Part shown: one piece after another, positions 1 through 64,000 of the stretch
Layout of the letters: every line of letters starts with the position of its first letter
How positions within the stretch are numbered: the first letter of the stretch is position 1
DNA from: an archaeon
GTDB taxonomy: Archaea; SpSt-1190; DYHY01
Length of the DNA stretch: 64,000 nt
Assembly (NCBI GenBank): GCA_043803745.1
Contig: JAZDJS010000026.1
Coordinates: 5,025 to 69,024, forward strand
Reading direction: 5' to 3'
Translations under genes and position numbers: made by a program
Notes under the pieces: model-generated
Database searches by the model: none
What the model was told of the DNA's origin: nothing
The model's input: the letters and a program-made list of their open reading frames with translations, nothing else

Positions 1-927
1 CTTTCCGACATTTGCCTGATTGACGAAAGGAAGAATTTCCTAGGGGTCATCCTGGAGGGCGCGCTCTTGCTGGCGTCACCGAAGGAAAAGGCGAAGAATC
101 TCTCCTTCAATCCGCCTTCAATCTCTCCGGAAAGCACTGTGCGCGATGCGCTGAAGGTTTTCGCTTCGTCCGGGATGCAGCTCCTCCCCGTTGTCCAGAA
201 GGGCAAGCTCTCGGGAGTCCTGAAACTCCCTTCAGTGATTCAGAAACTGCCGCTCGGCGAGCTCACACTTGAGGAGGTCACCAACAAGCACCCGTATTCA
301 ATTGGCGAGGCAACGCCCGTTGCGGATGTGAGGGAAATAATGGTCCGGAGCAGGCTTGGCAGGGTTTATGTGACTGACGCGGCGGGGCACCTGACCGGGA
401 TAATAACGCACAATTCGTTCCTGAAGAAGCCCGGTTTCTTCAAGAAAGACTGGCGCCGCGCCTCGGAAATAATGGAGCACGGAGTCCTCTCGATTTCCCC
501 ATCGGACACGGTTCAAAAGGCGGCGGCACTCGTTGCAAAGAACCGCCTGAGGGCTATTGCACTCGTAGAAAACGGGCACCTTGTCGGCTCAGTTGAAGCG
601 GGCTTGATTGTCTCTAAGGTTCTTGAGAAAACCGAACCCGTTGGCGAGGGGATAAGGGTCGAAATTTTGGGACTTGCCTCTTTGGAGTCCTTCGAGAAGA
701 CCGCGATAAACTCCGCGGTTTTCGGTCAGGTCAGGAAAATCTCCGAGGAGCTCGGGCCCTCGACAATCAAGCTCGTTTTCAAGAGGAGCCGGAGCGAGTG
801 GGAAGTCTCCCTGACAGCAACCCTGACCGGGGGGAAGAAAATTCTTGCCAAGGTGTCGGAATTTGACGCCCTTTTCGCAGCATCGGAAGTTTTAAGAACG
901 CTCCAGAAGAGGGTCAGAAATGGCTGA
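1..927 (+). CDS. CBS-domain pair protein (5' end outside window)
   Basis: The frame is open from base 1 and the upstream in-frame peptide LSDICLIDERKNFLGVI continues the ORF. There are repeated CBS-like blocks (GHLTGIITHNSF, GHLVGSV). The gene runs into the window edge. Confidence 0.65.
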   Translation, partial: LSDICLIDERKNFLGVILEGALLLASPKEKAKNLSFNPPSISPESTVRDALKVFASSGMQLLPVVQKGKLSGVLKLPSVIQKLPLGELTLEEVTNKHPYSIGEATPVADVREIMVRSRLGRVYVTDAAGHLTGIITHNSFLKKPGFFKKDWRRASEIMEHGVLSISPSDTVQKAAALVAKNRLRAIALVENGHLVGSVEAGLIVSKVLEKTEPVGEGIRVEILGLASLESFEKTAINSAVFGQVRKISEELGPSTIKLVFKRSRSEWEVSLTATLTGGKKILAKVSEFDALFAASEVLRTLQKRVRNG

Positions 928-1345
928 TGAGGGACGCTTTAGCGAGGTCGAGCACCTTCTAGAGAAGCTGAAATACGGCGAAATAATCCAATTCGTGAAA
1001 GAAGAGGGAATTGAGGCAAAGGGGAACAAGGAAAAACTCGTTGCTGTGATTCTGAAGAAAGTTCCCGAGGAAAAGATCCGCGCGTTCTTCAAACAGGCAA
1101 GGGGAATCAAGGTTGACATCTCCGAGCACAGGCTGGTTCCGCAGCACGAGGTGATCGGGGAGAAGGAGCTTGCCGCGCTTGTTGCAAAGCACCACTGCAA
1201 GATTGCCGATCTTCCGCGGACTTTCGACACCGATCCAATGTGCCTCAAGGTTGGGGCGAGGTCGGGGGATGTAATTAAAATAACCAGGAAAAGCCCAACT
1301 GCGGGCCAAGCATACTATTATAGATTAGTTGTCAAGAGTATATAA
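920..1345 (+). CDS. rpoH: DNA-directed RNA polymerase subunit H (Rpb5-like) with ~60-aa N-terminal extension
   Basis: The C-terminal 80 aa (HRLVPQHEVIGEKELAAL...GDVIKITRKSPTAGQAYYYRLVV) match the RpoH/Rpb5 C-domain signature (HELVPKH...GDVVKIIR.SETAG..YRLV). Confidence 0.75.
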   Translation: MADEGRFSEVEHLLEKLKYGEIIQFVKEEGIEAKGNKEKLVAVILKKVPEEKIRAFFKQARGIKVDISEHRLVPQHEVIGEKELAALVAKHHCKIADLPRTFDTDPMCLKVGARSGDVIKITRKSPTAGQAYYYRLVVKSI

Positions 1346-1973
1346 TATGCTGGCAGGGGCAATTCCAATGCTATCCGGAGGTTTTTTGTCAATTGAAAGG
1401 ATATTCGTCCTTATCGTCGTCATTTTTGGCTTGCTCTGGGCCTCGATCAAGGTGCGGAAATATCTCGCATACCTGAGGGAAACCGGAATGAAGGGCTTCG
1501 GGGCAACCCTGATCGTCCTTGGCGGGATTTTGTTCGTTTTCGCATCAGTCAGGATCGGGGGGCTCTACCTTTTCCAATACCTGACCGAGACGATAACGAG
1601 CGAACAGATGCTCAAGCTCTCGCTCTGGCTTGTCATTTTCGGGGCGGGATTCATCCTCCTAGACTGGATTGTGCGCAAGTTCCAGAAAAGGCAGCTCCTC
1701 GGGCTCGAGGATGAGCGGCGCGAATACATCACCCGCGTTAGGAAGGGGATAAAGATCGAGGATGCGGAAAAAATCGCCTTTGAGAACGTCAAGAAGGTCC
1801 TCAACCCACCCGGACTCAAGTTGATTGCAGCTGAGAAGGAGTTCAAGACCTGGCGCGTCTACATGAAGGACACGATTGGGAAGAAATACATGGTTGCCCT
1901 CGACATCGAAGGGGAGATAATGACGACGGAGACAATGGACGAGCTTCCCTCATATCTCGGCGGGATTAACTGA
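1329..1973 (+). CDS. hypothetical membrane protein (2-3 N-terminal TM helices)
   Basis: Hydrophobic N-terminal segments followed by a charged soluble tail. No recognisable family. Confidence 0.4.
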   Translation: MSRVYNMLAGAIPMLSGGFLSIERIFVLIVVIFGLLWASIKVRKYLAYLRETGMKGFGATLIVLGGILFVFASVRIGGLYLFQYLTETITSEQMLKLSLWLVIFGAGFILLDWIVRKFQKRQLLGLEDERREYITRVRKGIKIEDAEKIAFENVKKVLNPPGLKLIAAEKEFKTWRVYMKDTIGKKYMVALDIEGEIMTTETMDELPSYLGGIN

Positions 1974-1997
1974 GCGGGGGAAAAGAGCCATTCTTTA

Positions 1998-2690
1998 GTG
2001 GGAAACCTGGAAACTGTTTTAAAGGCAGTCCGAACCCGGAAGAAAATGAGCCAAGACGAGCCAGTCATTTTGGTCTGCCTGCCGCAAACAAGGGCGGATA
2101 AAATCAACTATATCAAAAGCATTCTCAGGGTTGCCGACGAGCCTTTCCAGAACGTTGACGATTCGCATCCGGAGCCGTTCCGGGACGCCGTCCTCCAGAA
2201 CCTTGGGAAGGCATTTCCGGGCGCAAGGACCTACCTTGACTGGGTCGATACTCAAAGCAGCGAGCCGCTTCAATTCGAGGAAATTCCCAGCGTCTCAGGA
2301 GCGATCCTTTACGATGTCCTCCTGAAGAAATCGCTTGCAGCTTTTGGCGCCCAGGCTGCCGAGAACGGGCCTTCCGATTCCCCGAGAAAAGCATGCGAAA
2401 TCCTGACTGCAAATTTGCGGGCTCTTCGCGGCTCCGGAATGGCGGGGCAGGAATTTCCAATTGCAATTGTCGACTACTTGGACACTCCTGCGGAGACGCT
2501 CTATCTTGCAACAGCTGCAGCCGGAGCAACCCGGTGGAAGGCTGCCGAACAGGCCTCGCACCAGTGGGCGGATGTCCTCGAGGGCGCAGGACTGAAAATG
2601 CAGAGTTGCCGGACATATCTCAGGGATGGAGTCTACAGGATTGTTGTCGAGGCGGTCGCGCCCGCCGAGTTCGCGGGGCCGCAGAACTGA
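1998..2690 (+). CDS. hypothetical protein
   Basis: Long ORF in an intergenic slot with no motif recognised. Several overlapping shadow ORFs in the region reduce confidence. Confidence 0.3.
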   Translation: MGNLETVLKAVRTRKKMSQDEPVILVCLPQTRADKINYIKSILRVADEPFQNVDDSHPEPFRDAVLQNLGKAFPGARTYLDWVDTQSSEPLQFEEIPSVSGAILYDVLLKKSLAAFGAQAAENGPSDSPRKACEILTANLRALRGSGMAGQEFPIAIVDYLDTPAETLYLATAAAGATRWKAAEQASHQWADVLEGAGLKMQSCRTYLRDGVYRIVVEAVAPAEFAGPQN

Positions 2691-2731
2691 GAAAGGAAAT
2701 GTAATAAACTTGGGTTTTTTCCGGCTAACGG

Positions 2732-4135
2732 ATGAAGAAAATCCTTTTCGCAGTTCCGCCCTCGGAAGCAAAGAGAAGCGCGCTAGAATATCCCCCGATT
2801 TACCCGCCCCTCGGAATACTCTATCTTGCCGCGGCAGTTAGGGCGCGGCTTGGCTGGGATGTTTTCGTCCTTGACGGGCAGAGGGAGAAGGATTTTTTCC
2901 GGAAGGTTTTGCGGACAGCCCCGGATTACATCGCCCTTTCCTTCCACACCTTCCACTCCGAGGATGCGAAAATCACGGCAGGGAAAATACGCGCGCTACT
3001 GCCGGAGACAGTATTGATTGCCGGGGGAAACCACCCGACATATTTCCCGGCCGAGACCGCGCGGATTTTCGACTATGTCGTCGTCGGGGAAGGGGAGGAA
3101 ACACTCCCCGAACTCCTCGAAGCACTTGAAAAAAAAGGAAGGCTCTCCGAAATAAGGGGGCTTGCCTTCCGGAAAAGCGGAAGATTCTTCTTTGCCGGCA
3201 GGCGGCCTTTCAAGAGGAAAATCGACGAGCTCCCCCTCCCCGCCCGGGACCTTGTCGACTGCAAAAGCTATCCCGGTTTCTACTACCAGAAGAGAAAGCC
3301 GGACACGTCCGTGATTTCCTCCCGCGGCTGCCCTTACAAATGCACGTTCTGCTCGAAAACCTGGGGGAATTTCCAGAGGGCGCGCTCGCCAGGGAATTTC
3401 GCCGACGAGCTGGAATTGCTTTCGCAATCGGGAGTGCGCGAGATTTACGACTGGGCTGACGAGTTCAACCTTGTTCCGAAAAAATCGAGCCAGGTCCTCT
3501 CGGAGATAAGGGCGCGCAGGCTAGACCTGACATTCAAGGCGCAGTTCAGGGCCAACGGGCTTGGACGCGAATATGCGGAGGAGCTTGCGAAAACGGGGTT
3601 CTGGCTCGCCAACGTCGGGATAGAAAGCGCGAACGGCAGGACGCTTGCGGGAATAAGGAAAGGCGTCACAATCCCCCAGGTGCGCTCAGCCCTTCGGAAC
3701 CTGAAACGGGCGGGACTGAAGACGCTCGGTTTCTTCATCGGGTTCAACATCTGGGAGGAGAACGGCTTGCTGAAATTCGAAGGGGTTCGGGAGACTCGCC
3801 TTACGCTCAAATTAATCGAAAAACTCCTCAAGGAAAGGCTCCTAGACTATTTCACATTCTCCCTTCCAACTCCGTATCCGGGTTCAGGTCTCTATTCGAC
3901 CGCGAAAAGGCACGGGCTTCTTGCCGGAAACTACTCGGACGCGACATCCCACGAGATGATTGTGCGCCTTCCAGGGATTTCCGGGGCTGAGATTGCTGCG
4001 GTCAAGCGGGAGGCGACTATTCTCCAGGCAGGAGCAGCGTTCTCCGCCGGTCGCCTCAATCCAGGCATCTGGAAATTTTATTTAAGCAAGCTCGGGGAAC
4101 AGCTCAAGCCGAAATTCGGAAGGAGAAAGAACTGA
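2732..4135 (+). CDS. B12-binding (class B) radical SAM protein
   Basis: The N-terminal Rossmann-like cobalamin-binding domain (ILFAVPP...YPPLGILYLAA...VLDG) is followed by a radical SAM CxxxCxxC motif (SRGCPYKCTFCSK). Confidence 0.8.
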   Translation: MKKILFAVPPSEAKRSALEYPPIYPPLGILYLAAAVRARLGWDVFVLDGQREKDFFRKVLRTAPDYIALSFHTFHSEDAKITAGKIRALLPETVLIAGGNHPTYFPAETARIFDYVVVGEGEETLPELLEALEKKGRLSEIRGLAFRKSGRFFFAGRRPFKRKIDELPLPARDLVDCKSYPGFYYQKRKPDTSVISSRGCPYKCTFCSKTWGNFQRARSPGNFADELELLSQSGVREIYDWADEFNLVPKKSSQVLSEIRARRLDLTFKAQFRANGLGREYAEELAKTGFWLANVGIESANGRTLAGIRKGVTIPQVRSALRNLKRAGLKTLGFFIGFNIWEENGLLKFEGVRETRLTLKLIEKLLKERLLDYFTFSLPTPYPGSGLYSTAKRHGLLAGNYSDATSHEMIVRLPGISGAEIAAVKREATILQAGAAFSAGRLNPGIWKFYLSKLGEQLKPKFGRRKN

Positions 4136-4141
4136 CTGGAA

Positions 4142-5179
4142 ATGGCATGGATTCTCGAAATCGCCCTTTTGGCATCCCTGCTCCTTCTTGCAGCGGCCCT
4201 TTTCCGGAAATCCCCCGCAACCTTTGCCGCCGTTTCCGCAATAATCCTTCTTTTCTTCGCTCCGCGCCTTCTCTGGACCGATTACCAAAGGACGTATGCA
4301 GGAAGCTTTCTTGGGCGAAAGGCTGTCGAGTTTTCCGAGAGCTTCCTAGGCTATTATCCCCTCGATTCCACGGACGAACAGGCAAGCTGGTTCTCTGACA
4401 ACCGCGCCCAAGCCTTCCGGGATGACGGGATACATCTGGTTGGCGTGGGGAAAAATTGCCTCGCGCCTTCGGTCGTTTCCAGGGAACTTCCGCTCAATAG
4501 AATGCCCCTCACATTCCGCGCCTGCTCCGGGAAATCGGGCGGAGACGGAGCAAGCTTCTACTTCAGCGTCTGGCCGAAGAAGGTTTCGGAAATAATCAAG
4601 GTCCCCGAGAATTCCTGCATCTCGGTTTACATCAACAAGACAATGGGGTCCGGGTCGAAAATCTACTTTGCAAGCCTTCCCGAGGGGAACTGCGACGAGG
4701 AGGACATTGTCCTGAAGGCCTTCGTTGCCGGAGCTTTCGGGCGAGAGGTGTCCCTCGGCAGCAGCTTGGATTTCTCCGAAATCCGCATTTCCCAAACCTC
4801 CGATTCCTGCGGGATTTCCCTGCAAGGAGGAATCCAACTTTCCGGGTGCGGAGGCTGCAACGGGACGAACTGGGTCGAGTTTTCCCCCGCGCACTTCGAG
4901 AGGCCGGGGAACCTTTCATTCATTGCGTGCGGAGGGAACAGGTCCTCCAGCACACAAGTCCTCGTCGAAGCTTCCGGAGAAAAATACGCCTTTCCTCTAG
5001 ACTTTCTTTCCTGCAGCGACTATTTCATCCCGGGAGAAATTGCAAGGGCGAACTTCACGCTCTCCGCTTCAGGAGCCGGCTGCGAAAGCGCCTCGGCGAC
5101 AATACTGAGGCTCAGGTTCGTCCAACGGGGACCTGAAGGTTTGGAACGGCCGCTCTCGGCAAATACGGAGGCCGGCTGA
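4142..5179 (+). CDS. hypothetical Cys-containing membrane-anchored/extracytoplasmic protein
   Basis: Two N-terminal TM helices precede a ~280-aa domain with multiple Cys (CGISLQGG...SGCGGCNGT). The gene sits 6 nt after the B12-rSAM stop and 2 nt before the next gene, so it is likely co-transcribed. Confidence 0.45.
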   Translation: MAWILEIALLASLLLLAAALFRKSPATFAAVSAIILLFFAPRLLWTDYQRTYAGSFLGRKAVEFSESFLGYYPLDSTDEQASWFSDNRAQAFRDDGIHLVGVGKNCLAPSVVSRELPLNRMPLTFRACSGKSGGDGASFYFSVWPKKVSEIIKVPENSCISVYINKTMGSGSKIYFASLPEGNCDEEDIVLKAFVAGAFGREVSLGSSLDFSEIRISQTSDSCGISLQGGIQLSGCGGCNGTNWVEFSPAHFERPGNLSFIACGGNRSSSTQVLVEASGEKYAFPLDFLSCSDYFIPGEIARANFTLSASGAGCESASATILRLRFVQRGPEGLERPLSANTEAG

Positions 5180-5181
5180 TT

Positions 5182-7374
5182 TTGGCGGGACGGCTAATCA
5201 TACTCGTCCCAATCCTTCTTTCCCTCCTGATTTTCGCCCTTGGCTACTTGTCAATTCCCGCGCTCGTTGCCGCTGCCGCAGCCTCGATTCTCCTTGTACG
5301 TTTCTCAAAAAAGGAGGCGCCGGTCCTCTATCCGACGCTGATTGCCGTTTTTTCAATCATTGTCCTGGCCTCCTCGGGAATTTTCGAGAATACAATCCCG
5401 ACTTTCGCAGATCTTCCGTACCACTACTACCATTCCTGGGTCGTCGACAAGATTCTCCTCGGCGAGTTCTCGGGGCTTGAGGGATGGAACGGATATTTCC
5501 AGCTCGGGCACATGGAGTTCTACGATCTTCCGCCCTTCTTTTTCCTTCTGGTCGCTTTTCTGAAGCGTGCGGCGTTCGGGCTGCTTGAGCTCCACCAGGC
5601 GTTCCGGATTCTTGCGGCAATCGCGTTTGCTGCCGCGCCCCTTGCGCTGTATTTCTTCGCAAAAAAGCTGGGCTTTTCCGGAAGGACTGCCTTCCTTTCC
5701 GGAACGTTCTTCCTTCTTTCACGGCACCATGCGATTGAGAACGGACTTTTCGCGTCCTACCTTTCGGTTGCGCTCTGCCTCGCCTCCGGAATCCTGCTTC
5801 TCTCGGGAAAGGGAAAGTTGGCCGGGGCGTTTTCAGCCCTCTCTTTCATGTCGCACCCAACGGTGTTCATATTCACCTTCCTCCTCGTCATTGTTTCGTC
5901 CGGATTCGGGCGGCTTATGAGGGAAAAGGCCGGCCTTGGAAAATTCCTGCTTGTCTTTTCCGCAGTTTCCCTTCCCTATCTGGTCCAGATCTTTTCCGGA
6001 AGAATCTATTCGATCAGCGCATGGTCGGCCCTGCCGGGGATTTTCCCCGCAATGTACGGAGCGGAGTCCTTCTTCATCGAAATCCTGCGCCATCCCCATT
6101 TCCTTGTCGCGGGAAGCTTCCTCGTGCTTTCCATCTCCTCCCTAAACGGAGCGTCCAAGCGGACCGCAAGGGCGGCGACGTTCCTGTTCATAATAGGGGG
6201 GTTTTTCTCCCTTGTGAAACTCGCCGGAGTCAGTAACCCGGTTCTCAACGTTTTCGTCCCGGAAAGAATCGCGATTCCGCTCATCCTTTCGCTGTCAATT
6301 GCAACCGCCGCGTTTGCCGAAAGGTTCGTCGCCGGAACCTTCTCAGGAAACCCCCTGAAACGGATTGCCGCAACCCTTCCATTCATCTATGCGGCGTGCT
6401 TTTTCCTGTTCTATCTCGCGAGCTCCTGGAACTGCCCCTCCTGCACCGACCTCTTCGACAGGGTGAACTCCCCGCCGTTTTTCCCCGAGGAAGGGGTTTT
6501 CAAAAGCTGGTACGGGATTTCCCCGCACGCGGGGATTTTCTCATCGAATTCCGATCCAGCATTCTCCTCAGCAGTCGATTACCTCAGGAAGAACGAAGAC
6601 AACAGCTCGAGGGTCCTTTTCGAGGATTCAAGCCGCCACACCTACGGGGGCTGGGTCATCCCGCTCCTTCCGATAAAGACCGGGCTTTCCTTCGTAGGGG
6701 GACCGATGGCTTCGATGAATCTCGACGGAGACAGGCCGATGAACTTCTATGACGGCAAACTCCTCGGGCGAGAAATCTCGAACTATTCGACCGAGGAACT
6801 CCGGCAAATCCTTTACGACCTGAACGCCGGGACCGTATGCGTTTGGAACAAAGAGTCCAAAAGGGTCCTGTCGGCATCGCCGCTTTTCGAGAAGGCGTTT
6901 GAAACGGGGAGAAACCAGAATGGACTTTCAATTTCAATCTACGCGATGAAGGGCGCCCGCAGGAATTTTGTCCTTCGCGGCGGCAGGGCGGTCAATTTCT
7001 CGAACAGCGCAATCACGATTGATGCGTCCGGAAAAGAGGACGTGATAGTTTCCTTGCGGTTCCACCCCGGATGGGTTGCACGGGATTCCGAGGGACGCTG
7101 GCTCGCGACAGGCAAGTCCTCCGACGGCCTCCTCCAAGTTGTCAGCCCGCCAAAAGGCGAGGTCAGTCTGGAATTCACGCCTTCAGTGCCTTCAAGGGTT
7201 GCTCTTGCTGTCTCGATTCTCGGGACCGTATCAGTCGTCTTCATTGAGGCGTTCTGGCGCCCTGCCGCCGGAACCTCCGGAACCTCCGGAACCTCCGGAA
7301 CCTCCGAAAAGGGAAGGAAACGAGCCCGGCAAAGCCGCCTGCGGTCCAGGAAATTGCGCGCGCGAAGGAAATGA
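5182..7374 (+). CDS. large polytopic membrane protein with C-terminal soluble domain (glycosyltransferase/polymerase-like)
   Basis: About 12 predicted TM helices are followed by a ~250-aa hydrophilic domain, then a GTSGTSGTSGTS repeat and a basic tail. The topology resembles GT-C-type enzymes but no catalytic motif was verified. Confidence 0.5.
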   Translation: MAGRLIILVPILLSLLIFALGYLSIPALVAAAAASILLVRFSKKEAPVLYPTLIAVFSIIVLASSGIFENTIPTFADLPYHYYHSWVVDKILLGEFSGLEGWNGYFQLGHMEFYDLPPFFFLLVAFLKRAAFGLLELHQAFRILAAIAFAAAPLALYFFAKKLGFSGRTAFLSGTFFLLSRHHAIENGLFASYLSVALCLASGILLLSGKGKLAGAFSALSFMSHPTVFIFTFLLVIVSSGFGRLMREKAGLGKFLLVFSAVSLPYLVQIFSGRIYSISAWSALPGIFPAMYGAESFFIEILRHPHFLVAGSFLVLSISSLNGASKRTARAATFLFIIGGFFSLVKLAGVSNPVLNVFVPERIAIPLILSLSIATAAFAERFVAGTFSGNPLKRIAATLPFIYAACFFLFYLASSWNCPSCTDLFDRVNSPPFFPEEGVFKSWYGISPHAGIFSSNSDPAFSSAVDYLRKNEDNSSRVLFEDSSRHTYGGWVIPLLPIKTGLSFVGGPMASMNLDGDRPMNFYDGKLLGREISNYSTEELRQILYDLNAGTVCVWNKESKRVLSASPLFEKAFETGRNQNGLSISIYAMKGARRNFVLRGGRAVNFSNSAITIDASGKEDVIVSLRFHPGWVARDSEGRWLATGKSSDGLLQVVSPPKGEVSLEFTPSVPSRVALAVSILGTVSVVFIEAFWRPAAGTSGTSGTSGTSEKGRKRARQSRLRSRKLRARRK

Positions 7375-8263
7375 GGAAGAAGACTGGCTTGGAAATTCCG
7401 CGAGCTTCAAGAGATCTTGCCGCAAGCAACGCAACAAGCAGCGAGAGGACCGCTGCCGAGAGAAACAAGCTGAACGGAAGTAGGACGGCTGCCGCCGAAA
7501 GGAGAACTGGCTGTGCAAGATATCCGGCGCCCGGATGGGAAATGCTCGTTTTCGAAAAACCCTCGCCCGAAAGGAAAATCTCGCCGTGGCTTTTTCCGTA
7601 TTTGAAGGCTTCCGAGAGAAGATTGCCAAGCGAATAGTCCTTCATGTGTCTGACCCGCAGGCCGGGCTCATACCACATCCGCTTGCCGGCGTTCCTGAGT
7701 TTCATTGAAATTTCCGTGTCGGTGCCGGTTCCCGAAAGCTCGTCGAACCCCCCGATCCCGGAAAAGTCCTCCGTCCGTATCAGGAGGTTGTTCGTGTCAA
7801 GCCAGAAGGTTTCCCCCCGCTTTCCGAGCCGGATTTCCCAGTCCGCCCGCGCAAAGGAATTGACCGCTCCGGGATATTTCTCAAAGGGGTCGCTCCCTCC
7901 GACAGCCGAGAATCCCTCGGGGAGCGCTCCGGCAATCCTCGCAAGCCAGTCCCTTTCCGGCAGGCAGTCCGGGTCAATGAACGCAAGGAACCGGAACTTC
8001 TTTCCGGCAAGAAGCCCGAGCCCGTAGTTGCGCAGGCCTTGGACGTTCGTCTTCCCAGTCCGGATAGCCTTCACCCTGCGGAAGCTTCCGCAGGTTCTCA
8101 GGGCGGGTTCGTCAGCGTCTCTGTCAAGAAGCGCGAAAACCGAATAGCGGAGTTTCCCCCCAGTTCCCTGGCGCGAGAGCGCGCCAAGACATTTCCGGAG
8201 GCGGGCATCGCCCCGGTAAACCGGAACGAGGACGGCAACAGATTCCTTCCGACTTTGTGTCAT
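7241..8263 (-). CDS. family 2 glycosyltransferase (dolichyl-phosphate sugar transferase-like) with C-terminal TM helices
   Basis: GT2 N-terminal signature (VAVLVPVYRGDARLRKCLGAL), a DxD region (FIDPDCLP) and C-terminal hydrophobic helices. The start is placed at the internal MTQSRKES; the longer track ORF (to 8515) is probably an upstream extension. Confidence 0.6.
   Translation of the reverse strand: MTQSRKESVAVLVPVYRGDARLRKCLGALSRQGTGGKLRYSVFALLDRDADEPALRTCGSFRRVKAIRTGKTNVQGLRNYGLGLLAGKKFRFLAFIDPDCLPERDWLARIAGALPEGFSAVGGSDPFEKYPGAVNSFARADWEIRLGKRGETFWLDTNNLLIRTEDFSGIGGFDELSGTGTDTEISMKLRNAGKRMWYEPGLRVRHMKDYSLGNLLSEAFKYGKSHGEIFLSGEGFSKTSISHPGAGYLAQPVLLSAAAVLLPFSLFLSAAVLSLLVALLAARSLEARGISKPVFFLISFARAISWTAGGFAGLVSFPFRRFRRFRRFRRFRRQGARTPQ
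7270..7305. repeat. perfect 9-nt tandem repeat (GGAACCTCC)x4
   Basis: Directly visible in the sequence. It encodes GTSGTSGTSGTS on the + strand and RRFRRFRRFRRF on the - strand, and lies in the overlap of two convergent ORFs. Confidence 0.9.
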
Positions 8264-8319
8264 CAAGTCTCCCTTCCGGCGCATCCCGCGGAAACTGCAC
8301 AGTTCCTTATTAAGAATTA

Positions 8320-8691
8320 TCAAAGGTAGCTTTTTCCCGGGTCGGTTTCCCGCTTCGTGATTTCCCTCTGGTAGTCTGGGGGATAAATCTCGACTATCTC
8401 GAACTTTCCCCTCGTATGGGGCGTCCCGTCCTTCTGGTAGATTGTCTGCTCCAAAACCCGCGCATGCCCCCAGTAAAGCCATTTCCCTCCGATGTTCTCG
8501 ACGAGGAAAACCCACAAAGGGGGAACCTTGTACACGCGCGCGAGCGGCTTGTCCCTGAAATCGAAAACGCGCCCCCGGAATTCCTCAGCGGCAAGGGGAC
8601 TTTTCAGATGCGTTTCAAGCGAAAGTTCCGGCGGGAAACCCTGCTCCTTCGTCAGCTGAAGTGTGTCGTTAATCTCAATCAAGCTGCCCAT
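8320..8691 (-). CDS. small conserved hypothetical protein
   Basis: A compact ~124-aa ORF starting at MGSLIEIN with a globular composition. The longer track ORF extends over the divergent topoisomerase start. No family recognised. Confidence 0.35.
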   Translation of the reverse strand: MGSLIEINDTLQLTKEQGFPPELSLETHLKSPLAAEEFRGRVFDFRDKPLARVYKVPPLWVFLVENIGGKWLYWGHARVLEQTIYQKDGTPHTRGKFEIVEIYPPDYQREITKRETDPGKSYL

Positions 8692-8731
8692 TTCACCCCA
8701 AATTAGCGGGGAACGTTTTTTAAACACTTGG

Positions 8732-10387
8732 ATGGGGAGGTGTTTCGTGTCAGAGCCTGAGATCGACCGGGCCCCCTCCGGGGAACTTCCCGAGGAACTC
8801 TCCGAGGCGCGCCCAGGGGAAACCTCCAAAAAGCCCCGAAGATGGAGAACCCTTTTCCACGGGGGCGTTGCCTTCCCTCCCAAGTACCGGTTTCGCGGCT
8901 TCTTGACCAAGCTCCGAGGCAAGCAGTTCACGCTCTCTCCAATCCAGGAGGAAATGCTCTGGGCAATCGCGAGGAAAACCGGGACGCCCTACCTTTCCGA
9001 CCCGGTGTTCGTCGAGAATTTCATTGGAGATTTCCGCAGGCAGCTTCCGAAGGAGTTCATTGACCTGACTTTCCAGGAAATCGACCTTTCCGAAATCAGG
9101 CGTGCCCAGGAAGAGGAGCGCGCCAAGCGAGAGGCAATGACACTGGATGAAAAGAAGCTCCTTGCCAAGAGAAGGAAGGCTGACCGCGAAAAGCTGAGGG
9201 CGGCGTTCGGATTCGCAGAGGTCGACGGGAAGACTGTCGAGCGCGCCGGCTATGTCGCCGAACCGGCCGGGCTTTTCATGGGCCGGGGCGCGCATCCGCA
9301 CAGGGGGAAATGGAAGGAGCAAGCCTCCGAAGAGGAAATGATACTGAATCTCGGGGAAAGCGCGCCAGTTCCCCCAGGAAAGTGGAAGGCGATTGTCCAC
9401 GACCACACATCAACCTGGCTCGCGTCCTGGACAGACCGGCTTTCCGGGAAGACGAAATATCTGTGGCTTTCCGATCTTTCCGAAATCCGCCAGGAGAACG
9501 ACATAAGGAAATATGACAAGGCTGAACTCCTTGCCGGCAAGATTTCCAAGGTCAGAAAGGAAATCACAAAAGGGCTTGCATCAAGAAACATCCAGACACA
9601 GAAACTTGCGCTTGTCGCATACCTGATTGACCGGCTTGCGATGCGTGTCGGGGATGAGAAGGACAAGGACGAGGCCGACACGGTCGGGGCAAGCACCCTC
9701 CGCGCCGAGCACGTCAAGACGGACGACAAGAAAATGCTGTTCGATTTCCTCGGCAAGGATTCTGTCAGGTGGCAGAAGGAAATAACCGCCGAGACTCCCG
9801 AGGATTCGGCCGCCCTCGGATATTTCAGGGAAACCCTTCCGAAGAAGAAGGTGGGCGAACTCCTTTTCGAGGGCGTGACTTCCTCAAAGGTTAATGAATT
9901 CCTTTCCTCATGCGCGTCCGGGCTTTCGGCGAAGGTTTTCAGGACGTTCCATGCAACCAGAACCGTCGAGTTATTTCTCCTAAAGGCTCCGGCGGAAAAG
10001 CAGGCCCCGGAATACGAAAAAGTTTACTGGGGAAAGCTCGCGAACCTCGAGGCTGCAAAGGTCTGCAACCACAAAAGGACCCCTCCGGCCGGCTGGGAGG
10101 AATCCCTCAGAAAAAAAGAGGAGAAGCTCAAGGAACTGGAGGCCTCCGGCAAAGAAGCGGAGAAGATAGGAAAATCCAAGAGGGAAATCGAGCTTGCAAT
10201 TTCCGTCCGCGACTATAACCTGAACACGTCCCTTCGGAACTACATCGACCCCAGGGTTTATGCTAAATGGGCAAGGAGAGTCGGGGTTGATGCGAGGAAG
10301 ATTTACCCGACATCCCTGCAGAAGAAGTTCTCCTGGCTGCCGGAAATCAAACCTGCCGAGAGGAAAACCGGGAAGAAATCAAATTAG
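8732..10387 (+). CDS. topIB: DNA topoisomerase IB (eukaryotic-type topoisomerase I)
   Basis: Core-domain conservation (KWKAIVHDHTSTWLASW, GDEKDKDEADTVG, TLRAEHV, FRTFHATR) and the active-site tyrosine motif LNTSLRNYIDPRVY (compare human SKLNYLDPR). The start is likely the internal MGRCFVSEP. Confidence 0.85.
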   Translation: MGRCFVSEPEIDRAPSGELPEELSEARPGETSKKPRRWRTLFHGGVAFPPKYRFRGFLTKLRGKQFTLSPIQEEMLWAIARKTGTPYLSDPVFVENFIGDFRRQLPKEFIDLTFQEIDLSEIRRAQEEERAKREAMTLDEKKLLAKRRKADREKLRAAFGFAEVDGKTVERAGYVAEPAGLFMGRGAHPHRGKWKEQASEEEMILNLGESAPVPPGKWKAIVHDHTSTWLASWTDRLSGKTKYLWLSDLSEIRQENDIRKYDKAELLAGKISKVRKEITKGLASRNIQTQKLALVAYLIDRLAMRVGDEKDKDEADTVGASTLRAEHVKTDDKKMLFDFLGKDSVRWQKEITAETPEDSAALGYFRETLPKKKVGELLFEGVTSSKVNEFLSSCASGLSAKVFRTFHATRTVELFLLKAPAEKQAPEYEKVYWGKLANLEAAKVCNHKRTPPAGWEESLRKKEEKLKELEASGKEAEKIGKSKREIELAISVRDYNLNTSLRNYIDPRVYAKWARRVGVDARKIYPTSLQKKFSWLPEIKPAERKTGKKSN

Positions 10388-11095
10388 CGAGAATCCGCTG
10401 CCCGCGTAGACTTTCAGGAGCCTTCCAGACTGTCCCCGCGAGAAAACCCAAGCTCCCCGGCCCCTTTTCGCCGAAAGGACCGAGAAGTTCCTCCCGTCGA
10501 CAGTTTCCAGGGCGGCGCAGTCTTCAATTCCGACGACAAATTCGGCTTTCCTGACAAGCTTGCCCGCCGCCCGCTCCCTCCAGGCCCGCTCCCGGAAATG
10601 GTGCGGGCTTATGCCGAAAGGAAGGAAGCCGAGGCCTTTCACGCGCATCGCCTTCTGGGACGGTTTTGTCCAGAACCTCCTGGAATCGCTCGTTCCGAAG
10701 CGGGCCCAGCAGAGCGCCCCTGCCGAAATCCCGGAAAGAACCGTTCCGCGCCCTCCTGCAGTCCGCAGGAGTTCCCCGACCCCGAATCTTTTCCAGAGCC
10801 GCAGCATCCGCAAGGTGTTCCCCCCGCCGACGTAAATTATGTCGGAGGAAAGAATCTTCCTCTTGATTTTCGCGCGGTCCCGGTCATCCGAACAAAGGCG
10901 CAGGTGCGCAACCATGCAGCCGAGCTTTGAGAAGCGGGCTTCCACCGCGTTGCAGTAGCCGGGAGAATCCCCGCTGGCAGTTGGTATGAACAAGAGCCGA
11001 GGCGCCCTCTTTCCAGAAAGACGAACGATTTCCCTTTCAATCCGCCCGGTTTCTCCGAGGGAAATCTCCCCGCCGCCAATCGCCACAATCTTCAT
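10379..11095 (-). CDS. S51 peptidase (peptidase E / cyanophycinase-like)
   Basis: MKIVAIGGGE...LLFIPTASGD...IIYVGGGNTLRMLRLW...GTVLSGISAGALCW matches the peptidase E family layout, with the nucleophile Ser in GISAG. Confidence 0.7.
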   Translation of the reverse strand: MKIVAIGGGEISLGETGRIEREIVRLSGKRAPRLLFIPTASGDSPGYCNAVEARFSKLGCMVAHLRLCSDDRDRAKIKRKILSSDIIYVGGGNTLRMLRLWKRFGVGELLRTAGGRGTVLSGISAGALCWARFGTSDSRRFWTKPSQKAMRVKGLGFLPFGISPHHFRERAWRERAAGKLVRKAEFVVGIEDCAALETVDGRNFSVLSAKRGRGAWVFSRGQSGRLLKVYAGSGFSLI

Positions 11096-11289
11096 TTCGA
11101 GCGCAAAAAGCCAAGCACGAGAAGCCCGATTCCGACCGCGCTTACGGCAAGCTTCGTAAGAAAATCAGTCCCAAGCCCGCCAATCCAGGGAAGGAGTATC
11201 AAGCCCCCGCCGATTGCCATCGCAAGGACCGGGAAGGAGAACGGGCCCGATTTTCTCAGCTGCGCCTGCCGGGTTTGCTCTTCAGCCAT
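11092..11289 (-). CDS. small two-TM membrane protein (hypothetical)
   Basis: A 65-aa ORF starting at MAEEQ with two hydrophobic helices, immediately downstream of PCNA on the same strand. Confidence 0.3.
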   Translation of the reverse strand: MAEEQTRQAQLRKSGPFSFPVLAMAIGGGLILLPWIGGLGTDFLTKLAVSAVGIGLLVLGFLRSK

Positions 11290-11311
11290 TTTCTTTCGTT
11301 TTCCCCCCCTC

Positions 11312-12103
11312 TTACTCGCTTTCAATCCTCGGCGCAAGGACATACTTGAGCTGGAGCTTGTCAGTCACCGAATACTCGACCTGTATCGGGAAATCCGACT
11401 TGAACTGGATTTTCGCGGTTTCGGAAAGCTTCCCGCCCTTGACAATCTTCTTCAGATAATCCACCGCATAGCGCGCCTTTGCCGGAGCAGTCACCTGCAG
11501 CTCGACAAGCGCAGTGTCCACCCCCTTCTCAAGCTCCGTTATTGCCTTGCCGGTTTCCCCGGAAGCTTCGATAGAGAACTTGCCCGAGTCCGCGAGGAAG
11601 ATGACCGAATCTGAAAAGACCTCCGCGTCGGAAATCGCCTGGGAAAGCGCGGTGCTTTTCACGACAACGGTTGCCTCGAAGTTTATTGTCGGGGGCTTCC
11701 GTCCCTCGGAAGGGTTGTCGAGGAGGGGGATGTTGAACCTCCTTGTGCTCAGCGCGCTCTTGAAAACAAAGGAAAGGTTCGAGGCTTCGTCCCCGCCGAA
11801 GCGGATTGTGACCGCATCGCCCGAGTCCGCCTGCTTGACCACCTGCATCAGGCGTTCCATGTCAACGCCTATTGTCCTCTCTTCAGAGAGCTTGTAATCC
11901 TCGAAAGCAGTCACGAGCAGGCGAAAGGTCACCATTGAGACGTTCGCAGCATCCATTGCTGAAAGGAAAAGCCCGTCCTTCGTCAGCTTGAATGAGACAT
12001 CCTCCTTCACAATCTCATATACGGCAGAAATAGCATCCTTGAGTATGCCCGCCCCGGCAAGCTTTGCTTCGAAAGAGGCTTTAATAGTTCCCTCACTAGC
12101 CAT
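11312..12103 (-). CDS. pcn: DNA polymerase sliding clamp PCNA
   Basis: Length (~263 aa), two-domain pattern, an acidic C-terminus and conserved blocks (FEAKLAGAGILKDAISAVYEIV, SLSAMD..NVSMV) typical of archaeal PCNA. Start taken at MASEG. Confidence 0.85.
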   Translation of the reverse strand: MASEGTIKASFEAKLAGAGILKDAISAVYEIVKEDVSFKLTKDGLFLSAMDAANVSMVTFRLLVTAFEDYKLSEERTIGVDMERLMQVVKQADSGDAVTIRFGGDEASNLSFVFKSALSTRRFNIPLLDNPSEGRKPPTINFEATVVVKSTALSQAISDAEVFSDSVIFLADSGKFSIEASGETGKAITELEKGVDTALVELQVTAPAKARYAVDYLKKIVKGGKLSETAKIQFKSDFPIQVEYSVTDKLQLKYVLAPRIESE

Positions 12104-12509
12104 GTTTCGCAAGGATTCCCTCCGCCCTTTTTATTAGTTCACCGGAAAGCCCGCGTTCCGCCGCAGACTTCAAGATTATCTCCCCGTTTATGTCGAACTT
12201 CGACGGTCCTTGGGGGACCACAAGGCCCGACACAAGAACCTGTTCGCCCTCCCGGTAATTCTTCTCGATTTCGTCCACAACGTCGAGATTGTCGAAGAAA
12301 ACCTCCGCCCTGCCGGTTCCGTCGGAAAGCGTGAGGGCGCCGTTTAGCCCCTTTTTCTCTATCTTCCCGGAAAGCCTCACACGCCGGTCGGCTCCGGAAA
12401 TCTCGGAAATCTTCCTGGGAATTGCAGGATTCCTTCGTTTCAGAAGACCTTCTCCTCCCTCGGTCTGGCCCCCTTCAACGGGGGGCGCACTTCCAAAAGC
12501 ATCGGCCAC
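12096..12509 (-). CDS. OB-fold nucleic-acid-binding protein (RPA-like)
   Basis: An OB-fold-like core (RVRLSGKIEKKGLNGALTLSDGTGRAEVFF...GEQVLVSGLV) preceded by a Gly/Glu-rich N-terminus. Adjacent to PCNA. Confidence 0.4.
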   Translation of the reverse strand: MADAFGSAPPVEGGQTEGGEGLLKRRNPAIPRKISEISGADRRVRLSGKIEKKGLNGALTLSDGTGRAEVFFDNLDVVDEIEKNYREGEQVLVSGLVVPQGPSKFDINGEIILKSAAERGLSGELIKRAEGILAKHG

Positions 12510-12526
12510 GGGGCGAGAACCCCGGT

Positions 12527-12540
12527 AAAGTTTAAAACAA
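12527..12540 (+). promoter_or_regulatory. TATA-like box (AAGTTTAAAACAA) ~25 nt upstream of pepA start
   Basis: An A/T-rich box in an otherwise GC-rich intergenic region at the archaeal promoter distance. Confidence 0.35.
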
Positions 12541-12560
12541 TTGCCCTCCCACCAACCCCC

Positions 12561-13979
12561 ATGACGCAGGAAAATATCGAACTCGTTTTTTCCCAGGGAA
12601 CTTCGGCAAAGAAGAAGGGCAAGGCTTCCGCAAGGCTCGTTTTTCTTTCCGAGGACAAGGCTTTCGGGAAGCTTCTGAAGGTGGCGCCTTCCCCCGAAGG
12701 CGTCATAATCGGGCTTGGCGACGAGAAAACAGCGGATGCGGAAACGATAAGGCGCGCCGCCGGAAGCGCGGTCCAGTACATACTGAAAACCCTTGGAGCG
12801 GGCTCGCTTTCCCTTTCCCCGAAATCCTCGAAGAAGCTTCTTTCGAACAGGAAGTTCTTGGCAGCATTCACGGAGGGCGCAATTCTCTCAGCATATTCGT
12901 TTGACAAGTACAAGACGCCCTCGGAGGAGCAACAGCAGGCGGCAAAGCTGACCGGGTTGCATTTGCCCGTTCCAGCCTCAAGGGAAATCCTGGAGGCAAA
13001 GTCGGTCGCCGAATGCGCCAATTGGGCGAGGGAAATACAGAACGAGCCGGCGAACGTTGCCACACCCACGATGCTTTCCCTCCTCGCGGCAAAGGAGGCG
13101 AAAATATTCGGGATGAGCTGCAAGATATTCGGCAGGGCTGAACTCGAGAAGATGGGGATGAACGCAATACTTGCGGTTGGTCGCGGAAGCGCCGAGGAGC
13201 CCAAGCTGATCGTCCTCGAATACCTGCCGAAGAGCGGGGTTGCGAAGAAAAAAATAGCCCTCGTCGGCAAAGGAGTCTGCTTCGATTCCGGCGGGATTTC
13301 GATCAAGCCCTCCCGGGCAATGGATGAGATGAAGTTCGACAAGAGCGGCGCAGTTGCCGCAATCGCAACGATGCGGCTTGCCTCGATACTCAAGCTCCCG
13401 CTTCACCTTGTCGCGCTCGTTCCCGCCGTAGAGAATCTGCCTTCCGGAACGGCAGGAAAGCCCGGGGACATCGTGCGCGCCCACAACGGGAAGACGATTG
13501 AGATACTTGACACCGATGCCGAGGGACGGCTCATACTTGCCGACGCCCTTTCCTTCGCATGCAAGGAGCACAAACCGGACGTCCTGATAGACCTCGCAAC
13601 CCTGACCGGCGCCTGCGTTGTCGCGCTCGGGGACGTTGCGGCAGGGCTTTTCTCAAACGACCCGTCCCTCGCAAAGGAGCTTTTCGAGGCGGGAATGGAA
13701 TCAGGGGAGCGGCTCTGGGAGCTGCCGATGATGTGGAAGGATTATGACGAGAAGGTGAAAAGCGACGTTGCCGACGTCAAGAACCTCGGGGAATCCGGGC
13801 AGGCGGGCGCAACGGCTGGCGCAAGCTTCCTCAAGGAGTTCGTTTCGTCCGGAACGAAGTGGGCGCACCTCGACATTGCCGGGACTGCCTGGACAACGAA
13901 ACCCAGGCACCAGTTCTCCTTCAAGGGCGGAACCGGGTTCGGCGTCAGGCTCTTGGCGAGATACCTTTCCAAGCAGTGA
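12561..13979 (+). CDS. pepA: leucyl aminopeptidase (M17 family)
   Basis: M17 catalytic-domain signatures: VGKGVCFDSGGISIKPS, NTDAEGRLILADAL, NEPANVATP. Confidence 0.85.
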   Translation: MTQENIELVFSQGTSAKKKGKASARLVFLSEDKAFGKLLKVAPSPEGVIIGLGDEKTADAETIRRAAGSAVQYILKTLGAGSLSLSPKSSKKLLSNRKFLAAFTEGAILSAYSFDKYKTPSEEQQQAAKLTGLHLPVPASREILEAKSVAECANWAREIQNEPANVATPTMLSLLAAKEAKIFGMSCKIFGRAELEKMGMNAILAVGRGSAEEPKLIVLEYLPKSGVAKKKIALVGKGVCFDSGGISIKPSRAMDEMKFDKSGAVAAIATMRLASILKLPLHLVALVPAVENLPSGTAGKPGDIVRAHNGKTIEILDTDAEGRLILADALSFACKEHKPDVLIDLATLTGACVVALGDVAAGLFSNDPSLAKELFEAGMESGERLWELPMMWKDYDEKVKSDVADVKNLGESGQAGATAGASFLKEFVSSGTKWAHLDIAGTAWTTKPRHQFSFKGGTGFGVRLLARYLSKQ

Positions 13980-13981
13980 GT

Positions 13982-14389
13982 TTAGACAGCTAGCAAAACT
14001 GCTGCGGCAATCCCAAGAGCAATGCCTGCAATTTTCGTCAATGTTAGCTTCTCAGAAAGAAGGATTACCGCCAAGAAAACAGCTACAAGCGCGCTCAGTG
14101 CATTAAGGGTTGCAACAACACTTGTGCTTCCCCGTTTCAGAGCAACGACGAAAAGAAGAAGAGCCAGAAAATACACCGCTCCCGAAAGCACGCCAGACGC
14201 AACACCCAAACTACTAAGAATTTTCTCCTTTACGAAAAAAATCCAGTAAAGGAGTGTCAAAAAAGCCGCGGTTGCAAGGGAGATTAATGTCAAGCTAGTG
14301 GAGTCAATGTTCTTGGCGCTTTTGAGGATAATTGCATTCGCTCCGAAGAAAACTGTGCTTGCCAGCGCAATCAGAATGTACGATTCCAT
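13982..14389 (-). CDS. EamA/DMT-superfamily small membrane transporter (single 4-TM domain)
   Basis: A 135-aa protein made of four hydrophobic helices with an EamA-like GANAIILKSA...ATLNALSALVAVFLAV pattern. Confidence 0.5.
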   Translation of the reverse strand: MESYILIALASTVFFGANAIILKSAKNIDSTSLTLISLATAAFLTLLYWIFFVKEKILSSLGVASGVLSGAVYFLALLLFVVALKRGSTSVVATLNALSALVAVFLAVILLSEKLTLTKIAGIALGIAAAVLLAV

Positions 14390-14696
14390 GGATTTCCTGA
14401 GATTTGTTTTGTTAAATAGGTTGTTTATTTTCCGAGAGAAAAAGTCCGTCCTCAGGACGAATATAGGAGGGGTCAGGAACGGCTGGTAACTGGAGAGCGG
14501 TTCAGGTATACTCGAAACTTTACGAAAGTTTCATCAAAAAGCGGGTTTGCGCAATCCTCAAACCCGCCCGGAATTTTCTTTTACGCCCGTGTCCGTGCTT
14601 TTGCACCGATGGTCTGAGGACCAAACGGATTTGCCCCACAGGGCATTCAGCCCTTAGGCAGGATTTTCTTTTTCGAAAAGAAAAAATGGGTTCGGT

Positions 14697-15032
14697 TCAG
14701 GCGTACTCTTTCCAGGTGTAATTGCACTTGACGCATTTGTAAAAACGGGTCGCGGGCTCGTCAACGCCCCGGGTCTGCACCATCCACCATATTGCCCCGA
14801 TGTTCTTGCAGCGCGGGCATTCGACGGCGATCTTTGAAACGTTCTTCAGGTGCTTTTCGTTGTCAATCACGGGAATCGCGCTTCCGGTGTTTACGATGTT
14901 CTTCGTCATCGTGAAGCCCTCTTTGGAAGTGTCCTTTGCGCCGCACTTCCTGCAGACAATCTTCACCTTTCCGTCCTTCCCCTCTTCCGAGGCAGGAATC
15001 ATGAGGCCGCCGCACTTCTTGCAGAATTTCAT
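14697..15032 (-). CDS. tfs: transcription factor S / RNA polymerase subunit M
   Basis: An N-terminal zinc ribbon (MKFCKKCGGLM...CRKCG) and a C-terminal TFIIS-type ribbon (CPRCKN...RGVDEPATRFYKCVKCNYTW). Start taken at the internal Met. Confidence 0.8.
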   Translation of the reverse strand: MKFCKKCGGLMIPASEEGKDGKVKIVCRKCGAKDTSKEGFTMTKNIVNTGSAIPVIDNEKHLKNVSKIAVECPRCKNIGAIWWMVQTRGVDEPATRFYKCVKCNYTWKEYA

Positions 15033-15067
15033 CCACCCTTCCGGAAAATCCCGGTTTAAAAAAGCTG

Positions 15068-15709
15068 CTACTGCCTGCCAGGGTCGAAAAGAGGCCTGCA
15101 AAGGGAGGTGGATATGCAGAGCTCCGTCGGCACGACCTTGATGTATCCGAGAAAAGGGATTACGAAAATCGCCTTGCCTTTCACCTCTCCGTGGGGAATC
15201 AGCCACCTGTCCTCTGAGGGATTGTGGTCGCCCTTCGTCCGGTAGTAGACTTTCCCGAGGGAATCCTCGGAGGTTCCGATTACCCTGTGTATTATCGGAT
15301 AGGAGGCGTTCGGAACGTTGAAGACAATTACATCCCCGATTTTGTATTTCTTTTCCCGCCCTTTCACGACAATTACATCCCCTTTTCTGAAACCGCCGGA
15401 AATCGGGAAACCGTCAATCTGCTCCCGGGAGAAGCCCTGTGCCTGCAGGTAGCCGTAGTGCGTCTGGGGGACGTCCGAACCGTGCGTCATGCTGCCGCTC
15501 ATTATCGCGACAAGGGGAACCGTGTTTCCAAGCGCAAAGTTCAGGATGTTTCCGACAATGAACGAGAGAATCACCGCAAAGCCAATCCAGACAATCCAGT
15601 CCCGGAGTTCGGCGAGTAGGGGCCCGAGGTCAACGAAGCCTTCCTTTCGCCCCTTTGGAGGTTTTTCCTCCCGGGGATCCCTTTTCGGCATTTTCAAAGG
15701 CATTTGCAT
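15068..15709 (-). CDS. signal peptidase I (S26/Sec11-type)
   Basis: A TM anchor followed by the catalytic Ser motif (IMSGSMTHGS), GDVIVV..., and the YRTKGDHN box typical of archaeal/eukaryotic S26B. Start placed at MQMPLK. Confidence 0.7.
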   Translation of the reverse strand: MQMPLKMPKRDPREEKPPKGRKEGFVDLGPLLAELRDWIVWIGFAVILSFIVGNILNFALGNTVPLVAIMSGSMTHGSDVPQTHYGYLQAQGFSREQIDGFPISGGFRKGDVIVVKGREKKYKIGDVIVFNVPNASYPIIHRVIGTSEDSLGKVYYRTKGDHNPSEDRWLIPHGEVKGKAIFVIPFLGYIKVVPTELCISTSLCRPLFDPGRQ

Positions 15710-15951
15710 TTCCGGGTTTAAAAAACAACAGTCCCGCGCCGGAAAGAATTCCGAATGAAACGAGCTTGAACGGGTCGGGAACGAACGCAGAGAGCGCAAG
15801 AGCAACGCCAAGCGGACAGAGATAGCGGACCTTCGCGAGGAATCCGGTTGCAGCAAGGGAAATCCCAGCAAGAACCAGCGCAGCCGTGAAGACAGGAAAA
15901 GCCCCGAGGACGACCATTTTTTATTTAAAGCTAGTCCGGATTAAAAGTCTG

Positions 15952-16404
15952 ATGGCTGAGACAACTGACGTTATGAAGGGCTCCGCTCCCGCAGACGGGA
16001 ACTACTGGACTTATTGGGTTCACAAGGTTCAGGAGCTTTGGAAGAGGGTCGAGGCCCTGGAGGAGAAGGTCGACGCGCTCGAGGTCCTCAGCGAGGACAC
16101 TGACGGGGAGGATAGCGAAAGCGCCCCGGCGCCAAAAGGGGTTCCGGAGGTCAGAACTGTTCCCGTCGAAGGCCTTGCCCTTTCCGAGAAGGAGCTCACG
16201 GTCTGCATGGCACTGAAGGAGCTTGCAAAACCGGCAACGCTTGAGGAGGTAAACGGGCACCTGAAGAACACGAGGATGATTTCCGAAGGCCTGCGGGACA
16301 CCCTGGTGTTGCGGCTGAAAGGCGCAGTCGAAAAGGGGTATATAGGCTATGATGAGAGCGGAAAAACCTTCATCCTTGCGAAGAAGACCTTCCTTGTAGA
16401 GTGA
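15952..16404 (+). CDS. hypothetical protein with coiled coil and C-terminal winged-helix-like domain
   Basis: A heptad-like segment (VQELWKRVEALEEKVDALEVL), an acidic linker and a C-terminal wH-like block (LTVCMALKELAKPATLEEVNGHL). Confidence 0.4.
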   Translation: MAETTDVMKGSAPADGNYWTYWVHKVQELWKRVEALEEKVDALEVLSEDTDGEDSESAPAPKGVPEVRTVPVEGLALSEKELTVCMALKELAKPATLEEVNGHLKNTRMISEGLRDTLVLRLKGAVEKGYIGYDESGKTFILAKKTFLVE

Positions 16405-16419
16405 GATGGATCCCAAGAT

Positions 16420-17013
16420 ATGGCTGAATTCGAGAAAATAACAATACAACCATTCGACCTTCCGGAAGAGCCGGAGCCGAAGGAAAAGTTCGGAAGGCTG
16501 CGCGGGGACAAGGCAATCCTCCCTGAAGGGGGGGAATTTTTCGAGCGGGGCGGATTCGGGGAGCTAGTCTCGGATGGCCTCGAGCTTTCAGCGGAGGAAA
16601 CGCTCTACCTTTTCCAGAAGGGGAAAATCTCCATCGTTTCCAAGGAGGACCGGAAAATCCCGGACTTTGACGCCCTCCTTTCGGAACTGCGGAAATTCCT
16701 TCCGGAAATCTACATAAGATACCAGCTTTACCGCGATTTGCGCGAGAGGGGATATGTCGTCAGGAGCGGTCTCAAATACGGGACGCATTTCCGGGTCTAT
16801 GACCGGGGGGTGAAGCCCTCCCGGGGCGAACGCGAATCCTGGGAACACGCCAAATACCTTGCCCACGCAATCCCGGAAGCGGCGGTCTATTCAATCTCCG
16901 AGCTTTCCCGTTTCGTCCGCCTTTCCCATTCAGTCAGAAAGACGCTCTGGCTGGGCGTTGTCGATGGAGAAGGGGACGTCACCTATTTCCAGATAACCCG
17001 GGCGACGCCTTGA
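16420..17013 (+). CDS. endA: tRNA-splicing endonuclease catalytic subunit
   Basis: EndA catalytic domain with YGTHFRVYDRG plus conserved His and Lys residues, at a typical length of ~190 aa. Confidence 0.75.
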   Translation: MAEFEKITIQPFDLPEEPEPKEKFGRLRGDKAILPEGGEFFERGGFGELVSDGLELSAEETLYLFQKGKISIVSKEDRKIPDFDALLSELRKFLPEIYIRYQLYRDLRERGYVVRSGLKYGTHFRVYDRGVKPSRGERESWEHAKYLAHAIPEAAVYSISELSRFVRLSHSVRKTLWLGVVDGEGDVTYFQITRATP

Positions 17014-17803
17014 ACGATGCTCTAGGAGACTTTAGACGTATGGATTTTTTGACAAATTTTGAAAGGACATATGAGCTTATGTCTGACGTTCCCCAGTTCA
17101 AGGAAACTTGGCGAGTGTCAGATTACCTCGATTTTTATTCCAAAGCAAAAAAGCGCGCCAGAATCAACAAAAAATATTTGGAAATACTTGACATAGGCGG
17201 CGCAGAGGGGAACCTCGCAATTGAGCTTGCGCAACAAGGACATTCAGTTACCTGCCTGGAAATATCCAGGAAAAACCTGCTGAAGACAAATGAACTTGCC
17301 AAGGAAAACTCAGTTTCAGTCAAATGCATTGCTGGAGACATTGAACAACGCCCCCCCCTGGGAAATTTGACTGCATCTTTTTGATGGAAGTAATAGAGCA
17401 CCTCAGGAATCCGTCGGGCGCGTTAATTAACATACGACGAGCTCTTAAGAAAGGCGGGCTCCTGATACTTTCCACTCCCAATGCCCACGGACTTTCCCGC
17501 GTCAGGGACAATTCGCAGGACACGCCGTTTTCCGAACGGAACACCGGGGCACTCCACCTATCCATATACGACTATTCTCAACTGAAGCTCCTCTTCGCCT
17601 TCTCAGGTTTCAGGCCGCTTATCCGGGCAGGGATTGGCCTTTACATTCCGTTCATAGGGCGTTTCCGCTGGGGAAGATGGATAATTTCTCAAACAGGGAA
17701 GCTCGTGCCCTTTTTTGCGGAGAACCTTTTTGTTGCAGCCGAGGCAGCAGAACCAATAGACATCTTCGAGCTCCACAAGAATTGGACTCGAAAGAACGCA
17801 TGA
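17010..17803 (+). pseudogene. class I SAM-dependent methyltransferase interrupted by a frameshift in a C8 homopolymer (17351-17358)
   Basis: ORF 17010-17384 carries motif I (ILDIGGAEGNLAIELA). The frame starting at 17357 reads PGKFDCIFLMEVIEHL, the post-I/II motifs of the same fold. The two frames join if the C-run is 9 or 6 long. Confidence 0.55.
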
Positions 17804-17863
17804 TGAGGATTCCCGCAGGTAGAAAGCCCGACAGCGCAGTTTTTCTCCGGAAAAACACAAAAC

Positions 17864-18574
17864 TCAAGAAACAGTTATTATTTCCCTTGAGGGGCTCCAG
17901 CTGGAAAGGACGTCCGCATGGTATTTTTCAACTGCCTGGATAATAGTTTCGCTTTCCTCCGGAATCCTGTATTTGAAGACAAGCCCGATTGCATAGCCTT
18001 CGACCTTGAGGAAATTCTCGGCAGCTTCCCTTGATTCGAAAGCCTCCTCATAGGAGCGCGCGTTCTCAGTCCCGGGCCCCTTCGGGGCGAACTCCTCAAG
18101 GAGCTTGTATGCGTCAAGTATTTCCCGGCAGAGCAAGGATTCTCTCCCGATTCCGAGGGGCTTGAGCGGGCTTTTCGGGAAAATGTCAAAGTCTGCAAAA
18201 GCGTCGGGAGCACATTCCTCTCCTGGAGACGCGCCCCCCTTTTCCTGGGCAATCTCGGATTCAATTTCACCCAAGAGGGTGTCAGTTGCAAGAATCGAGA
18301 AATCCCAGACAGCCTGCCTTGCGGTTGCGACAGCGCCTTTCCCCGTGAATCTTGTGTAGGAGTCAAGGAGCCGGTATGCCTCCTCGCTGATTTCCGGGAC
18401 AACCCCCTCCGAAATCTCGGCAAGCCCGCTCTCCCCGGAATAGTATTTGGCATATCCCTCTAGAAATTTCGCAGCTTCCTCCTGGTACAGCTCGAGCGGT
18501 TCGGGGAAATCCAGTGCTTCAGGGCCACGGGGAGGGAGACTGGAAAGCGCAAAACCAAGGAACCAAGGGATCAT
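17864..18574 (-). CDS. hypothetical secreted acidic protein
   Basis: An N-terminal signal-like hydrophobic segment followed by an acidic helical protein. No family recognised. Confidence 0.4.
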   Translation of the reverse strand: MIPWFLGFALSSLPPRGPEALDFPEPLELYQEEAAKFLEGYAKYYSGESGLAEISEGVVPEISEEAYRLLDSYTRFTGKGAVATARQAVWDFSILATDTLLGEIESEIAQEKGGASPGEECAPDAFADFDIFPKSPLKPLGIGRESLLCREILDAYKLLEEFAPKGPGTENARSYEEAFESREAAENFLKVEGYAIGLVFKYRIPEESETIIQAVEKYHADVLSSWSPSREIITVS

Positions 18575-18629
18575 TCAAAGCACCCCCACAAAAAGATGAA
18601 CCGACTTTAAGTATTTTAGCGTAGCTAGC

Positions 18630-19103
18630 TTAAAGTTTCCCTTCTTCGAGAGCCTTGATTGCTTCTTTGCCCTTCATGCCCTCGACGGTTATGCCCATCG
18701 AAACGCAGGTCCCGACAAGCTGCTTGAGCGCGTTTTTTTCGCTCTTGAAGTGGAGAACGTCCTTTTTCTTTTCCAGGAGCTCCTTCAGCTGATTGAGCGT
18801 AACGTTCCCGACCGTTTCCTGGCCCTTGCCCGCCTCGCCCTTCGCCCCAAGGCTGAGCTTGAGCTCCTTCTTGATGAACTCGCTTGTCGCAGGCTGCCCG
18901 AGAGTCACTGAAAAGCTCTTGTCGGAAGTGTTGATCGCGACCGTGACCGGCACGCGCATTCCCGAGAAATCCTTTGTCGCCGAATTTATCTGGGCCACGA
19001 CCTGGCCCGGGTTGACTCCCATTGGCGCAAGAGCAGGTCCGAGAGGGGGTCCCGCAGTTGCCTTTCCGGCCTCGACAAGTATGTTTATTTTAGCAGTTGC
19101 CAT
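18630..19103 (-). CDS. rpl11: 50S ribosomal protein L11 (uL11)
   Basis: The N-terminal PPLGPALAPMGVN motif and the overall uL11 pattern. Confidence 0.9.
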   Translation of the reverse strand: MATAKINILVEAGKATAGPPLGPALAPMGVNPGQVVAQINSATKDFSGMRVPVTVAINTSDKSFSVTLGQPATSEFIKKELKLSLGAKGEAGKGQETVGNVTLNQLKELLEKKKDVLHFKSEKNALKQLVGTCVSMGITVEGMKGKEAIKALEEGKL

Positions 19104-19160
19104 ATTCCCTGCCTTCGGGCAGGGGGGTTTTTATTTGTTGTTGTTTCCCCACAGGTCCCC

Positions 19161-19727
19161 TTATTTCCCGGTTTTCTCCAAAAAAGCCCTGAGCTTGTCG
19201 CAGGCAATCTTCCGGTGGCTCATCTGGTTCTTCTTCAAGGTCCCCATTTCCCCGAAGGTCTGGTCGAAGCCGTCCGGCTGGAAAATGGAATCCCAGCTGA
19301 AGCCGCCATCCCCCCTCGGCGGGACTATCTTTCCCGAAACCTCGCCCTGAAAATACTGGATGTTGCTTCCATCGAAATACCCGACAAGCGTGACTACCCG
19401 CGCCCGGTCGTCCCCGTTTTTCAGGACGAACTCGGAAATCCCGTTCTTTCCCAGCGCCTGGGCGAAGGCTTGCGTGAACGAGCCGGGAAGGTTCCCGCCC
19501 AGGCAGGAAAGCATAAGGCAGGTTTTCTCGGCAAGGAACGGAATTGGCAGCTGCTTTGCAGCCTCAAGGAGCTTTTCCCGCAGAACCTCGGAAGGCTCAA
19601 GGGACTGTATTTCCTTTATCGGAAGGTCCATCAGGTCAATTGTCCATCCCGGAAGGAGGCTCTGGAACTCAACCTGCTTCGAAACGCTGCTGCTGACAAA
19701 GGCGAGACGCTTTTCTTCAGCCATCAT
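19161..19727 (-). CDS. non-canonical purine NTP pyrophosphatase (Ham1/ITPase family)
   Basis: C-terminal signature [20 protein letters not shown]...[10 protein letters not shown] (compare GFGYDPIF.P.G...TFAEM...K...SHR). Confidence 0.75.
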
Positions 19728-20245
19728 CAGTCCTCGGTATTTTCTTCCTTCTTGTCCACAAGCCCCGCGCCAGTGTTGAGGTGCTGGATTACCCTGACAG
19801 CCTCGAGAGGAACCGTGACCGGGATTGCGACCGCAGCTTCGACGAACTCTATCGTGACCTCGCGCTTGCCCACGTCAACCCTGGTTGTCTTCGCCTTTTC
19901 GCCCTTGAATGCGCCGGAAACGACCTCTACAAGGTCGCCCTTTTCAATCTCAACGTTCGCCGGACGCGTCTCGAGGAAATGCTTTATCTCGTCAATCCTG
20001 ACAAGGTGCCTGACAATCCCGCGGACATGGTTTATTCCTGAAAGGGCCTCCTCAATGTCGCCGACGCTGTCCGCCTCTACAAGGACATATCCCTTCAGTT
20101 CCTTCGGAAGAAGGACCGCCTTTATCCCGTATGTCTTGTTGGTCATTGTCTGCTTCGCAAGGACGAGGTCGAGCTTCTCAAGAACGCCTTCTTCCCTTCC
20201 AACAGTTGTCCTTACCGCGTATATTACAGTCATTTTTTCATTCAC
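19727..20245 (-). CDS. spt5: transcription elongation factor Spt5 (NusG homologue)
   Basis: An NGN domain ([14 protein letters not shown]...GYVLVEA) and a KOW motif ([22 protein letters not shown]). Confidence 0.85.
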
Positions 20246-20356
20246 TCACTTTGTTTTTTCCATATGTATTGGTTCGGCCATCCTCAGATGGTCTAGCCCT
20301 CTGCTGGAAACCTCGGGTTTACGGCCCTCGGTCACTCCATCTATATTATTCAGCCA

Positions 20357-20524
20357 TCACACGCCAAGCAGCGTGAACACCAGCGTTATTATCAGTCCCA
20401 TTGCGCCCATCACGAGTATCCCGAGGCCCGTGAGCTTTGCAATCTGCAAATACTCCTTCCAGGAGGGCCTTTTCGCAACCTTGAGGACCCTAAGATAGTC
20501 GTTTAACTTTTCCTTCAGAGCCAA
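20357..20524 (-). CDS. secE: protein translocase subunit SecE/Sec61-gamma (TTG start; not in ORF track)
   Basis: Hand translation of the minus strand gives (M/L)ALKEKLNDYLRVLKVAKRPSWKEYLQIAKLTGLGILVMGAMGLIITLVFTLLGV, which matches archaeal SecE (KPTKDEYLAVAKVTALGISLLGIIGYII). It lies upstream of spt5 as in the conserved secE-nusG cluster, and its first ~33 nt overlap the ftsZ 3' end out of frame. Confidence 0.55.
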   Translation of the reverse strand: MALKEKLNDYLRVLKVAKRPSWKEYLQIAKLTGLGILVMGAMGLIITLVFTLLGV

Positions 20525-21680
20525 AGCCCTTCAGACCTCCCTTTGATGCATCGTTCTCAGACTCGGAATTGACGAAGGAAATCCCCAGGGATTTCTCCAT
20601 CTTCTCCTTCCGCTTCTGCTCGAATATCTTCTCGCGCACAAGAACCTGGGAAGACTGGATTCCCGTCACAATGAGCAGGACCTTTATCGCTTCCTTCATG
20701 GAATCCTCAATCCGTGCGCCCCAGATTACCTTCGCGCCAACCTCGAGCTTGTCAGAGACGACCGAGACGATCTGGCGGGATTCCTCGAGCGTGAGGTCCG
20801 GTCCGCCAATGACATCGACAAGAGCCCCCTTCGCCCCGGTTATGTCAACGTCAAGCAGGGGATTGTTGACTGCGCGCTGGATCGCCTCTCCCGCGCGGTT
20901 GTCGGAATCGCTTTCCCCGAGACCTATCAGGGCGAGTCCCCCGCCGCGCATAACCGCCCGCACGTCGGCGAAATCAAGGTTGATAAGACCGGGCTTTGTG
21001 ATTAGCTCGGCGATCCCCTTGACTGCGTTGACGAGGATTTCGTCGGCGACCTTGAACGCCGTTGCAATCGGTATGTCGGGGACTATCTGCAGGAGCTTGT
21101 CGTTCGGGACAACTATCAGCGTGTCAACGGACGTCTCGAGCTTTGCAAGCCCGCTGCTTGCATTGTCCCACCTGTGCTTTCCCTCCATTTCGAAGGGAAG
21201 CGTCGCAATCCCGATAACGAGCGCGCCGAGCTTCTTCGCAACCTCGGCAACAACCGGCGCGCTGCCCGTCCCGGTTCCGCCACCGAGGCCGCATGCAACG
21301 AAAACGAGGTCCGAGCCGGAAAGGGCCTGCTTGATTTCGCTCTCATTCTCCCTTGCCGCGGCTTCGCCAACAGCCGGATCCGCGCCAGCCCCAAGCCCGG
21401 CAGTTGTTTCCTTGCCGATTAGCAGTTTCTTGTTCGCCTTTATTTTCATGAGGTCCTGGGCGTCCGTGTTGATGGCGATTATCTCAGCGCCTTCAATCCC
21501 TATTTCCATCATCCTGTCCGCGGAGTTTCCACCGGCGCCGCCGCATCCGACAACCTTGATAACCGCCCGGCTCCCGGAGAAATCGGTGCTATCGTTCTGG
21601 ATCGTCACACGCCCCTTCTGTTCTTCTGCACGCCCAATTGCCGATTGAATAAGTCCCTTCATCATTTCAGCCGTCTCCAC
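20490..21680 (-). CDS. ftsZ: cell division GTPase FtsZ
   Basis: Tubulin/FtsZ signature GGGTGTGSAPVVAE, the N-terminal IKVVGCGGAGGN P-loop-like segment and an FtsZ-type C-terminal tail. Confidence 0.9.
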   Translation of the reverse strand: METAEMMKGLIQSAIGRAEEQKGRVTIQNDSTDFSGSRAVIKVVGCGGAGGNSADRMMEIGIEGAEIIAINTDAQDLMKIKANKKLLIGKETTAGLGAGADPAVGEAAARENESEIKQALSGSDLVFVACGLGGGTGTGSAPVVAEVAKKLGALVIGIATLPFEMEGKHRWDNASSGLAKLETSVDTLIVVPNDKLLQIVPDIPIATAFKVADEILVNAVKGIAELITKPGLINLDFADVRAVMRGGGLALIGLGESDSDNRAGEAIQRAVNNPLLDVDITGAKGALVDVIGGPDLTLEESRQIVSVVSDKLEVGAKVIWGARIEDSMKEAIKVLLIVTGIQSSQVLVREKIFEQKRKEKMEKSLGISFVNSESENDASKGGLKGFGSEGKVKRLS

Positions 21681-21681
21681 T

Positions 21682-22344
21682 TCATTCGAAAATGTATGTA
21701 AATTTAACCTTTTTTATTTCAGGAACGCCTTCCTTCGATTCCTCGAAAATCTCCGTCATGACCCCCTCAGGCATGGGATTTGCCGGAGGCAGGATAACCT
21801 CCGCAACATCCCCGGAAAGCGAGAATTTTGCATCCTGCCCCTTGTGCGCGTGGAGCCTCAGGATTCCCGCAAACTTTTCATTGAGCGCAGTTACGACCTT
21901 TTCGAGCGTGAACTCGTATTCAACCTCTTTCCCCGCAAGCGGGTGATTGAAGTCAAGGACAACGCGCCCCCCGGAAACCGACTGGACCTTCCCCATCAGC
22001 CCCTGAATGTTGACAATCATCCCGACAACCGGCTTCTGTTCCTTGAAGACCTTGTCGGGGACCGTCTGTATCTTGCTCGGGTCCCTTGCCCCGAAAGCCC
22101 GGTCGGAAGAAATCCGGACAACACGGGTTTCGCCCGGAGCCATCTGGACAACGGCGTCCTCAAGCCCCGCAAGCATGTGCCCGGAGCCGATCCGCACGGT
22201 CATAGGACCGTAGATGACCTGCTCGCTGTAGAGGCCGGCCTGGCGCGCCCTTGCCTCGTCTGTCAGGTCGAAGACCTCGCCGGTTTCGACGATTTTCCCA
22301 ACATAGCTCACTGAAACGAAATCTCCCTTCACAGGATTTGCCAT
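21682..22344 (-). CDS. FKBP-type peptidyl-prolyl cis-trans isomerase (archaeal long type with IF insert)
   Basis: An FKBP fold (GDFVSVSYVGKIVETGEVFD...) with the insert-in-flap region seen in ~26-kDa archaeal FKBPs. The stop abuts the ftsZ start. Confidence 0.75.
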   Translation of the reverse strand: MANPVKGDFVSVSYVGKIVETGEVFDLTDEARARQAGLYSEQVIYGPMTVRIGSGHMLAGLEDAVVQMAPGETRVVRISSDRAFGARDPSKIQTVPDKVFKEQKPVVGMIVNIQGLMGKVQSVSGGRVVLDFNHPLAGKEVEYEFTLEKVVTALNEKFAGILRLHAHKGQDAKFSLSGDVAEVILPPANPMPEGVMTEIFEESKEGVPEIKKVKFTYIFE

Positions 22345-22498
22345 TTTATTTTTTCTTCACTCCATCTGTTTTATTCTAGCCCGGCTTGTTCGTCAGGTTT
22401 CGCGCTTTGCCCAGGTCCGCCGGACCGCGGCTCGGCGCCCTAACCTTTTCTTTCCCTAGTTTCTCCTTCTCCCAGTCATCAAAACCAAAAGAAGCAAT

Positions 22499-22891
22499 TT
22501 GTGGGGAAAAGCCAGTGTTTTTAAAGTTATGTTGCCCACTCGCCGGATGGAAGTCCTCAAACCCTCGGAATCAGCGGAAAAGAAGAACGTCCTCAGCGTC
22601 AGCAAGGAAATCAAGATTCCGGAAGACATGCCGAAGGTTTATGCGATCGGCGCCGCCGGCGGTTTCACGCCCTACGATTTCAGGATACTTTTCTTCGATG
22701 CCGGAAGGCATCAGCCGGAAGGGCGCGTCGAAATAGCGTTGTCGCCCCTTGCAGCGAAGGAGCTCCGCGACTGGCTTGACGGGCTCGTCAAGGAGTTTGA
22801 GAAGAAGGTGCGGAAAATAGAGCGCAAGCCGGGCATGCCGAACAAGTCAGAAATGAAGCAGTCGGGCCAGACTCTCAGGATGTTCGGGTAA
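22499..22891 (+). CDS. hypothetical protein (possibly DUF3467-like)
   Basis: A small basic protein. The block VYAIGAAGGFTPYDFRILFFDAGRH resembles DUF3467 family members. The call is uncertain and the start is probably an internal Met. Confidence 0.35.
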   Translation: MWGKASVFKVMLPTRRMEVLKPSESAEKKNVLSVSKEIKIPEDMPKVYAIGAAGGFTPYDFRILFFDAGRHQPEGRVEIALSPLAAKELRDWLDGLVKEFEKKVRKIERKPGMPNKSEMKQSGQTLRMFG

Positions 22892-22936
22892 GTAGCCCCT
22901 TTAGTTCTGCGTCTCAGGGTCCGTTTGCTTATCTCC

Positions 22937-24259
22937 TTATTCCCTTTTTATCGGAATGTATGCTTCCTCTTCAACCAGCATAAGCATCAGGAAGACGATC
23001 GCGCCAATCCCGACCGCCCAGAGCATCGGGGTGTTCTCGATCAAGTCGAACTGGAGCCAGCCGAGGAGGAAGACCAGCGCGAAATAGACCGAGACGGCCG
23101 CGTTCCCTGCAAGCGAGACTCCCGAGGATGCGAAGAAAATCGACGCAAGCCCGACGACGAGGAGTGCAAGGACAGCCTCAAGCAGGATCGGCGATGTCCT
23201 GAACGCGAGGAAAACAGTTGCGGACCCGAGGAGAAGCCCGAGCAAGCGGCGGACTCCCTTCGAAATTCCCGGAAAGTTCTGCGGGGAGAAAAGGCAGACC
23301 GAAACGGTCACGAGGAAGACGATTCCGAGGTCGTACCAGATGCTAGTCAGCGAGGGCGCGCCGGACCGCGCGAAGACCGTGCCGAGGAAGTATGCAGTCG
23401 CCATAAGGAACCAGACGAACGGGTCGTCAATTGCGAAAAAGTGGCTCCCAAGGAAACCCTTTGCGGCAAGGCGCTCGAAGGCTTTTTCGACGTCCGAGGC
23501 CGCAACCCCGAGCCAGCTCGCAATAAGCGGGGCGTGCTTCCTGTCCTTGCCATAGGATTTCACGTAGCCGAGAACCTTTTCCTCGTGTTCGGAAAGGACC
23601 CGCGCGGCCATCGCATGCTCGTAGAACATCACTGCGGCCGGAACGACGGTCACGGTCGCCACAAGAGAGATTCCGTTCGCAATTGCGACAAGTATCCCCA
23701 AAAAGCCAGTCATTTCGTACGTGAACGCGGCAATCCCTAGGAACATCAGGGTTTCAATCACGTAGACGCCCGCAACCGATTTGGAGAGCTTGGAGAACGT
23801 CTCAAAAAGGCTTGTGAGAACGGTCGCAGGCTTCCTCCTTTCGTCGAAATACTTCTTGACGAGGGTGTAGTTGAGGCCGACCGCCGTAGTGAAGGCGAAC
23901 GTTGCGAAAATGGTTTCGATGCCAGAGGGGCTTTCCCCGAGCGCATATGCTATCAGAAGGGTCACCGGTACGGAAATTAGCGCGGGATAAAGCGCGGTGA
24001 GCGCCTTGCGGAAGCTACGGAGCATAAGCGTAACGAGAACTCCCGTTGCAGCGACAAGGGAAATGAAAAGAATCACGGTGTTGCCGAGATATGCCGTGAA
24101 GACGGGGTCCGTTGTTACCGCAAGCCCCCCGGCAAGGAGAAGGAACGACAGGACGAGAACGGCCCGCCAGTGGTATGTCGCCTCCCTTGCGAGAGGCCCG
24201 ATTACCCTGCTGTAATGCCGGTGTTCGATTGGGGATGAAAGCTCCGTTTCAGTAGCCAT
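22937..24259 (-). CDS. polytopic membrane protein with an embedded cytoplasmic winged-helix-like domain
   Basis: Ten or more hydrophobic helices, with a soluble segment (EHEEKVLGYVKSYGKDRKHAPLIASWLGVAASDVEKAFERLAAKGFL) that looks like a wH/HTH domain. Confidence 0.45.
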   Translation of the reverse strand: MATETELSSPIEHRHYSRVIGPLAREATYHWRAVLVLSFLLLAGGLAVTTDPVFTAYLGNTVILFISLVAATGVLVTLMLRSFRKALTALYPALISVPVTLLIAYALGESPSGIETIFATFAFTTAVGLNYTLVKKYFDERRKPATVLTSLFETFSKLSKSVAGVYVIETLMFLGIAAFTYEMTGFLGILVAIANGISLVATVTVVPAAVMFYEHAMAARVLSEHEEKVLGYVKSYGKDRKHAPLIASWLGVAASDVEKAFERLAAKGFLGSHFFAIDDPFVWFLMATAYFLGTVFARSGAPSLTSIWYDLGIVFLVTVSVCLFSPQNFPGISKGVRRLLGLLLGSATVFLAFRTSPILLEAVLALLVVGLASIFFASSGVSLAGNAAVSVYFALVFLLGWLQFDLIENTPMLWAVGIGAIVFLMLMLVEEEAYIPIKRE

Positions 24260-24307
24260 GTCCCAAGAACGCGCCCCCGCTTTTATTGCTTTTCGGTCGT
24301 TGCCGGA

Positions 24308-25267
24308 TTATTCAAGCGGCCCGACAAGAATACGCCCTTCCTTCCGCCGGAACTCTTTCACGATGCCGGAAAGCCTCTTGCCCGCCCTTGCAAGCGAGAT
24401 TAACTCGTCAATTTCCCGGAGGTTGCCCAATATTTTCTCTCCGGAAAGCCGAAGGGAGGCTTCCTCCTGCTCAAGGGTTGAAATGCTTTTTTCAAGCCGT
24501 TCCAGCTTCTTCTGCTTCTCGGAAATCTTCGGGCTTTCCGGGGAGGTCAGTTCCCCGAGGGAAATTGCCGGCTCGGAAGGCGTTGCGGAAAAGAGCTCCC
24601 TGATTGCGGAAATTATTTTCCGCCGCCCCTCCTGGCTGCCAATCCCGTCCGCCCCGGAAATATCAATTATCCTCCCGGAAATCTCCGGGCCGAACCCGAA
24701 GGAAACCGCAAGGAGCCTTCCGGCCGAATCCCCGGGCCCGCCAGTCAGGTCGCTTTCGGAAAGCTCATCCGGACATTTTCCAGGTCCCTTCGGGGGGCGG
24801 TATTCCTCCCCGACGGCGATTTTCCGCCCCCTCCATTCCCGCGGTTCCCTGGCGAAGACTATTCTTCCCTCCCGGCCGAGAAGGAGGAGGTTCCCGTCGA
24901 AAGTCTCGGCAACAAGGGAAGTTCCATTGGAGAACGAGATTCTGAGAATCCTGTCGAATCCAACCTGACCTGCCGAGGAAACGACGAGGCCCGAGAGAAA
25001 CTGCCTTCCGAACTTCCAGGTTTCGCTGCCCGGAACCTCCGTCTCGGCCGGAAGGAATCCCAGCAAGCCCTTGCCAAGGGCGAGAAGTTTCTTCCCGCCA
25101 AGTTTCCGCGAATAGAATTCTATCCCGAAGGAACTGCCGGAAATCCTGGAGACGCCCTTGTCAATCTTCGCCCCCGGAAGATTCTCGGCGAGCCATTTCG
25201 ATGCAAGGAAAAATTCAAGGCTGTTCATTGTCCGGAAGAGCCTCCAGTTCCTTTTCCGCAGGCTCAC
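24308..25267 (-). CDS. NFACT-N domain protein (short Rqc2/FbpA-like) with coiled-coil tail
   Basis: N-terminus MNSLEFFLASKWLAENLPGAKIDKGVSRI...FDRILRISF...GNLLLLGREGRI resembles the NFACT-N domain. The C-terminus is a heptad coiled coil. At ~300 aa it lacks the NFACT-R/C domains. Confidence 0.45.
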   Translation of the reverse strand: MSLRKRNWRLFRTMNSLEFFLASKWLAENLPGAKIDKGVSRISGSSFGIEFYSRKLGGKKLLALGKGLLGFLPAETEVPGSETWKFGRQFLSGLVVSSAGQVGFDRILRISFSNGTSLVAETFDGNLLLLGREGRIVFAREPREWRGRKIAVGEEYRPPKGPGKCPDELSESDLTGGPGDSAGRLLAVSFGFGPEISGRIIDISGADGIGSQEGRRKIISAIRELFSATPSEPAISLGELTSPESPKISEKQKKLERLEKSISTLEQEEASLRLSGEKILGNLREIDELISLARAGKRLSGIVKEFRRKEGRILVGPLE

Positions 25268-25913
25268 TCAGCGGTTCAGTCGCAGCTTCCTCGGCGGAAA
25301 TCTCCGCCCTCGCAGTTTCAACAGCCCCGTCAATGATTGCCTTGTCCTTTGCGTCAAGCTTTCCCTTGAGTGATTCGAGGGGCGCCCCGAAATAATCGGC
25401 GAACCTCTCGGTTGTCCTGAGAAGCCGAGTTATCCCCTTCGGTTCCGCAACAACAAGCCCGGAGCCGACAAGGTTCTTGACCTGCTCATACGCCCGGTTC
25501 CCCCGGATTTTCACGATTTCGCTCTGCTTAATCGGCTGATAGAACGCAATCACCGCAAGGGTTTTCGTTTCCCCGTCGGAAAGGTCCGTGAAGTTCGAAA
25601 GCCGCCTTACCTGGGAAAGGAACTCGTCCTTGACCTTCATCTTGTATTTTATTTCCTGGCCGACCTCGCGCACAACCTCCAGGGCGCTTTCAGCAGTTCC
25701 CGCGCCAACGAGGGATTCGACCGCGTCCCGCGCCCTTGCTGGCGTGAGGGTTGGCACCGCTTTCAGCAGTTCCTTGACCGTGAGCCCCCTTCCGGAGATG
25801 AAAAGCGCAGCTTCCGCAAGCCGGCGATTGACCCTCAAAAGCGCCTCATCTGCCATTTGGGAATTCCCCCTCCCGCTCCCCGGCGGACGGCTGCGGAATT
25901 TCCGAAGCAACAA
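25215..25913 (-). CDS. scpB: segregation and condensation protein B
   Basis: Tandem winged-helix pattern (EAALFISGRGLTVKELLKAV...TLAVIAFYQPIKQSEIVKIRG) typical of ScpB. It lies directly downstream of scpA with overlapping ends. Confidence 0.7.
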   Translation of the reverse strand: MLLRKFRSRPPGSGRGNSQMADEALLRVNRRLAEAALFISGRGLTVKELLKAVPTLTPARARDAVESLVGAGTAESALEVVREVGQEIKYKMKVKDEFLSQVRRLSNFTDLSDGETKTLAVIAFYQPIKQSEIVKIRGNRAYEQVKNLVGSGLVVAEPKGITRLLRTTERFADYFGAPLESLKGKLDAKDKAIIDGAVETARAEISAEEAATEPLSEPAEKELEALPDNEQP

Positions 25914-26577
25914 TGACCTGCTGGCTGGCGCGCCTTATTGTTATAGAGCCGTTCCATTCCTCCTGGAAAAGGTCAAGTTCCCCGTTGTTGGCCATGTGAA
26001 GGATTGAAAGGAACGCAATTTCGAATTTCTTGTATCTGAGGATTTCGGCGAACTCAATGGATTCCCGCGCATGGAAAAGGTCGTCGAAAATGACCCTGAG
26101 ATCCCTCATCACCGCGTCGATGTTCGCCGTCGTTATCCTGACGCCAATCTGCCTGAAGTTCTTCTTCCTTAGGAGCTTGCGTTTTTCAACCTCGAACGCG
26201 CTCCTCAGCGCGTCGACAAGCTCGACAATTGTTATTTTCCGCTCGACAATCCGCCTTACCGGATGGAGGTCCGGAACCGATTCGATGTCAATCTGCAGGG
26301 CGGAGGGTGCCAGCGACGCCCTTTCCCCCCTTTCCCGCTCCTCGAAGAAAAGCTTCTCGCTTTTCAGCTTCAGGAGCACTGCCGCGGTAATCACCGCCTT
26401 CCCGGGAATCCTGAAATCGAGGGCCTGTATCGCCATTATCCTCTGAAGATATCCCGCAGTGAGCGCGGTAATGTCGATGTCCCAGGGGTTTATCTTCTCC
26501 TCCCGGACAAGCTCGACAAGCTGCGAGTCCCACTTCTCAAGCTCGCCAAGCGCAAGGCCGATGAAATCGATTCCCAT
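25846..26577 (-). CDS. scpA: segregation and condensation protein A (kleisin)
   Basis: ScpA N-terminal motif (WDSQLVELVREEKINPWDIDITALTAGYL) and a C-terminal winged helix. It pairs with scpB. Confidence 0.75.
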   Translation of the reverse strand: MGIDFIGLALGELEKWDSQLVELVREEKINPWDIDITALTAGYLQRIMAIQALDFRIPGKAVITAAVLLKLKSEKLFFEERERGERASLAPSALQIDIESVPDLHPVRRIVERKITIVELVDALRSAFEVEKRKLLRKKNFRQIGVRITTANIDAVMRDLRVIFDDLFHARESIEFAEILRYKKFEIAFLSILHMANNGELDLFQEEWNGSITIRRASQQVIVASEIPQPSAGEREGEFPNGR

Positions 26578-26685
26578 CCGGTTCGGCCGGGGCGCTCTGT
26601 GCTTTTAGACTTTTTCCTGAATCGCAAAAGTCTCGACGTTTAAATCGAGGCAAATCAATCCGCGATTCATGTCAAACTGCCGAAT

Positions 26686-28743
26686 TCAGCCCGTAGTATT
26701 TGACCCGAACCCGAAAAGCCACGCAAAGAAACTGCGTAAAATTTCCCCGAGCCGCGAGCCTCCGCAGGAAACCCTTGCGACCGAATTGCCCCGCAGGAAA
26801 CCGCCCCTTCCCGCCAAGTCCTCGTACTCGACCGAGTATTTTATCGAAACAGTTCCGCAGGGCTCGCCGGAAACGAAATAGCCCCCGTCGCGTTCGGGGA
26901 ACCCGTCAATGCTTTCAGAGACTATCCTGCCGTTCGCAATCCGCGCAAGCGGCCTGCCGATCAGTTTCCCGCTCGCCGGGATTTCTTCGGGGAGCGGGAC
27001 CGAGACGTCGGGCTTGGGGATTCTCCGTATGGTCCCAGTCAAACTTTCTTCGGTTCCGTTCTTCAGCCGCACCGTCACCCGAGCTTCCGAGGCGGTTCCA
27101 AGGGGTATTGTGCCGCCGCCGGAGGGGATTTTGTACTCCTTTCCCGAGTAGACAGCGGTCACTTCCTCGGTTGAGAAAATCACGGCCTCGGCAGACTCGT
27201 CCGAATATGCCGCGGAGGGAACGGAGAACGACAAGGCAAGCGACGAGCGTTCCGGAAGCTCAAGATAATTTCCGGTTGTCAGGAAAACCTTTCCGGAAAA
27301 CCCGACAAGGGGCAGCTCCAGAATCCCGCCGGAGGGGATTTCAAAGGGAACTTCCGAGCCGCCATCGAGCCCGAGCGCGTAATACCGTCCCGGAGCCCCG
27401 GAAATTCTCGCATAGTTTCCCAGGATTGATGCAAGCGCGCCCCTTCCCGGAAGCGCAGTAAGCTCGGCAGGAGTCATGAAAGCTGCGCCGCCGATTGAGG
27501 CGGTCACGGGGTATTTGTAATAATAATTGCCTGCGATTTTTTCCGGAGCCCTGACAACAAAAAACCAGTCTTTTCGCCCGTTCGGCTTGAGGACCGCCGG
27601 GGCGCCCTGCCCTGCAAGGGAAAGCCGCTCAGATTCCCCGACCCCCGCAGAGCCGTAAAACGGGGACGGGTTTGCAAAAACCGCAGAATCGAGATTGTTC
27701 TTCAGCGTGACGTTTGCAAGGGAGAACGCCCCCGCAAAGATTTCCGACGGGACAACCGCGACAGATTCTATCGAAGCCGCCTCTCCCGCGCCCGTCCCGG
27801 AAGAAACCGCGAAAGCAGGTTCTGTCGGAAGAAGCCCCGTCCAGGAAAGGGTTCTGCATCCCGTAACCGATTCGCACGAAGCCTGCTCAACGGTCTGCGC
27901 AGCCTCCTCACCGGAATAGAATTTCACGTGGCTCGCGTCAAGCCAGCCATATTGTCCGAAGCCAGTCGTTGGATCGAAGGGAACCCACCCGCTTCCAGGG
28001 AAGTATGCTTCAGCCCAGCCATGGGATCCGAACGATTTTTCCCCGCTGCCCCCCCAGGCGAATCCGCCAACATATCTTGCAGGGATCCCCGCTGAGCGGG
28101 CAAGCGCAATGAAAAGGTGCGCGAATTCCTCGCAAACGCCCTGGCGCGTCCGCAAAACCTCGCCGCTGTCGAGCCTGAAGCCGAAATAGGAGCTATTGTA
28201 GGTTATGTTTTCATTGACGAATTCGGCAAGCCTTGCGAGAGCCTCGAACTCGGCTGTCGCCCCGCCAATGAGCCCTTTGGAAAGAAGAACAGTCTCGGGC
28301 GTCACCTTGACCTTTTCGGAAGAGACGAGGAACATCTGGAAGGAGGGATCGATTGCGCCGACAAGAGGATACGGCTCGCTGCCGGAAATCCTCGCGCCGA
28401 CAAGCCCGGTCTTGACAGTGCAGGAATATCGCACTTCCAGGGGTCCCGCAGCGCCTTTTCCAAGAGAGAATTTCATTGTGCCGTCCGGGAGGATTGCCCT
28501 GTCACATACAACGCTCTGCCTTTCGTCGTTTTTCGGGAAAAGCGTTGTTGCATAGCTCAGCGAGTTGAAGCTTTCCGAAATCTGACCGCGGCCGCTCACC
28601 GAAACGGATATTGTCGCTGAGGAGTATCCGTCCGGGGAAGCTTCCGCCCGAGCGGGCGGCAGGCTGGAAACGAGAAAAAGAAGGAGGAGGACGAGAAAAA
28701 CAAATACTTTTCCGGGCAGTTTCGTTTCCCCCATTGCGCGCAA
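26686..28743 (-). CDS. secreted transglutaminase-like cysteine protease domain protein
   Basis: A signal peptide and a transglutaminase core Cys motif (TRQGVCEEFAHLFIALARSAGIPARYVGGF), followed by the His/Asp region (GSHGWAEAYF...WVPFDPT) and a large beta-rich C-terminal part. Confidence 0.7.
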   Translation of the reverse strand: MRAMGETKLPGKVFVFLVLLLLFLVSSLPPARAEASPDGYSSATISVSVSGRGQISESFNSLSYATTLFPKNDERQSVVCDRAILPDGTMKFSLGKGAAGPLEVRYSCTVKTGLVGARISGSEPYPLVGAIDPSFQMFLVSSEKVKVTPETVLLSKGLIGGATAEFEALARLAEFVNENITYNSSYFGFRLDSGEVLRTRQGVCEEFAHLFIALARSAGIPARYVGGFAWGGSGEKSFGSHGWAEAYFPGSGWVPFDPTTGFGQYGWLDASHVKFYSGEEAAQTVEQASCESVTGCRTLSWTGLLPTEPAFAVSSGTGAGEAASIESVAVVPSEIFAGAFSLANVTLKNNLDSAVFANPSPFYGSAGVGESERLSLAGQGAPAVLKPNGRKDWFFVVRAPEKIAGNYYYKYPVTASIGGAAFMTPAELTALPGRGALASILGNYARISGAPGRYYALGLDGGSEVPFEIPSGGILELPLVGFSGKVFLTTGNYLELPERSSLALSFSVPSAAYSDESAEAVIFSTEEVTAVYSGKEYKIPSGGGTIPLGTASEARVTVRLKNGTEESLTGTIRRIPKPDVSVPLPEEIPASGKLIGRPLARIANGRIVSESIDGFPERDGGYFVSGEPCGTVSIKYSVEYEDLAGRGGFLRGNSVARVSCGGSRLGEILRSFFAWLFGFGSNTTG

Positions 28744-28793
28744 GTCAAATATGCGAATTCCTTTTAAAACACCCTCCTTTCCGAACTTGCGAA

Positions 28794-29720
28794 ATGCCCC
28801 TTAATGCCGACGCAGGTTTCTTCATTGCAAAGGAGAAATATGAAAAGGCAAGGACAATTGCGGAAAAGATAACCGGGCTCGAGGAGGTAATACGCGCCGC
28901 GCCAACCCACAAGGGGGCGGAAAAGCTGCGGGCCCAACTCAAGCGGAAGCTTGCCGAGTTGAAGGCGCAGCAAATAGTTGCGGCAAGAAAGAAAGGGGGA
29001 CACACGAGCGCGTTCTCGGTCAAGAGGACCGGGATTGCGCAGGTCGTCCTTGTCGGCTATCCGGGGTCGGGAAAGTCCTCGGTTCTTGCGGCAATAACAA
29101 ATGCAAAGCCGGAGATTTCCGGCAAGATGTATACTACGGTCCTTCCCGGGGTCGGAACAATGAAGTTTTCGGGAATGGAAATTCAAGTGATAGAAGTTCC
29201 CGCAATAACTCCCGGAATGTTCGGGTCGGGCCGGGGGGAACTTTTTGCAATTGTCAGGAACGCCGACGTTGTTGCCCTCGTTATCGATTCCCAGAAGGCG
29301 TCCGAACAGTTTTCCGGTCTGGCCGGGGAGCTCCGGAAGGCGGGAATTTCCGGAAAGGAAATCGTGGTAATCGCCAACAAGAACGACCTGAGAGCCGCTC
29401 CCTTTGAAAGCTGCCCATACCCGGTAATAAGATCGTCAAAGAACGACCGGACCAAGCTCCGCGAAATCGGCGAGATTGCCTGGAAATCAATCGGGAAGAT
29501 GCGGATATACACCCGCAAGGGGGACAACACCGATGAGAAGCCGTTCGTGATGGGAACCGGCTCGAACGTCCGGGATGCAGTGAGGACGATACACAAGGAA
29601 ATACTCGAGACATTCCGTTTCGCAAGGGTCTGGCGCAAGAGCTCGCAGCATTCCGGTTCAAGGGTCGGGCTCGATTTCGTTCTCCGGGATTGCGACGTAA
29701 TAGAGATTTTCGCGAAATAA
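28794..29720 (+). CDS. Obg/DRG-family GTPase with C-terminal TGS domain
   Basis: G1 GYPGSGKSS, G3 and G4 (ANKNDL), and a C-terminal TGS-like block (RIYTRKGDN...DCDVIEIF). Start placed at MPLNAD, with a TATA-like CTTTTAAAAC ~25 nt upstream. Confidence 0.75.
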   Translation: MPLNADAGFFIAKEKYEKARTIAEKITGLEEVIRAAPTHKGAEKLRAQLKRKLAELKAQQIVAARKKGGHTSAFSVKRTGIAQVVLVGYPGSGKSSVLAAITNAKPEISGKMYTTVLPGVGTMKFSGMEIQVIEVPAITPGMFGSGRGELFAIVRNADVVALVIDSQKASEQFSGLAGELRKAGISGKEIVVIANKNDLRAAPFESCPYPVIRSSKNDRTKLREIGEIAWKSIGKMRIYTRKGDNTDEKPFVMGTGSNVRDAVRTIHKEILETFRFARVWRKSSQHSGSRVGLDFVLRDCDVIEIFAK

Positions 29721-29767
29721 GCAACGATTCAACAAGTTAAAAAACCGGGTTCCCCCTGGGGGATTCG

Positions 29768-30874
29768 ATGGAGAAAAAGCAGCTGATTCTTCTCGGGGTT
29801 GTGCTTTTGCATTCCCTCGCTGCCTCAACTTCAGGGATTTACCTGCCGCTATTCTACCTTTCGAGAGGAATTCCCATCTCCGGAATAATCCTCCTTCTTT
29901 GTGCAACATTCGCAATCCTGACAATCGTTCCCCTCTTCCTTTCCGGAAGGAACACGATTTCCCTCGGACTCCTTTTCTTCTCCCTCTTCTACTTCTCAGC
30001 AAGCTTTTCCCAGCCGATAGTTGTCGGAGTTCTCTACGGGCTCGGGCTCGCATTTTTCTGGCCTTCCCTGAATTTCCTTTCCTCGGAGCTTACCGATTCT
30101 GGCGAGCGGGCCGGATTCCTCGGGAAAATATCAGCGGTAAGGACGCTTGCGCCGGTTTTCGGAGTGCTTTTCGGAGGATTCTTCGCAGCGGCATTCGGAT
30201 TGAAATACCTCATTTTCGTTTCCGGAGGGATCTTCATCCTGTCTTTCCTCCTCTCCCTGCTCTTCCTCATAGATTTCCCTTCAAAGGATTTTGACGCGAA
30301 GGAAATGAGGCTTCCATTTGTCGACAGGAACTTTTTCCTCTTCTCCGCGGGGTTCTTCCTGAACGGCTTCGCCGATTCGTCGTGGCTGGTGTATCCGCTC
30401 CTGCTTGCGAAAATATCCGGGGGAAACACTTCCGAAATCGGGATTGCCTCCTCGGCGATAACCGTCCTCTCGGCAATGATTTTCGTCGTGGTGGGCAAAC
30501 TATCCGACGTTTTCGGCAGGAGGAAACCATTCCTCCTGCTTTCAGTTCCCTTCGAATTCATCTGGTTTTTCGGGGTTTCGGTCTCCGCATCACTAATCCA
30601 GATAATTCTCGTCTCCGTTTCCTCGTCGCTTGCAAGCGCGCTTATGAGGACGGGCGATTCCCTTTACATCGACTGCTACGAGAAGAAGCATCACGCATTC
30701 CTGACCGCCCTGAGGGAGAGCGCCCTGAACCTCGGACGGATAGCAAGCATACTCGTTCTTTCATCACTGATAATCTCAGGAAACTACCACTTCTACTACC
30801 GGATTTTCGCGACAGCCTCGCTTTTCTACATCCCAATCTACCTTCTCCTGAAGGAGCGGCACAACTATGCGTGA
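29768..30874 (+). CDS. MFS transporter
   Basis: Twelve hydrophobic helices in a 6+6 arrangement with a central loop, and an MFS-like GRR..SLG motif region. Confidence 0.65.
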   Translation: MEKKQLILLGVVLLHSLAASTSGIYLPLFYLSRGIPISGIILLLCATFAILTIVPLFLSGRNTISLGLLFFSLFYFSASFSQPIVVGVLYGLGLAFFWPSLNFLSSELTDSGERAGFLGKISAVRTLAPVFGVLFGGFFAAAFGLKYLIFVSGGIFILSFLLSLLFLIDFPSKDFDAKEMRLPFVDRNFFLFSAGFFLNGFADSSWLVYPLLLAKISGGNTSEIGIASSAITVLSAMIFVVVGKLSDVFGRRKPFLLLSVPFEFIWFFGVSVSASLIQIILVSVSSSLASALMRTGDSLYIDCYEKKHHAFLTALRESALNLGRIASILVLSSLIISGNYHFYYRIFATASLFYIPIYLLLKERHNYA

Positions 30875-31475
30875 ACTCGTCCTTGCAAGCGCTTCTCCGA
30901 GAAGACGGATGCTGCTTTCCCGCTGGGGCTTCTCTTTCCGGGTGATTCCTTCAAGCATCCGCGAGAACGTACGATTTCGCAGCCCAAGGCAGCTCGCGGA
31001 AAAACTCTCAGCCATGAAAGCGGAGGCCGTCCGGAAAAGGGCGTCCCGGGACTCGGTAATTGTAGCATCAGACCTTGTCGTTTCGCTCAAAGGAAAGATT
31101 TTCGGAAAGCCCATCGACGCGCTGGAAGCGGTCAGAATGCTCAAGAGGCTTTCCGGGAGAACGCACCGGATTTTTTGCGGGGTTACTGTCCTTGACAATC
31201 CCAGCGGGCGGAGAAAGACGGGATGCGTGTCTGCGAAAATAACGTTCAAGAAACTTTCAGATGAAGAAATACTCAGATACGTTTCAACGGGGGAGCCGAA
31301 CGACAAAGCGGGGGCGTATGCAATCCAAGGAAAGGGACGCAGGCTGATAGCGAAAATCCAGGGAGAACTGAGCGCGATAATAGGCCTTTCGAAGCAACTC
31401 ACGCTGAAATATCTCCGAGAAACAGGCATCCGGCCAGGGACTGGCGGGATTGTCCGGGTCCGGACCGGGCCCTAA
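30867..31475 (+). CDS. maf: Maf-like nucleoside triphosphate pyrophosphatase
   Basis: Maf signature: LVLASASPRRRMLLS..., VIVASDLVV, GKP.D, AYAIQG. Confidence 0.8.
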   Translation: MRELVLASASPRRRMLLSRWGFSFRVIPSSIRENVRFRSPRQLAEKLSAMKAEAVRKRASRDSVIVASDLVVSLKGKIFGKPIDALEAVRMLKRLSGRTHRIFCGVTVLDNPSGRRKTGCVSAKITFKKLSDEEILRYVSTGEPNDKAGAYAIQGKGRRLIAKIQGELSAIIGLSKQLTLKYLRETGIRPGTGGIVRVRTGP

Positions 31476-31483
31476 AGAAGCGC

Positions 31484-31560
31484 ACTCAATCACTCAACTG
31501 AGTGATACCTCAACTGAGTGCTACTGTATTTAATGAATTGAGTGAGGCAAACCTTTAAAA
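31484..31560. promoter_or_regulatory. operator-like array of CACTCA/TGAGTG half-sites plus TATA-like box (CCTTTAAAAG, 31548-31557)
   Basis: CACTCAA occurs at 31484 and 31491. TCAACTGAGTG is a direct repeat at 31494 and 31510. CACTCA-N2-TGAGTG is an imperfect palindrome at 31491-31504, with the inverted copy TTGAGTGA at 31538. These are followed by an A/T box ~27 nt before the ATG at 31585. Confidence 0.4.
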
Positions 31561-31566
31561 GGGAGT

Positions 31567-31773
31567 TTGGCCAAAAAAGGGCCAATGCGGGCCAGCTTCG
31601 ACTACGAAGACGTAAAAATGCGCTCGGTTGACGAAATCCTCTTCAACTACAACCGGGACAAGCCGACTTCCCGCAGAATTTCGAAATCGGAGCTGCTCAG
31701 ACGGCTCCTGGACCTTGTGTCGAACGGAAAAATACCTCTGGAGAAGGTGGTCATAATTAATGAGAAGAGATAA
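31567..31773 (+). CDS. small hypothetical protein (possible regulator) preceding the giant surface-protein genes
   Basis: A 62-68-aa basic ORF (likely start at MRASF, 31585) overlapping the start of the giant gene by 14 nt. No family recognised. Confidence 0.3.
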   Translation: MAKKGPMRASFDYEDVKMRSVDEILFNYNRDKPTSRRISKSELLRRLLDLVSNGKIPLEKVVIINEKR

Positions 31774-34700
31774 CGCCCTCCTCGCCCTTTCGGTTTTCCT
31801 CTTCCTTTTCCTCTTCCTATTCACCGCCTCGTTCGCGGCCAGTCCGAGCTTTTCCCCGTATGTCACTCGGTCAGGCTTCAGCAATCCCTCGGTGCTTACG
31901 ACGAACCAGTCCGAGGTTTCAATGACAATCTGGACGGGAACGATTTCAGCAGATGCATTCATAACTAGTGTGGAAATAAACATTGCCGGACTGAACCCTG
32001 TCGAGGGGCAGGTACTTTCAGTCCCGGAGCCAACTTGCCCTTCGGGAATCTCAACCAGGAACATAATAAACGAGCAAACACTTCTCTGCTCAACGGGAAT
32101 GAGCGAATCCGGAATAGCGGGCGGAAGCAACGTCCCTATAACCCTTACGTTGAACCGCGTCAAGGATTCGGTCGGAACCAACCCCAACCAGATATCAATC
32201 AAGCTGGTCGATGAGCAACTTAACGAAACGACAATGCTGATTGATTTCACCATCCAGAACAAGCCGGCCCTCGCCTCTTCGGTCGCCGTCGGGTATCCCG
32301 CAACCGTCTCGAAGGGGCAGATCGGAGTTCCGGTAACTTTCAGGACGATAAACACCGCAAGTTCCCCGGCGGCAGCCGCAAACTCTGTTACACAGGATGC
32401 AGTGATACGGGATGCGGGAGGCGCGGCAATATCTGCAGTATCTTACACTCAGACCCCCTCCGGGGCAATAAGCCTTGGCTCCGGGCAGGAGGTCAACTTC
32501 ACATTCTACGTCGATGTTCCCGTCGGCGCAGCAGCGGGTTTGATGACACACTGGTTCAACCTTTCAGCAGTCGACCCGAACAGCGGGCGGGTTTTCACGT
32601 CGGCAACCGTCCAGAATTCGACAACAGTGCTCACTCCTCCGAACCTTAACGCAACACTCCTCCTCAACAACACCGCGTTCATCTCCAACATTTATCCGTA
32701 CAACACAGCCCTCCTTACTGTGCGGCTGAACAACACGGGCGAAGCGCGTGCGAACCTGACCGGAGCGAGCCTGGTCTTTCTGGATTCCAACGGACTTGAC
32801 AGGACCGCGAATTTCATTTACGCGAACACGACCCAGCTGAACGCCTCAATCCCGGCAAGCGCAACCACCGACATCTCATTCAACGTCACGGGAATAGGCA
32901 GCTGGGCCGGAGGGGCCGTTACGGTCAACTACACGGTTTATTACGTGGACGGAGGCAGCGGGCTTTCCTGCGGACCTTACAGGACAAACCACTCGAACGC
33001 ATTCACCTATGACACGGTCGCCCCTTTGGTGAACTTCCACAGCTATGACGGAAACACTTCAAATTACCGCGACACGCAGGATGGGACCGCCGCAATTGTC
33101 GTCAACGCAACCGACAGTTCCTCGGGGCTCACTCCAAGCGCGCTGGTTCTTTTCACCGCAAAGGACGGCTCAACAGTCAGGACAACTAACCTTTCCTGCT
33201 CCCCGCCATTGTGCAGCGGAACGGTCGACGTTGATGAGCTTTCCCTCGACATATACGGCGACACCCAGACGCGCGTTGTTGTCTCGGACGCGGTCGGAAA
33301 CAACGCAACCGCGACGGCGAGCGTCTTCTTCTACAACGTGCGCCTGTTTGCAAAAGACGGGTTCAACAACTATTACATTGAAGAACCCAACTTTACCAAT
33401 CCGGTATTCGCCCTTTTGAACATGACGAACGGAGAAAGGACGGCCTGCCTTGGGCAGCCTTTCGGCTCTTCCCTCTGCGCAGTGCCTTTCGGCACGGTCG
33501 TCAATGTTTCACTTTCCTCAGTTTCGCACGTTTGGAACCAGTCGGACGGCAACCGGACCCTCTGCATTGGGACCGGAACGACGACTTCTTGCAACAAGGC
33601 CTTTCCGTCATCCGCCCACATTAACGACACTATTTACCTCCTCCCGAACACGCTGATAACCCTTCAAAACGAGTTCGGAATTCCGGTCAAGGCATTCAAC
33701 GTAACGGTCCGCGATTCCCTCTCCTGGTTCGTCTACCTTTCCGACGGAGCCGTCGGCGACGAGAATTCCTCGGACGGCGCCTTGCTTTTCCCCTTCGACA
33801 CGGGCAAGCATCAGACGCCCTTCACAGCGGAGTTCAACGTTGCGCCCAACTACAACAACACGGGGCTTTCCTTCTGGACCCAGCAATTCACCCCCTCGAA
33901 CGCAACCCTTACCACGATTTCGAAAACGTCCAAATTCTCAGTTCTCTTCAACCTTCTTGACGAGTTCGGAAACGCAATTGACAGGACGGGGGGTTCGGCA
34001 GTATACAACCAACTGAACGAGTTCGGCTTCTCAGCCGTCGCCTGCGTAACGAACCCCGTTGACAACCACGTTTACGGCTGCAGGATTCCGACGGCTGCCG
34101 AGGTTGCGAATGCATCCTACCCCTCCCAGGGAGCGAGCTTTTCAGTTTCAAAGCCCGGCTATGTGGATTTTTCAACGGTGCGCGTAGTCCCTCCAACAAG
34201 CCCGGCATCGGCGCAGGTAAACGCGACCGCTCGCGCGAACTTCACGATCCTCATAATTCCGACGGATGCATGGAACGTCTCGACGATTGACGGGAATTCG
34301 ATCGATTCAGTCATCAGCGAATTCGCGGGAGCCTGCTACCGGAACGGGACGCAATCCCTCTGGGGCTGCCCCGCAACATCAAGCGACACATACGTGAACG
34401 TAACTCCTGTGAATTCAAGCGGATTCCTGAATCGCAGGATTCTCATCAACCCCTCCCAGGCCCAGCAGAAAACGAACTACTCGGCAAGCAACTACACTCT
34501 TGAGGTCAACGCATCCGAGGAGGTTTTCGGCGGACGGCTTCACAGCAACGACATTTCCCAGGTCCTGTTCAACGGCAGCATCAACTGCATCGGCAAGCCC
34601 GCGCCGGCGGACCACACCTGGGGCTGCCCCGTTCCAATAGGGACCGCCCTGTCCCCAGTATATGTCAACACATCCTCCCAGAGCGGGTATCTCAGCGCGA

Positions 34701-37672
34701 CGGCATATCCGAGCGGAGTGATAAGTTCGGTCCACGCAACCTCCCCGGCAACCGCGTCAAGCACGCACAATTACACCGTCAGAGTCAACACCACAAACCA
34801 GTTCGGAAGCACTGTCTCCTCCGCCGGAGGGAACGTCAGCGCATATCTTGCGAACACGACGAGAATCTCCTGCGTGAACACATCCCTTTCAGACTGGTTC
34901 TGCGCAGTGCCGGTCTCCACCGCAGCAACGGTAAGAACGACCCTTCAGGCGTACATTTCCGCAAACAATTCGCTGACGGCACCGGCGAATTCCGGGAACC
35001 AGTCAAGGATTTCGAGCGGAAACCTTTTCACGGCAGTCGTCTATACGCGGGACGAGCTCGGCAACTTTCCGGACCTCCGCACCGGCTCCGCGGTCAGCCT
35101 TGCCGGATATTCATGTGTCAACAATTCAGTTTCCGCATTCCTCTGGGGCTGCGCAGTTCCGTGGTCAACCTCGGGAAACGCGACAATTTCCGCCTCCGGG
35201 ATGATTTCCTGGAATTCCGGACCGTACATCACGAACTCGTATGACGGACCCCAGATCTCAGTCCAACCAACCCTGCAATACACCTTGCTTGTGAACCTGA
35301 CCGATCAGATAGGCAATGCCCTTTCGGGGGCGACAGTGACTGCGACCAATTCGGCGGTCAGCTGCTATTCAAACCTGAGCAGATACTACTGCCCCGTTTC
35401 CTCCGCCTCCTCCGCCGTGACGGCTTCGAAAGTCGGGTTTGTCAACAGGACGGTCACTACAGCCGGGATTTCCTCAGCAGGACCCCAGACGGTCCTCCAA
35501 ATGACATATGCCAATAATTCCGGATTGCCCTATTCCGCAAGCATCCGGGTTACCCGCGAAGTCAACAACAGCAACATTGAGATGTCCCAAGATGTCTCAT
35601 TCATCAACGCAACGAGCGGGGCGCAGGTCTTCCCGGCGGGAAACTCCTCAAACCCCTCAACCCCCAACATCTTCTATTTTGCATTCCCGGAAGGATCCCA
35701 GGAACTGTTCGTCCGGAAGGCGGGATATGTCGACAAGCAGGTCTACTTCACAACGAGCCAGGCAACGCCATATGACAACTCGAACACTTCGAACAGTTTC
35801 TCGCTTCGCATCTACCTTCATTCCGAAAGCGGCGCGGCAATAACGAGCGGCGCCGTCCTTTATCCCTACCAATACCACCAGGACGGCTCATACTATTATT
35901 TCGCAATCCCTTCCGGAACCGCAACGGTTTACGCCGGAAAGACGGGATATGTCAACAATTCCACAACGGTTTCAATAAACACAACCTATCCGCAGGGCCA
36001 AGTGCAGGCGCCGCTCAAGCTCCAATTCACGCTGAAGGTCGTTTCAGTTGATTGGGGCGGAGCTTCCCTGAACGGAACGACCGTCAACGTAACATATGCC
36101 GCCAACAGCTCGCTCCTTGCTTCACAGACCCTTTCCTCGTCCGAGAACACCGCCTATTTCGACCTTTCCCATACGACGCCGGCGATAATCGTTTCGGTTT
36201 CCAAGGCGAATTACAACACCGTCGGATTCGGCCCCACAGCGCTCTCCCAGTCGAGCCAGGCAAGCATGCAGTCGGCGCACGCCCAGAACATCATAGTCAA
36301 TCTGACTGATTGGGGCGGAGCCGCCCTAGGCAGCGCAACGGCAACCCTCTATCGGAACGACTTTTCAACCTCGAACAAAATAGCCAAATGCACAACCCTT
36401 CCCTCGGGACTGTGCACTTTCACCTCATACAACGGCGTGGCGGATCCCGACACAAGCAGTTTCAATTCATCCAGGGTTTCCCAGGGCGATTTGATAGTTG
36501 TTTCAGCGGACAAACCCGGATTCGGGCAGATACAGACCGCCGATGGCAGGTATTACTACCAGAATTCCTCGACGCCCCTTCCAGCGGGAACGTTCAAACT
36601 CGGAGCGAAAATAACCGTTTTCGCGAACCAGGCATGGGGCTCGGGGAACCCGATAGCCGGGGCAACGATCAGCCTCAAGAACACTTCGAACGTCCAGATT
36701 GCGAGCATCACAACCAATTCAACCGGCGGCGGGGCGTTCAGCCCCAACTATTACGCCTCCAACAGCCCGAGCGATTCGTCGATAGCTTCAGGGGAGCTCC
36801 AGAACCTTGCGAATTATGCCGCATATTTCTCAAAGCTCGGGTATTCCAACCAGACGAACGCATCGACTTTTAATTCCTCCCTGCCCAAAACCCTGACCTT
36901 CACCGGATATGACTCTGCTGCGCCGGTCTTCACGTTCTACTGGCCGGACGGCTCGGTTTATGACGGAATAGAAAGCTCGCCATACAACGGGAGCGCGATA
37001 GGGCTCGAGAACTTCACGGTGAACTTTTCAGTCTCAGACCCGTACGGGACTGACGGCTCGGGCGTTAACCTCAGCAACATCACGGTCGGGGTAATCAACT
37101 CGACGCAATCATTCCAACTCAAGACACTCAGCTGCCCTTCCGGAAGCTGTTCGACTTCATTCTCCGGAAAGGAATTCCCCGTCCAGAATCTCACCCTGAG
37201 GTTCGGCGCCCTTGACAATTTCGGGAATGGCAACACCTCAGATTCCCTCCTGATCTCAATACCCGCCGTGAACGTGACCGGAATCGGTTTCGTTAACGCA
37301 AGCGCGTATTCCAACGGTCTTGGCTACTGGAACTTTTCATTCAACCTCGCGCTCAAGGGGGCTTTCGCCCGCATGAAGCTTTCCGACTTTACGGGACTTG
37401 TCGGGGGATATGTCAACATAACCGACCCTTCCTGTGCCGAAAGCCATTGTGCGAACCTGTGGTACTACAACGCAACGAGCTGCGCCGCGGAGAGCGTCCC
37501 GGTCTACAACGAGTTCAACGCAACCGTCACACCCTACGCCTTCTGCGACAGGAACTTGACGACAACTTACCTGCGTGAGCAGACTGCCTTCCTCGTGATG
37601 ACCGTGCCGCCGGGCGCCCAGTCGGACAAATACAACGCAAGCTACGGGTTTGCGGGAGGGGGCTCTTCATAA
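31760..37672 (+). CDS. giant secreted cell-surface protein (1970 aa; S-layer/adhesin-like, heavily N-glycosylation-sequon-rich) with repeated Cys-pair modules
   Basis: An N-terminal signal/TM segment (LLALSVFLFLFLFLFTASFAASP), S/T/N-rich composition with dozens of N-x-S/T sequons, and at least six ~100-aa repeats each ending in C-x8-14-[WY]GCP (HVYGCRIP, SLWGCPATS, HTWGCPVPIG, DWFCAVPV, FLWGCAVPW, RYYCPVSS). It is paralogous to the next gene (shared LKYTLKVVS.DWGGA.LNGTT and HAQNII blocks). Confidence 0.75.
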   Translation: MRRDNALLALSVFLFLFLFLFTASFAASPSFSPYVTRSGFSNPSVLTTNQSEVSMTIWTGTISADAFITSVEINIAGLNPVEGQVLSVPEPTCPSGISTRNIINEQTLLCSTGMSESGIAGGSNVPITLTLNRVKDSVGTNPNQISIKLVDEQLNETTMLIDFTIQNKPALASSVAVGYPATVSKGQIGVPVTFRTINTASSPAAAANSVTQDAVIRDAGGAAISAVSYTQTPSGAISLGSGQEVNFTFYVDVPVGAAAGLMTHWFNLSAVDPNSGRVFTSATVQNSTTVLTPPNLNATLLLNNTAFISNIYPYNTALLTVRLNNTGEARANLTGASLVFLDSNGLDRTANFIYANTTQLNASIPASATTDISFNVTGIGSWAGGAVTVNYTVYYVDGGSGLSCGPYRTNHSNAFTYDTVAPLVNFHSYDGNTSNYRDTQDGTAAIVVNATDSSSGLTPSALVLFTAKDGSTVRTTNLSCSPPLCSGTVDVDELSLDIYGDTQTRVVVSDAVGNNATATASVFFYNVRLFAKDGFNNYYIEEPNFTNPVFALLNMTNGERTACLGQPFGSSLCAVPFGTVVNVSLSSVSHVWNQSDGNRTLCIGTGTTTSCNKAFPSSAHINDTIYLLPNTLITLQNEFGIPVKAFNVTVRDSLSWFVYLSDGAVGDENSSDGALLFPFDTGKHQTPFTAEFNVAPNYNNTGLSFWTQQFTPSNATLTTISKTSKFSVLFNLLDEFGNAIDRTGGSAVYNQLNEFGFSAVACVTNPVDNHVYGCRIPTAAEVANASYPSQGASFSVSKPGYVDFSTVRVVPPTSPASAQVNATARANFTILIIPTDAWNVSTIDGNSIDSVISEFAGACYRNGTQSLWGCPATSSDTYVNVTPVNSSGFLNRRILINPSQAQQKTNYSASNYTLEVNASEEVFGGRLHSNDISQVLFNGSINCIGKPAPADHTWGCPVPIGTALSPVYVNTSSQSGYLSATAYPSGVISSVHATSPATASSTHNYTVRVNTTNQFGSTVSSAGGNVSAYLANTTRISCVNTSLSDWFCAVPVSTAATVRTTLQAYISANNSLTAPANSGNQSRISSGNLFTAVVYTRDELGNFPDLRTGSAVSLAGYSCVNNSVSAFLWGCAVPWSTSGNATISASGMISWNSGPYITNSYDGPQISVQPTLQYTLLVNLTDQIGNALSGATVTATNSAVSCYSNLSRYYCPVSSASSAVTASKVGFVNRTVTTAGISSAGPQTVLQMTYANNSGLPYSASIRVTREVNNSNIEMSQDVSFINATSGAQVFPAGNSSNPSTPNIFYFAFPEGSQELFVRKAGYVDKQVYFTTSQATPYDNSNTSNSFSLRIYLHSESGAAITSGAVLYPYQYHQDGSYYYFAIPSGTATVYAGKTGYVNNSTTVSINTTYPQGQVQAPLKLQFTLKVVSVDWGGASLNGTTVNVTYAANSSLLASQTLSSSENTAYFDLSHTTPAIIVSVSKANYNTVGFGPTALSQSSQASMQSAHAQNIIVNLTDWGGAALGSATATLYRNDFSTSNKIAKCTTLPSGLCTFTSYNGVADPDTSSFNSSRVSQGDLIVVSADKPGFGQIQTADGRYYYQNSSTPLPAGTFKLGAKITVFANQAWGSGNPIAGATISLKNTSNVQIASITTNSTGGGAFSPNYYASNSPSDSSIASGELQNLANYAAYFSKLGYSNQTNASTFNSSLPKTLTFTGYDSAAPVFTFYWPDGSVYDGIESSPYNGSAIGLENFTVNFSVSDPYGTDGSGVNLSNITVGVINSTQSFQLKTLSCPSGSCSTSFSGKEFPVQNLTLRFGALDNFGNGNTSDSLLISIPAVNVTGIGFVNASAYSNGLGYWNFSFNLALKGAFARMKLSDFTGLVGGYVNITDPSCAESHCANLWYYNATSCAAESVPVYNEFNATVTPYAFCDRNLTTTYLREQTAFLVMTVPPGAQSDKYNASYGFAGGGSS

Positions 37673-40600
37673 TGGCGAACGGACGCGGAAAGCTCGCTGC
37701 CGCCTCGATCACGCTCCTCTACCTGGCGCTCTCACTCGCCTTTTCAATCCCGGTTTTCACGGCCGACCTGAGCCCCAATGCAGTCAGCACCGGGCAGAAC
37801 GTCTCTTTCACGCTCGTTGTTTCGAACACCGGGTCTGAGCTAATCGAGAACGTTTCAATCAGCATGAACCCGCTCAATTCCGAGGGCAAGATAACCTCCG
37901 CCGACTGCGACGCCTCAAGGTTCTCGGGGTCAATAATAACCGGGACAAACCTCAACCTCCTGATATGCCTGCGTCAGGGGTCAAGCGGGATAAGTACCGG
38001 GCAGTCTGCGACAATCCGCTTCAATTTCTCAGCAGCGCCCCTTTCCAAACCAATCCCGAACCCGGTCACAATCTCGATCTATGCATACAACACGACCCAG
38101 GAATCTGATTTCCGGACTGACGGAGTCGAATTCGAGAACGCCGCTTCCCTCTCAACAACACTTTCCTCGCCGCTTCCCTCCAGAATTATTGCGGGACAGA
38201 CCGGAATCTTCGCCAATTTCACCGTGATAAACAACGGGGATGCCACCGCAAGCACGGTCACTCCCGCCGCCTCAATAGGCGCGCCCTACGGCTCAATAAC
38301 CCCGACAGTAATACCGGCGCCGCAGAACATACTGGGCGGGGGCTCCCGCACCTTCGAGGCGAGGTTTGACTTGCCCTCCGGAGCCGCTTCAAGCTCCCTC
38401 ACCTTGAATTTCAACGCAACCGGAACGGATGTGAACAGCCTCCTCAATACCACAACGCAAGCAAGCTCGACAGCAACGGTTTACCTCCAGCCAAACCTCC
38501 AGATATACTCAATAACCCCGAACATCACCTTCGCTTCCGCGAATCCCGGCTACCGGACGGTCAGGCTTTCGGTTCTCGCCGGCGTGCTTGGTTCGGCTGC
38601 AACGATATCTGAAGCGAACATCACCGGGTTCTCGCTGAAAATAGTTTCCGGGAGCGGGGTTGATGAAAGCTCAAGCTATACCTCTCCGCTAAGAACCGAC
38701 TCGGTCGTAAGCATTGCAGCAGGGACCAACGCAACGCTGACCTTCGAGCTTTCGATCAACAACCCCGGCGAGGGGCAGAAATATGCAAACGTTTCGCTCA
38801 ACTACAACGACGGGATCGCAGGAATCTCCCCGAACCAAACGGCGCTCAACAACGGGACAATCTTCGCGGTTGACAACACGAACCCGACAATCAACATAGT
38901 CTCGGCAACCTCGGATTCGGGCGCGGGGTTCTTCAGGCAGGGCGAGACGATAACGGTAAGCTCGACGGTCACGGACGCCCTTTCAGGAATAGGCTCTCCG
39001 AGCTGCTCGGTTTCCATCGGAGGAATAAGCGCCGGAACCCTCAGCTTTACCTCGAACTCCTGCAACGGAACCGTGCAGATACCGCAGGACTCTTCGATCT
39101 ACGGAAGCGAAATCCTCTCAATATCGACCTCCGACGCCGTCGGCAATCTTGGGACGGGAACACTGACAGTGCAAATCTACACCCTTGCCGTAAACACAAC
39201 CGACATTCTGACGGGAGCGGACATAAAGGACGGGTCAGACCTTTCCAACGCAACAGTTTACGCCACCAACTCATCGGGAGGGCAGACCTTCTCGTGCACG
39301 CCACTTTACGGGACAAAGACCCACCTTTGCGGGGTCCCTCTCGGAACCGTTGTCAACATCTCCGCAACCTCCCCGGCATACGTTCGCAGCAATAACACGA
39401 CGGATTCCTCCAGGATTTGCGTCGGAACCGGAACCCTTTCCTCCTGCGCGGGAGCGCTCCCTTCCGGGGGATTTGCGCAGATAACAATATCCCTCACGCC
39501 AAACACAAAGATAACCGTCCTCAACGAGTTCAACCGGACGATCCTTTACGGCAACGTCACTGTCGGGGATTCTGCGGCAACCCCGTGGTACAAATCATTC
39601 ATGGACGGCGGCGCATATGACCACAACACGACAATCAACGGCATAATTGTCGCGCCAATTGACACCGGAAAGCACACGAGCCCGTTCCAGGTAAGGTTCA
39701 ATCTGGACGCCTCGATGAACCCCGGATATCTTGCCGCGACAAATTCGAACTACGTCCCGTCGCAGGAAAATCAGACCAACCTGACTATAACCGCGAGGTT
39801 CACAATATTTGTCCGGCTTTTCACGGAATTCGGGGCCCCGCTGAACACAACGACCGGAACGGTTTCATTCAGCCACTCGAGCGGAACATTCCCCTGCATC
39901 CAGAATCCGGCGAACTACTCGGAATACGGCTGTCTTGTGCCGACCCTTACCGAGAACCCGGGGCTTTCCTCCGGCGGGAACATAACGATAACCAAGCCCG
40001 GATATGTGACCAAGCGAATACAAGGGGCTGTCCCTCCGGCAAACCCCAGCGCAGCCCAGGTTCAGGCGTCAGAATTGCTCCAGTTCGACCTTGCGGTAAG
40101 GGTCACCGACGAGTTCGGCCTGGCAAACCTTACAACGTCCGAGGTCTCAAGAGTTTCCCTTATTTCGAGCAATTGCACGTACGGGAGCGGCGGCTTCTGG
40201 GGCTGCCCGGCGGTTTCCGGCGACGAAATCGGAATAACCGTGGAGCCGCTTTCATCGAGCGGATATCTCGTGAAGACAAGCCAGATAATCCCGTTCGTCG
40301 ATTATGTCCAGTCTTCCGTCGTAATCCCCCTGAAATACTCCCTGAAAATATTCGCAAGGGACGAGCTTGGGAACTATCTCAACGCAACGAACATTTCCGA
40401 GATAAAGTTCCTTTTCGGTTCCGGAGTATCCTGCACGAGGAACGGGAACACTTCGGAATGGGGCTGCCCCGTTTCGGCGGGAACCGCAGCAGCCCCGGTC
40501 CACGTTAACGCATCCTCTTCGAGCGGACGCCTGAACTACGTCATAGCAGCCCAGGCGATTCCCGCAAACACCTCAGAGTCCCAGCTCGTGAATTATTCGG

Positions 40601-43600
40601 CGAACAACTTCACGATACGGGTCCTGCCGGCTTCGGAGATGGGAACTGAACTTCCGCTTTCGGGCCTTTACGTCAGCTGGGGCGGGCAGAACGCATGCAT
40701 CCAGTCCGGCTCATACTGGTATTGCCCGGCGAACGCAAGCATTGCAACGAACGTTTCATCTGGCGCTGTCGGATTCATAAACTACCTGAACTCCTCGGTC
40801 AATTCCCCCGCGCTTTCCGGAAGCCAGCTGCTTGTGACAACCGCCAACAAATATTCCATCCTTGTCAACACGCTTGACGAGTTCGGCACGCCAAGGAACT
40901 TTTCATCCGGAAGGGTCTCGTTTGGAAGCGTTTCCTGCGTTTCTTCGGCGGGAAGGCCCTACGAATGGGGCTGCCCCTCGCCAGCCGGAACGCTTTCCCA
41001 GGCGAACGTTTCCCATCCCGGATATATCAACTTCACAAGTCCGGCTTCCTATACCGCCCCGGAGCAAACCGCGGCACAGGTCGTGATTAACTCCGCCAAC
41101 AAATTCACGCTCAGGGCGAACATCTACGACGAGCTTGGACAGGAGCTCCCTTCCGCGCAAGTTTCGTCCGGTTCGGTAGACTGCTATTTGATTGGCGGCC
41201 AGCCGGTCAACAGCTATTTCTGCCCCCTTGTTCCGCCCCAGGCAAGCCTCACAATTTCGAAAACCGGCTTCGTTTCCTCGACAGTGCAAATCTCCAGCCT
41301 CAACTACACCGAACAGCAGGTAATCACAATCAACAGCTCATCGACAAGCCCGAAGTATTCTGCCGTCCTGACAATCCGGAGGTCGCCCTCAAGCAACGAC
41401 GAAACGGAAATGACCAGCGCGACGTTCTTCAATCTCACCAATTCAGCGTCAATCCCATATTCGCAGAGAGTCCAGAACAGATATTATTTCGCCCTTGCCG
41501 AAGGGAGCGCTTCCTTGATTATACGGCACCAGAGCACCTACGTTGACAGGGCCTACAACTTCACAACCTCTTCCGTTGCCCAGCACGTTGGGGAGCCGGT
41601 TCTGGATTATCCGCTCAAGGCAATAGTTATTGCCGAGGATGGCGCCGGGATAGAGGGAGCGACCCTTGCCCTGAACGTTTCCGGAACTTTCATCGAGTCG
41701 AACACAATTTCCGAATACTATTCCTCCCTTGCCAACGGCGCTTATTCCGTATATGCCTCAAAAGTCGGATTCGTAACGTCCTCTCCCCAGGCGTTCAGCA
41801 TAAACACGACATATCCCGCCAACCAGACAACGGTCCAGGTTTCTCTCAAATACACCCTCAAGGTCGTTTCGAACGACTGGGGGGGCGCGCCCCTGAACGG
41901 GACGACAATTTCGGTTACGGGCCAAAGCATCCTGACCAATCCGGAGTCCTTGAACACCGCGTATTTCCCGGTCAATCCCGCGACAAGCCCGGTGGTCAAC
42001 GTCACCGTTTCGAAGACAGGCTACAACACCGTTGCGTTCGTTTCGGTGCCAATTTCCGCATCTTCGCAGAACGTGACAACGACAAGCCACGCCCAGAATA
42101 TAATTGCCCAGGTGCAGAATTGGGCGGGCAGCCCCCTTTCGGATGCCGTCCTCCGGCTCCACTCCAACGGAGCGGAGGTCGCCGACTGCGTCACGACCGC
42201 GAGCGGAACGTGCACTTTCGTTTCGACAAACGGAATCTCCACAACCGGGAACTTCAACTCCTCAGAGATGCCCCCCGGAGCAAGCGTAAGCTTTTCAGCT
42301 GAAAAACCGGACTATTGGAACGCACGTTCCGGCAATTACACCTATGCTGCGCAGAATTCGTCGCCCCCCCAAAGCCTTGGCGCGCTGAGGATAGGAATAC
42401 CTCCGAAGGTTCTTGTTGTGAAGGGCTGGAACACCAGCCTGCCTGTCGATGATGCGGCGGTCGTCCTCAATGCGGGCTCAACCCAAATCTCCTCAAACTC
42501 AACGGATTCCGGCGGATATGCGATCTTCCTCCCCAATTATTCCGCAGCTTCGTCGGGATCCGACTTCTTCATTTCCGGCGCCGAAGCGTCGTCCGGCGCG
42601 AACCTTTCCGCCCAGGGGTCGAAAACCGGATATTCTGGGAACATCACGAGCTTCAGTTTCAGCCCCGACACGAACTCAACAATCGTTCTCGTGCTTTCCG
42701 ACAGCGTTCCGCCCCAGCTCGAGCTGAACCTTTCCGGACGGGACGGCACCGCCTTCGTGGGCTTTGAGAACTTCAACGTCTCCCTCTTCTCCGACGAGCT
42801 TTATCCGCAGGATTCGTCAGGAGTGAACTATTCCGGCTCAAGCTACAGGATTTCCTGGGCGAACGGCACTATTGCCAGGGGCTCGGCGAGCCTGTCCTCC
42901 TGCTCCGGATACTGGTGCAACCTGACCGAGATAAACGGCTGGGACCTTCCGGTCGGCAGCCTTTATGTTGTCGTCAACGTCACGGACGGGCAGGGCAACT
43001 GGAATTCGACAAACATCTCCTTCGTCTCGGCTCCGGGCCTTAACGAAACGTTCGTCACAATTGAGAAAAGCACCGCTTCCTCGGCAGGAGACGACTTCTT
43101 CCTCGTGACATGGGGCCTCGTTGTCAAGGGAACCCAAGGGAAGCTGCGCGCCTCAAACCTCTATCCGGTGAACTGCTCAAGTTCGTGCGCGGAATTCCCG
43201 ATTCAAGGATGGGCAAATCTCGTTTATACGGATGTCGCAAGCTGCTACGGAACGGCGAGATATTCCGTTGTCAAGAACACGTTCCCGGCAGGGCAGACGC
43301 CCGCAACATTCTGCGACTATGATTTCTCGACCCAGTATGCCCGGGAACAGAACGTTTCCCTGAAGATTATTGTGCCGACCGGGCTTGCCAATGCAAGATA
43401 TAACGCGAGCTACTATTGGACCGCCCTGCAGCAGGACCTTCCAAGAGCGAACGTTTCGGTGAGTTCGGTAACCTCGTCCAATTCAAGCCCCGAAACCGGG
43501 ACGAACTTCACCGTGACGGTCCGGGTTTACGATGATGCGAACGGCGGGACTGCGGACGACATACTTGTTTCGCTGAACTCGACAATCGGCTCCGTTGTTT

Positions 43601-44988
43601 ATCCGGCGAACCAGACGATTTCCCAGATTTACAGCGGCCAGTACGGGGAAGCGAACTTCACCGTAATGGGCTCGCCTACAACGCTTGGAACCGAAACCCT
43701 TACGGCGAGGATTCACTCCGGTCTTGACGCGAACTCCGGATGGCCAGCGACAATCTCGGTTGCGACGGCAAGCACGGCGGTTGTCATCGTAGACCTGACG
43801 GCGCCCTTCGTAATCCAGGGAACAAGCCCGCTCAGCAACTACAACTACTCTTCCCCGACAGTCCAATTCGACACTTTCGCTTTCGACAACTTCCGCTTGA
43901 ACTACACTGCCGTCTACGGCAACTGGTCCGGCGGCTGGGGCGCGAAATCTCTGAACTCGACCCCGCTCAACAACACCTGGTGGAACCAGACAATCGCGAT
44001 TTCTGATGGAATCTATCTCTGGGGTCTCTTTGCAAATGACACCTCGGGCAACTGGAACCTGACTGCCAACAGAACCTTCACAGTCGACACTGTCGCACCT
44101 TCTTCAGTAATTTCAGCTCCAGTGAACACAACCAACACGACAGATTCAACCCCGACAATCACAGGAACCGCCTCTGACGCGACCTCCGGAGTGAGAAGGG
44201 TCTGGCTCAGCTCAGACGGTTCGACCTGGAACCTTGCGACGGGAACGACCGCCTGGACCTACACTTTCGGCACCCTGTCAGAAGGAATCCACGTTATCGA
44301 ATCAAAAGCTGAAGACTGGGCAGGGAACAACCAGTCAGCCTTCGGAGAAGTCTACATAACAATCGACACGGTTGCGCCCTTCGTAATCCAGGGAACCAAC
44401 CCGCTTGACACCTTCAACTCCTCTTTAGCATCGGTTACTTTCGATCTCATGGGAATTGACAATCTCTTCCTGCATTCGCTTGCCGTCTACGGCAACTGGT
44501 CCGGCGGCTGGGGCGCGAAATCTCTGAACTCGACCCCGCTCAACAACACCTGGTGGAACTCGACTCTTTCCCTCCCCGACGGCTACTTTGTCTGGGGCGC
44601 ATATGCGAACGATTCCTCCGGAAACGGCAACTTTTCCTCAGCCAACAGGACGCTTTTGGTTGACACGACCGCGCCTTCGTATGGCGCCTCGCTCGGCCAG
44701 AACACGACTGAGATAAACGTTTCCCTCGGCGAGGTTGCGCTCCTGTACTCGTACTGGTCTGATGCGCTTGCCGGACTTGCCGGCTCAATCCTCTCAACGA
44801 ACGAGACCGGCGCGTTCGCAAACTACACGTCAATTGCCCTTTCCGGAAGCGGAGCCTGGTCCAACTTCACCTGGACGAACACGACAGCTCTTGCGAATGG
44901 CACGGCTGTCGCCTGGAGAATCTGGGCGAACGACACCCTAGGGAACTGGAACTTGACAACTGAAACGATAATAACAGTGATAACTTAA
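37672..44988 (+). CDS. giant secreted cell-surface protein (2438 aa) with DUF11/CARDB-like N-terminal domains, seven Cys-pair repeat modules and duplicated C-terminal Ig/PKD-like domains
   Basis: A signal peptide, the same C-x-[WY]GCP repeat module (FWGCPAVSG, EWGCPVSAG, YWYCPANAS, EWGCPSPAG, SYFCPLVPP and others), a CARDB-like N-terminus (NVSFTLVVSNTGSELIENVSISMNP), and two near-identical ~190-aa C-terminal segments each containing AVYGNWSGGWGAKSLNSTPLNNTWWN. There is no C-terminal TM anchor. Confidence 0.75.
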   Translation: MANGRGKLAAASITLLYLALSLAFSIPVFTADLSPNAVSTGQNVSFTLVVSNTGSELIENVSISMNPLNSEGKITSADCDASRFSGSIITGTNLNLLICLRQGSSGISTGQSATIRFNFSAAPLSKPIPNPVTISIYAYNTTQESDFRTDGVEFENAASLSTTLSSPLPSRIIAGQTGIFANFTVINNGDATASTVTPAASIGAPYGSITPTVIPAPQNILGGGSRTFEARFDLPSGAASSSLTLNFNATGTDVNSLLNTTTQASSTATVYLQPNLQIYSITPNITFASANPGYRTVRLSVLAGVLGSAATISEANITGFSLKIVSGSGVDESSSYTSPLRTDSVVSIAAGTNATLTFELSINNPGEGQKYANVSLNYNDGIAGISPNQTALNNGTIFAVDNTNPTINIVSATSDSGAGFFRQGETITVSSTVTDALSGIGSPSCSVSIGGISAGTLSFTSNSCNGTVQIPQDSSIYGSEILSISTSDAVGNLGTGTLTVQIYTLAVNTTDILTGADIKDGSDLSNATVYATNSSGGQTFSCTPLYGTKTHLCGVPLGTVVNISATSPAYVRSNNTTDSSRICVGTGTLSSCAGALPSGGFAQITISLTPNTKITVLNEFNRTILYGNVTVGDSAATPWYKSFMDGGAYDHNTTINGIIVAPIDTGKHTSPFQVRFNLDASMNPGYLAATNSNYVPSQENQTNLTITARFTIFVRLFTEFGAPLNTTTGTVSFSHSSGTFPCIQNPANYSEYGCLVPTLTENPGLSSGGNITITKPGYVTKRIQGAVPPANPSAAQVQASELLQFDLAVRVTDEFGLANLTTSEVSRVSLISSNCTYGSGGFWGCPAVSGDEIGITVEPLSSSGYLVKTSQIIPFVDYVQSSVVIPLKYSLKIFARDELGNYLNATNISEIKFLFGSGVSCTRNGNTSEWGCPVSAGTAAAPVHVNASSSSGRLNYVIAAQAIPANTSESQLVNYSANNFTIRVLPASEMGTELPLSGLYVSWGGQNACIQSGSYWYCPANASIATNVSSGAVGFINYLNSSVNSPALSGSQLLVTTANKYSILVNTLDEFGTPRNFSSGRVSFGSVSCVSSAGRPYEWGCPSPAGTLSQANVSHPGYINFTSPASYTAPEQTAAQVVINSANKFTLRANIYDELGQELPSAQVSSGSVDCYLIGGQPVNSYFCPLVPPQASLTISKTGFVSSTVQISSLNYTEQQVITINSSSTSPKYSAVLTIRRSPSSNDETEMTSATFFNLTNSASIPYSQRVQNRYYFALAEGSASLIIRHQSTYVDRAYNFTTSSVAQHVGEPVLDYPLKAIVIAEDGAGIEGATLALNVSGTFIESNTISEYYSSLANGAYSVYASKVGFVTSSPQAFSINTTYPANQTTVQVSLKYTLKVVSNDWGGAPLNGTTISVTGQSILTNPESLNTAYFPVNPATSPVVNVTVSKTGYNTVAFVSVPISASSQNVTTTSHAQNIIAQVQNWAGSPLSDAVLRLHSNGAEVADCVTTASGTCTFVSTNGISTTGNFNSSEMPPGASVSFSAEKPDYWNARSGNYTYAAQNSSPPQSLGALRIGIPPKVLVVKGWNTSLPVDDAAVVLNAGSTQISSNSTDSGGYAIFLPNYSAASSGSDFFISGAEASSGANLSAQGSKTGYSGNITSFSFSPDTNSTIVLVLSDSVPPQLELNLSGRDGTAFVGFENFNVSLFSDELYPQDSSGVNYSGSSYRISWANGTIARGSASLSSCSGYWCNLTEINGWDLPVGSLYVVVNVTDGQGNWNSTNISFVSAPGLNETFVTIEKSTASSAGDDFFLVTWGLVVKGTQGKLRASNLYPVNCSSSCAEFPIQGWANLVYTDVASCYGTARYSVVKNTFPAGQTPATFCDYDFSTQYAREQNVSLKIIVPTGLANARYNASYYWTALQQDLPRANVSVSSVTSSNSSPETGTNFTVTVRVYDDANGGTADDILVSLNSTIGSVVYPANQTISQIYSGQYGEANFTVMGSPTTLGTETLTARIHSGLDANSGWPATISVATASTAVVIVDLTAPFVIQGTSPLSNYNYSSPTVQFDTFAFDNFRLNYTAVYGNWSGGWGAKSLNSTPLNNTWWNQTIAISDGIYLWGLFANDTSGNWNLTANRTFTVDTVAPSSVISAPVNTTNTTDSTPTITGTASDATSGVRRVWLSSDGSTWNLATGTTAWTYTFGTLSEGIHVIESKAEDWAGNNQSAFGEVYITIDTVAPFVIQGTNPLDTFNSSLASVTFDLMGIDNLFLHSLAVYGNWSGGWGAKSLNSTPLNNTWWNSTLSLPDGYFVWGAYANDSSGNGNFSSANRTLLVDTTAPSYGASLGQNTTEINVSLGEVALLYSYWSDALAGLAGSILSTNETGAFANYTSIALSGSGAWSNFTWTNTTALANGTAVAWRIWANDTLGNWNLTTETIITVIT
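43908..44559. repeat. intragenic direct duplication: 78-nt perfect repeat (43908-43987 and 44482-44559) within a ~575-nt tandemly duplicated domain
   Basis: The exact string gccgtctacggcaactggtccggcggctggggcgcgaaatctctgaactcgaccccgctcaacaacacctggtggaac occurs twice. The flanking protein segments (TAPFVIQGT.PL...VDT.AP) are also duplicated with divergence. Confidence 0.85.
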
Positions 44989-45004
44989 AAAGGAAAGGAG
45001 AAAA

Positions 45005-46714
45005 ATGGAAAAGAGGGAAATGGGGATTAAGATTGCCGCGGCAGGGATTCTTGCAATTCTCCTGCTTGTTGCGCTCCCCCTCGTCCTCGCGGACACGCCC
45101 TTCCCGGGATATTTCGAGGTGATTCCCTCCTGCCTTTCGACTCTCACCTGCGGTCAGGGACCGAACATAACAGTCAATGGAACGGGGATAGTCAACCTCC
45201 TTGCCGCTCCAGCCAACGGCGCTGCCGACGGGCTTGTCACCGGAGTTCCAGTCAACGTGACCTGGGAAACCACGACGGACGGCTCAAGCCCTTACCCGAT
45301 GAATTCCTCAGTCTGGAGAGCCAACTCATCAGGACATTTCCTTCTCGGGAGCAACGCAACTGTTTCTGCAAGCCACAGGGTGCAGATAGGGCCCTTCGAA
45401 TATTCCGAGGCATACTGCCCCTCGGCAGGCTGCGAGATTCGCCTCGTCGTTTCCAGCTGCAACGCAACGAGCGGAATGTGCATAAACTCCTCGGCTGACA
45501 ACTCAACATTCTCAATTGTCGTAGCGCCGTCCCTCTACAATTTCTCCTACCTGCCGGCAAGCCCGAAGACAGGGGATCTCGTAACGCTCAGCTGGAACAC
45601 ATATTCGGCAATGAACCATTCGGCGACCTGGACCGGCGGTTCCGCGGCAAACGCAAGCTATCTGACGGGGCATTCCGTCCAGGCAGGCTATTTCAACTAT
45701 TCCGAAAATCCGGTCTTCTCAATCAGGTCCTGCTCCTCGGGAAGCCAGTGCGAGCTGAAGAACCAGCAGGTCAACATAAGCCTAAGCACTGCCGGACTTG
45801 CCCTCTCGTCAACTTCGCCGAGCACGGCAATCACCGCAAGCTGGACAACCCACAACTCATCGAACGGCACACTCTTCTTCTCGGTTAACGGAGGCGCAGT
45901 GCAGAACTCAACCGACGGCAGCTTTTCAACGGGCCATTCGGCAGCTTTGGGAAGCTTCGCAGCAGGGGATTCCATAACCTACTATGCCCGGAGCTGCCTC
46001 CTTCCGAACAACTGCGAGACAACCGCGAACGCGACAGCGACAATCTCGGCAACTTTGACGACAACAATCCCGCCAGCAACTACGACAGTTTCCACCGGCG
46101 GAGGGGGAAGCGGCGGATTCTTCGGGGGGACGGTCACGACAATACCCGCAGTTGCAATTCCCGCGGGCTCAGAATACGCCTATAGGGCCCTCCCTGCCGG
46201 GCTTCCGGCAAGCTTCGCAGTCAACGGCACGTCCCAGGCAATAATCCTCGTCACTTTCACGCACAGCCAATATGTTCCCAACGCGACAATCGTTCTTCAG
46301 CGGGTGCTTTCATTCTCCGGAACACGCCCCCCGGGAGCCGTTTACCAGTATGTCAACCTCACCCACTATTACGTCGACGAGTCGAAATTGGTTCTCCCCG
46401 TCAAGATAGAATTCAGAGTGTCCAAGCAATGGGTCGCTGACAGCAACATTGACCGCGCGACAATTTCCCTCTACCGGCTGTCCGGAGGAAGCTGGCAGGC
46501 TCTCGAAACGGTCCATTCGGGGGAAGACGCCCAATACTACTACTTCAAGTCGAATTCTCCGGGGCTTTCCCTTTTCGCAATAACCGGGCTTTCAAGGACC
46601 GCTTTCTGGGATCTCATAAACCTAATCGAGGTCTATTACGCGGGAGACCCCTCGGTGGACTTTTGGAAGGTCCTTGATGCCCTGACCGCATATTACTCTT
46701 CGGGAGGAAACTGA
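45005..46714 (+). CDS. secreted S/T-rich protein with C-terminal PGF-pre-PGF-like domain (no PGF-CTERM)
   Basis: A signal peptide (AAAGILAILLLVALPLVLA) and sequon-rich repeats. The C-terminal block VKIEFRVSKQWVADSNIDRATISLYRLSGGSWQALETVHSGEDAQYYYFKSNSPGLSLFAITG matches the PGF-pre-PGF domain pattern, but it is followed by a hydrophilic tail rather than a PGF-CTERM anchor. Confidence 0.55.
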   Translation: MEKREMGIKIAAAGILAILLLVALPLVLADTPFPGYFEVIPSCLSTLTCGQGPNITVNGTGIVNLLAAPANGAADGLVTGVPVNVTWETTTDGSSPYPMNSSVWRANSSGHFLLGSNATVSASHRVQIGPFEYSEAYCPSAGCEIRLVVSSCNATSGMCINSSADNSTFSIVVAPSLYNFSYLPASPKTGDLVTLSWNTYSAMNHSATWTGGSAANASYLTGHSVQAGYFNYSENPVFSIRSCSSGSQCELKNQQVNISLSTAGLALSSTSPSTAITASWTTHNSSNGTLFFSVNGGAVQNSTDGSFSTGHSAALGSFAAGDSITYYARSCLLPNNCETTANATATISATLTTTIPPATTTVSTGGGGSGGFFGGTVTTIPAVAIPAGSEYAYRALPAGLPASFAVNGTSQAIILVTFTHSQYVPNATIVLQRVLSFSGTRPPGAVYQYVNLTHYYVDESKLVLPVKIEFRVSKQWVADSNIDRATISLYRLSGGSWQALETVHSGEDAQYYYFKSNSPGLSLFAITGLSRTAFWDLINLIEVYYAGDPSVDFWKVLDALTAYYSSGGN

Positions 46715-46715
46715 A

Positions 46716-47753
46716 ATGAAGATGAGAAAACGACATGCAAGCTACCAGCATCTTGCCGCGGCAATCATTTTCCTTCTTGCGCTGGTGGTCGGTGTCGCAT
46801 CCGCAGCAACGAGCGTTTCCTTCGAATTCACAGGTCCCGATGGGATCCTTCCCGGAAAAACCGGCGCCTACCGCGCGACAATCTCGCCAAACGAGGCAGT
46901 TTCGGGATTCGACTTGGCGGTCCTTGTGCCTTCCGGATGGAGCATAGATTCCTGGTCCGCTTCCGGATATTCCCGCAGCGCAATAACGCTCGACACGCGA
47001 AGCAGGTCCTACAGGGGGTTGCCTTATACGGCATACCACTGGAAATTCGCGAACGCCCTTTCCGCCGGGGAGAACATTTCATTCTCGTTGAACGTCAAAG
47101 TTCCGGAAACCGAAGCTATTGGGACCCGGAAGGAAATCTCCGCAATCTGGACCAACCCGAGCGGATTCGGCACAGAGAACAGGAACGTCAGCATCGCAAG
47201 CGCCTCAATTCTGTGCGGCGACGGCGCCTGCTCGTCAGGGGAAACTTGTTCAACCTGCCCGAAGGACTGCGGAGTCTGCTGGACGCCAGTATGCGGCGAC
47301 GGCGCCTGCTCCCCCGGAGAAGTCTCCTGCCAGGCCGACTGCGGGAATGGAAACACTCCGGTTAACACACCGACGACGGCAGGAAACTCAGGAAGCATCT
47401 TCGGAACCTTCGAAGGCAGCAGGAATTATCTGCTCTACGGAGGCTTGATTGTCCTTGTGCTTGCCCTGATAATGGTCGCGATATATGTTGTCAGGAAGGT
47501 TTCCGGGAGGCCGCGGGCGTTGGAACCGAGCCAGCCAATCCCCCTCGAGGAATACAATCGCGCCCAGGAGGCGGGCTCGCCCCTGCGCGACCAGGTTTCC
47601 GGGCGCTTTGACGTAAGACCGGTGAACCGGCAGCTTGAGAGGGCAACCGTCACGCCAAGGGAAATCGACACGACCGAGAAGAAAATCGTCCTTCTGAAAA
47701 AGGCAATGATGCGGATAAACAAGGTAATGGACGACCTTGGGAAAAACCTTTGA
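46716..47753 (+). CDS. type I membrane protein with Ig-like ectodomain and duplicated Cys-rich CGDGACS motifs
   Basis: A signal peptide, a beta-rich domain, two copies of CGDGACS.GE..C..DCG, a single TM (LLYGGLIVLVLALIMVAIYVV) and a cytoplasmic tail. The start is 2 nt after the previous gene. Confidence 0.5.
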   Translation: MKMRKRHASYQHLAAAIIFLLALVVGVASAATSVSFEFTGPDGILPGKTGAYRATISPNEAVSGFDLAVLVPSGWSIDSWSASGYSRSAITLDTRSRSYRGLPYTAYHWKFANALSAGENISFSLNVKVPETEAIGTRKEISAIWTNPSGFGTENRNVSIASASILCGDGACSSGETCSTCPKDCGVCWTPVCGDGACSPGEVSCQADCGNGNTPVNTPTTAGNSGSIFGTFEGSRNYLLYGGLIVLVLALIMVAIYVVRKVSGRPRALEPSQPIPLEEYNRAQEAGSPLRDQVSGRFDVRPVNRQLERATVTPREIDTTEKKIVLLKKAMMRINKVMDDLGKNL

Positions 47754-47779
47754 GGCGGAAAACCGATATTTATCGGCTA

Positions 47780-47795
47780 CTAAAAACTTATAAAG
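47780..47795 (+). promoter_or_regulatory. BRE/TATA-like promoter (AAAACTTATAAAGGG) upstream of tfb
   Basis: An A/T box ~40-50 nt upstream of the TFB ORF. It is preceded by a short palindrome (CCGATATTTATCGG) that could act as a terminator-like hairpin for the upstream gene. Confidence 0.4.
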
Positions 47796-47835
47796 GGGAA
47801 AATGTCGGATATTAAAACTTTTTGGTGGCTGAAAA

Positions 47836-48765
47836 ATGGCTCTTTTGGAAAAGGACATGGAAGGGGTTCTGCAATGCCCCGAGTGCGGAAGCAAGAAGAT
47901 TTTCAAGGACAAAAGCCGCGGGGAGATAGTTTGCGCAGCCTGCGGCCTCGTCATCGAGGACGATATGGTGGACTTTTCGCAGGAATGGCGCGAGTTCGAC
48001 TCCGGGGACTCCGACAAGAAGAGACGTAGCGGGGCCCCGATTTCCCTCGCGCGCCACGACAAGGGGATCTCGACGGAAATAGGCCTGGGATATGCGGACA
48101 TATTCCGCCTTCCCGCAAGCAAGAGGCCGAAATTCTTCCGGCTGAAGAAATGGCAGCAGCGGATCTCGACCGCGACCGAGCGCAACCTGAAGTACGCGCT
48201 TGCGGAACTGAAAAGGTACACCTCATTCCTCAACCTGCCGCATTCGGTCGAGGAGACAATCGCCCTCCTTTACAGGAAAGCCGTCGCAAAGGAGCTTGTG
48301 AGGGGAAGAAGCATGGAATCCGTTATTGCCGGGGCGCTTTACGCCGCATGCAGAGAACATGGAACGCCGAGGACTCTTGACGAAATCTCCGAGGTTTCGC
48401 ACGTCCCGAAGAGGGAAATAGGGCGGACCTACCGCTTTCTAGCAAGGCAGGTCGGGCTCCGGATTCTCCCGACGGACCCTGCCGACTACATCCCGAGATT
48501 CGCGTCCCAGCTCAACCTTTCGGGGAGCGTCGTGACAAAGGCGCTTGAGATACTCAAGCAGTCGAAGGAGAAGGAGCTGACAAGCGGACGTGGCCCGACG
48601 GGAGTTGCGGCGGCGGTGCTTTACATTGCTGCGCAGGTTGTCGGGGAAAAACGAACCCAGAGGCAGGTCGCCGATGTTGCGGGAGTAACCGAGGTCACGA
48701 TACGGAACCGGTACAAGGAGCTTGTGAAGGAGCTGAACCTCACGAACCTCCAGATTGAAGAGTGA
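47836..48765 (+). CDS. tfb: transcription initiation factor IIB (TFB)
   Basis: An N-terminal zinc ribbon (CPECGS...CAACG), a B-finger/linker and two cyclin-like repeats (GRS..SVIAGALYAACR..., GRGPTGVAAAVLYIAAQ). Confidence 0.9.
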   Translation: MALLEKDMEGVLQCPECGSKKIFKDKSRGEIVCAACGLVIEDDMVDFSQEWREFDSGDSDKKRRSGAPISLARHDKGISTEIGLGYADIFRLPASKRPKFFRLKKWQQRISTATERNLKYALAELKRYTSFLNLPHSVEETIALLYRKAVAKELVRGRSMESVIAGALYAACREHGTPRTLDEISEVSHVPKREIGRTYRFLARQVGLRILPTDPADYIPRFASQLNLSGSVVTKALEILKQSKEKELTSGRGPTGVAAAVLYIAAQVVGEKRTQRQVADVAGVTEVTIRNRYKELVKELNLTNLQIEE

Positions 48766-48775
48766 AAAGAGCGCA

Positions 48776-49855
48776 TCAAACAATTTCGAGTATTTTCCGC
48801 AAGGGCGCATCAGTCCTGAATCCATTCTCCGAGAAGTGGGTCCTTTCCGCCGAAAAGCCAGCCCCTCTCAGGGCGCCCAAAAGAACCTCAAGCTTCCCGG
48901 GAGCGGTGTGCTTGAAGCTGCAGAGGGCGTGATGCTCGTAGTGGAACGCGGGAAGCGAAGCTTCCTTCGAAATCCGTTCGAGGAGCGCCTTGCAAGCTCC
49001 AAAGCCCCTTTTGTCAGCTTCGGCAAGAGCCGCTTTGCAAAGGCTCCCGTCAAAAAGCCCGCCGATGTAAAGGGGCCCGATTTCCTTGATTCGCGAGCTT
49101 CCGCTGTCGCAAATGCACTGGGCCTTCCCGGTCGATGAGCGGAATCCGCAGGAGGGGCACCAAAAAAGGCTCCCAATGTTTTCAAGGGCGGAATCAGAGC
49201 GCTTCGATCCCTTTTCCTTTCCGAAGTAAATCCGATAGTAATGGTTAGAGGAATGGCAGATGCGCGGAGTCAGCGCAACTTCGTATTTCGCAGCCATCCG
49301 GACGGCATATCCGGCGAGAATCCTTATGCCGACCTCATGGTAGAAGTCAGTCTTCACAACCCTTGCAAGATACTTGCGCCAGGTGACGCGCGGGTAGACT
49401 CCGCAAAGGGCTGCCGGGTCTGTCGCGGTTATTGCGAGGACGCTCCCGGCTGCGCGGGCAGCAAGATCCACAAAGGGGACCGGGGAACCGAACGGGTCAA
49501 TGTCAACCGCATCCCAGCCGAAACCCTCCGCCATAAGCGAGTTCGCGTTCCGGCTTGCAACCGAAACCTTAGATGCAACCCGGTTTTCCCGCGCGTTTTT
49601 CTTGATCAGCCCGCAGGCAACCTTGCTTATGTCCCCGCACGTCACGGGTATGCCGATTTCCCGGGCAATCCGAACGCCCCGCGCGCCCGTTGCGGCGAGA
49701 GGATCGCAAACCGAGCGCACACCCATGGCCGAATAGACCGCAACCGAGAAATCCCTTGAAAGCTCCTGCACCGGATTGTAGAAGACCGCGCCTTCCTCGG
49801 GTCGTTCCACTTTCGGAATCACAAGCTTGGTTTTACCCTCGACTATCTTTTTCAA
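48776..49855 (-). CDS. trm1: tRNA (guanine26-N2)-dimethyltransferase Trm1
   Basis: N-terminus EGKTKLVIPKVERPEEGAVFYNPVQELSRDFSVAV plus the SAM-binding and C-terminal Trm1 domains, with four Cys (CPSCG...CICDSG). Confidence 0.8.
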   Translation of the reverse strand: MKKIVEGKTKLVIPKVERPEEGAVFYNPVQELSRDFSVAVYSAMGVRSVCDPLAATGARGVRIAREIGIPVTCGDISKVACGLIKKNARENRVASKVSVASRNANSLMAEGFGWDAVDIDPFGSPVPFVDLAARAAGSVLAITATDPAALCGVYPRVTWRKYLARVVKTDFYHEVGIRILAGYAVRMAAKYEVALTPRICHSSNHYYRIYFGKEKGSKRSDSALENIGSLFWCPSCGFRSSTGKAQCICDSGSSRIKEIGPLYIGGLFDGSLCKAALAEADKRGFGACKALLERISKEASLPAFHYEHHALCSFKHTAPGKLEVLLGALRGAGFSAERTHFSENGFRTDAPLRKILEIV

Positions 49856-50318
49856 TTATCTCCGAAACCTCCCGTTCGACAAGATGTTTCCATTGCCCGC
49901 GCCCCGCGCGAATCCGCCTTCTTATTTCCGTCCCCGAATAGAGTCTTTTCTTAAGGAACTTGTGCCCCTCCGCTGCGAAGCCGGCTCTTGAGAAAGTCGA
50001 GAGAACCCAGGTGTTGCCGGAAACGACAATGTCGAACGGGCGGGCCCGCTCCAGGACCGCCGCAAGCCAATCGGCATCCCGCCCGGTGTCGGGAACCGGG
50101 AAGGTCCTGAAGCGCGCGAGCTTCTTCCTCCTGAGCACCCTTTCAATCATCCTTTTTCGCTCTCGCCAGGAAAACGGATTTTCCCCGCCAGCCCTGGCGT
50201 TGCTCGAACCGATCGCAATTTCAAGGCGGTTCCGGCCCCCATTGGAAAGTCTTTCCAGCAGGAAAAAATGTCCCTTGTGGAACGGCTGGAACCGGCCTAT
50301 CACCAGGATGACTGACAT
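49833..50318 (-). CDS. nadM: nicotinamide-nucleotide adenylyltransferase (archaeal NMNAT)
   Basis: MSVILVIGRFQPFHKGHFFLLE carries the HxGH nucleotidyltransferase motif. The ~160-aa length is typical, and ISGNTWV matches the second motif. Confidence 0.75.
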   Translation of the reverse strand: MSVILVIGRFQPFHKGHFFLLERLSNGGRNRLEIAIGSSNARAGGENPFSWRERKRMIERVLRRKKLARFRTFPVPDTGRDADWLAAVLERARPFDIVVSGNTWVLSTFSRAGFAAEGHKFLKKRLYSGTEIRRRIRAGRGQWKHLVEREVSEIIEKDSRG

Positions 50319-50347
50319 TTGACCTAAGCTTCGGAGGTGTCTTTATA

Positions 50348-50360
50348 AAAAGAGTTTTTA
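50348..50360 (+). promoter_or_regulatory. TATA-like box (CTTTATAAAAAG) ~25-30 nt upstream of ABCE1 start
   Basis: An A/T box in a GC-rich intergenic spacer at the archaeal promoter distance. Confidence 0.4.
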
Positions 50361-50384
50361 TGCAAAACCTCGGGCGCCCTTAAG

Positions 50385-52160
50385 ATGACCAAAAGAATTG
50401 CAATAGTCAGGCTGGAAAAGTGCAAGGCGCCGAAGGACTGTCCGTATCTCTGCATACGGGCGTGCCCCCCCGTGCGCGCAGGAAAGCAGACGATAATCGA
50501 AAACAAGGAGACGGGGAAGATAATAATCGAGGAGGAAACCTGCATCGGCTGCGGACTGTGCGTCAAAAAATGCCCTTTCGACGCAATAACCATAATCAAT
50601 CTCCCGGAAGCCCTTGCCGAACCAATCCATCGTTTCGGGAAAAACAGCTTCGCACTTTACGGGCGGACGCTCCCCTTCCCCGAAAAAGGGGCCGTGACCG
50701 GCTTCCTCGGGCCGAACGGCTGCGGCAAGACAACCGTGGTCTCAATACTTTCCGGCTCGCTAATCCCCAACCTCAACTCCCAGGAGGAAGGGCGCCTTCC
50801 CGCGGTAATTGAGCACTTCGCAGGGCAGGAGATACAGAAGCATTTCAAGGTTCTTGAGAAGGGCTCCCTTCGAGCGGCTGTGAAGCCGCAGCAAATTTCC
50901 GTGAGCGGAAGGATTGGCGAGACGCTCGTTTCCGAGGCAGCGGCGAAGGTTCCGGAGGAGACCCTCAGGGAGTTCAACATCAGGCCCCTTTTTGGGAGGA
51001 AGATTTCAGAGCTTTCCGGCGGCGAGCTCCAGAGGCTGACAATCGCCCTTGCATATGGGAAGGATGCGGACCTTTATTTCTTCGATGAGCCCTCCTCATT
51101 CCTCGACATCCGGGAGAGGATACGGACGGCAAAGCGGCTTCGCAATCTGGCAGGGACCGGCAAATCGGTCTTCCTTGTCGAGCACGACCTCACCCTCCTC
51201 GACACCGCGTCCGACAACGTGATCCTTTTCTACGGGGAGCCTTCCGTTTACGGGGTTGTCTCAATTCCGAAGACCCAGCGCGTCGGGATAAACACGTATC
51301 TTTCCGGATTTTCCCGGGACGAGAACATAAGATTCCGCCCCGGGGAGATAAAATTCTCGGAAAGGGCTCCGGTCGAGAAGATGTCGCGAAAGGAAGCAGT
51401 CCAGGAGTTCTCGAAAATAGAGAAGAAGCTCGGCGAGTTCTCCCTATTCGTCGAGGGGGGGAAGATACGCAAGGGCGAAGTTGTCGGAGTTGTCGGGGAG
51501 AACGGGACCGGAAAGACGACCTTCGTGAGAATCCTTGCCGGGGAAATGAAGCCCGACAGGGGCGACGTGAAAAAACAGCTCATGAAGCTTTCCTACAAGC
51601 CTCAGCAGCTTGAAGTCGCGGACAGGGAGCTTGCGGTGCGGCAGTATCTGGCGGTCCCGATTGCCGAGGCAAGCGACCTTAATTTCGAGAGCGAGGTTGC
51701 CGAGCCGCTCAGCCTGAGGCTCCTGATGCAGAAGAAGTTGGGCGAGCTTTCCGGCGGCGAGCTCCAGCGGGTTGTTATCGCTGCCGCAATGATGAAGAAG
51801 GCGGACCTGTACCTCCTTGACGAGCCCTCGGCTTTCCTTGACGTCGAGCAAAGGCTCGAGGTTGCAAAGTTCATCAAGCGCGTGAACGAGAAACGGGGGG
51901 CGGGCGTCCTCGTCGTCGACCACGACGTGCTGTTCATAGATTACCTTGCCGACAGCCTCGTCGTCTTCTCCGGAACCCCCGCGGTTTCAGCGAAGGCGGT
52001 CGGACCCCTGACAATGCGGGAAGGGATGAACCTTTTCCTTTCCGATCTCGGAGTGACTTTCAGGAGGGATCCCGACACCAAGAGGCCGCGCGCCAACAAG
52101 GAAGACAGCCGGCTTGACCGGGAGCAGAAGGGCACCGGGGAATATTACTTTTCGGGATAA
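50385..52160 (+). CDS. abcE1: ABCE1 / RNase L inhibitor-type ribosome recycling ATPase
   Basis: An N-terminal diferredoxin Fe-S domain (CKAPKDCPYLCIRACPP...CIGCGLCVKKCPF) and two ABC cassettes (Walker A GPNGCGKTT and GENGTGKTT, with signature motifs). Confidence 0.9.
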   Translation: MTKRIAIVRLEKCKAPKDCPYLCIRACPPVRAGKQTIIENKETGKIIIEEETCIGCGLCVKKCPFDAITIINLPEALAEPIHRFGKNSFALYGRTLPFPEKGAVTGFLGPNGCGKTTVVSILSGSLIPNLNSQEEGRLPAVIEHFAGQEIQKHFKVLEKGSLRAAVKPQQISVSGRIGETLVSEAAAKVPEETLREFNIRPLFGRKISELSGGELQRLTIALAYGKDADLYFFDEPSSFLDIRERIRTAKRLRNLAGTGKSVFLVEHDLTLLDTASDNVILFYGEPSVYGVVSIPKTQRVGINTYLSGFSRDENIRFRPGEIKFSERAPVEKMSRKEAVQEFSKIEKKLGEFSLFVEGGKIRKGEVVGVVGENGTGKTTFVRILAGEMKPDRGDVKKQLMKLSYKPQQLEVADRELAVRQYLAVPIAEASDLNFESEVAEPLSLRLLMQKKLGELSGGELQRVVIAAAMMKKADLYLLDEPSAFLDVEQRLEVAKFIKRVNEKRGAGVLVVDHDVLFIDYLADSLVVFSGTPAVSAKAVGPLTMREGMNLFLSDLGVTFRRDPDTKRPRANKEDSRLDREQKGTGEYYFSG

Positions 52161-53458
52161 ACTTCCCTATTGGTGAGCGCCCTGAAGCCAATTACAAGCG
52201 CGTGCAAAAGCTTGCCAGGGGCGAAAATCTTCCCCGCCAGGGTCATCGGGTTGAGATAATAATTCACAAGCAGCCGTCTTTTGAAACTCCAAAGCCGGGC
52301 TCCACCCCCTTTGTTCAATGTTATGCTTTTTCCAAGGAAGACGCGCTTCGCTTCTGAGCGCCCCTCTTCCGGATATTGCACGAAATTGGAAATCTGGACA
52401 ACGTCGGGCGTTATCCTGAAGACGAGCTCGTATGTTTTTTGGAGGTCGCTTTCGGTTTCCCCCGGACAGCCCACAATGAAATATGCCTGCGTCCGTATGC
52501 CCGCCTTTTTCGCCCTGGCGAAAGTGGACTCTATTCCCCTGACGGAAGTTCTTTTGTTCAGCCTGTCAAGGAGCTCCTGGCTTCCGGATTCAACTCCGAA
52601 GGCAATCAGTTTGCACCCGGCGGCCTTCATGAGGCGCAGTTCTGCCAAGCCAACCGAATCAACCCGTTCCTTGCAAAACCATTCTATCCTCCCTCCGAGC
52701 CCCCGTGAAATTATCTCCTTGCAGAAACTTCGGAGCCATTCCTTTCGGAAGCCGAATATGTCGTCCAGGAAAGCGAAGCGACGTATCCTTTTTTGCTTGA
52801 GCAGGTTTTCCATCAGATTCACGACCTGCTCCGGAGGATAGGCCCTCCAAACACTTCCAGACACGGAAGGGACAACGCAGAAAGAACACTTGTAAGGACA
52901 GCCCGCGCTTGCTCCAACAATTGCGCAGGGCCCTATTATGAACTCCTTGATGATTCCGTAATGGATTGGACCGCCCAATTTCCTTGAAAAACAAACCCGC
53001 CTACGCCCGCCGCTCGGCAAAATGCAGTTCTTCCCAATCAGCTTCCAGTTGCGTTCGAAGCACATTCTCACAAGAGTTTCTTCGGCAAACCCCGCGACAA
53101 CCGCGCTTGCTCCTGAGGATTTCAGCGCAGCATGAGGAGTCAAGGTTGCATGCGGGCCCCCGAGGATGCAAAGAAAACCCCGGCGCCTCAGCCCGGAGCA
53201 AAGACGGCAAATCTCTGGAAAAGACTCGCTGTACGTGTAAAGGCCCACGAAGGCGGGATTCAGGGCGGAAACAAACTCCAGGAAAGCCGTGTCCGAGGGG
53301 AAATCTCCCGCACGAACCAGTTTGGCTTCAACTCCCGCCGCGCCCAGGGCGGAGGACAGTTTCAGCAGCCCGAGCGGGACATCCACCAGGCTTTTTCTGG
53401 ATGCGCCCGGAGCAACAAGAAGAATTTTGGATGCCCAGGGCGCGGTGGCTGCGTTCAT
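52145..53458 (-). CDS. B12-binding (class B) radical SAM protein
   Basis: An N-terminal cobalamin-binding Rossmann domain and a CxxxCxxC motif (SAGCPYKCSFCVVP). Confidence 0.8.
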   Translation of the reverse strand: MNAATAPWASKILLVAPGASRKSLVDVPLGLLKLSSALGAAGVEAKLVRAGDFPSDTAFLEFVSALNPAFVGLYTYSESFPEICRLCSGLRRRGFLCILGGPHATLTPHAALKSSGASAVVAGFAEETLVRMCFERNWKLIGKNCILPSGGRRRVCFSRKLGGPIHYGIIKEFIIGPCAIVGASAGCPYKCSFCVVPSVSGSVWRAYPPEQVVNLMENLLKQKRIRRFAFLDDIFGFRKEWLRSFCKEIISRGLGGRIEWFCKERVDSVGLAELRLMKAAGCKLIAFGVESGSQELLDRLNKRTSVRGIESTFARAKKAGIRTQAYFIVGCPGETESDLQKTYELVFRITPDVVQISNFVQYPEEGRSEAKRVFLGKSITLNKGGGARLWSFKRRLLVNYYLNPMTLAGKIFAPGKLLHALVIGFRALTNREVYPEK

Positions 53459-53522
53459 TCTCGGGGAATCCCGCCCGGCGCGAATAAAAAGCTTGCCAGC
53501 CGGCGATTCCCGCGGTCAAGCG

Positions 53523-55472
53523 CTAAGCCAGAAGGAGGGGGAGAAAGCCCGCAACCGAAGCCGCCAGCAAAAACGTGGAGGACCACAGCCGATTTTCGGC
53601 GGAAGCATAGCTGAACGAAAGTTCAAATTCCTCCCCCGGAGCAACTTCAAAGTATACTCCGCATCCGCGCGCACCCGGCCGCGCCGAGTTACCAGCCTTT
53701 CCGTTGATTGAAAGCGAGATTTGCGGGTCGTAAACGAGAGGAAAGAAGCCCTTTGTCGAGTTGCACTTGCCAAGAATCGAACCCCCGCTCTTCCGGTATG
53801 AGCACCCGACTTCCGAGGCGAGGCTTCTGAGATTCCTGTCGAAAACGGATATGTCGGAAAATTCGGCGACTTTTTCACCGCTTTGGGGAGCGCCCCCGGG
53901 ATTTCCGAAACTGAATTCCCTGGCTATTTCCAGCGCATCCTTCTCGTCCTCGACAGCCTCTTCCACTTGGAGCCGGCCCACCGGATAAAGAACCCCATAG
54001 TACTCTCCGGCGGGCCTCACCTGAAGAAGCTTCAGGAAGAAACCCCCGGACCTTTGGGAGTTGTCGACGATGACAGACGTCTTTTTCGGGAAGGGCGGGG
54101 CGTTCTCAACGGACCAGGCAAGAAGCTCCGAGTCGGAATCTTCCATCCTCCCGGACAATACGGCCGCGTTCGGAAACTTCCCGTGTTCCTTTTCAAAGTC
54201 GTAATGCAGGGCCTTGCCGAAGGAATCCGGCCCCCCCGAGAGGGCGCCAACGAAGAAAAAGAACTGAACTGCGAAGAGCAGGGTTGCCACAATGGTCGCC
54301 GGAAGAAAGGCCGATTTTTCCCCGTCTTGCGAGGGGATAAGCTCGCCCACCAAGAGAGCCGCGCCAACCCAAATGACCGGCACCAGATAGTAGCCCAGAA
54401 AAGCCTCCAGATAGACGCTTCCGGAAAAATTCAAAAGCGCCCCCAAAAGGAGAACAACCCCAAAGGACGCGTATCTTTCGACAGTTTCCGATTTCCGTTT
54501 GGAAAAAACTAGCGAGACTGCGCCCAGAAGGCCCCCGAAAAGGAGGATTGGCGCAATCGAGCTCTGATAAAGGAAATTCGGAACGAATGTTTTGGAATTT
54601 TCAGGCCTTGCAAGGCTGAGGTCCTGGAAGAAGTGCGAAAACACCTCGGCGATGGGAAGACTGAGGAGCCCGCTGTAGAAAACCAGAAACGCACCGAACG
54701 CCATTATGGGAAGCGCGACCAGGGCGGCAAGCGACGCGAGCCCCCCCGTCCCAGACCTCCTGCGGAAGACGCGCGAAACCAGCTCTCGCAGAAAAACGAC
54801 GGCGGCAACGGAGACGAACGTCCCGTTGTGAAAAAGGTAGGCGCTTCCGCCCAGAAGGAAAGAGGCAACCGGCCCGATGCGCTTTCCCATCAGCAGGGGC
54901 ATTGAAACTGCCAACGCGAGGTAAACCGAATAGTTCCCTATTATGAACTGCTGGTGCGGCTGCAGGACCGCCCACGCGACTGCCGCAGCAAACCCGCTCG
55001 CGCGTTTGTCTCTTGTTGAAAGTACGATCGAAACCGGAACCGAGGCGAAAGCGAGAAAAAGCGCAAGCCTCCACGAAAACTCCCCGCTTGCGGGAATGAA
55101 AAGCGAGACAACCCCGGAAATGAACGTCAGGATGAATTTGTTTATGTGGACCGGCGATATCAGGCGAAAGTTCGAATAAGCGTCATCCGAAAGAAAAAGC
55201 TTTCTTGCCCCGTCGAAAAACGCGTACTGGAGCGGAGAGTCCCCGACCAGAGGGATCCCTCCGGAAAACCCCCCCATCGAAAGGAACTGGACGAATGCAA
55301 TGCAGATTATGGAGACGAGCCTTGCCTTCGGGTGGCGCAGCCCAAGAAGAAAAAGCAGGGCGAATGCAGCAGTTTTTCCCAGGGCGGTTGCGGGCGAGAG
55401 CGAAGGCATTGCGAGAACGCTGAAAACCAGCAAAACAAGCAGAAACGGGAACCTTGTTGATTGGCCGGACAT
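53523..55472 (-). CDS. large polytopic membrane protein with periplasmic-type C-terminal domain (function unknown)
   Basis: About 12 TM helices, then a ~200-aa soluble domain and a terminal hydrophobic segment. The architecture is the same as ORF 5182-7374, which also sits next to a B12-rSAM gene. Confidence 0.5.
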   Translation of the reverse strand: MSGQSTRFPFLLVLLVFSVLAMPSLSPATALGKTAAFALLFLLGLRHPKARLVSIICIAFVQFLSMGGFSGGIPLVGDSPLQYAFFDGARKLFLSDDAYSNFRLISPVHINKFILTFISGVVSLFIPASGEFSWRLALFLAFASVPVSIVLSTRDKRASGFAAAVAWAVLQPHQQFIIGNYSVYLALAVSMPLLMGKRIGPVASFLLGGSAYLFHNGTFVSVAAVVFLRELVSRVFRRRSGTGGLASLAALVALPIMAFGAFLVFYSGLLSLPIAEVFSHFFQDLSLARPENSKTFVPNFLYQSSIAPILLFGGLLGAVSLVFSKRKSETVERYASFGVVLLLGALLNFSGSVYLEAFLGYYLVPVIWVGAALLVGELIPSQDGEKSAFLPATIVATLLFAVQFFFFVGALSGGPDSFGKALHYDFEKEHGKFPNAAVLSGRMEDSDSELLAWSVENAPPFPKKTSVIVDNSQRSGGFFLKLLQVRPAGEYYGVLYPVGRLQVEEAVEDEKDALEIAREFSFGNPGGAPQSGEKVAEFSDISVFDRNLRSLASEVGCSYRKSGGSILGKCNSTKGFFPLVYDPQISLSINGKAGNSARPGARGCGVYFEVAPGEEFELSFSYASAENRLWSSTFLLAASVAGFLPLLLA

Positions 55473-55511
55473 TAGTTTGACTGGCCGCTTGGCCGCAAAT
55501 TATAACTCTTT

Positions 55512-56909
55512 CTAGGTGGGATATGTGTGGCCGAGAAGCTCCCTTCCTTCCGGGGTCTTCGAATATTCGTAAACGTCAACCTGCCTTGAATAGTCGACGT
55601 TGTGCTGGGTCGAGATGTCGGCTATGTGGAGCTGGAGCATGTCGCGCCGGTCAAGAGACTTGTATATGCCCGCTATCCTGTCGAACCCGCTTCCAAGAAG
55701 GGAAACAAGAACCTTGCGATTCTCATTCTCAAACAAAATCGGAAACGCGCTGATAAGGGCCGTCATCCCATTCCGCCCCTTGAGAAACCCTTCGAGCCCC
55801 TTGCTGACGGAGTTGAGGAAGCTTTCCGTGAAGAGCGGGGTGTAGAACCCCTTTTCATCCACTTTCAACAGTATGGAATATCCCCGCCCCCATGCGAATT
55901 TCCGGGCAGCGTCCCTTCCAAAGAGCCGTTCTATGCAGTCAAGGGCGAGCCGTCGGGTCCTTAGGAGGCTTTCGAAATCTGAGGATTTCACCCGTCCCTC
56001 CGTCTGCGCCTCAAGGAGCTTTATTATGTCGGACGAAGTGAGAAGCCAGTCGTGCTTTATTTTCAGTTTCCCGTACGGCTTCATCGGGTGGAACATCACC
56101 CTCGCCGCCCCGTTCTTCGCGGCAAAGTCGAGTATTCCCGAAACCTCCCCGTCATTCACGCCCTTGGCGATTGTGGCAACGAGGCAAGTGGGGATCCCTT
56201 CAGCCCGGAGGTTTTCAAAGGCGGAAAGCTTGGCTTTCAAAAGATTCTTCCCCTTCATTTTCACGTATGCTGAACCATTCAGGGAATCGAAAGAAAGGTT
56301 GACCAGGCTTATGCGCGCCGCCTTCATTTTCTTCACGAACGGCCTGCTCGCAAGCCTTTTTCCGTTCGTATAAAGGACAACGAAATTCCCGCTCTCCCTG
56401 AAAGTTTCGACAATTTCAAGGAAATCCTTGTGGATTGTGGGCTCTCCCCCGACAAGGAGGATCTCCTTTCCCCTGAGGGACGCCCTTTCTATCACGGACT
56501 TGATTTCCGCGACGGTCAGCTGTTTTTTCCGGGTGATGGAACTTTCGCACATGAAATCCCTTGCAATGCAGACCGAACAGTTCGCGTTGCAGCGCGGCGT
56601 CACGAAGAAGCCTATCGCATGGGAGCTGACCTTGCCGAGGTCTTCCACCCTTGCCTGAGCCGGGTCGGACTCGGGCGGGAACGAATCGATCGTCCTCCTG
56701 AAGAAATCCGCATCGTTCTCAACGAGGCACCGTTCATGGACCCCGCAAGGAACGCAGTCTTTTTCAAGAAAAATCCGTCCGTTTTCCTCGGAAATTTCGC
56801 CGCTAACTTTCCCAAAGCACTTTGAACAGAGACTTTCCGTCCTGTAGAGGGGGACTGCGCCCCGCAATTGAGTTTCCTGCAGTTGGACTTGCGTGGATGA
56901 ACTCGCCAT
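55512..56909 (-). CDS. radical SAM protein with N-terminal 2xCxxC zinc-ribbon/rubredoxin-like knuckle and C-terminal domain of unknown function
   Basis: CSKC...CVPC precede a canonical CNANCSVC radical SAM motif. Only four more Cys follow, so a full twin-cluster SPASM domain is unlikely. Start placed at MASSS, with TATAATAAAG ~25 nt upstream on the minus strand. Confidence 0.7.
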   Translation of the reverse strand: MASSSTQVQLQETQLRGAVPLYRTESLCSKCFGKVSGEISEENGRIFLEKDCVPCGVHERCLVENDADFFRRTIDSFPPESDPAQARVEDLGKVSSHAIGFFVTPRCNANCSVCIARDFMCESSITRKKQLTVAEIKSVIERASLRGKEILLVGGEPTIHKDFLEIVETFRESGNFVVLYTNGKRLASRPFVKKMKAARISLVNLSFDSLNGSAYVKMKGKNLLKAKLSAFENLRAEGIPTCLVATIAKGVNDGEVSGILDFAAKNGAARVMFHPMKPYGKLKIKHDWLLTSSDIIKLLEAQTEGRVKSSDFESLLRTRRLALDCIERLFGRDAARKFAWGRGYSILLKVDEKGFYTPLFTESFLNSVSKGLEGFLKGRNGMTALISAFPILFENENRKVLVSLLGSGFDRIAGIYKSLDRRDMLQLHIADISTQHNVDYSRQVDVYEYSKTPEGRELLGHTYPT

Positions 56910-56919
56910 GCTTCCGGGG

Positions 56920-57030
56920 GGCAATCTCTCTTTATTATAGTTATTGGTGCCCGGAACGCCCGTCCGCTCTTTTTGCGAAACGCGGAGGCGCCCGGCCCGT
57001 TGAACAGGTTTTATATATTCGGCCGGAACT
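56920..57030. promoter_or_regulatory. divergent promoter region with two A/T boxes (TATAATAAAG for minus gene; TTTTATATATT for plus gene)
   Basis: A 130-bp spacer between divergently transcribed radical SAM genes. Each A/T box lies ~20-30 nt from its ATG. Confidence 0.35.
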
Positions 57031-57039
57031 GCTGCGGGA

Positions 57040-58416
57040 ATGGCGCTCATGAGGCCGGGCCCGGAGTTTCCGATAAAGCGCGTTCTCCTAGTGCTCCCCC
57101 CTTGCCCGGAAGAGATACTGGCCGGGCGCAAGGGAGTTTCCTACAGCAAAGAAAATCCGCTGGGGCTCCTCGAGCTTTCGCGAAGCCTTCGGGCCGCGGG
57201 AATTTCCGCGAAAGTCCTTGATTTGGGGAACAACGATTTTTCCCCGGGGACCTTTGAGCGGGAGATACTCAGCTTCAAGCCGGGCATCGTCGGATTTTCG
57301 GCCACGATAATCACCTTAACGGAAGTTGCCAAAATGGTCGGCTCCGCCAAGCGGCTCGGCTGCCTGACCGTCGTCGGCGGGCGCATAACCTCGATGCTTT
57401 CGGGCAGGGAGCTCTCCCGTCTTGGCGCGGATGCGGTGGTTTTCGGGGCGGGCGCAGACCCCCTTTTGGAAATGTGCAAGTCGAGAAACTGGTCCGCAAT
57501 CCCCCGTGTTCTCGCTCATGGGCGCGGCGCCTCGAAGGCGAAACGACCGAGCCTGCAGAAAAGCCGGAAACTCAAGCTCACCGGACGCCCGCCATCCTCG
57601 ATCTCACCGGCCAACAAATCGTTCGCGTTCATAATAGCGAGCTTCGGGTGCCCCTACTCGTGCAACTTCTGCTCGGAGTTCGTCGAAACCGACCGGGTCT
57701 GGCAGGCCTATGAGCCGGAAAGCGTCGTCAAGGAACTGGCGCGGCTTGCGGACAAAGGGGTCAAGGGAGCTTTTTTCTATGACAGCATATTCGGATTTGA
57801 AAGGAAGTGGCTTTGCGAGTTCTGCAACCGGATGATTGAAACCGGGATTGGGAAGCGCATCTGGTGGCAATGCTTCAGGAGGGTTGACGAGGTTGACGAA
57901 GAAATCCTTTCCCTGATGAAGCGCGCGGGATGCAACATGATTTTTTTCGGGGTCGAATCCGGAAGCGACCGCGTTCTGAAGCTAATGAACAAGGGAATAA
58001 CCACGAGGCAAACGCGCGAAGCATTCTCGGCAACGAGGAGGGCCGGAATATTCGCGTATGCCGCAATAATGCTGGGATATCCCGGGGAAACCCGGCGCGA
58101 CCTGGAGCTGACGAAAAAGCTCCTCATCGAAATCGAGCCGGATTTTTTCCACATGAGCTATTTCATACCGCTTCCTAGGACAAAGGCGGCGAAAAAGGGG
58201 CGCGTGCGGGGGGGCTGCGCGGACTTTTACGGCGAATCCCCGAGAAAATACCAAGGCATCCTCGACTTTGACCAGCTCGCGGCCGCGAAAAAGGAAATTC
58301 ACAGGGCGTTCTACCTGAGGCCCTCGCGGCTTTTCAAGATTCTCCTGCAGTCGAAGGGGAGCCCGCGGACGCTCTCAATTCTTTTGAGCCCGCTTGTCAC
58401 CTCATTCAGGAAATAG
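57040..58416 (+). CDS. B12-binding (class B) radical SAM protein
   Basis: An N-terminal cobalamin-binding domain and a CxxxCxxC motif (FGCPYSCNFCSEF). Confidence 0.8.
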   Translation: MALMRPGPEFPIKRVLLVLPPCPEEILAGRKGVSYSKENPLGLLELSRSLRAAGISAKVLDLGNNDFSPGTFEREILSFKPGIVGFSATIITLTEVAKMVGSAKRLGCLTVVGGRITSMLSGRELSRLGADAVVFGAGADPLLEMCKSRNWSAIPRVLAHGRGASKAKRPSLQKSRKLKLTGRPPSSISPANKSFAFIIASFGCPYSCNFCSEFVETDRVWQAYEPESVVKELARLADKGVKGAFFYDSIFGFERKWLCEFCNRMIETGIGKRIWWQCFRRVDEVDEEILSLMKRAGCNMIFFGVESGSDRVLKLMNKGITTRQTREAFSATRRAGIFAYAAIMLGYPGETRRDLELTKKLLIEIEPDFFHMSYFIPLPRTKAAKKGRVRGGCADFYGESPRKYQGILDFDQLAAAKKEIHRAFYLRPSRLFKILLQSKGSPRTLSILLSPLVTSFRK

Positions 58417-58494
58417 CGGGGAACGGGCGCGCCTTGGATTTCCGAAGAACAAGGAGACGTCACATTTATTAACGAACCCCTGCGGGGGCTGCCG

Positions 58495-59337
58495 ATGAAG
58501 CCGGGGAAACTGATTCTTGCAGCGATGCTAATCTCGTTGACCGTTCTTTCCGGGTGCAGCATGAGCCTCGGCGACAACGTCCAGTTCGGGCAATTCGGGA
58601 AGGAGGTCCTGGCCGAAACGGCCCGGACGTATGAAGGGGATTTTCTCCCCCTTCAGGAGGAATATCGCGCCGAGATGCTCCTCTCGGCAGCGAACGGGAC
58701 GTTCGCCTATTCGGAAACCCGGCGCTCCCTCTCGCGCGCCAACGCATGGAGCAACCTGCATCGGCTGATCTCGCCCCTTTATTCGTGCTTCGACATCTCG
58801 TTCGATTCCCCGCCGCAGAGATTCATTTGCCCTGACGAGTTCAAGAGCTTCAGCGACTTTAGGGAGGACATTTATTCGGTTGCGCTCTCAAGGAACTCGG
58901 TCGCTTCCCGCGTCCCCTCCCTTTTCGCAATACACTATCCGTTCCCGGTTCTGACGGTCAACGGACAGGGCATGAAACTTGAGAACTTCAGCGCCTCGAG
59001 CAAGCCGTCCTATTCGGAAATAATGAGAATGGCCGAGAAGCCCATGCGGCTCACGTCGGTAAACTCAACCGAGGAACGCGCCGGATTTTCGGCAGGCTTC
59101 GAAACGGGAGACACGCTCTGCGTCGATTTCGGTTTCCTTCCGAAGAGGTCGCAGGAAATTTCCGTTGCATCCGACCTTCCCTTCCTGAACTACACCTTCT
59201 ATGGACGGCTCCCGGAAAGCAACATGCGCGTCGAGCGGACTCAGCAGGGGAGACTGGTTTTCAAATATGACGCGTTCGACCCGGAATACATGAACCTCAC
59301 CCTTGCAAAGGTCTGCTTCGGACGAACCGGAGGGTGA
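58495..59337 (+). CDS. putative secreted lipoprotein
   Basis: A signal peptide with a lipobox-like LSGC, followed by a hydrophilic domain. No family recognised. Confidence 0.4.
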   Translation: MKPGKLILAAMLISLTVLSGCSMSLGDNVQFGQFGKEVLAETARTYEGDFLPLQEEYRAEMLLSAANGTFAYSETRRSLSRANAWSNLHRLISPLYSCFDISFDSPPQRFICPDEFKSFSDFREDIYSVALSRNSVASRVPSLFAIHYPFPVLTVNGQGMKLENFSASSKPSYSEIMRMAEKPMRLTSVNSTEERAGFSAGFETGDTLCVDFGFLPKRSQEISVASDLPFLNYTFYGRLPESNMRVERTQQGRLVFKYDAFDPEYMNLTLAKVCFGRTGG

Positions 59338-59347
59338 CTGCGCCGAA

Positions 59348-60781
59348 GTGAAGCCGCGAGTTCTCCTTGTCAATCCCCCCGCCATCCAGGGGAACTTCGT
59401 CCGCGAAGGGCGCTGCATGAACCGGCAATCCGCATGGGGGTCGATTTGGCCGCCGCTGACCCTGATGTACATCTCGGCCGTGCTGAGGAAGGCAGGCTAC
59501 CGGACAATGATAGCGGATTCAAACGTCGGGAGCCCGGAGAGCTTTTGGAGAAGAATAGGGGAATTCCGCCCGGAACTCTCAATAATCAGCACTTCAACGC
59601 CGACAATAGACTCGGACGTCGGGTTTGCCGGAACGCTCAAGAGGAAATTTTCCTCAAAAACGGCGCTTGTCGGAACCCACCCGACCGCAACCTGGCGGGA
59701 ATTGCTTTGCAGGCCCTCGGTCGATTTCGTTGTCAGGGGGGAGCCCGAGCAGACGTGCCTCGAGCTTGCCAGTTTCCTCGGCAAGCGCGGGAAGGGGTCC
59801 CCCGGAAAAATCCGCGGTCTTGCATGGAAGGCCGGCAGGCACGGAAGACCCGTCTCAAACCTGGCGAGGAAATTTCTTTCCAACCTTGACAGGCTCCCCT
59901 TCCCAGACAGGGATTCAATTGACAACACAGCATACAGGATGCCCCTGTCCGGAAGGAGCTTCTCGCTACTCAGCACCTCCCGCGGATGCCCGTATTGCTG
60001 CACGTTCTGCGTTGCCTCGATATTTTACGGGAAAAGCTTCCGCAAACGGTCCGCAGGGTCAATTGCCGACGAAATTGAGATTTGCAAGAGGAAATACGGA
60101 ATCGAAAACTTCCTTTTCTGGGCCGACGAATTCACGTTCGACAGGCGGCAGGTGAGGGAAATCTGCAGGGAAATAAAATCCCGGAAGCTGAAAATCTCCT
60201 GGTTCGCGAACAGCCGGGTCGATTCCGGCGACTATGCCCTTTTCCGCGAGATGAGGGAATCCGGATGCTTCCTCGTCTCCTTCGGAATAGAGTCGGCAAG
60301 CCAGAAAATACTTGACAACGCGAGGAAGGGGGCGACAGTCGAGCGGGCGCTCTCCGCCGTCAGGGATGCCAAGAGGGCGGGCCTCGAAGTGATAGGCCAT
60401 TTCATTTTCGGCCTCCCGGGAGAAACGAAGGAGACTCTCCGGGCAACGACCGACCTTGCGAAAAGAAGCGGGGTTGACTATGCCCAATTTTACGCCGCAA
60501 CGCCATATCCCGGGACGGTTTTCTACGAGCGGTGCCGGAAAGGCAACCTGATAGCCGCCGATGCGGACTTTTCCGAAATGGAAATAAGCAGGGCGGCGAT
60601 ACGGCAGGGCGAGCTTTCAGCTGACGAGCTTTCCGAAGCAAGGCGGCGCGCATACGCGGAGTTCTACTTGCGCCCGTCCTACTTCATCCCCAGGATTCTT
60701 TCAGTCCTTTTCAGAAACGGTCCGAAGGGGCTTTTGGATTCCTTCGACTACCTCTCCGACTGGGGGGGACTTGCGAAGTGA
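59348..60781 (+). CDS. B12-binding (class B) radical SAM protein
   Basis: A cobalamin-binding N-domain and a CxxxCxxC motif (SRGCPYCCTFCVAS). Likely GTG start at 59348 after GGAGGGTGA. The stop overlaps the next gene's GTG start (GTGA). Confidence 0.8.
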   Translation: MKPRVLLVNPPAIQGNFVREGRCMNRQSAWGSIWPPLTLMYISAVLRKAGYRTMIADSNVGSPESFWRRIGEFRPELSIISTSTPTIDSDVGFAGTLKRKFSSKTALVGTHPTATWRELLCRPSVDFVVRGEPEQTCLELASFLGKRGKGSPGKIRGLAWKAGRHGRPVSNLARKFLSNLDRLPFPDRDSIDNTAYRMPLSGRSFSLLSTSRGCPYCCTFCVASIFYGKSFRKRSAGSIADEIEICKRKYGIENFLFWADEFTFDRRQVREICREIKSRKLKISWFANSRVDSGDYALFREMRESGCFLVSFGIESASQKILDNARKGATVERALSAVRDAKRAGLEVIGHFIFGLPGETKETLRATTDLAKRSGVDYAQFYAATPYPGTVFYERCRKGNLIAADADFSEMEISRAAIRQGELSADELSEARRRAYAEFYLRPSYFIPRILSVLFRNGPKGLLDSFDYLSDWGGLAK

Positions 60782-61593
60782 GCCTTTATTCAAGCGCGAA
60801 ACCCCTGTCGGATTTCTACAGGCTGAAGGAGCACCTGCCGATTCTTGCTCTGGCTTTCGCGCCATTCGCAGCCGCGGGCTTCCCGGATTGGCGCTTGTTC
60901 GCCCTCGACCTCGCGGCAACCTTCCTCGCCCTTTCCTCCATATATTCGGTCAACAATTTCTTCGACTCGATCTCCGGGGAGCGGAATCCCGCCGGTTCCG
61001 TCAGGCGGCTGAGCGGGAAAGCCCCCGCATTCTTCCTCTCGATCCTTCCCGGGATTGCCTCGGTCTTCCTGGGGAGCCTCCTTCCCGGGAAATGCTTTTT
61101 CCTCCTCCTCGCAATCCTCCTGATTTTCCTCGCCTATTCGGCGGACTTCCCGAGGGCGCGGAACATCCCCGGGCCCGACTTTCTCCTGAACGTTCTCGGG
61201 TTCTACCTTGTTTTCGCCAAATCCTATTTCCTCTATTTCAAGGAGACGGGGGCCTTTTTCATTGCGTTTTCGGTTTTCATAGTTTCCTTCTATTCGGTTT
61301 CCGAAGCGGTACACCAGCTCGCCCATGAAAGGGAGGATTCCCGGCTCGGGAGAAAAACCCTTTTCGGAATTCTCGGGCGCGGCGGCGCAATAGCGCTCTC
61401 GGCAGCCCTCCTTGCGCTTCCGATAATCTTCTGGAGGGGACTTCCGTCCGCCGCATCCCTCGCATTTTCAGCCCTGAGGCTCTTCTCAGTTGCTTCAACT
61501 TCAGGGGATTTCCGGGCCCTCCGGAAAGAACTCTACGGCCGGGAAGAGCTTGCCGTCCAGCTCGCGCTTTTCGCTTTCCTCGTTCCCGCCTGA
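60778..61593 (+). CDS. polytopic membrane protein resembling UbiA-superfamily prenyltransferases with degenerate Asp motifs
   Basis: Eight to nine TM helices. The first loop reads NNFFDSISGERN (compare N(D)xxDxxxD). The second motif HEREDSRLGRKTLFGILG closely parallels UbiA DRDDDVKIGIKSTAILFG. Confidence 0.4.
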   Translation: MSLYSSAKPLSDFYRLKEHLPILALAFAPFAAAGFPDWRLFALDLAATFLALSSIYSVNNFFDSISGERNPAGSVRRLSGKAPAFFLSILPGIASVFLGSLLPGKCFFLLLAILLIFLAYSADFPRARNIPGPDFLLNVLGFYLVFAKSYFLYFKETGAFFIAFSVFIVSFYSVSEAVHQLAHEREDSRLGRKTLFGILGRGGAIALSAALLALPIIFWRGLPSAASLAFSALRLFSVASTSGDFRALRKELYGREELAVQLALFAFLVPA

Positions 61594-61621
61594 AAGCCAT
61601 TATAAACTTCCGGGCGCGCCA

Positions 61622-62653
61622 ATGCGGGTGAGCGGATTTTCCAGGAGCGCCAGATTCCTGAAAGGGCTCGCGCTTTCAAGGCTTGGAAGGTCGGTCCCCC
61701 TTTTCGTCGGGCACACGATAAACTTCAAGTGCAACCTTTCATGCGCCTATTGCGGGACGTGGAGGGACGCGCGCACCAGGGAGCTTCCGACCGGAAAAGT
61801 ACTGGAGATGATTGACGCCTTTTCGAGGGCGGGGACGGTCTCATGGAACCTTTCCGGGGGCGAACCCCTCCTCCGGGAAGATATCGGGGAGATAATCGGT
61901 TTCGCAAGGGAGAAGGGGCTCGCGGTTTCGGTCAACACCAACGGAATACTCGTTCCGGAAAAGCTGGAAAGCCTCGGGCGCGCCGACCTTCTGAGCGTTT
62001 CAATTGACAGCGGCGAGCGGGAAAACGACCTGGTCCGCGGAAAAGGTTCGTTCAGGAAAGCGGTCAAGGGAATTCTCGCGGCGAAAAAGGCGGGGATAAA
62101 AACATCGATAATGGCAGTCCTTTCCCCGGCAACGCTCTCATCCGGCTGCAAGGGGGTTGCGCGGGCAATCGCCCTTTCCAGGAAGCTCGGGGTCCAGATC
62201 GCCTTCCAGCCAATGCACGGGGATTCCTACAACCGAATTGGCGGGGGAATCGGCTACACTCAGGCGGTTTTCCGGAATCCGAACTATCAGAACGCGATTT
62301 CCCTGATTGAATCCGAGAAAAGAAGGAATCCCCGGAGGATACGGATGTCCTGGGGCTATCTTCGGAAGCTCAGGAGCCTGAAGCCCCACAACTGCTTCGC
62401 AGGAAGGAACTTTTGCATAATATTCCCGGACGGGAGAATCGCCCCTTGTTTCGTCAGGGGCCCGGCAGCCTCCCCGAGGGCATCCCCGAGGGCAACCCCG
62501 AGGGCAACCCCGAGGGCAACCCCGGAAAACTTCGCAAGGCTTGCCAGAACCTCCTCCTGTTTCTGCCATTTCAACTGCTATTCGGAATGGAACGCGCTCC
62601 TCTCGCTTGAGCCGGAAAGCATCCTCCACTACGCTTCAAACTATTTCGGCTGA
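61622..62653 (+). CDS. radical SAM/SPASM-domain protein
   Basis: A CNLSCAYC radical SAM motif plus seven downstream Cys (SGCK, HNC, NFC, APC, CFCHFNC) consistent with a SPASM/twitch domain. Start placed at MRVSGF after the previous stop. Confidence 0.75.
   Translation: MRVSGFSRSARFLKGLALSRLGRSVPLFVGHTINFKCNLSCAYCGTWRDARTRELPTGKVLEMIDAFSRAGTVSWNLSGGEPLLREDIGEIIGFAREKGLAVSVNTNGILVPEKLESLGRADLLSVSIDSGERENDLVRGKGSFRKAVKGILAAKKAGIKTSIMAVLSPATLSSGCKGVARAIALSRKLGVQIAFQPMHGDSYNRIGGGIGYTQAVFRNPNYQNAISLIESEKRRNPRRIRMSWGYLRKLRSLKPHNCFAGRNFCIIFPDGRIAPCFVRGPAASPRASPRATPRATPRATPENFARLARTSSCFCHFNCYSEWNALLSLEPESILHYASNYFG
62472..62519. repeat. 12-nt tandem repeat (CCCCGAGGGCAA)x4, in-frame PRAS-PRAT-PRAT-PRAT inside the SPASM domain
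   Basis: Directly visible in the sequence. It is inserted between the 4th and 5th auxiliary-cluster cysteines. Confidence 0.85.
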
Positions 62654-62744
62654 TCTGAGAGCCGCCTAGGAGGCCGCGGACCGGCAAAAGGAAAACGTTT
62701 TTTATCTTGAAACGCAGGATGTTTCCGTGGCCCCTTCCGGAAGG

Positions 62745-64000
62745 ATGAAATCAGTTGCGCTATCCCTGATAGTGATTTCAATCCTCCTTCGCGCAGCGTT
62801 CTTCCTCTCCCCGACATATTATGCCGAGGAGAACATCTCGGTTGCAATGGCGCTCTCGATAGAGTCCGGGGCAAGCCCATATGCGGATTTCTTCCATGCC
62901 CACCCCCCGCTCCACCTTTTCCTTCTTGCCGTTTTCAGGCAGGTTTCCGGCCTTGAGCCGATTCTTTCGGCAAAGCTCCTTTCCCTCCTGCTTTCCGTCC
63001 TCATGGTCTTTTTCATCTGGCGGCTGGGCGGGCCCTTTTCAGCAGCAATATTTTCCTGCGCGTTCCCTTCCTTCTACTGGTTCTCCTTTTCCCTCCCCCT
63101 GGTTCCGCTTTCGCTCTTCCTTCTGGCTGCGTATTTTTCCGAGAGGCGGCTGGGCGGGGGGGCGGCTTTCCTCCTATTCAGCATTTGCGCATTCCTCTCG
63201 GAGTTTTCGGCGGCAACCCTGATTTTTCCGATGCTCCTTTTTTCCGGAAGGCTGAAATCTCCGGGAGAAAAAATCCGCGCAGCAGCGGTTGCCGCAAGCG
63301 TCCTCGGCATCGCCTTCCTGCTGCTCTCGCTTCCCACCGGAGGGAAATTCCTCGGCCAGGCGGCGTTCTCCCAGCTTTCCGGGCGGTTCGCCAGTACGCC
63401 TTTGGGAGCCAGCGTAGCGGAAAACCTCAGCCAGTATTTCCTCTGGATATTCATCTATTCCGCCCCGCTTTTCGCGCTCTCCCTTTTTTCAGGCGACCGG
63501 AAGCCCCTCGCGCTCTCCCTTTTTTCAGGAGCGATATTGGTTCTCGCGCTTCCGGGACTTTCCAACAACACCCTGCAGTTCCTCGTCCCCTTCCTGTCGA
63601 TTTCAGCCGGGGGTTTCAGGAGAAAAAGCGCCCTGCCAGCGGTTTCAATTGCCTTGGCAGCACTTTCAATATTCCTCCTATTCAGGGCGGGGCTTTTCAG
63701 CCCGGCAACGCCCGCCCTTGACAGGATAGTTTCCGCAGCCGAGGCTTCGGCGGAGCCGGGGCTCGGCGAGATTTGGGGGACGCCCGAGGCGATTCTGGTC
63801 TCAATCAAGACAGGCATCCCGGTTGCCTCGCGCTTTTTCGACACAACCCCCTTCTCAGTTGCGGAACAGGGCGCGCCTCCCCGTCCGGACCTGCTCGTGA
63901 TTTCATCCTATTACTACGAAAGCCGGATTTACGGGAGCCTGGAGGATTACCAGCTGGTTTTCTCTTCCAGGGAACCGATTGTCGGGGAAATAGGCGTTTA
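62745..64000 (+). CDS. GT-C family (ArnT/PMT-like) membrane glycosyltransferase, 3' end outside window
   Basis: The frame is open from ATG 62745 to the window end and is not in the ORF track because it has no stop. N-terminus: TM helix, AEENISVAMALS...SPYADFFHAHPPLHLFL (compare the ArnT/PMT DE..Y...KPPL motif), followed by more than ten TM helices. Confidence 0.55.
   Translation, partial: MKSVALSLIVISILLRAAFFLSPTYYAEENISVAMALSIESGASPYADFFHAHPPLHLFLLAVFRQVSGLEPILSAKLLSLLLSVLMVFFIWRLGGPFSAAIFSCAFPSFYWFSFSLPLVPLSLFLLAAYFSERRLGGGAAFLLFSICAFLSEFSAATLIFPMLLFSGRLKSPGEKIRAAAVAASVLGIAFLLLSLPTGGKFLGQAAFSQLSGRFASTPLGASVAENLSQYFLWIFIYSAPLFALSLFSGDRKPLALSLFSGAILVLALPGLSNNTLQFLVPFLSISAGGFRRKSALPAVSIALAALSIFLLFRAGLFSPATPALDRIVSAAEASAEPGLGEIWGTPEAILVSIKTGIPVASRFFDTTPFSVAEQGAPPRPDLLVISSYYYESRIYGSLEDYQLVFSSREPIVGEIGV

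Follow-up and report, generated by a model that had tools for sequence, protein, structure and literature searches.

This stretch of DNA raises the question of why a gene for a B12-binding radical SAM enzyme lies next to a gene for a large polytopic membrane protein at two different places. The window, i.e., the whole stretch of 64,000 archaeal nucleotides that was analyzed, contains at positions 2732-8263 a radical SAM gene, genes for a Cys-rich protein and for the membrane protein, and a convergent GT2 glycosyltransferase gene (locus 1). A sequence-only reading had described this arrangement as a second, smaller copy of one that recurs in the window. It had proposed that the pair forms a functional module, in which the radical SAM enzyme acts on a membrane-bound substrate that is handled by the membrane protein. 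The present analysis revealed that the membrane protein resembles GT-C glycosyltransferases, and its adjacency to radical SAM genes suggests that the cell envelope is built or decorated in a way that has not yet been studied.

Genes of locus 1 and the fold of the membrane protein

The features of locus 1 are the following.

2732-4135, forward strand: rSAM_A, class B radical SAM enzyme of a BchE/HpnJ-like subfamily, 467 aa (Pfam PF02310 and PF04055)
3329-3352, forward strand: CxxxCxxC motif (CPYKCTFC) for the radical SAM [4Fe-4S] cluster of rSAM_A (regular expression on the translation)
4142-5179, forward strand: Cys-rich membrane-anchored protein with an N-terminal TM hairpin and a predicted extracytoplasmic all-beta region, 345 aa
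4418-4726, forward strand: core domain conserved among the Cys-rich proteins (residues 93-195 here) with the motif C..AC..SGGDG...P.NSC (invariant alignment columns)
5182-7374, forward strand: MP_A, GT-C-fold membrane glycosyltransferase-like protein, 730 aa (AF2 and Foldseek)
5410-5412, forward strand: codon for D77 of MP_A, first extracytoplasmic loop, putative catalytic base (sole invariant column in a 30-sequence alignment)
7241-8263, reverse strand: GT2 glycosyltransferase, membrane-anchored, C-terminal TM region, 340 aa (Pfam PF00535 and PF13641)
7268-7306, no strand: perfect 9-nt tandem repeat, CCGGAACCT x4.3, within the overlap of MP_A and GT2 (TRF)

All four genes were present where the sequence-only reading had placed them, and the short distances between them were confirmed. 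The Cys-rich gene starts 6 nt past the stop codon of rSAM_A, and MP_A starts with a TTG 2 nt past the stop codon of the Cys-rich gene, with a GGAGG 10 nt upstream. The two gaps and the GGAGG ahead of the MP_A start are signs of an operon. The open reading frame of GT2 spans 7241-8515 on the reverse strand, the Pfam domain Glycos_transf_2 begins at residue 93-95, which makes the ATG at 8263 (MTQSRKES...) the likely start, in line with the earlier assumption. The convergent genes MP_A and GT2 overlap by 134 nt at their 3' ends, which corrects the earlier description. The tandem repeat inside the overlap is translated as (GTS)n in the frame of MP_A and as (FRR)n in that of GT2. Scans of the window for tRNAs and Rfam families were empty. 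A membrane protein of 214 aa without family match is encoded at 1329-1973.

MP_A and its counterpart at the second locus, MP_B, had no Pfam match at E<=0.01 and no NCBIfam match, and a search of the PDB sequences with the profile of their family found nothing. The hydropathy profile of MP_A showed about 10-12 TM segments; a soluble domain of about 250 aa is present, and the C-terminus forms a TM anchor. An AF2 model was obtained with a pLDDT of 82.3 and a pTM of 0.84, and each of its best 25 Foldseek matches in the PDB was a GT-C enzyme (probability 1.00, TM-score 0.32-0.52). STT3, AglB, AftD, AftA, ALG9/12, DPY19, and Pmt4 were among the PDB fold matches. The GT-C superfamily (CL0111) has a polytopic domain of about 8-13 TM helices and a conserved acidic residue in the first extracytoplasmic loop, and both were found in MP_A. 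The acidic residue is D77, which is located in the model at the start of helix 78-96, after the TM helix 49-65. An alignment to the family profile (hmmalign) revealed that this Asp is conserved also in MP_B and in the four paralogs of a related locus, L001 (L_720, L_712, L_655, and L_613).

The family is rare, as 94 relatives of MP_A were found among 1.84 billion representatives. Some of them match the Pfam families PTPS_related, YfhO, DUF6541, PMT_2, or GT87, which are members of the GT-C clan (PMC7801869). PTPS_related was matched by 7 of 30 relatives and YfhO by 1 of 30 (Pfam, E<=0.1); MP_A and MP_B did not reach the gathering score of YfhO (PF09586) or PTPS_related (PF10131). These two families and DUF6541 are nearest to MP_A in the clan CL0111, and the kinship to YfhO and PTPS_related is one at the clan level. 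With STT3/AglB, AftA/AftD, ALG9/ALG12, DPY19, and PMT, MP_A has in common the polytopic N-terminal domain, the Asp in the first loop, and a large extracytoplasmic C-terminal domain. In contrast to the known GT-C proteins, the family is rare, it sits inside radical SAM gene clusters, and its large, conserved extracytoplasmic domain is distinctive, with the motifs GIFSS, SR.L.EDS, and F.GGP followed by the terminal TM anchor. The C-terminal tail follows the positive-inside rule, and sequons and Cys residues are present in the soluble domains. This predicted topology is consistent with the use of a putative polyprenyl-phosphate-sugar donor on the extracytoplasmic face. One relative (P0099) is a fusion with phosphoglucomutase/phosphomannomutase domains. 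Based on the modeled fold, the MP_A family is an undescribed GT-C-fold family with a predicted, glycosyltransferase-like function.

The two other proteins of locus 1 were also analyzed. The Cys-rich protein has TM segments at residues 1-23 and 25-46, 10 Cys residues, and 5 N-x-S/T sequons. In L001 (twice), L004, L012, and L013, a homolog is encoded directly ahead of an MP gene, and in L005 the core domain is present in two copies at the C-terminus of a GT-C-like protein of 931 aa. This fusion parallels the CBMs that are present in AftD and in the GT136 enzyme ORF12 (ORF12-C) (PMC11127046). The AF2 model of the Cys-rich protein is all-beta, and with its low confidence (pLDDT 57) the CBM/jelly-roll-like fold matches are a hint only. 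The MP clusters of L004, L008, and L009 also contain orthologs of GT2 (for that of L004, 32% identity and E 4e-34), and the C-terminal TM region of the family is conserved across the four loci. The GT2 profile matched generic GT2 folds in the PDB, i.e., chondroitin synthase (105 bits), DPMS (57 bits), ArnC (40 bits), and GtrB (38 bits). By its profile, GT2 thus looks generic, and polyprenyl-phosphate glycosyltransferases are not singled out.

The second locus and the radical SAM enzymes

The features of the second locus are the following.

52145-53458, reverse strand: rSAM_B, B12-binding and Radical_SAM domains, 64 nt downstream of MP_B (Pfam)
53523-55472, reverse strand: MP_B, distant paralog of MP_A, 649 aa (family profile, residues 5-502)
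55239-55241, reverse strand: codon for D78 of MP_B, the counterpart of D77 in MP_A (hmmalign to the family profile)
55512-57131, reverse strand: Tes/TrsS-like radical SAM enzyme, N-terminal zinc ribbon, next gene upstream of MP_B (Pfam Zn_ribbon_HMPTM and Radical_SAM)
57040-58416, forward strand: rSAM_C, B12-binding radical SAM enzyme (Pfam)
59303-60781, forward strand: rSAM_D, HpnJ/BchE-like B12-binding radical SAM enzyme (HpnJ model 232 bits, cutoff 578)
60778-61593, forward strand: UbiA-family prenyltransferase of the same cluster (Pfam PF01040, E 5e-13)
61490-62653, forward strand: small radical SAM enzyme, PTO1314-family-like (Pfam; NCBIfam TIGR03961 best match, below cutoff)

The second pair at 52145-55472, which had been noted before, was confirmed: MP_B is followed by rSAM_B after a gap of 64 nt. 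The architecture of MP_B is the same as that of MP_A, i.e., a TM domain, a soluble domain, and a C-terminal TM anchor. The homology of the two membrane proteins was verified, as MP_B scored 78.6 bits (E 1e-23) against the profile of MP_A and its relatives and retains the invariant Asp as well as other signature residues of the family. The default hmmsearch loses MP_B via the bias filter; the score was obtained with --max and, therefore, it was checked on controls, and the best score of 600 block-shuffled sequences and the reversed sequence was 4.8 bits. The homology is visible only with the deep profile. A direct BLASTP of MP_A against MP_B yielded an E of 0.057 and the all-against-all comparison an E of 0.84, a 4-sequence HMM scored 6.7 bits on MP_B, equal to the best shuffle, and a word-indexed homolog search returned one match for MP_A and for MP_B only itself.

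The view of one locus as a smaller copy of the other had to be given up. The radical SAM enzymes of the two pairs belong to different subfamilies, the gene order is reversed, and neither a GT2 gene nor a Cys-rich gene is present at locus 2; also the 280-aa protein encoded at 58495-59337 showed no homology to the Cys-rich protein. A duplication of locus 1 was rejected on the same differences in subfamily, order, and gene content, together with the faint BLAST link. Quite possibly, locus 2 represents a system of the same kind that has diverged from locus 1.

In total, the window contains seven radical SAM genes (Pfam). Both PF02310 and PF04055 were found in rSAM_A, rSAM_B, rSAM_C, and rSAM_D, and all four have the class B architecture of a B12-binding domain and a core with CxxxCxxC; for rSAM_A, the E-values were 2.4e-20 for the B12-binding domain and 1.3e-17 for Radical_SAM. 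The comparison of the four enzymes grouped rSAM_A with rSAM_D and rSAM_B with rSAM_C. The identity was 27% between rSAM_A and rSAM_B (E 2e-11) and 35% between rSAM_B and rSAM_C. The enzyme heading the cluster of a relative is 56% identical to rSAM_A, and the enzyme encoded just ahead of the MP homolog in L007 is 40% identical. For rSAM_D, the closest enzyme among the fetched loci was that of L004 (38% identity, E 7e-112), which is encoded convergently with the MP homolog, and for both of them the HpnJ model was best (232 and 234 bits, cutoff 578). 

The curated cutoffs were not reached by rSAM_A with its best NCBIfam matches, the models for BchE (TIGR02026, 126.7 bits, cutoff 481) and HpnJ (TIGR03471, 96.7 bits, cutoff 578). 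The same was true for the zinc ribbon enzyme at 55512-57131 with the models for Tes (NF045702, 132 bits, cutoff 450) and TrsS (150 bits, cutoff 490); its similarity to Tes is limited to the zinc ribbon and the radical SAM core. Orthology of any radical SAM enzyme of the window with Tes, HpnJ, BchE, or HpnR was rejected, because the scores are far under the cutoffs. In the PDB, rSAM_A matched AprD4 best (6fd2, E 1.6e-12), an enzyme that has a B12-like domain but is not known to use cobalamin. Thus, cobalamin binding by rSAM_A cannot be assumed.

Gene neighborhoods in seven lineages

Radical SAM genes were found beside the MP family in every archaeal-type neighborhood that was long enough, in seven lineages including the window. 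A radical SAM gene lies within one to three genes of the MP gene in the window (twice), L001/L013, L004, L005/L006, L007, L008, and L009. Genes of the B12 type are among them in six of the seven lineages; radical SAM genes are present also in L005/L006, none of them of the B12 type. A single bacterial-looking relative had no radical SAM neighbor. The GC contents of the lineages range from 30 to 56%, gene order and orientation differ, and the identities of the MP proteins are only about 20-30%. In L001 nine genes overlap by 4 nt or nearly abut, with a radical SAM gene at each end, and in L007, a contig of 4.6 kb, the radical SAM gene is directly followed by the MP gene. The clusters hold up to four GT-C paralogs per two radical SAM genes. 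The number of independent neighborhoods is small (seven lineages). L001, L002, L003, L012, and L013 come from one lineage, and a metagenome locus search found only relatives of this lineage.

The radical SAM enzymes that adjoin MP genes belong to at least three B12 subfamilies and to non-B12 types. Tes/TrsS-like genes were found beside MP homologs also in L005 and L008, PTO1314-like small radical SAM genes (TIGR03961 best match, below cutoff) flank MP homologs in L005, L008, and L009, and a CarS-like gene is among the neighbors in related loci. The subfamilies beside the MP genes vary, and, thus, there is no single conserved chemistry.

Judged from these neighborhoods, the module of radical SAM and GT-C genes is real and its recurrence is beyond chance. 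The earlier preference for a functional module over coincidence gains from the homology of the membrane proteins and from the adjacency that is kept in divergent genomes. It loses the notion of a second copy and that of a partner that merely handles the substrate, as the partner has the GT-C fold and an Asp in the catalytic loop.

Possible functions of the gene cluster

The most likely function, which is put forward tentatively, would be an extracytoplasmic glycosylation from a lipid-linked sugar that has been altered by a radical SAM enzyme. What has been shown is which parts are present, that MP_A has the GT-C fold and is homologous to MP_B, and that the neighborhood is conserved; the substrates, the succession of the steps, and the chemistry are inferred. 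First, the membrane-anchored GT2 would use a nucleotide sugar to attach a sugar, on the cytoplasmic side, to an isoprenoid lipid of the membrane; the lipid could be polyprenyl or dolichyl phosphate or a membrane lipid. Second, the cytoplasmic, B12-binding radical SAM enzyme would alter the lipid-linked sugar or the lipid, with C-methylation, deoxygenation, or a ring rearrangement of the HpnJ/Cds type as candidate chemistries. This step retains the earlier idea of a radical SAM enzyme that may act on a membrane-bound, lipid-linked substrate. Third, after flipping, MP_A would transfer the modified sugar to an outside acceptor via the invariant Asp of the first loop. Fourth, the Cys-rich protein would be a membrane-anchored extracytoplasmic beta-sandwich accessory, which may bind the glycan acceptor or may itself be the acceptor. 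Together with these four steps, it is conceivable, at somewhat less than an even chance, that locus 1 represents, in compact form, a module for envelope glycosylation that is conserved in archaea. No flippase of the GtrA, MATE, or Wzx type was found with Pfam among the genes at 67-11095.

Parts of this scheme are known from other systems. A three-component extracytoplasmic glycosylation has been described that consists of a polyprenyl-phosphoribose synthase, a MATE flippase, and the GT-C enzyme GT136 (PMC11127046). As in this system, in GtrA/GtrB/GtrC, and in CsbB/YfhO, a membrane-anchored cytoplasmic transferase is encoded beside a GT-C enzyme (here GT2, and a UbiA-type enzyme in locus 2), and, as in the GT136 system, a CBM-like accessory domain is tied to the GT-C enzyme. 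In contrast to the three-component systems, no flippase was recognized, the role of GT2 as a polyprenyl-phosphate glycosyltransferase is only putative, and a radical SAM enzyme, absent there, is integral and conserved. In the hopanoid pathway, GT2 (HpnI) and a B12-binding radical SAM enzyme (HpnJ) act on a lipid-linked sugar, HpnJ is proposed to rearrange a sugar that is already on a membrane lipid, and Cds makes calditol (PMC13459092). HpnI/HpnK/HpnJ and Cds are similar to the cluster in that a GT2 and a BchE/HpnJ-like enzyme are encoded together. Differences are that no HpnK-like deacetylase and no hopanoid genes were found, that the HpnJ scores are far under 578 bits, and that the GT-C enzyme and the CBM-like protein imply a further step outside of the cell. 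The literature search found no publication on a GT-C protein and a B12 radical SAM enzyme as a conserved pair.

A wider version of this glycosylation scheme is doubtful as a whole. In it, the radical SAM enzymes, B12-binding and others, would remodel carrier-linked sugars, e.g., by C-methylation, deoxygenation, or contraction to a carbocyclic pseudo-sugar, and the new GT-C family with the Cys-rich CBM-like domain would move them to the cell surface. The diversity of radical SAM subfamilies and GT-C paralogs per cluster might then encode a combinatorial code of surface glycans. GT-C enzymes and B12-dependent radical SAM enzymes have each been studied intensively. If their coupling is functional, it would add a new GT-C family with a clear putative catalytic Asp, a new extracytoplasmic Cys-rich domain associated with GT-C enzymes, and a set of radical SAM enzymes with a guessable substrate, i.e., a lipid-linked sugar or a carrier lipid. 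It would also bear on envelope building in little-known, probably small-celled, uncultivated archaea. The four genes of locus 1 are a minimal and convenient unit for heterologous reconstitution.

The strongest alternative, though an unlikely one, is that the radical SAM enzymes modify isoprenoid chains by methylation, cyclization, or cross-linking, like Grs, Gms, Tes, and the lipid methylases, while the GT-C and GT2 enzymes glycosylate the envelope independently, so that an envelope-biogenesis island would be shared and not a substrate. B12-binding radical SAM enzymes are the known modifiers of archaeal lipid tails (PMC11214058; bioRxiv 10.1101/2025.10.20.683597; PMC13459092). The clusters resemble the systems of Tes, GrsA/B, Gms, and the lipid methylases in their archaeal context, in the presence of Tes/TrsS-like and B12-binding enzymes, and in the UbiA and CarS-like neighbors in locus 2 and related loci. 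Also the change of the MP-adjoining subfamily from locus to locus would fit. Tes-like, UbiA, and CarS-like neighbors agree with lipid-tail chemistry equally well as with the glycosylation scheme, and the present evidence does not favor a sugar over an isoprenoid chain as the radical SAM substrate. However, no radical SAM enzyme of the window reached the curated cutoff of Tes or of another lipid enzyme model, and no paper was found that pairs the lipid-modifying enzymes with GT-C proteins. In addition, the adjacency is very tight (gaps of 2-6 nt in the window, overlaps of 4 nt in L001, direct succession of both genes in L007), and it outlasts extensive rearrangement across GC contents of 30-56%.

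Quite improbable is the role that the sequence-only reading had suggested, i.e., that the GT-C-like protein is not a transferase and presents a membrane-embedded substrate to a peripheral radical SAM enzyme. The conserved pairing would fit, and a membrane partner may be useful to radical SAM enzymes that have no TM segments of their own. However, the single invariant residue is the Asp of the first loop, which is the catalytic position of GT-C enzymes and lies on the membrane side opposite to the radical SAM enzyme. The large conserved extracytoplasmic domain and the CBM-like partner domains point to chemistry outside of the cell, and with up to four GT-C paralogs for two radical SAM enzymes the ratio is not 1:1.

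The location of the Cys-rich gene between rSAM_A and MP_A could mean that the radical SAM enzyme acts on its product, as in the maturation of RiPPs or Cys-rich peptides, and that this product is then exported and glycosylated. Peptide-methylating B12 enzymes, e.g., ApyD and rSAM_ocin_1, were indeed among the weak NCBIfam matches. This is nevertheless very improbable, because the pairing exists without a Cys-rich gene in L007, L008, L009, and locus 2 of the window, neither leader-peptide-like features nor a RiPP recognition element were found, and the Cys-rich domain is predicted to be a folded beta domain, which occurs also in a fusion with a GT-C protein, on the outer side of the membrane. 

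Chance or inherited synteny without functional coupling is hardly credible: the seven radical SAM genes in 64 kb raise the odds of adjacency and several of the fetched loci (L001, L002, L003, L012, and L013) come from one lineage, but the adjacency persists, despite changes in order and orientation, in seven distinct lineages whose MP proteins share only about 20-30% identity, and, even at a radical SAM frequency as high as that of the window (about 7% per gene), a radical SAM gene within three genes nearly everywhere would be unlikely (own estimate, p ~0.01 or less).

Two membrane protein loci and their homology

The sequence-only reading had described two pairs of a B12-binding radical SAM enzyme (B12-rSAM) and a large polytopic membrane protein (MP) in the window. 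The open reading frames of the first locus were indeed found where they had been placed, separated by 6 nt and 2 nt, and the second pair (52145-55472) is also real, with MP_B followed by rSAM_B.

Features of the two loci (window positions)
2732-4135, +, rSAM_A, 467 aa; Pfam B12-binding and Radical_SAM
3329-3352, +, CPYKCTFC cluster motif of rSAM_A
4142-5179, +, Cys-rich protein, 345 aa; start 6 nt past the rSAM_A TGA
5182-7374, +, MP_A, 730 aa; TTG start, 2 nt past the stop of the Cys-rich ORF
8515 to 7241, -, GT2 glycosyltransferase ORF, convergent to MP_A; Pfam GT2 match from residue 93-95
55472 to 53523, -, MP_B, 649 aa
53458 to 52145, -, rSAM_B, 64 nt after MP_B; B12-binding and Radical_SAM (Pfam)

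The TTG start of MP_A (5182) is preceded by GGAGG 10 nt upstream. Because the Pfam match begins only at residue 93-95 of the GT2 ORF, GT2 probably starts from the ATG at 8263. At their 3' ends MP_A and GT2 share 134 nt (7241-7374), and this overlap holds a perfect 9-nt tandem repeat, CCGGAACCT, in 4.3 copies (7268-7306). MP_A reads it as (GTS)n and the GT2 as (FRR)n (translations GTSGTSGTSGTS and FRRFRRFRRFRR), and a change in repeat number would alter the C-terminal tails of both proteins together.

In a direct comparison by BLASTP, MP_A and MP_B were barely linked (E 0.057), by a stretch of about 115 residues that is placed equivalently in both, and with an HMM of four sequences MP_B scored no higher than shuffles. 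An exhaustive phmmer search of 1.84 billion representatives revealed 94 relatives of MP_A, and a family profile was built from MP_A and the full-length hits. MP_B was silently dropped by the default bias filter of HMMER, and therefore controls that keep the layout of the transmembrane (TM) segments were run, i.e., 300 shuffles in 10-residue blocks, 300 shuffles in 20-residue blocks, and the reversed MP_B. With the filter off, MP_B scored 78.6 bits (E 1e-23, residues 5-502), compared to 4.8 bits for the best control. Aligned to the profile, MP_B retains D78 (D77 in MP_A), P80, R135 (R142), H173 (H182), G179, Y184, and G476. Both proteins share a layout in which a TM domain reaching to about residue 415 is followed by a soluble domain (210-250 aa) and then by the terminal TM anchor. 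Judged from this deep profile, MP_A and MP_B are distant paralogs of one family. Routine annotation pipelines would overlook such relationships of membrane proteins.

Membership in the GT-C superfamily

Neither MP_A nor MP_B matched a Pfam or NCBIfam model, and the family profile had no match among the PDB sequences. An AlphaFold2 model based on an alignment of 30 sequences had a pLDDT of 82.3 and a pTM of 0.84, and its best 25 Foldseek matches in the PDB were all GT-C glycosyltransferases, including STT3/OST, AglB, AftD, AftA, ALG9/ALG12, DPY19, and Pmt4. D77 is the sole invariant column of the 30 sequences. In the model it is found in the loop behind the TM helix 49-65, where helix 78-96 begins; GT-C enzymes have their catalytic acidic residue at this position. 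Weak matches to PTPS_related were found for 7 of the 30 relatives, and others matched DUF6541, YfhO, PMT_2, or GT87; the profile search also brought up proteins annotated as YfhO or GT39. Of these, PTPS_related, PMT_2, and GT87 belong to CL0111, the GT-C clan (PMC7801869). Based on the predicted fold, D77, and the clan matches of their relatives, MP_A and MP_B belong to an undescribed family inside the GT-C superfamily. One relative from the profile search (P0099, 1280 aa) is fused to four phosphoglucomutase/phosphomannomutase domains, and thus the family is tied to sugar-phosphate metabolism.

Conserved neighbourhoods and the Cys-rich protein

Related loci from other genomes and metagenomes (L001-L013) were compared with the window. 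In L001 (MAG QH2F170213_bin_305) one tight operon contains, in this order, a B12-rSAM, proteins of 345, 720, 613, 125, 341, 712, and 655 aa, a further B12-rSAM, and a convergent GT2. As in the window, it is preceded by genes for CBS, Rpb5, and a small membrane protein. The 720-, 712-, and 655-aa proteins clearly belong to the family (269-349 bits to the family profile), and the 613-aa protein (L001 12003-13844) is a weaker, very divergent GT-C paralog (28.5 bits). The Cys-rich protein has homologs in the 345- and 341-aa proteins, and rSAM_A shares 56% identity with the first rSAM. Thus, the counterparts of rSAM_A and the Cys-rich gene stand at the head of this operon, while the best match of MP_A is the 712-aa paralog, and locus 1 resembles a minimal version of the larger operon. 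The 613-aa protein and the 125-aa protein (L001 13831-14208), a membrane protein with 5 Cys, have no counterpart in the window. L012 and L013 are metagenomic relatives of the L001 lineage.

In L004, a Cys-rich homolog (211 aa, E 4e-12) is encoded directly 5' of the MP gene, together with a convergent B12-rSAM (38% identity to rSAM_D), a GT2 (32% identical to that of the window), and a CarS-like gene. L005/L006 have small rSAMs on both sides of the MP gene and a Tes-like zinc-ribbon rSAM two genes off. In L007 a B12-rSAM (40% identity to rSAM_A) is directly upstream of the MP gene. In L008 three MP paralogs are interspersed among five rSAMs and a GT2; two of these rSAMs are B12-rSAMs by Pfam, and of the other three one resembles a B12-rSAM by BLAST. 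In L009 a B12-rSAM, a GT2, and two small rSAMs lie ahead of the MP gene. The GT2s across the loci form a single family in which a C-terminal TM region is conserved, and the small rSAMs, including that at 61490-62653 of the window, all have the PTO1314 family as best match. The exception was a bacterial-looking contig with a distant MP relative; two contigs of about 4 kb were too short to judge.

The pairing of MPs with radical SAM genes is thus conserved in L001, L004, L005/L006, L007, L008, and L009. It persists although gene order and orientation differ among the lineages, which have GC contents of 30-56% and MPs of about 20-30% identity. The proposal that the pair is a functional module therefore stands, because the membrane proteins are homologous and the pairing recurs in other genomes. 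The description of locus 1 as a "second, smaller copy" was misleading: rSAM_A groups with rSAM_D and the L001 rSAMs (BchE/HpnJ-like) and rSAM_B with rSAM_C, the genes come in reverse order, and neither a GT2 nor a Cys-rich gene is present in locus 2.

The Cys-rich protein has an N-terminal hydrophobic hairpin, 10 Cys, and five N-x-S/T sequons. Its conserved core (residues ~93-195, with invariant C106, C128, GGDG 133-136, and C159) recurs directly upstream of MP genes. L005 encodes a 931-aa protein (2206-5001, +) with a GT-C-like polytopic domain and two tandem C-terminal cores (39.8 and 58.6 bits to the profile; BLASTP E 2e-8 and 1e-4). This fusion of the Rosetta-stone type links the two proteins, and argues that the core serves GT-C enzymes as an accessory domain on the extracytoplasmic side. 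The AlphaFold2 model of the Cys-rich protein was all-beta and of low confidence (pLDDT 57, core ~63-81). Foldseek matched it, at low TM-scores, to tandem domains of the jelly-roll, CBM, or discoidin type, which hints at most that it might be carbohydrate-binding.

Possible function and surroundings of the loci

There is good genomic support for a system of GT-C glycosylation in which radical SAM enzymes are integral partners, and which includes a new GT-C family as well as a new accessory domain; its function we infer. Full-text literature searches revealed no paper tying radical SAM enzymes to YfhO or GT-C proteins. The system is directly testable.

In the model that we tentatively favour, at somewhat less than an even chance, the GT2 would load a sugar onto a membrane isoprenoid lipid, the radical SAM enzyme would modify this lipid-linked substrate in the cytoplasm, the GT-C enzyme would transfer it outside the cell, and the Cys-rich domain would bind the acceptor, or would itself be the acceptor. 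Analogues are three-component systems (PMC11127046) as well as HpnI/HpnJ and Cds (PMC13459092). Against the model, the GT2 is generic, no flippase was found, the rSAM subfamily differs between the loci, and chemistry on the lipid chain would account just as well for the Tes-like, UbiA, and CarS-like neighbours. Among the rival readings, lipid-tail chemistry that is co-located with independent glycosylation is rather unlikely, a scaffold role of the membrane protein is improbable, maturation of the Cys-rich protein is very unlikely, and coincidence is the least probable explanation.

Two ORFs directly 5' of rSAM_A have no family match (1329-1973, +, 214 aa; 1998-2690, +, 230 aa). The former begins with a hydrophobic stretch, has an L001 counterpart of equivalent size and position (202 aa), and could be a missing membrane component, e.g., a flippase.

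In locus 2 a dense radical SAM cluster (55512-62653) contains a Tes/TrsS-like zinc-ribbon rSAM, rSAM_C, a protein of 280 aa that has an N-terminal signal/anchor and belongs to no known family, the HpnJ-like rSAM_D, a UbiA prenyltransferase, and a PTO1314-like rSAM, none of which reached a curated family cutoff. The GC content of both loci is 56%, equal to that of the window.

The window is archaeal, and encodes Rpb5/RpoH, FtsZ, Trm1, an ABCE1-like ATPase, and a eukaryote-type topoisomerase IB; a PCNA-like ORF is presumably also present, as suggested from sequence alone. Two abutting giant ORFs (31760-37672 and 37672-44988, +; 1970 and 2438 aa) are without Pfam match at E<=1e-6, and the two ORFs that follow (569 and 345 aa) at E<=1e-4. 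The topoisomerase IB gene (8663-10387, +) adjoins the module and is full-length, with Topoisom_I_N, catalytic core, and C-terminal domain.

Follow-up and report, generated by a model that had tools for sequence, protein, structure and literature searches.

Two giant open reading frames, ORF A (31760..37672, forward strand; 1970 aa) and ORF B (37672..44988, forward strand; 2438 aa), lie together in the 64,000-nucleotide stretch of archaeal DNA that was analysed (the window), and overlap by a single base (TAATG). A first, sequence-only reading had reported two ORFs of 1970 and 2438 aa here, and their coordinates and lengths proved exact. They belong to a cluster in the order small ORF, A, B, C, D, in which adjoining genes either overlap or are separated by no more than 16 nt. 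The small ORF (31585..31773, forward strand) encodes 62 aa and shares its last 14 nt with the start of A; a TATA-like box, TTTAAAAG, lies ~24 nt upstream of it (31554..31561, forward strand) and is a putative promoter conserved in three orthologous loci, and CTCAATCACTCAAYTGAG-type repeats upstream (~31484-31520) are also conserved. The small ORF product retains 80-88% amino-acid identity in the loci L001 and L084, its codon differences being 20-26 synonymous versus 5-7 non-synonymous. It has no Pfam or PDB match, and is possibly a small regulator or operon leader protein.

Downstream, ORF C (45005..46714, forward strand; 569 aa) combines a signal-like N-terminus with three repeats of ~90 aa, each closing in SC-x5-C, and a PGF-pre-PGF domain (TIGR04213; aa 394-528, 88.2 bits, E 5.2e-25, passing the cut-off of 28 bits). 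It matches this model, but lacks the PGF-CTERM anchor signal that usually follows, and ends in a ~40-aa non-hydrophobic tail. In ORF D (46716..47753, forward strand; 345 aa), a signal-like N-terminus is followed by a beta-rich ectodomain, a knot region rich in Cys (CGDGAC...CP.DCG), a TM helix at aa 235-265 and a charged tail of ~80 aa. As the sole cluster product with a TM helix besides an N-terminal signal-like segment, D is the likeliest anchor of any assembly formed by these proteins. The order A-B-C-D-TFB is kept in L002/L003, and Tgase-GTPase-MFS-Maf-sORF-A-B-C-D in GCA_020723935.1, with orthologues of C and D present at the syntenic loci. In a comparison of two loci, B is 55% identical, versus 97.7% for TFB; the giants thus diverge much faster, which is typical of exposed proteins.

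The ABCE1 protein of the host is 76% identical to that of an unclassified ‘archaeon’ MAG, JBBIPP01, and, among the matches listed, at most 51% identical to those of Hadarchaeota, Thermoplasmata, Archaeoglobi and others, with Nitrosopumilaceae at 42%. A canonical FtsZ is encoded at 20490-21680, and a eukaryote-type Topo IB at 8663-10387. The latter is described as a thaumarchaeal hallmark in a reference cited in PMC8185306. The thaumarchaeal framing of the first reading fits poorly with an ABCE1 nearest to an unclassified MAG and with a canonical FtsZ, and a host within the Thaumarchaeota (Nitrososphaerota) is not supported by these two proteins, though Topo IB is present. The host is not demonstrably thaumarchaeal, and is taken to be an uncultured, deep-branching archaeon. 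Several B12-binding and other radical-SAM genes also lie in the window, a hint of an anaerobe.

A and B are collinear paralogues, 31% identical over ~2000 aligned positions. Serine, threonine and asparagine make up 32-33% of their residues, and N-x-S/T sequons number 87 in A and 109 in B, against 38.2 ± 5.1 and 45.5 ± 5.9 in composition-matched shuffles (z 9.7 and 10.8), a frequency 2.3 times the composition-based expectation. The same shuffle test gave z ~0 for cytoplasmic neighbour genes; the sequon z of ORF C is 6.0. The sole TM-like segment of A is an N-terminal signal-like hydrophobic segment, and B has such a segment together with a further borderline one at 2026-2048, which is read as a beta strand and not as a TM helix. 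A and B look like exported surface proteins and are probably N-glycosylated, in keeping with their earlier description as secreted and rich in S/T/N and in sequons. Signal-like N-termini and sequon enrichment are compatible with the S-layer class, but would be no less expected in any surface protein of an archaeon. In codon bias neither gene stands out within the window (Nc 46-48).

Six consecutive two-cysteine modules were delimited by HMM and alignment in A (aa 723-1259; 33926..35536, forward strand), with Cys pairs at 762/774, 859/870, 943/956, 1038/1048, 1119/1131 and 1202/1211, and six in B (aa 707-1230; 39790..41361, forward strand), with pairs at 742/754, 835/845, 921/932, 1009/1018, 1089/1101 and 1171/1184. 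These 12 clear modules recur with a period of 80-102 aa. Upstream of each array lies a degenerate Cys-paired copy, m0: that of A (aa 528-622; 33341..33625, forward strand; C563/C573) carries an extra pair, C602/C611, and aligns to the Cys-module profile with an hhalign probability of 84%, while that of B (aa 503-577; 39178..39402, forward strand; C542/C553) is recovered by HMM at E 3.2e-5. A shorter-spaced pair follows each array (1544/1552 in A, 1506/1514 in B), so the original count of at least 13 modules across the two proteins is a fair one. Its proposed signature, C-x8-14-[WY]GCP, holds for the Cys pair but not in detail; the spacing is x8-x12 and the general motif [WY][GFY]C[PALR], strict WGCP occurring in 5 of the 12. 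An HMM of the repeats had been suggested as a check, and one built from the six modules of A alone recovered all six of B at 17.7-41.4 bits, well above the maximum of 6.1 bits on 200 shuffles of B. In A, B and their orthologues, all 36 modules keep both cysteines.

An AlphaFold model of one module (B 1058-1141) is all-beta with a pLDDT of 84.6, giving the beta-sandwich that had been anticipated. Its highest-TM Foldseek matches in the PDB are transthyretin-like domains of carboxypeptidase D (5aq0, TM 0.65, rmsd 2.7 over 81 columns, spanning the whole module; 1qmu, TM 0.63), with carboxypeptidases N and M at TM 0.54 and 0.61, and a teneurin carboxypeptidase-like domain and the SusC NTE also in the list; the E-values are weak (~1e-2), and other small beta-sandwiches, namely the cohesin X-module and the usher C-domain, match as well. 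The nearest Pfam family is CarboxypepD_reg (PF13620), matched below threshold by 16 of 54 modules (best E 2.1e-5), where every other Pfam family matches two at most, and by 2 of 24 in a separate set (best E 8.8e-4). Whole-protein PF13620 scores of 17.6 and 16.8 bits are both under the curated gathering cut-off of 32.3 bits, and no Pfam or NCBIfam model reached its cut-off on the Cys modules tested. Big, PKD and CARDB, named at the outset as alternatives, gave no match to the Cys modules (24 + 54 modules, E ≤10), TIG matched 2 of 54, and Cna_B had no Pfam match in A, B or the tested modules.

Judged from the AlphaFold match and the sub-threshold CarboxypepD_reg hits, the module is an unmodelled, Cys-stapled, divergent subfamily of the known transthyretin-like fold, and the fold is not new. 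The modules share with CarboxypepD_reg domains the predicted beta-sandwich type, a similar length (80-90 aa), the N-terminal ‘V.V.D..G.pL.ga.V’ and C-terminal ‘k.GY’ strands, and a tandem, extracellular setting; they differ in bearing C-x8-12-[WY][GYF]C[PA], rather than the aromatic ‘G.Y.f..lp.G’, in the central hairpin, and in forming an HMM-recoverable family of their own with no member at the gathering cut-off. NOMO1/BOS-complex rods likewise contain many consecutive CarboxypepD_reg-like beta-sandwiches, and the NOMO1-like family PF22902 matches 2 of 54 modules weakly, but NOMO1 is a eukaryotic ER-lumen protein without the Cys-staple motif, and the likeness is at clan level only. An entirely new fold or domain, standing apart from all known families, would suit the lack of significant Pfam, NCBIfam or PDB sequence matches; it is nonetheless very improbable, given the superposition on carboxypeptidase D, the recurrence of CarboxypepD_reg above all other Pfam families, and a family consensus (..V.v.DelG.pL.gatV....C....YYCpVP.g...v.v.KdGYV) that we take to follow the CarboxypepD_reg strand pattern. 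The repeat, which the sequence-only reading did not recognise as a named domain, reaches the cut-off of no curated model tried, but its fold is a known one. That reading had also held that membership of a well-described family, with the Cys pair incidental, would count against it; the fold and clan are indeed known ones, whereas the Cys pair is family-defining and not incidental.

In a survey of 485 modules from 93 representative proteins, 378 have both cysteines, 68 neither and five one only (Fisher p 8e-70, with orthologues of A and B excluded and relatedness not corrected). This both-or-neither pattern points to a disulfide, and in the AlphaFold model C32 and C44 lie on adjacent strands, as the two arms of one hairpin. 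The pair most likely forms an intradomain disulfide staple, as far as the predicted geometry indicates, which bears out the original idea of a two-cysteine beta-sandwich repeat; such a staple would stiffen each module and make it more resistant to unfolding and to proteolysis, as isopeptide bonds do for the CnaB-type stalk domains of fibrillar adhesins. Disulfides outside the cell are less secure where conditions are reducing. The habitat here may be reducing, the hint of an anaerobe from the radical-SAM genes counting against the disulfide reading, and the disulfide is itself a prediction. However, cysteines that were merely incidental are hard to square with the survey, two thiols without a conserved His, Asp or further Cys in the module alignments would make a poor metal site, and both positions fall on neighbouring hairpin strands, so that an incidental, metal-binding or inter-chain cross-linking role for the pair is highly unlikely.

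Beyond its array, A continues with Cys-less or short-spaced modules m7-m11 (aa 1260-1700; 35537..36859, forward strand), which include the LQFTLKVVSVDWGGASLNGTT block and C1544/C1552. Against the Cys-module profile, hhalign gives 94% for m8, 63% for m9, 52% for m7 and <4% for m10 and m11, and a weak PF13620 match lies at A aa 1628-1657; since m10 and m11 are missed, the count of 10-13 modules per protein is approximate. These Cys-less neighbours are homologous to the Cys modules, with YYYFAIP.G in place of the Cys hairpin. Two blocks shared by A and B had been set apart from the repeats, and both exist, but LKYTLKVVS.DWGGA.LNGTT supplies the opening strand of a module copy without the cysteines (the one at 63%; in B aa 1392-1477, HMM E 2.3e-6) and so is not truly non-repeat. 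The other, T..FCD....T.Y.REQ, is part of a distinct C-terminal domain, a beta-sandwich with four cysteines (A aa 1820-1970, 37217..37669; B aa 1775-1920, 42994..43431; both forward strand), which is common to A, B, P0011 and the C-termini of the presumed-bacterial P0020 and P0088; the copy in A is predicted with a pLDDT of 81.4 and has weak PDB matches (TM ≤0.51). B alone extends into four Ig-like, Big_13-type domains (aa 2041-2438; 43792..44985, forward strand), detected through weak Pfam matches to Big_13 and Glucodextran_B and by jackhmmer. A 573-nt tandem duplication falls within this array (DNA repeats at 43801-44058 and 44374-44631), and the number of C-terminal Ig copies differs among orthologues (3, 4 and 6). 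At the opposite end, N-terminal non-stalk beta-sandwiches give weak DUF11/DUF7507-type matches.

The explanation that we consider probable is that A and B are paralogous, Sec-exported and probably heavily N-glycosylated giant surface rods of Cys-stapled transthyretin-like modules, with D as their likeliest anchor. In each giant, more than 20 beta-sandwich domains would follow one another linearly, with a central rod of ~10-13 transthyretin-like modules of the prealbumin/CarboxypepD_reg clan, of which six consecutive ones and a degenerate upstream copy would carry the Cys pair. A and B have no anchor of their own, and D would hold the cell-surface assembly on the membrane; we infer purely from gene order that A and B may interact with D, and with C.

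Alternatively, A and B may be fibrillar adhesins, in which a long stalk carries a binding head at the N-terminus for attachment to a partner or host cell or to a substrate, instead of forming a general layer of the envelope. Archaeal fibrillar adhesins with cross-linked stalks have precedent in the literature (PMC12617251), and the layout of N-terminal non-stalk beta-sandwiches followed by tandem stapled stalk modules and Ig-like arrays would suit such a role, as would the variable number of C-terminal Ig copies, the fast divergence, and the occurrence of the same module in surface giants with bacterial-type domains. This is possible, though A and B show no adhesive or lectin domain that could be recognised, neither has a cell-anchoring motif, and the strict retention of two ancient paralogues with C and D in a core-genome position would be unusual for accessory adhesins.

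Lattice-forming S-layer proteins, making up a two-component canopy held by D, would offer a parallel to SlaA/SlaB, in which a large subunit without an anchor is paired with a membrane-anchored partner from an adjacent gene. The A/B pair is kept beside housekeeping genes, at a syntenic position, in all contigs recovered from the lineage in which the locus is present (three in addition to the window), the exported, sequon-rich, anchor-less giants share their cluster with D, a membrane-anchored partner, and both evolve fast relative to TFB; the PGF-pre-PGF domain of ORF C, being typical of archaeal envelope proteins, can be added to these. Archaeal S-layer systems (Sulfolobales SlaA/SlaB, the Nitrosopumilus S-layer protein, Haloferax csg) are exported, N-glycosylated and built of multiple beta-sandwiches, as A and B would be. 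A and B are, however, much longer, and an unbranched chain of 2000-2400 aa with a tandem, stalk-type repeat core is closer in appearance to a fibre than to the subunit of a lattice; proteins that look like fibrillar adhesins, and whose domains or neighbours are of bacterial type, contain relatives of the module, and codon bias is not raised. Furthermore, phmmer comparison of A and B with every chain sequence in the PDB, a set that presumably includes the solved archaeal S-layer proteins, gave no match at E ≤1, and no S-layer family is among their Pfam or NCBIfam matches. An S-layer identity is rather unlikely. It is similarly doubtful that the cluster constitutes the complete outer envelope of a deep-branching lineage, whether S-layer or fibre coat, made of disulfide-stapled modules shared with bacterial giants and controlled by the very conserved 62-aa protein. 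The cluster, in which two ancient paralogues are joined by a PGF-pre-PGF protein and a putative membrane anchor, is the main candidate envelope or adhesion locus of this archaeal lineage.

In how the module would work, its closest counterparts are the CnaB domains of Cna, the SdrD B repeats and pilins, which are tandem transthyretin-like stalk domains stabilised by an intradomain covalent bond in fibrillar adhesins (PMC12617251). Theirs is a Lys-Asn/Asp isopeptide, where a hairpin disulfide is predicted here, the two cysteines being the conserved covalent candidates in the modules, and the host is archaeal, without sortase/LPXTG. The hallmark of the family is a pair of covarying cysteines set in a transthyretin-like scaffold; it would be a disulfide counterpart of the isopeptide-stapled CnaB, and represents neither a new fold nor a new mechanism. 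By HMM, the family comprises 93 representative proteins among 1.84 billion, including giants with bacterial-type domains or neighbours (Big_1/invasin, Big_5, PG_binding_1), a spread that fits a generic extracellular stalk role. These extracellular stalk modules appear to form a small family that spans archaea and bacteria, its bacterial membership being judged on context, and a Pfam-type model made from it would annotate a region of giant surface proteins from uncultured archaea and, on context, bacteria, that the curated models tested leave blank.

Two giant genes lie side by side on the forward strand, A at 31760–37672 (1970 aa) and B at 37672–44988 (2438 aa), exactly where the sequence-only reading had placed them, and the stop codon of A overlaps the start of B in the sequence TAATG. 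The encoded proteins are collinear paralogues (31% identity across about 2000 aligned positions), with B carrying a C-terminal extension of about 500 additional residues. Both begin with a charged stretch followed by a hydrophobic segment; beyond this, A has no further transmembrane (TM)-like segment, and the only other one in B, a borderline case at residues 2026–2048, is read as a beta strand rather than a TM segment. Serine, threonine and asparagine together account for 32–33% of residues in A and B, and N-x-S/T sequons are strongly enriched, with 87 in A and 109 in B, compared with 38.2 ± 5.1 and 45.5 ± 5.9 expected from composition (z 9.7 and 10.8); in eleven mostly cytoplasmic neighbour proteins the z values lie around zero (−1.2 to 1.8). 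Close relatives are very rare: whole-protein queries of a 5.8-billion-protein index returned, for each of A and B, only the protein itself and one orthologue of ~52% identity. A second orthologue pair (38–44% identity) is present in GCA_020723935.1, the genome-contig scan found no relatives of B, and comparison of both proteins with PDB sequences was empty or gave noise.

Each protein contains six consecutive modules of 80–102 aa, with two cysteines separated by 8–12 residues (762/774, 859/870, 943/956, 1038/1048, 1119/1131 and 1202/1211 in A; 742/754, 835/845, 921/932, 1009/1018, 1089/1101 and 1171/1184 in B). The WGCP motif proposed for these repeats occurs in its strict form in five of the 12 modules, the general form being [WY][GFY]C[PALR]. 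An HMM built from the six A modules alone detected all six in B at 17.7–41.4 bits, against a best domain score of 6.1 bits in 200 shuffles of B, and the repeat is therefore not an artefact of composition. The modules are old: within one protein they share only 15–30% identity, and no DNA-level repeats or recent DNA-level amplification were found; positional orthology between A and B is weak, with 29% identity on the module-by-module diagonal and 23% off it. Across A, B and four orthologues, full or partial, both cysteines are invariant (36/36 modules).

Profile-profile comparison extended the array in A in both directions, with a degenerate Cys-paired module upstream (aa 528–622, 84%), and Cys-less copies downstream at aa 1343–1420 (94%), 1421–1508 (63%) and, in part, 1260–1342 (52%), while Ig-like, N-terminal and C-terminal control regions scored below 1%. 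In the Cys-less copies an aromatic hairpin, YYYFAIP.G, takes the place of the Cys hairpin. The shared block LKYTLKVVS.DWGGA.LNGTT, initially regarded as non-repeat, turns out by the same comparison to be the first strand of a Cys-less copy.

No Pfam or NCBIfam model scored above cut-off on whole A and B, on 24 modules, or on other members of the family, and the module profile had no match among PDB sequences. The sole recurrent Pfam match, below threshold, was PF13620 CarboxypepD_reg, seen in two of the 24 modules and in 16 of a diverse set of 54 family modules, at best E 2.1e-5, with any other Pfam family matching at most two of the 54. The module is concluded to belong, as a divergent member, to the transthyretin-like/CarboxypepD_reg clan and not to represent a new fold; a CARDB, PKD or Big identity was rejected on the same searches of 24 and 54 modules. 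The earlier interpretation thus survives in part, in that the two-Cys module and its family-defining pair hold, and the supposition of an unrecognised fold does not. A literature search found the module nowhere described. As a Cys-stapled variant of a known fold, new and at present without a curated model, it is of value for annotation and for the cell biology of a rare uncultured archaeal lineage rather than as a new principle.

The module profile, run against 1.84 billion representative proteins, recovered 93 proteins at E ≤1e-3, some with 20–25 copies, and among 485 aligned modules from these, 378 have both cysteines, 68 neither and only five a single one. With A/B orthologues left out, the Fisher p for co-occurrence is 8e-70, a value uncorrected for shared ancestry. 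An intradomain disulfide would be expected to leave just such a both-or-neither pattern, and in an AlphaFold model of one module (B aa 1058–1141) the cysteines sit one on each arm of a single beta-hairpin (strands about 30–34 and 41–46); together, pattern and placement argue that the pair is a subfamily hallmark and not incidental. A 54-module alignment found no match in the 5.8-billion-protein index, probably owing to the word-index limit of that search. Other family members carry bacterial-type domains or neighbours, including a protein with Big_1/invasin domains, encoded on a contig of 3.17 Mb, a Big_5-bearing protein whose gene adjoins a two-component system, a weak PG_binding_1 match and T2SSE, a Big_5 domain in P0020, and PG_binding_1; still others are sequon-rich and archaeal-looking.

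The inferred domain order of A runs from the signal-like N-terminus through about four beta-sandwiches, two of which are related to each other, to an Ig-like domain, the transthyretin-like modules (about 10–13 in all), a second Ig-like domain, and a four-Cys beta-sandwich. In B, the N-terminal beta-sandwich region gave only weak DUF11/DUF7507-type matches. The four-Cys domain (37217–37669, aa 1820–1970) contains the FCD....T.Y.REQ block and was modelled with pLDDT 81.4, and its PDB neighbours were uninformative (TM ≤0.51). It also ends two presumed bacterial, module-bearing proteins, P0020 (aa 1216–1343) and P0088 (aa 939–1058), and so both domain types travel together across proteins. Specific to B are four Big_13-type Ig-like domains, within which a 573-nt tandem duplication (43801–44058 and 44374–44631, forward strand; 76–85% nucleotide identity) retains the identical peptide YGNWSGGWGAKSLNSTPLNNTWWN. 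As orthologues carry 3, 4 or 6 Ig-like domains at this C-terminus, copy number is variable.

Ahead of A, and overlapping its start, lies a 62-aa forward ORF at 31585–31773 (MRASFDYEDVKMRSVDEILFNYNRDKPTSRRISKSELLRRLLDLV...), which retains 80–88% identity in the orthologous loci L001 and L084, with 20–26 synonymous and 5–7 non-synonymous codon differences. It is therefore a real gene, far more conserved than the giant genes, A included. It had no match among Pfam families or PDB chains; by eye it looks ribbon-helix-helix-like. A metagenome scan recovered one more contig only, and the metagenome it comes from is that of L002. The stretch just upstream (31484–31561) holds a conserved TTTAAAAG box together with repeats of the CTCAAYTGAG type.

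Downstream of B, two further forward genes are tightly packed. C (45005–46714) has a signal-like N-terminus and a PGF-pre-PGF domain (E 5.2e-25), a domain for which a literature search found no description of function. Its usual companion, a PGF-CTERM anchor, is absent after that domain. Residues 60–340 comprise three ~90-aa repeats, each closed by a short SC-x5-C pair, and there are two pairs besides; with 10/10 cysteines kept in the L002 orthologue, these repeats form a second, different, predicted Cys-stapled module type. D (46716–47753) has a signal-like N-terminus, a weak match to ‘choice-of-anchor V’ (aa 29–81), one TM helix (aa 235–265) and a charged tail. Between ectodomain and helix, ten cysteines fall within 45 residues (aa 166–210, CGDGACSSGETCSTCPKDCGVCWTPVCGDGACSPGEVSCQADCG), in what looks like a small, unassigned knot-like repeat.

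The order A-B-C-D-TFB is kept in the orthologous locus L002/L003, and Tgase-GTPase-MFS-Maf-sORF-A-B-C-D in L084 (GCA_020723935.1). Identity to L002 is 97.7% for TFB, 55% for B, 66% for C and 47% for D. GC, GC3 and Nc of A–D match those of their neighbours, and so give no compositional sign of recent transfer; codon bias (Nc, GC3) is uninformative on expression. The syntenic upstream gene in L084 corresponds to a 685-aa transglutaminase-core protein at 26686–28743 on the reverse strand. Enzymes of the transglutaminase-like type are able to cross-link envelope proteins or to process them.

Taken together, A and B would be elongated, exported, probably N-glycosylated surface proteins, with a central rod of transthyretin-like modules. 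In each protein, a hairpin disulfide would covalently staple seven or eight of these. Since neither has an anchor of its own, retention at the cell is most likely through the co-encoded membrane protein D and perhaps C, a proposal drawn from gene order alone. The assembly may be a true S-layer lattice, as the sequence-only reading held, and the retention of two ancient paralogues in conserved core-genome synteny favours a structural envelope role; or it may be a set of fibrillar adhesins, to which the fibre-like domain chain, the variable Ig copy number and the adhesin-like bacterial relatives point. Fibrillar adhesins offer a functional parallel in their CnaB-type stalk domains, likewise transthyretin-like and cross-linked by isopeptide bonds (PMC12617251) where a hairpin disulfide is proposed here.

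TFB, Trm1 and ABCE1 show the window to be archaeal. For ABCE1, identity reaches 76% with a single unclassified MAG, at most 51% among other matches listed (Hadarchaeota, Thermoplasmata, Archaeoglobi and DPANN groups), and 42% with Nitrosopumilaceae. The thaumarchaeal host first suggested finds no support in this distance from Thaumarchaeota, nor in a canonical FtsZ (20490–21680, reverse), even though a eukaryote-type DNA topoisomerase IB is present (8663–10387, forward; Topoisom_I_N, Topoisom_I and Topo_C_assoc, E down to 1.9e-62). In the literature (reference cited in PMC8185306), this enzyme is described as a Thaumarchaeota hallmark. At E ≤0.01, Pfam gave no match for the ORFs at 4142–5179 (345 aa) and 5182–7374 (730 aa), both forward, and at 22937–24259 (440 aa) and 53523–55472 (649 aa), both reverse. 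Radical-SAM proteins are encoded at 2732–4135 (forward), 52145–53458 and 55512–57131 (both reverse), two with B12-binding domains, and in L002 a further B12-binding radical-SAM gene adjoins TFB. These genes suggest an anaerobic lifestyle, which bears on the stability of extracellular disulfides.

What the first reader, a model, noticed from the sequence alone, without database searches (positions are those of the whole stretch)
52145..64000. Bidirectional cluster of five radical SAM enzymes with a UbiA-like protein and membrane glycosyltransferase-like proteins
Within 12 kb there are three B12-binding radical SAM paralogues (52145-53458, 57040-58416, 59348-60781), two further radical SAM proteins (55512-56909 with an N-terminal 2xCxxC knuckle; 61622-62653 SPASM-type), a UbiA-like polytopic protein translationally coupled to one B12-rSAM (GTGA overlap at 60778-60781), a lipoprotein, a 649-aa polytopic membrane protein and an ArnT/PMT-like GT-C enzyme. 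They are organised as two divergent operons from a shared A/T-box promoter region (56920-57030). B12-rSAM enzymes perform chemically difficult alkylations and cyclisations on unactivated carbons; in archaea, members of this family make GDGT cyclopentane rings (GrsA/GrsB). Their co-localisation with a prenyltransferase-like protein and membrane enzymes points to an isoprenoid-lipid or envelope-glycan tailoring system. I do not recognise a described operon of this composition. This is an inference from domain content only.
Basis: partly seen in the sequence, partly recalled or inferred. Interest (0 to 1): 0.8.

Follow-up and report, generated by a model that had tools for sequence, protein, structure and literature searches.

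The report
Archaeal radical-SAM envelope glycolipid gene cluster
An uncultured archaeon carries a real, conserved 12-kb cluster of five radical-SAM enzymes, a divergent prenyltransferase-like protein and membrane glycosyltransferase-like proteins; it most likely builds and radically re-tailors a lipid-linked sugar for the cell envelope rather than cyclising or cross-linking membrane-lipid tails, and its chemistry is uncharacterised.

Summary
All nine genes are at the stated coordinates with the stated domains, in two divergent operons, and the B12-rSAM stop and UbiA start overlap by 4 nt (GTGA).

It is not a chance juxtaposition. Three related uncultured archaea (L006, L007, L089) keep lipoprotein, B12-rSAM, UbiA, SPASM-rSAM and short GT-C in the same order, plus the pair of Tes-like rSAM and a roughly 650-aa membrane protein. 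A fourth (L003) keeps a reduced, rearranged version.

The GDGT/GrsA-type reading is not supported:
- The Tes-like enzyme keeps the zinc ribbon and CX3CX2C but lacks the cysteines of both auxiliary [4Fe-4S] clusters of GDGT-MAS.
- The conserved B12-rSAM (HpnJ/AprD4-like) belongs to a large family that sits in glycan loci. Of 75 loci, 53 have glycan-type neighbours. A recurrent operon is ArnC-like GT2, B12-rSAM, carbamoyltransferase, PMT_2 GT-C.
- The terminal membrane protein is a full-length homologue of a short PMT_2 GT-C (hhalign 93.6%).

Best reading (confidence about 0.45): an isoprenoid-anchored sugar is made by the UbiA-like enzyme, re-tailored by radical SAM enzymes and passed on by GT-C enzymes to an envelope acceptor. 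No biochemistry exists. The UbiA-like protein and the 649-aa protein are near-orphans, and both structure predictions failed. I rate it a new variant of a known kind, of moderate interest.

The parts
52145..53458 (-). B12a: B12-binding radical SAM protein (437 aa), last gene of the minus-strand operon. It is a lineage-specific paralogue, 35% identical to B12b.
   Evidence: Pfam B12-binding plus Radical_SAM. No NCBIfam cut-off reached. Paralogy shown. Absent from L006, L007 and L089; a similar 431-aa rSAM is present in L003.
53523..55472 (-). mem649: polytopic membrane protein (649 aa) with about 10 TM segments, an ecto-domain of about 220 aa and a C-terminal anchor. It is the conserved downstream partner of the Tes-like rSAM. 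Its family is unknown.
   Evidence: Hydropathy. 31-34% identity to the N-terminal 400 aa of the protein downstream of the Tes-like gene in L089 and L007; the L006 homologue is nearly identical to those two. No Pfam, NCBIfam or PDB match. Only itself among 1.84 billion representatives.
55512..56909 (-). TesL: Tes/GDGT-MAS-like radical SAM protein (465 aa) with an N-terminal CX2C-X20-CX2C zinc ribbon and CX3CX2C, but without either auxiliary-cluster motif.
   Evidence: Pfam Zn_ribbon_HMPTM plus Radical_SAM. NCBIfam TrsS 151 bits against 490 and Tes 133 against 450. PDB 7TOL at 125 bits over residues 17-379. Cysteine-column analysis.
56910..57039 (.). Divergent 130-bp intergenic region with two A/T-rich TATA-box-like elements, one facing each operon.
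   Evidence: Read directly from the sequence. Consensus resemblance only; not tested.
57040..58416 (+). B12b: B12-binding radical SAM protein (458 aa), first gene of the plus-strand operon. It is a lineage-specific paralogue.
   Evidence: Pfam. Best solved relative is AprD4 (6FD2) at 92 bits. Its nearest relatives among the fetched loci sit next to GT2 and LPG_synthase_TM genes.
58495..59337 (+). Lipobox protein (280 aa), predicted extracytoplasmic and disulfide-bonded. In relatives it always heads the core operon.
   Evidence: Invariant LSGC lipobox and four conserved Cys in four orthologues. No Pfam match.
59348..60781 (+). B12c: the conserved B12-binding radical SAM protein (477 aa), HpnJ/BchE/AprD4-like, translationally coupled to the UbiA-like gene.
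   Evidence: HpnJ 232 bits against 577.6 over the full length; BchE 177 bits. AprD4 (6FD2) 106 bits. Orthologues at 47-57% identity in L003, L004, L006, L007 and L089. Family context.
60778..61593 (+). UbiA-like polytopic protein (271 aa) with altered Asp-rich motifs: NNxxD...GE and HxRxD.
   Evidence: PF01040 at 49.2 bits. Alignment with L006, L007 and L002 homologues. GTGA overlap. Only one relative found by the word-indexed search of 5.8 billion proteins.
61622..62653 (+). rSAM5: radical SAM protein (343 aa) with a SPASM-like C-terminal Cys pattern. It contains a window-specific (PRAT)n insertion.
   Evidence: Pfam Radical_SAM. PTO1314 family 92 bits against 306. Best solved relative is BlsE, cytosylglucuronate decarboxylase, at 48 bits. 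Conserved Cys columns. Tandem repeat.
62745..64000 (+). Short GT-C-type (PMT_2-like) membrane glycosyltransferase candidate. 418 of about 440 aa are visible; the ORF is cut by the window end.
   Evidence: Translation. Orthologues at 39-40% identity in L003, L006, L007 and L089. hhalign against a 433-aa protein with a PMT_2 hit on record, from a Parvarchaeota MAG: probability 93.6%, E 2e-7, 368 columns. hhalign against a set of 12 PMT_2 proteins: probability 73%. No direct Pfam or PDB hit.

Best explanation
The cluster encodes a membrane-associated pathway that makes an isoprenoid-anchored sugar-type intermediate, rewrites the sugar by radical chemistry in the cytoplasm, and hands it to the outside of the cell.

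Proposed steps (all inferred unless marked):
1. The UbiA-like enzyme joins an isoprenoid lipid to a sugar or polyol. It could do this like DGGGP or chlorophyll synthase (prenyl diphosphate onto an oxygen) or like DPPR synthase (activated pentose onto polyprenyl phosphate). In this lineage it stands where an ArnC-like GT2 stands in related operons elsewhere.
2. B12c (HpnJ/AprD4-like) is translationally coupled to the UbiA gene. Together with the SPASM-type rSAM5 it re-tailors the lipid-linked sugar, for example by ring contraction to a cyclitol, deoxygenation, C-methylation or decarboxylation.
3. The short PMT_2-like GT-C uses the product as a donor, or otherwise processes it, on the extracytoplasmic face. 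The acceptor could be the lipobox protein, the giant surface proteins encoded nearby, or an envelope glycan.
4. The pair of Tes-like rSAM and mem649, and the extra paralogues B12a and B12b, add further lineage-specific modifications, possibly on the lipid part.

What is shown: gene content, domain families, conserved order and coupling, and the glycan-type genomic context of the B12c family. What is inferred: every substrate and reaction.
For: - Conserved core. Lipoprotein, B12c, UbiA (4-nt overlap), rSAM5, GT-C and a 304-aa gene occur in that order in L006, L007 and L089. The pair TesL plus a roughly 650-aa membrane protein is kept in the same genomes.
- Context of B12c's nearest out-of-lineage relatives (38-42% identity). 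In 9 of 12 there is a roughly 248-aa GT2 within three genes upstream. In 4 of 12 the B12 gene is followed by carbamoyltransferase and PMT_2 GT-C; a fifth is followed by carbamoyltransferase alone.
- Context across 75 loci. GT2 is directly adjacent in 28. The triplet B12, carbamoyltransferase, GT-C occurs in 8. Any glycan-type neighbour occurs in 53.
- That GT2 is ArnC/PgfS/AglJ-like (85 bits, full length, below the cut-offs).
- The same theme appears in the Pfam-annotated contexts of Aenigmatarchaeota and Parvarchaeota genomes and in L004, which has GT2, GT4, a Wzx-like flippase, PMT and AglB/STT3. One family member is fused to a GT2 domain (P0145).
- The closest solved relatives act on sugars: AprD4, an aminoglycoside diol dehydratase, for B12c and B12b, and BlsE for rSAM5. 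The best curated family for B12c is HpnJ, the putative enzyme that contracts a lipid-linked glucosamine into a cyclitol (PMC13459092).
- The terminal gene is a full-length homologue of a PMT_2 GT-C.
- In two independent lineages a TesL-like gene again sits with a UbiA-like gene. In L001/L002 they lie together with a B12-rSAM, GT2, polysaccharide deacetylase, PMT_2 and a sulfatase-family enzyme; in L090 the two genes are adjacent.
- A second locus in the same window repeats the theme: B12-rSAM, a polytopic 730-aa protein and GT2.
Against: - There is no experimental data for any member.
- The cluster contains no nucleotide-sugar enzyme, GT2 or flippase, so the sugar part is inferred only from relatives.
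- The UbiA-like protein shows no detectable similarity to DPPR synthase. Its weak best matches are chlorophyll synthase and DGGGP-synthase-type prenyltransferases, and its second Asp-rich motif is degenerate.
- GT-C assignment of the last gene is transitive (profile-profile), not a direct Pfam or PDB hit.
- mem649 has no assignable family.
- The closest characterised relative of TesL is a lipid-tail enzyme, which keeps a lipid-tail role open.
- Guilt by association is drawn from homologues at 28-43% identity, and B12-rSAM families change function easily.
Confidence: 0.45

Rival explanations
1. Membrane-lipid head-group pathway. The end product is itself a membrane lipid whose sugar head group is rearranged, like the calditol of Sulfolobus (Cds) or the hopanoid cyclitol ether (HpnI/HpnK/HpnJ). 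The UbiA-like enzyme forms the ether link to the isoprenoid, and the GT-C-like proteins extend or flip the lipid.
For: B12c's best curated family is HpnJ, with a full-length alignment at 232 bits. HpnJ and Cds are proposed ring-contraction enzymes acting on lipid-bound sugars (PMC13459092). The related locus L001 has GT2, a polysaccharide deacetylase and a B12-rSAM, the same trio of enzyme types as HpnI/HpnK/HpnJ. The weak best matches of the UbiA-like protein are O-prenylating enzymes: ChlG and DGGGP synthase.
Against: The HpnJ score is far below the 577.6 cut-off. The window cluster has no GT2 or deacetylase. GT-C enzymes normally consume lipid-linked donors rather than build head groups (established knowledge). 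The recurrent GT2, B12, carbamoyltransferase, GT-C operon looks like an Arn-type donor pathway.
Confidence: 0.2
2. Hydrocarbon-chain tailoring of archaeal ether lipids. The Tes-like enzyme couples or modifies lipid tails. The B12-rSAMs cyclise, methylate or desaturate them, as GrsA/B, Gmm, the GDGT methylases and Ted do. The UbiA-like enzyme is a DGGGP-synthase-like ether former.
For: The only characterised relative of TesL is GDGT-MAS (7TOL, E 3e-35). All known archaeal lipid-tail modifiers are rSAM or B12-rSAM enzymes (bioRxiv 10.1101/2025.10.20.683597; PMC13459092). A UbiA-family protein is present.
Against: The TesL clade lacks the Cys ligands of both auxiliary clusters, and GDGT-MAS chemistry goes through a substrate carbon-sulfur bond to one of its [4Fe-4S] clusters. 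Its Tes model score is 133 against 450. The genomic contexts of the B12c family are overwhelmingly glycan-type. The cluster always includes a GT-C-like protein and a lipobox protein, which tail chemistry does not need. No geranylgeranyl reductase, GGGP synthase or other lipid-core genes are nearby.
Confidence: 0.15
3. Protein or peptide maturation. The radical SAM enzymes (B12-type C-methylases plus a SPASM enzyme) post-translationally modify a protein substrate, such as the lipobox protein or the giant surface proteins.
For: B12-rSAM plus SPASM-rSAM pairs are typical of RiPP loci. ApyD and rSAM_ocin_1 appear among the sub-threshold hits. A conserved secreted Cys-rich lipobox protein heads the operon.
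Against: There is no short precursor ORF; intergenic gaps are 10-91 nt. No peptidase, transporter or RRE-type gene is present. All RiPP-family scores are far below their cut-offs. This reading does not explain the UbiA-like and GT-C-like partners.
Confidence: 0.05
4. Cofactor tailoring (tetrapyrrole or quinone). A BchE-like cyclase is paired with a ChlG-like prenyltransferase.
For: B12c scores 177 bits on BchE. The only solved relative of the UbiA-like subfamily is chlorophyll synthase: E 0.13 for the profile and 5e-6 for the L002 homologue.
Against: Both scores are far below family thresholds. No other tetrapyrrole or quinone genes are in the window. The conserved partners are a lipoprotein and large membrane proteins. 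BchE-type annotation is a common default for unassigned B12-rSAMs (JGI names).
Confidence: 0.04

Closest known systems
Hopanoid side-chain pathway HpnI (GT2), HpnK (deacetylase), HpnJ (B12-type radical SAM): formation of bacteriohopanetetrol cyclitol ether
   Same: B12c aligns with the HpnJ model over its full length (232 bits). The wider family is usually adjacent to a GT2 (28 of 75 loci). The related locus L001 adds a polysaccharide deacetylase. In both cases the proposed logic is radical rearrangement of a lipid-bound sugar.
   Different: The score is well below the HpnJ cut-off. The organism is an archaeon, and hopanoids are bacterial lipids. The window cluster has no GT2 or deacetylase, and it has UbiA-like, SPASM-rSAM, GT-C-like and Tes-like partners that the hpn locus lacks. 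HpnJ chemistry is itself only inferred from a knockout (PMC13459092).
Arn pathway (ArnC GT2, ArnD deformylase, ArnE/F flippase, ArnT GT-C), which puts L-Ara4N on lipid A
   Same: The recurrent operon around B12c relatives has an ArnC-like GT2 (85 bits) and a PMT_2/ArnT-type GT-C with modifying enzymes in between. The window keeps the GT-C end of that layout.
   Different: The modifying enzymes are a radical SAM enzyme and a carbamoyltransferase instead of a deformylase. In the window a UbiA-like protein stands in place of the GT2. The acceptor is unknown, and archaea have no lipid A.
Mycobacterial decaprenyl-phospho-arabinose route: UbiA-family DPPR synthase Rv3806c plus GT-C arabinosyltransferases Emb/Aft (from my own knowledge)
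   Same: It is the only known case in which a UbiA-family enzyme makes the lipid-linked sugar donor that GT-C enzymes consume. That is the role proposed here for the pair of UbiA-like and GT-C-like genes.
   Different: No sequence similarity to DPPR synthase was detected. The Asp-rich motifs differ. Tailoring here would be by radical SAM enzymes, not by a DprE1/E2 epimerase. This is an analogy, not homology.
Tetraether synthase Tes / GDGT-MAS (MJ0619; PDB 7TOL, 7TOM)
   Same: N-terminal rubredoxin-like CX2C-X20-CX2(C/H) domain and radical SAM core, with E 3e-35 over residues 17-379.
   Different: It lacks the [Fe4S4]N ligands C73/C77/C80 and all conserved C-terminal cluster cysteines (against PMC9433317). 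It scores 133 bits against the 450 cut-off. It is paired with an orphan 650-aa membrane protein.
Archaeal lipid B12-rSAMs: GrsA/GrsB ring synthases, Gmm, GDGT methylases, Ted desaturase
   Same: The same domain architecture, B12-binding Rossmann domain plus rSAM TIM barrel (PMC13459092; bioRxiv 10.1101/2025.10.20.683597).
   Different: The genomic context of the window family is glycan-type rather than lipid-type.
AprD4 (PDB 6FD2), radical SAM diol dehydratase of apramycin biosynthesis
   Same: It is the closest solved structure by sequence for B12c (106 bits over residues 33-433) and for B12b (92 bits). It acts on a sugar ring.
   Different: The NCBIfam AprD4 score is 138 against 500. AprD4 works on a soluble pseudodisaccharide in an antibiotic pathway together with a reductase partner, and none is present here.

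Membership tests
Tetraether synthase Tes / GDGT-MAS | N-terminal rubredoxin-type metal site CX2C-X20-CX2H | tested here: met
   The window protein has CSKC-X20-CVPC. The columns are conserved in all clade members. Pfam Zn_ribbon_HMPTM at E 3.7e-9.
Tetraether synthase Tes / GDGT-MAS | Radical SAM CX3CX2C cluster | tested here: met
   The motif CNANCSVC is present. Columns 185, 189 and 192 are invariant.
Tetraether synthase Tes / GDGT-MAS | N-terminal auxiliary [Fe4S4] cluster ligated by C73, C77, C80 and a His (PMC9433317) | tested here: not met
   The region is deleted in the window protein and in its L006, L007, L089 and L001 relatives. Canonical family members keep the cysteines.
Tetraether synthase Tes / GDGT-MAS | C-terminal auxiliary [Fe4S4] cluster domain | tested here: not met
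   All Cys columns conserved in canonical members (407-412, 500-503, 548-569) are non-Cys in the TesL clade.
Tetraether synthase Tes / GDGT-MAS | NCBIfam NF045702 equivalog score of at least 450 bits | tested here: not met
   132.9 bits; TrsS NF045646 gives 151 against 490.
GDGT ring synthases GrsA/GrsB | B12-binding domain plus radical SAM domain | tested here: met
   Pfam PF02310 plus PF04055 in B12a, B12b and B12c. This feature is shared by the whole class B superfamily and is not diagnostic.
GDGT ring synthases GrsA/GrsB | Phylogenetic placement with Saci_1585 / Saci_0240 | not testable with these tools
No curated NCBIfam model was reached by any paralogue.
GDGT ring synthases GrsA/GrsB | Association with lipid-core genes or GDGT producers | tested here: inconclusive
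   No lipid-core genes were found in the 64-kb window. Family contexts are glycan-type. The lipid content of this MAG is unknown.
HpnJ (TIGR03471) | Equivalog score of at least 577.6 bits | tested here: not met
   B12c scores 232.4 bits over the full length; B12a 98 and B12b 80.
HpnJ (TIGR03471) | Neighbouring HpnI-type GT2 and HpnK-type deacetylase | tested here: not met
   Both are absent from the window cluster. A GT2 is adjacent in 28 of 75 family loci, and GT2 plus Polysacc_deac_1 occur in L001.
UbiA prenyltransferase superfamily | Pfam PF01040 above the gathering score; polytopic membrane protein | tested here: met
   49.2 bits against 34.2. At least 5 strong hydrophobic segments.
UbiA prenyltransferase superfamily | First Asp-rich motif NDxxDxxxD | tested here: inconclusive
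   The window has NNFFDSISGE; relatives have NDLFDSRITGE. The third Asp is replaced by an invariant G-E one position on.
UbiA prenyltransferase superfamily | Second Asp-rich motif (DxxxD ... G.K[ST]) | tested here: inconclusive
   Only H183, R185, D187, G191 and K193 are invariant (HxRxD...GxK). The upstream acidic residues are not conserved.
GT-C glycosyltransferases (PMT_2 / ArnT type) | Direct match to PMT, PMT_2 or another GT-C profile | tested here: not met
   No Pfam family at E 1e-3 or better. No PDB match with a 4-sequence profile.
GT-C glycosyltransferases (PMT_2 / ArnT type) | Profile-profile homology to proteins carrying PMT_2 | tested here: met
   hhalign probability 93.6%, E 2e-7, over 368 of 432 columns against a 433-aa Parvarchaeota protein with a PMT_2 hit on record. 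Probability 73%, E 3e-5, against a set of 12 PMT_2 sequences.
GT-C glycosyltransferases (PMT_2 / ArnT type) | Acidic motif in the first extracytoplasmic loop and at least 8 TM helices | tested here: met
   Invariant YYAEE aligns with YYDED of the PMT_2 set. 9 hydrophobic segments in the 418 aa visible.
SPASM/twitch radical SAM subfamily (rSAM5) | C-terminal Cys-rich auxiliary-cluster motif | tested here: inconclusive
   Seven conserved Cys follow the core (C..C..C ... CxCxxxC) in all orthologues. The window protein has no Pfam SPASM hit. A remote neighbour-cluster relative does have PF13186.

The most novel reading that the evidence does not exclude
The cluster makes a previously unknown class of archaeal envelope lipid or lipid-linked donor. 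A non-canonical UbiA enzyme with HxRxD in place of the second Asp-rich motif attaches an isoprenoid to a sugar. That sugar is then converted by an HpnJ/AprD4-like B12-rSAM and a SPASM-rSAM into a carbocyclic or C-alkylated polyol. A cluster-less Tes-like enzyme performs a new single-radical reaction on the lipid. This would amount to a radical-SAM route to glycolipid anchors. It would share logic with the widespread but uncharacterised GT2, B12-rSAM, carbamoyltransferase, GT-C operon of anaerobic bacteria and DPANN archaea.
Probability: 0.2. Interest if true: 0.78.

Novelty: new variant of a known kind. Interest (0 to 1): 0.55.

Why it matters
If the reading is right, radical SAM chemistry extends from archaeal lipid tails, where all characterised archaeal cases lie except calditol synthase, to lipid-linked sugars of the cell envelope.

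It would also give a first functional handle on a very large unassigned B12-rSAM family. That family has more than 6,000 relatives at E 1e-10 or better among the 8,000 scored candidates, and it sits in glycosylation loci of many anaerobic bacteria and small-genome archaea.

The finding defines two unusual enzyme types worth biochemistry:
- a Tes-like radical SAM enzyme stripped of both auxiliary clusters;
- a UbiA-family protein with altered metal-binding motifs that is translationally coupled to a radical SAM enzyme.

For lipid-biomarker work it is a caution. Tes-like and B12-rSAM hits in archaeal MAGs should not be read as GDGT synthesis or cyclisation without checking cluster ligands and genomic context.

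Tried and rejected
- Exact-sequence look-ups of window proteins found no record, so the 7 kb of the source contig beyond the window could not be read.
- Structure prediction failed twice: the UbiA-like protein with a 2-sequence alignment (mean pLDDT 44) and mem649 as a single sequence (pLDDT 42). Both models are unusable, so no fold search was run.
- mem649 gave nothing in any comparison: hhalign against PMT_2 sets, against the window GT-C, and against L004 and L092 membrane proteins; a PDB profile search; and an exhaustive phmmer against 1.84 billion representatives, which returned only itself. The one weak signal is to the window's 730-aa protein (probability 26%).
- PDB searches for the UbiA-like protein gave only a weak chlorophyll synthase match and no DPPR synthase or DGGGP synthase match. 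The DPPR-synthase idea therefore remains an analogy.
It missed the closest relatives and did not name the taxon.
- The metagenome scan with the UbiA profile gave only 2 loci.
- Literature searches for the assembly accessions, for TrsS function and for the GT2, B12-rSAM, carbamoyltransferase, GT-C operon found nothing useful.
- Readings considered and rejected: chance juxtaposition (rejected by synteny), a RiPP cluster (no precursor ORF), and a tetrapyrrole pathway (no other pathway genes).
- The sigma-70 promoter and terminator scan is not applicable to an archaeon and was ignored.

Full report
**Source and setting**

The window is archaeal. Immediately left of the finding lie TFB (47836-48765), Trm1 (48776-49855), a small cytidylyltransferase-like gene and ABCE1/RLI (50385-52160). 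Elsewhere there are PCNA, FtsZ and a eukaryote-type topoisomerase IB. Three cluster proteins are identical to NCBI proteins named only 'MAG... [archaeon]', on a 71,422-nt contig. The taxon could not be resolved. ABCE1 is a housekeeping gene and converges on the first cluster gene, so the left border of the cluster is 52145. The right border lies beyond the window.

**Checking the observation**

- There are three proteins with B12-binding plus radical SAM domains. I call them B12a (52145-53458, minus strand), B12b (57040-58416, plus) and B12c (59348-60781, plus).
- A radical SAM protein with an N-terminal CX2C-X20-CX2C zinc ribbon lies at 55512-56909 (minus). I call it TesL.
- A fifth radical SAM protein, rSAM5 (61622-62653), has seven further conserved cysteines in a SPASM-like pattern. 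The window protein itself has no Pfam SPASM hit.
- A UbiA-family protein (60778-61593) scores 49 bits on PF01040, above the 34-bit threshold.
- A 280-aa protein has a lipobox (LSGC) and four further cysteines that are invariant in four orthologues.
- A 649-aa protein (mem649) has about ten N-terminal hydrophobic segments, an ecto-domain and a C-terminal anchor.
- An ORF from 62745 runs off the window end.
- The GTGA stop/start overlap of B12c and the UbiA-like gene is real.
- The 130-bp divergent spacer contains a TTTATATA box 22 nt upstream of the plus-strand ATG and an A/T box facing the other way. These are pattern matches only.

B12a and B12b are 35% identical to each other. B12c is 27% identical to B12b over the full length, and 37% to B12a over only the radical SAM core.

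**Synteny**

The block is not a chance juxtaposition. Three related uncultured archaea share it: L006, L007 (GCA_037442745.1) and L089. Their ABCE1 is 76-77% identical to the window's. All three carry, in the same order, a lipobox protein, B12c (57%), UbiA-like (43%, with the same 4-nt overlap), rSAM5 (52-56%), the terminal membrane protein (39-40%, full length about 440 aa) and a 304-aa gene. On the other side of the ABCE1-Trm1 housekeeping block they carry a sulfatase-family gene, TesL (36-39%) and a roughly 650-aa membrane protein. The N-terminal 400 aa of that protein in L089 and L007 is 31-34% identical to mem649, and the L006 copy is nearly identical to those.

A fourth relative, L003 (GCA_020723935.1; TFB 95% identical), keeps B12c, rSAM5, the terminal membrane protein and a B12a/b-like gene. 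Of the UbiA gene it retains only a 120-aa remnant.

So there is a conserved core (lipoprotein, B12c, UbiA, rSAM5, membrane protein) and a conserved pair (TesL, mem649). B12a and B12b, and the fusion of both modules into one divergent unit, are specific to this genome.

**The Tes-like enzyme**

Its only characterised relative is GDGT-MAS/Tes (7TOL, E 3e-35 over residues 17-379). GDGT-MAS has a rubredoxin site, an N-terminal auxiliary [Fe4S4] cluster on C73/C77/C80 plus His, the radical SAM cluster and a C-terminal auxiliary cluster. [quoted passage not shown]

In an alignment with canonical family members, the clade containing the window protein and its L006, L007, L089 and L001 relatives keeps the ribbon and CX3CX2C. 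It has a deletion where the N-terminal cluster motif should be, and it has no cysteine in any of the conserved C-terminal cluster columns. It scores 133 bits on the Tes model (cut-off 450) and 151 bits on the function-unknown TrsS model (cut-off 490). It is therefore a member of the superfamily but fails the defining features of a tetraether synthase.

**The B12 radical SAM enzymes**

None reaches a curated family threshold. B12c aligns full-length with HpnJ (232 bits against 578) and BchE (177 bits). B12a and B12b match only generic cores. By sequence, the closest solved structure for B12c and B12b is AprD4, a sugar diol dehydratase.

B12c belongs to a very large family: more than 6,000 proteins at E 1e-10 or better among the 8,000 candidates scored. 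At about 40% identity these come from Desulfobacterota, Acidobacteriota, Planctomycetota, Omnitrophota and Myxococcota, and from Altiarchaeota, Parvarchaeota, Woesearchaeota, Aenigmatarchaeota and Undinarchaeales. One member is fused to a GT2 domain.

I fetched 80 loci of this family, called ORFs, clustered the neighbours and annotated the cluster representatives. The commonest neighbours are:
- a roughly 248-aa GT2 that is ArnC/PgfS/AglJ-like (40 loci, directly adjacent in 28 of 75);
- a SPASM radical SAM protein (17 loci);
- a NodU-like carbamoyltransferase (14 loci);
- a PMT_2 GT-C (10 loci);
- GT4, NAD-dependent sugar epimerases, DegT aminotransferases and LPG_synthase_TM proteins.

Of 75 loci, 53 have at least one such neighbour, and 30 have two or more B12-rSAM paralogues. 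The order GT2, B12-rSAM, carbamoyltransferase, PMT_2 GT-C recurs. Among the 12 best out-of-lineage relatives of B12c, 9 have the GT2 within three genes upstream and 4 are followed by carbamoyltransferase and GT-C.

Contexts with Pfam hits on record show the same thing. They come from a complete Aenigmatarchaeota genome, a Parvarchaeota MAG and L004, where B12c sits among GT2, GT4, a Wzx-like flippase, PMT and AglB/STT3. B12a, B12b and a fourth paralogue in the window (B12d, 2732-4135) fall in the same broad family. Their nearest relatives among the fetched loci are mostly next to further radical SAM genes, GT2 or amine-oxidase genes.

**The membrane proteins**

The terminal protein has no direct Pfam or PDB match. 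A 4-sequence profile of it aligns over 368 of 432 columns with a 433-aa Parvarchaeota protein. That protein has a PMT_2 hit on record and sits in a locus with two B12-rSAMs and a carbamoyltransferase (hhalign probability 93.6%, E 2e-7). The profile also aligns with a set of 12 PMT_2 proteins at 73% probability, matching its invariant YYAEE to their YYDED loop motif. I accept it as a short GT-C-type enzyme, on transitive evidence.

mem649 stays unassigned despite every comparison tried. It shares its architecture, and a weak signal (probability 26%), with the 730-aa protein of the second B12-rSAM locus.

The UbiA-like protein is a near-orphan. The word-indexed search of 5.8 billion proteins found one relative, and DNA-pattern and context look-ups found a few more. 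Its first motif is N(D/N)xxD...GE. Its second is reduced to HxRxD...GxK. Its only weak solved relative is chlorophyll synthase. NCBIfam gives only generic prenyltransferase and DGGGP-synthase hits far below the cut-offs. It shows no detectable similarity to DPPR synthase.

**Independent recurrences**

A TesL-like gene lies next to or near a UbiA-like gene in two other divergent lineages. In L001/L002 the locus holds TesL (33%), polysaccharide deacetylase, GT2, a B12-rSAM, UbiA-like (24-26%), a methyltransferase, a 639-aa PMT_2 protein and a sulfatase/phosphodiesterase. In L090 the UbiA-like gene (27%) is convergent with a TesL-like gene.

In the window itself, 1329-8515 encodes B12d, a secreted protein, the 730-aa polytopic protein and a membrane GT2.

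Giant surface-type proteins lie close to the cluster in every relative: 2522 aa with Laminin_G_3 and Big_7 hits in L003, 1343 aa with a Big_7 hit in L007, and 1420 aa in L089. In the window, ORFs of 1970 and 2438 aa end about 7 kb upstream.

**Interpretation**

The weight of evidence points to a pathway for an isoprenoid-anchored, radically re-tailored sugar destined for the envelope. That evidence is: a conserved GT-C-type partner, a lipobox partner, the glycan-type context of the B12c family in both domains, sugar-acting closest solved relatives, and recurrence with GT2, deacetylase and PMT_2 genes. In this lineage the UbiA-like enzyme stands where related operons have an ArnC-like GT2. It is the only candidate in the operon for making the lipid-linked intermediate.

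I commit to that mechanism at about 0.45. A variant in which the product is itself a membrane lipid with a rearranged head group (HpnIJK- or calditol-like) gets about 0.2. Peptide or protein maturation and cofactor tailoring are minor rivals. All substrates and reactions are inferred. Only gene content, family membership, conservation and context are shown.

**Novelty and limits**

I found no description of this operon, or of the broader GT2, B12-rSAM, carbamoyltransferase, GT-C operon, in the held literature. The logic resembles the Arn, HpnIJK and mycobacterial DPA routes. I therefore rate it a new variant of a known kind with two unusual enzyme subtypes.

Limits:
- no phylogeny against GrsA/GrsB could be made;
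- both structure predictions failed;
- the taxon and the rest of the genome are unknown;
- the context argument rests on homologues of 28-43% identity in a superfamily known for functional shifts.

Noticed in passing
window 1329-8515: A second radical-SAM and membrane locus. It holds a 214-aa 3-TM protein, a 230-aa protein, a fourth B12-binding radical SAM protein (2732-4135; BchE 127 bits, HpnJ 97), a secreted 345-aa protein, a 730-aa polytopic protein with the same architecture as mem649 (hhalign probability 26%), and a convergent membrane GT2 (7241-8515; MftF-like, 82 bits).
   Followed up: partly
window 8663-10387 (+): A eukaryote-type DNA topoisomerase IB (Topoisom_I_N, Topoisom_I and Topo_C_assoc; E 1e-52 to 1e-62). 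In archaea this enzyme is, to my knowledge, restricted to a few lineages, so it could help place this unclassified MAG.
   Followed up: no
window 31760-37672 and 37672-44988 (+): Two abutting giant ORFs (1970 and 2438 aa) with essentially no Pfam match. Relatives carry giant Big_7 or Laminin_G_3 proteins right beside the radical-SAM cluster (L003, L007, L089). They are possible acceptors of the envelope modification.
   Followed up: partly
window 62472-62524: A 12-nt tandem repeat (4.4 copies, 97% match) inside rSAM5. It encodes a (PRAT/PRAS)n insertion between the SPASM-like cysteines and is absent from all orthologues.
   Followed up: yes
L012, L015, L018, L022, L024, L026, L035, L038; also L091 and L092: A widespread, apparently uncharacterised operon: ArnC/PgfS-like GT2, B12-binding radical SAM, NodU-like carbamoyltransferase, PMT_2 GT-C. 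It occurs in Desulfobacterota, Acidobacteriota and Altiarchaeota, with looser versions in Aenigmatarchaeota and Parvarchaeota. Many loci hold 2-6 B12-rSAM paralogues.
   Followed up: partly
L003 11873-12235 (-): The closest relative (TFB 95% identical) keeps only a 120-aa remnant of the UbiA-like gene (HMM E 1.6e-29), next to B12c and on the opposite strand. It also has fragmented sulfatase, rSAM and B12-binding gene calls between ABCE1 and Trm1. This suggests decay or rearrangement of the system there.
   Followed up: partly
window 53523-55472 (-): mem649 matches only itself among 1.84 billion 50%-identity cluster representatives (phmmer, E 1e-3 or better). Yet it has 31-34% identical N-terminal homologues in L007 and L089, so it is a fast-evolving, lineage-restricted membrane protein.
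   Followed up: yes
window 7241-8515 (-) and 5182-7374 (+), C-termini: Short peptide repeats at the C-termini of two membrane proteins: (RRF)n at the end of the GT2 and (GTS)n near the end of the 730-aa protein.
   Followed up: no
window 1-64000: ARAGORN found no tRNA gene in the whole 64 kb.
   Followed up: yes
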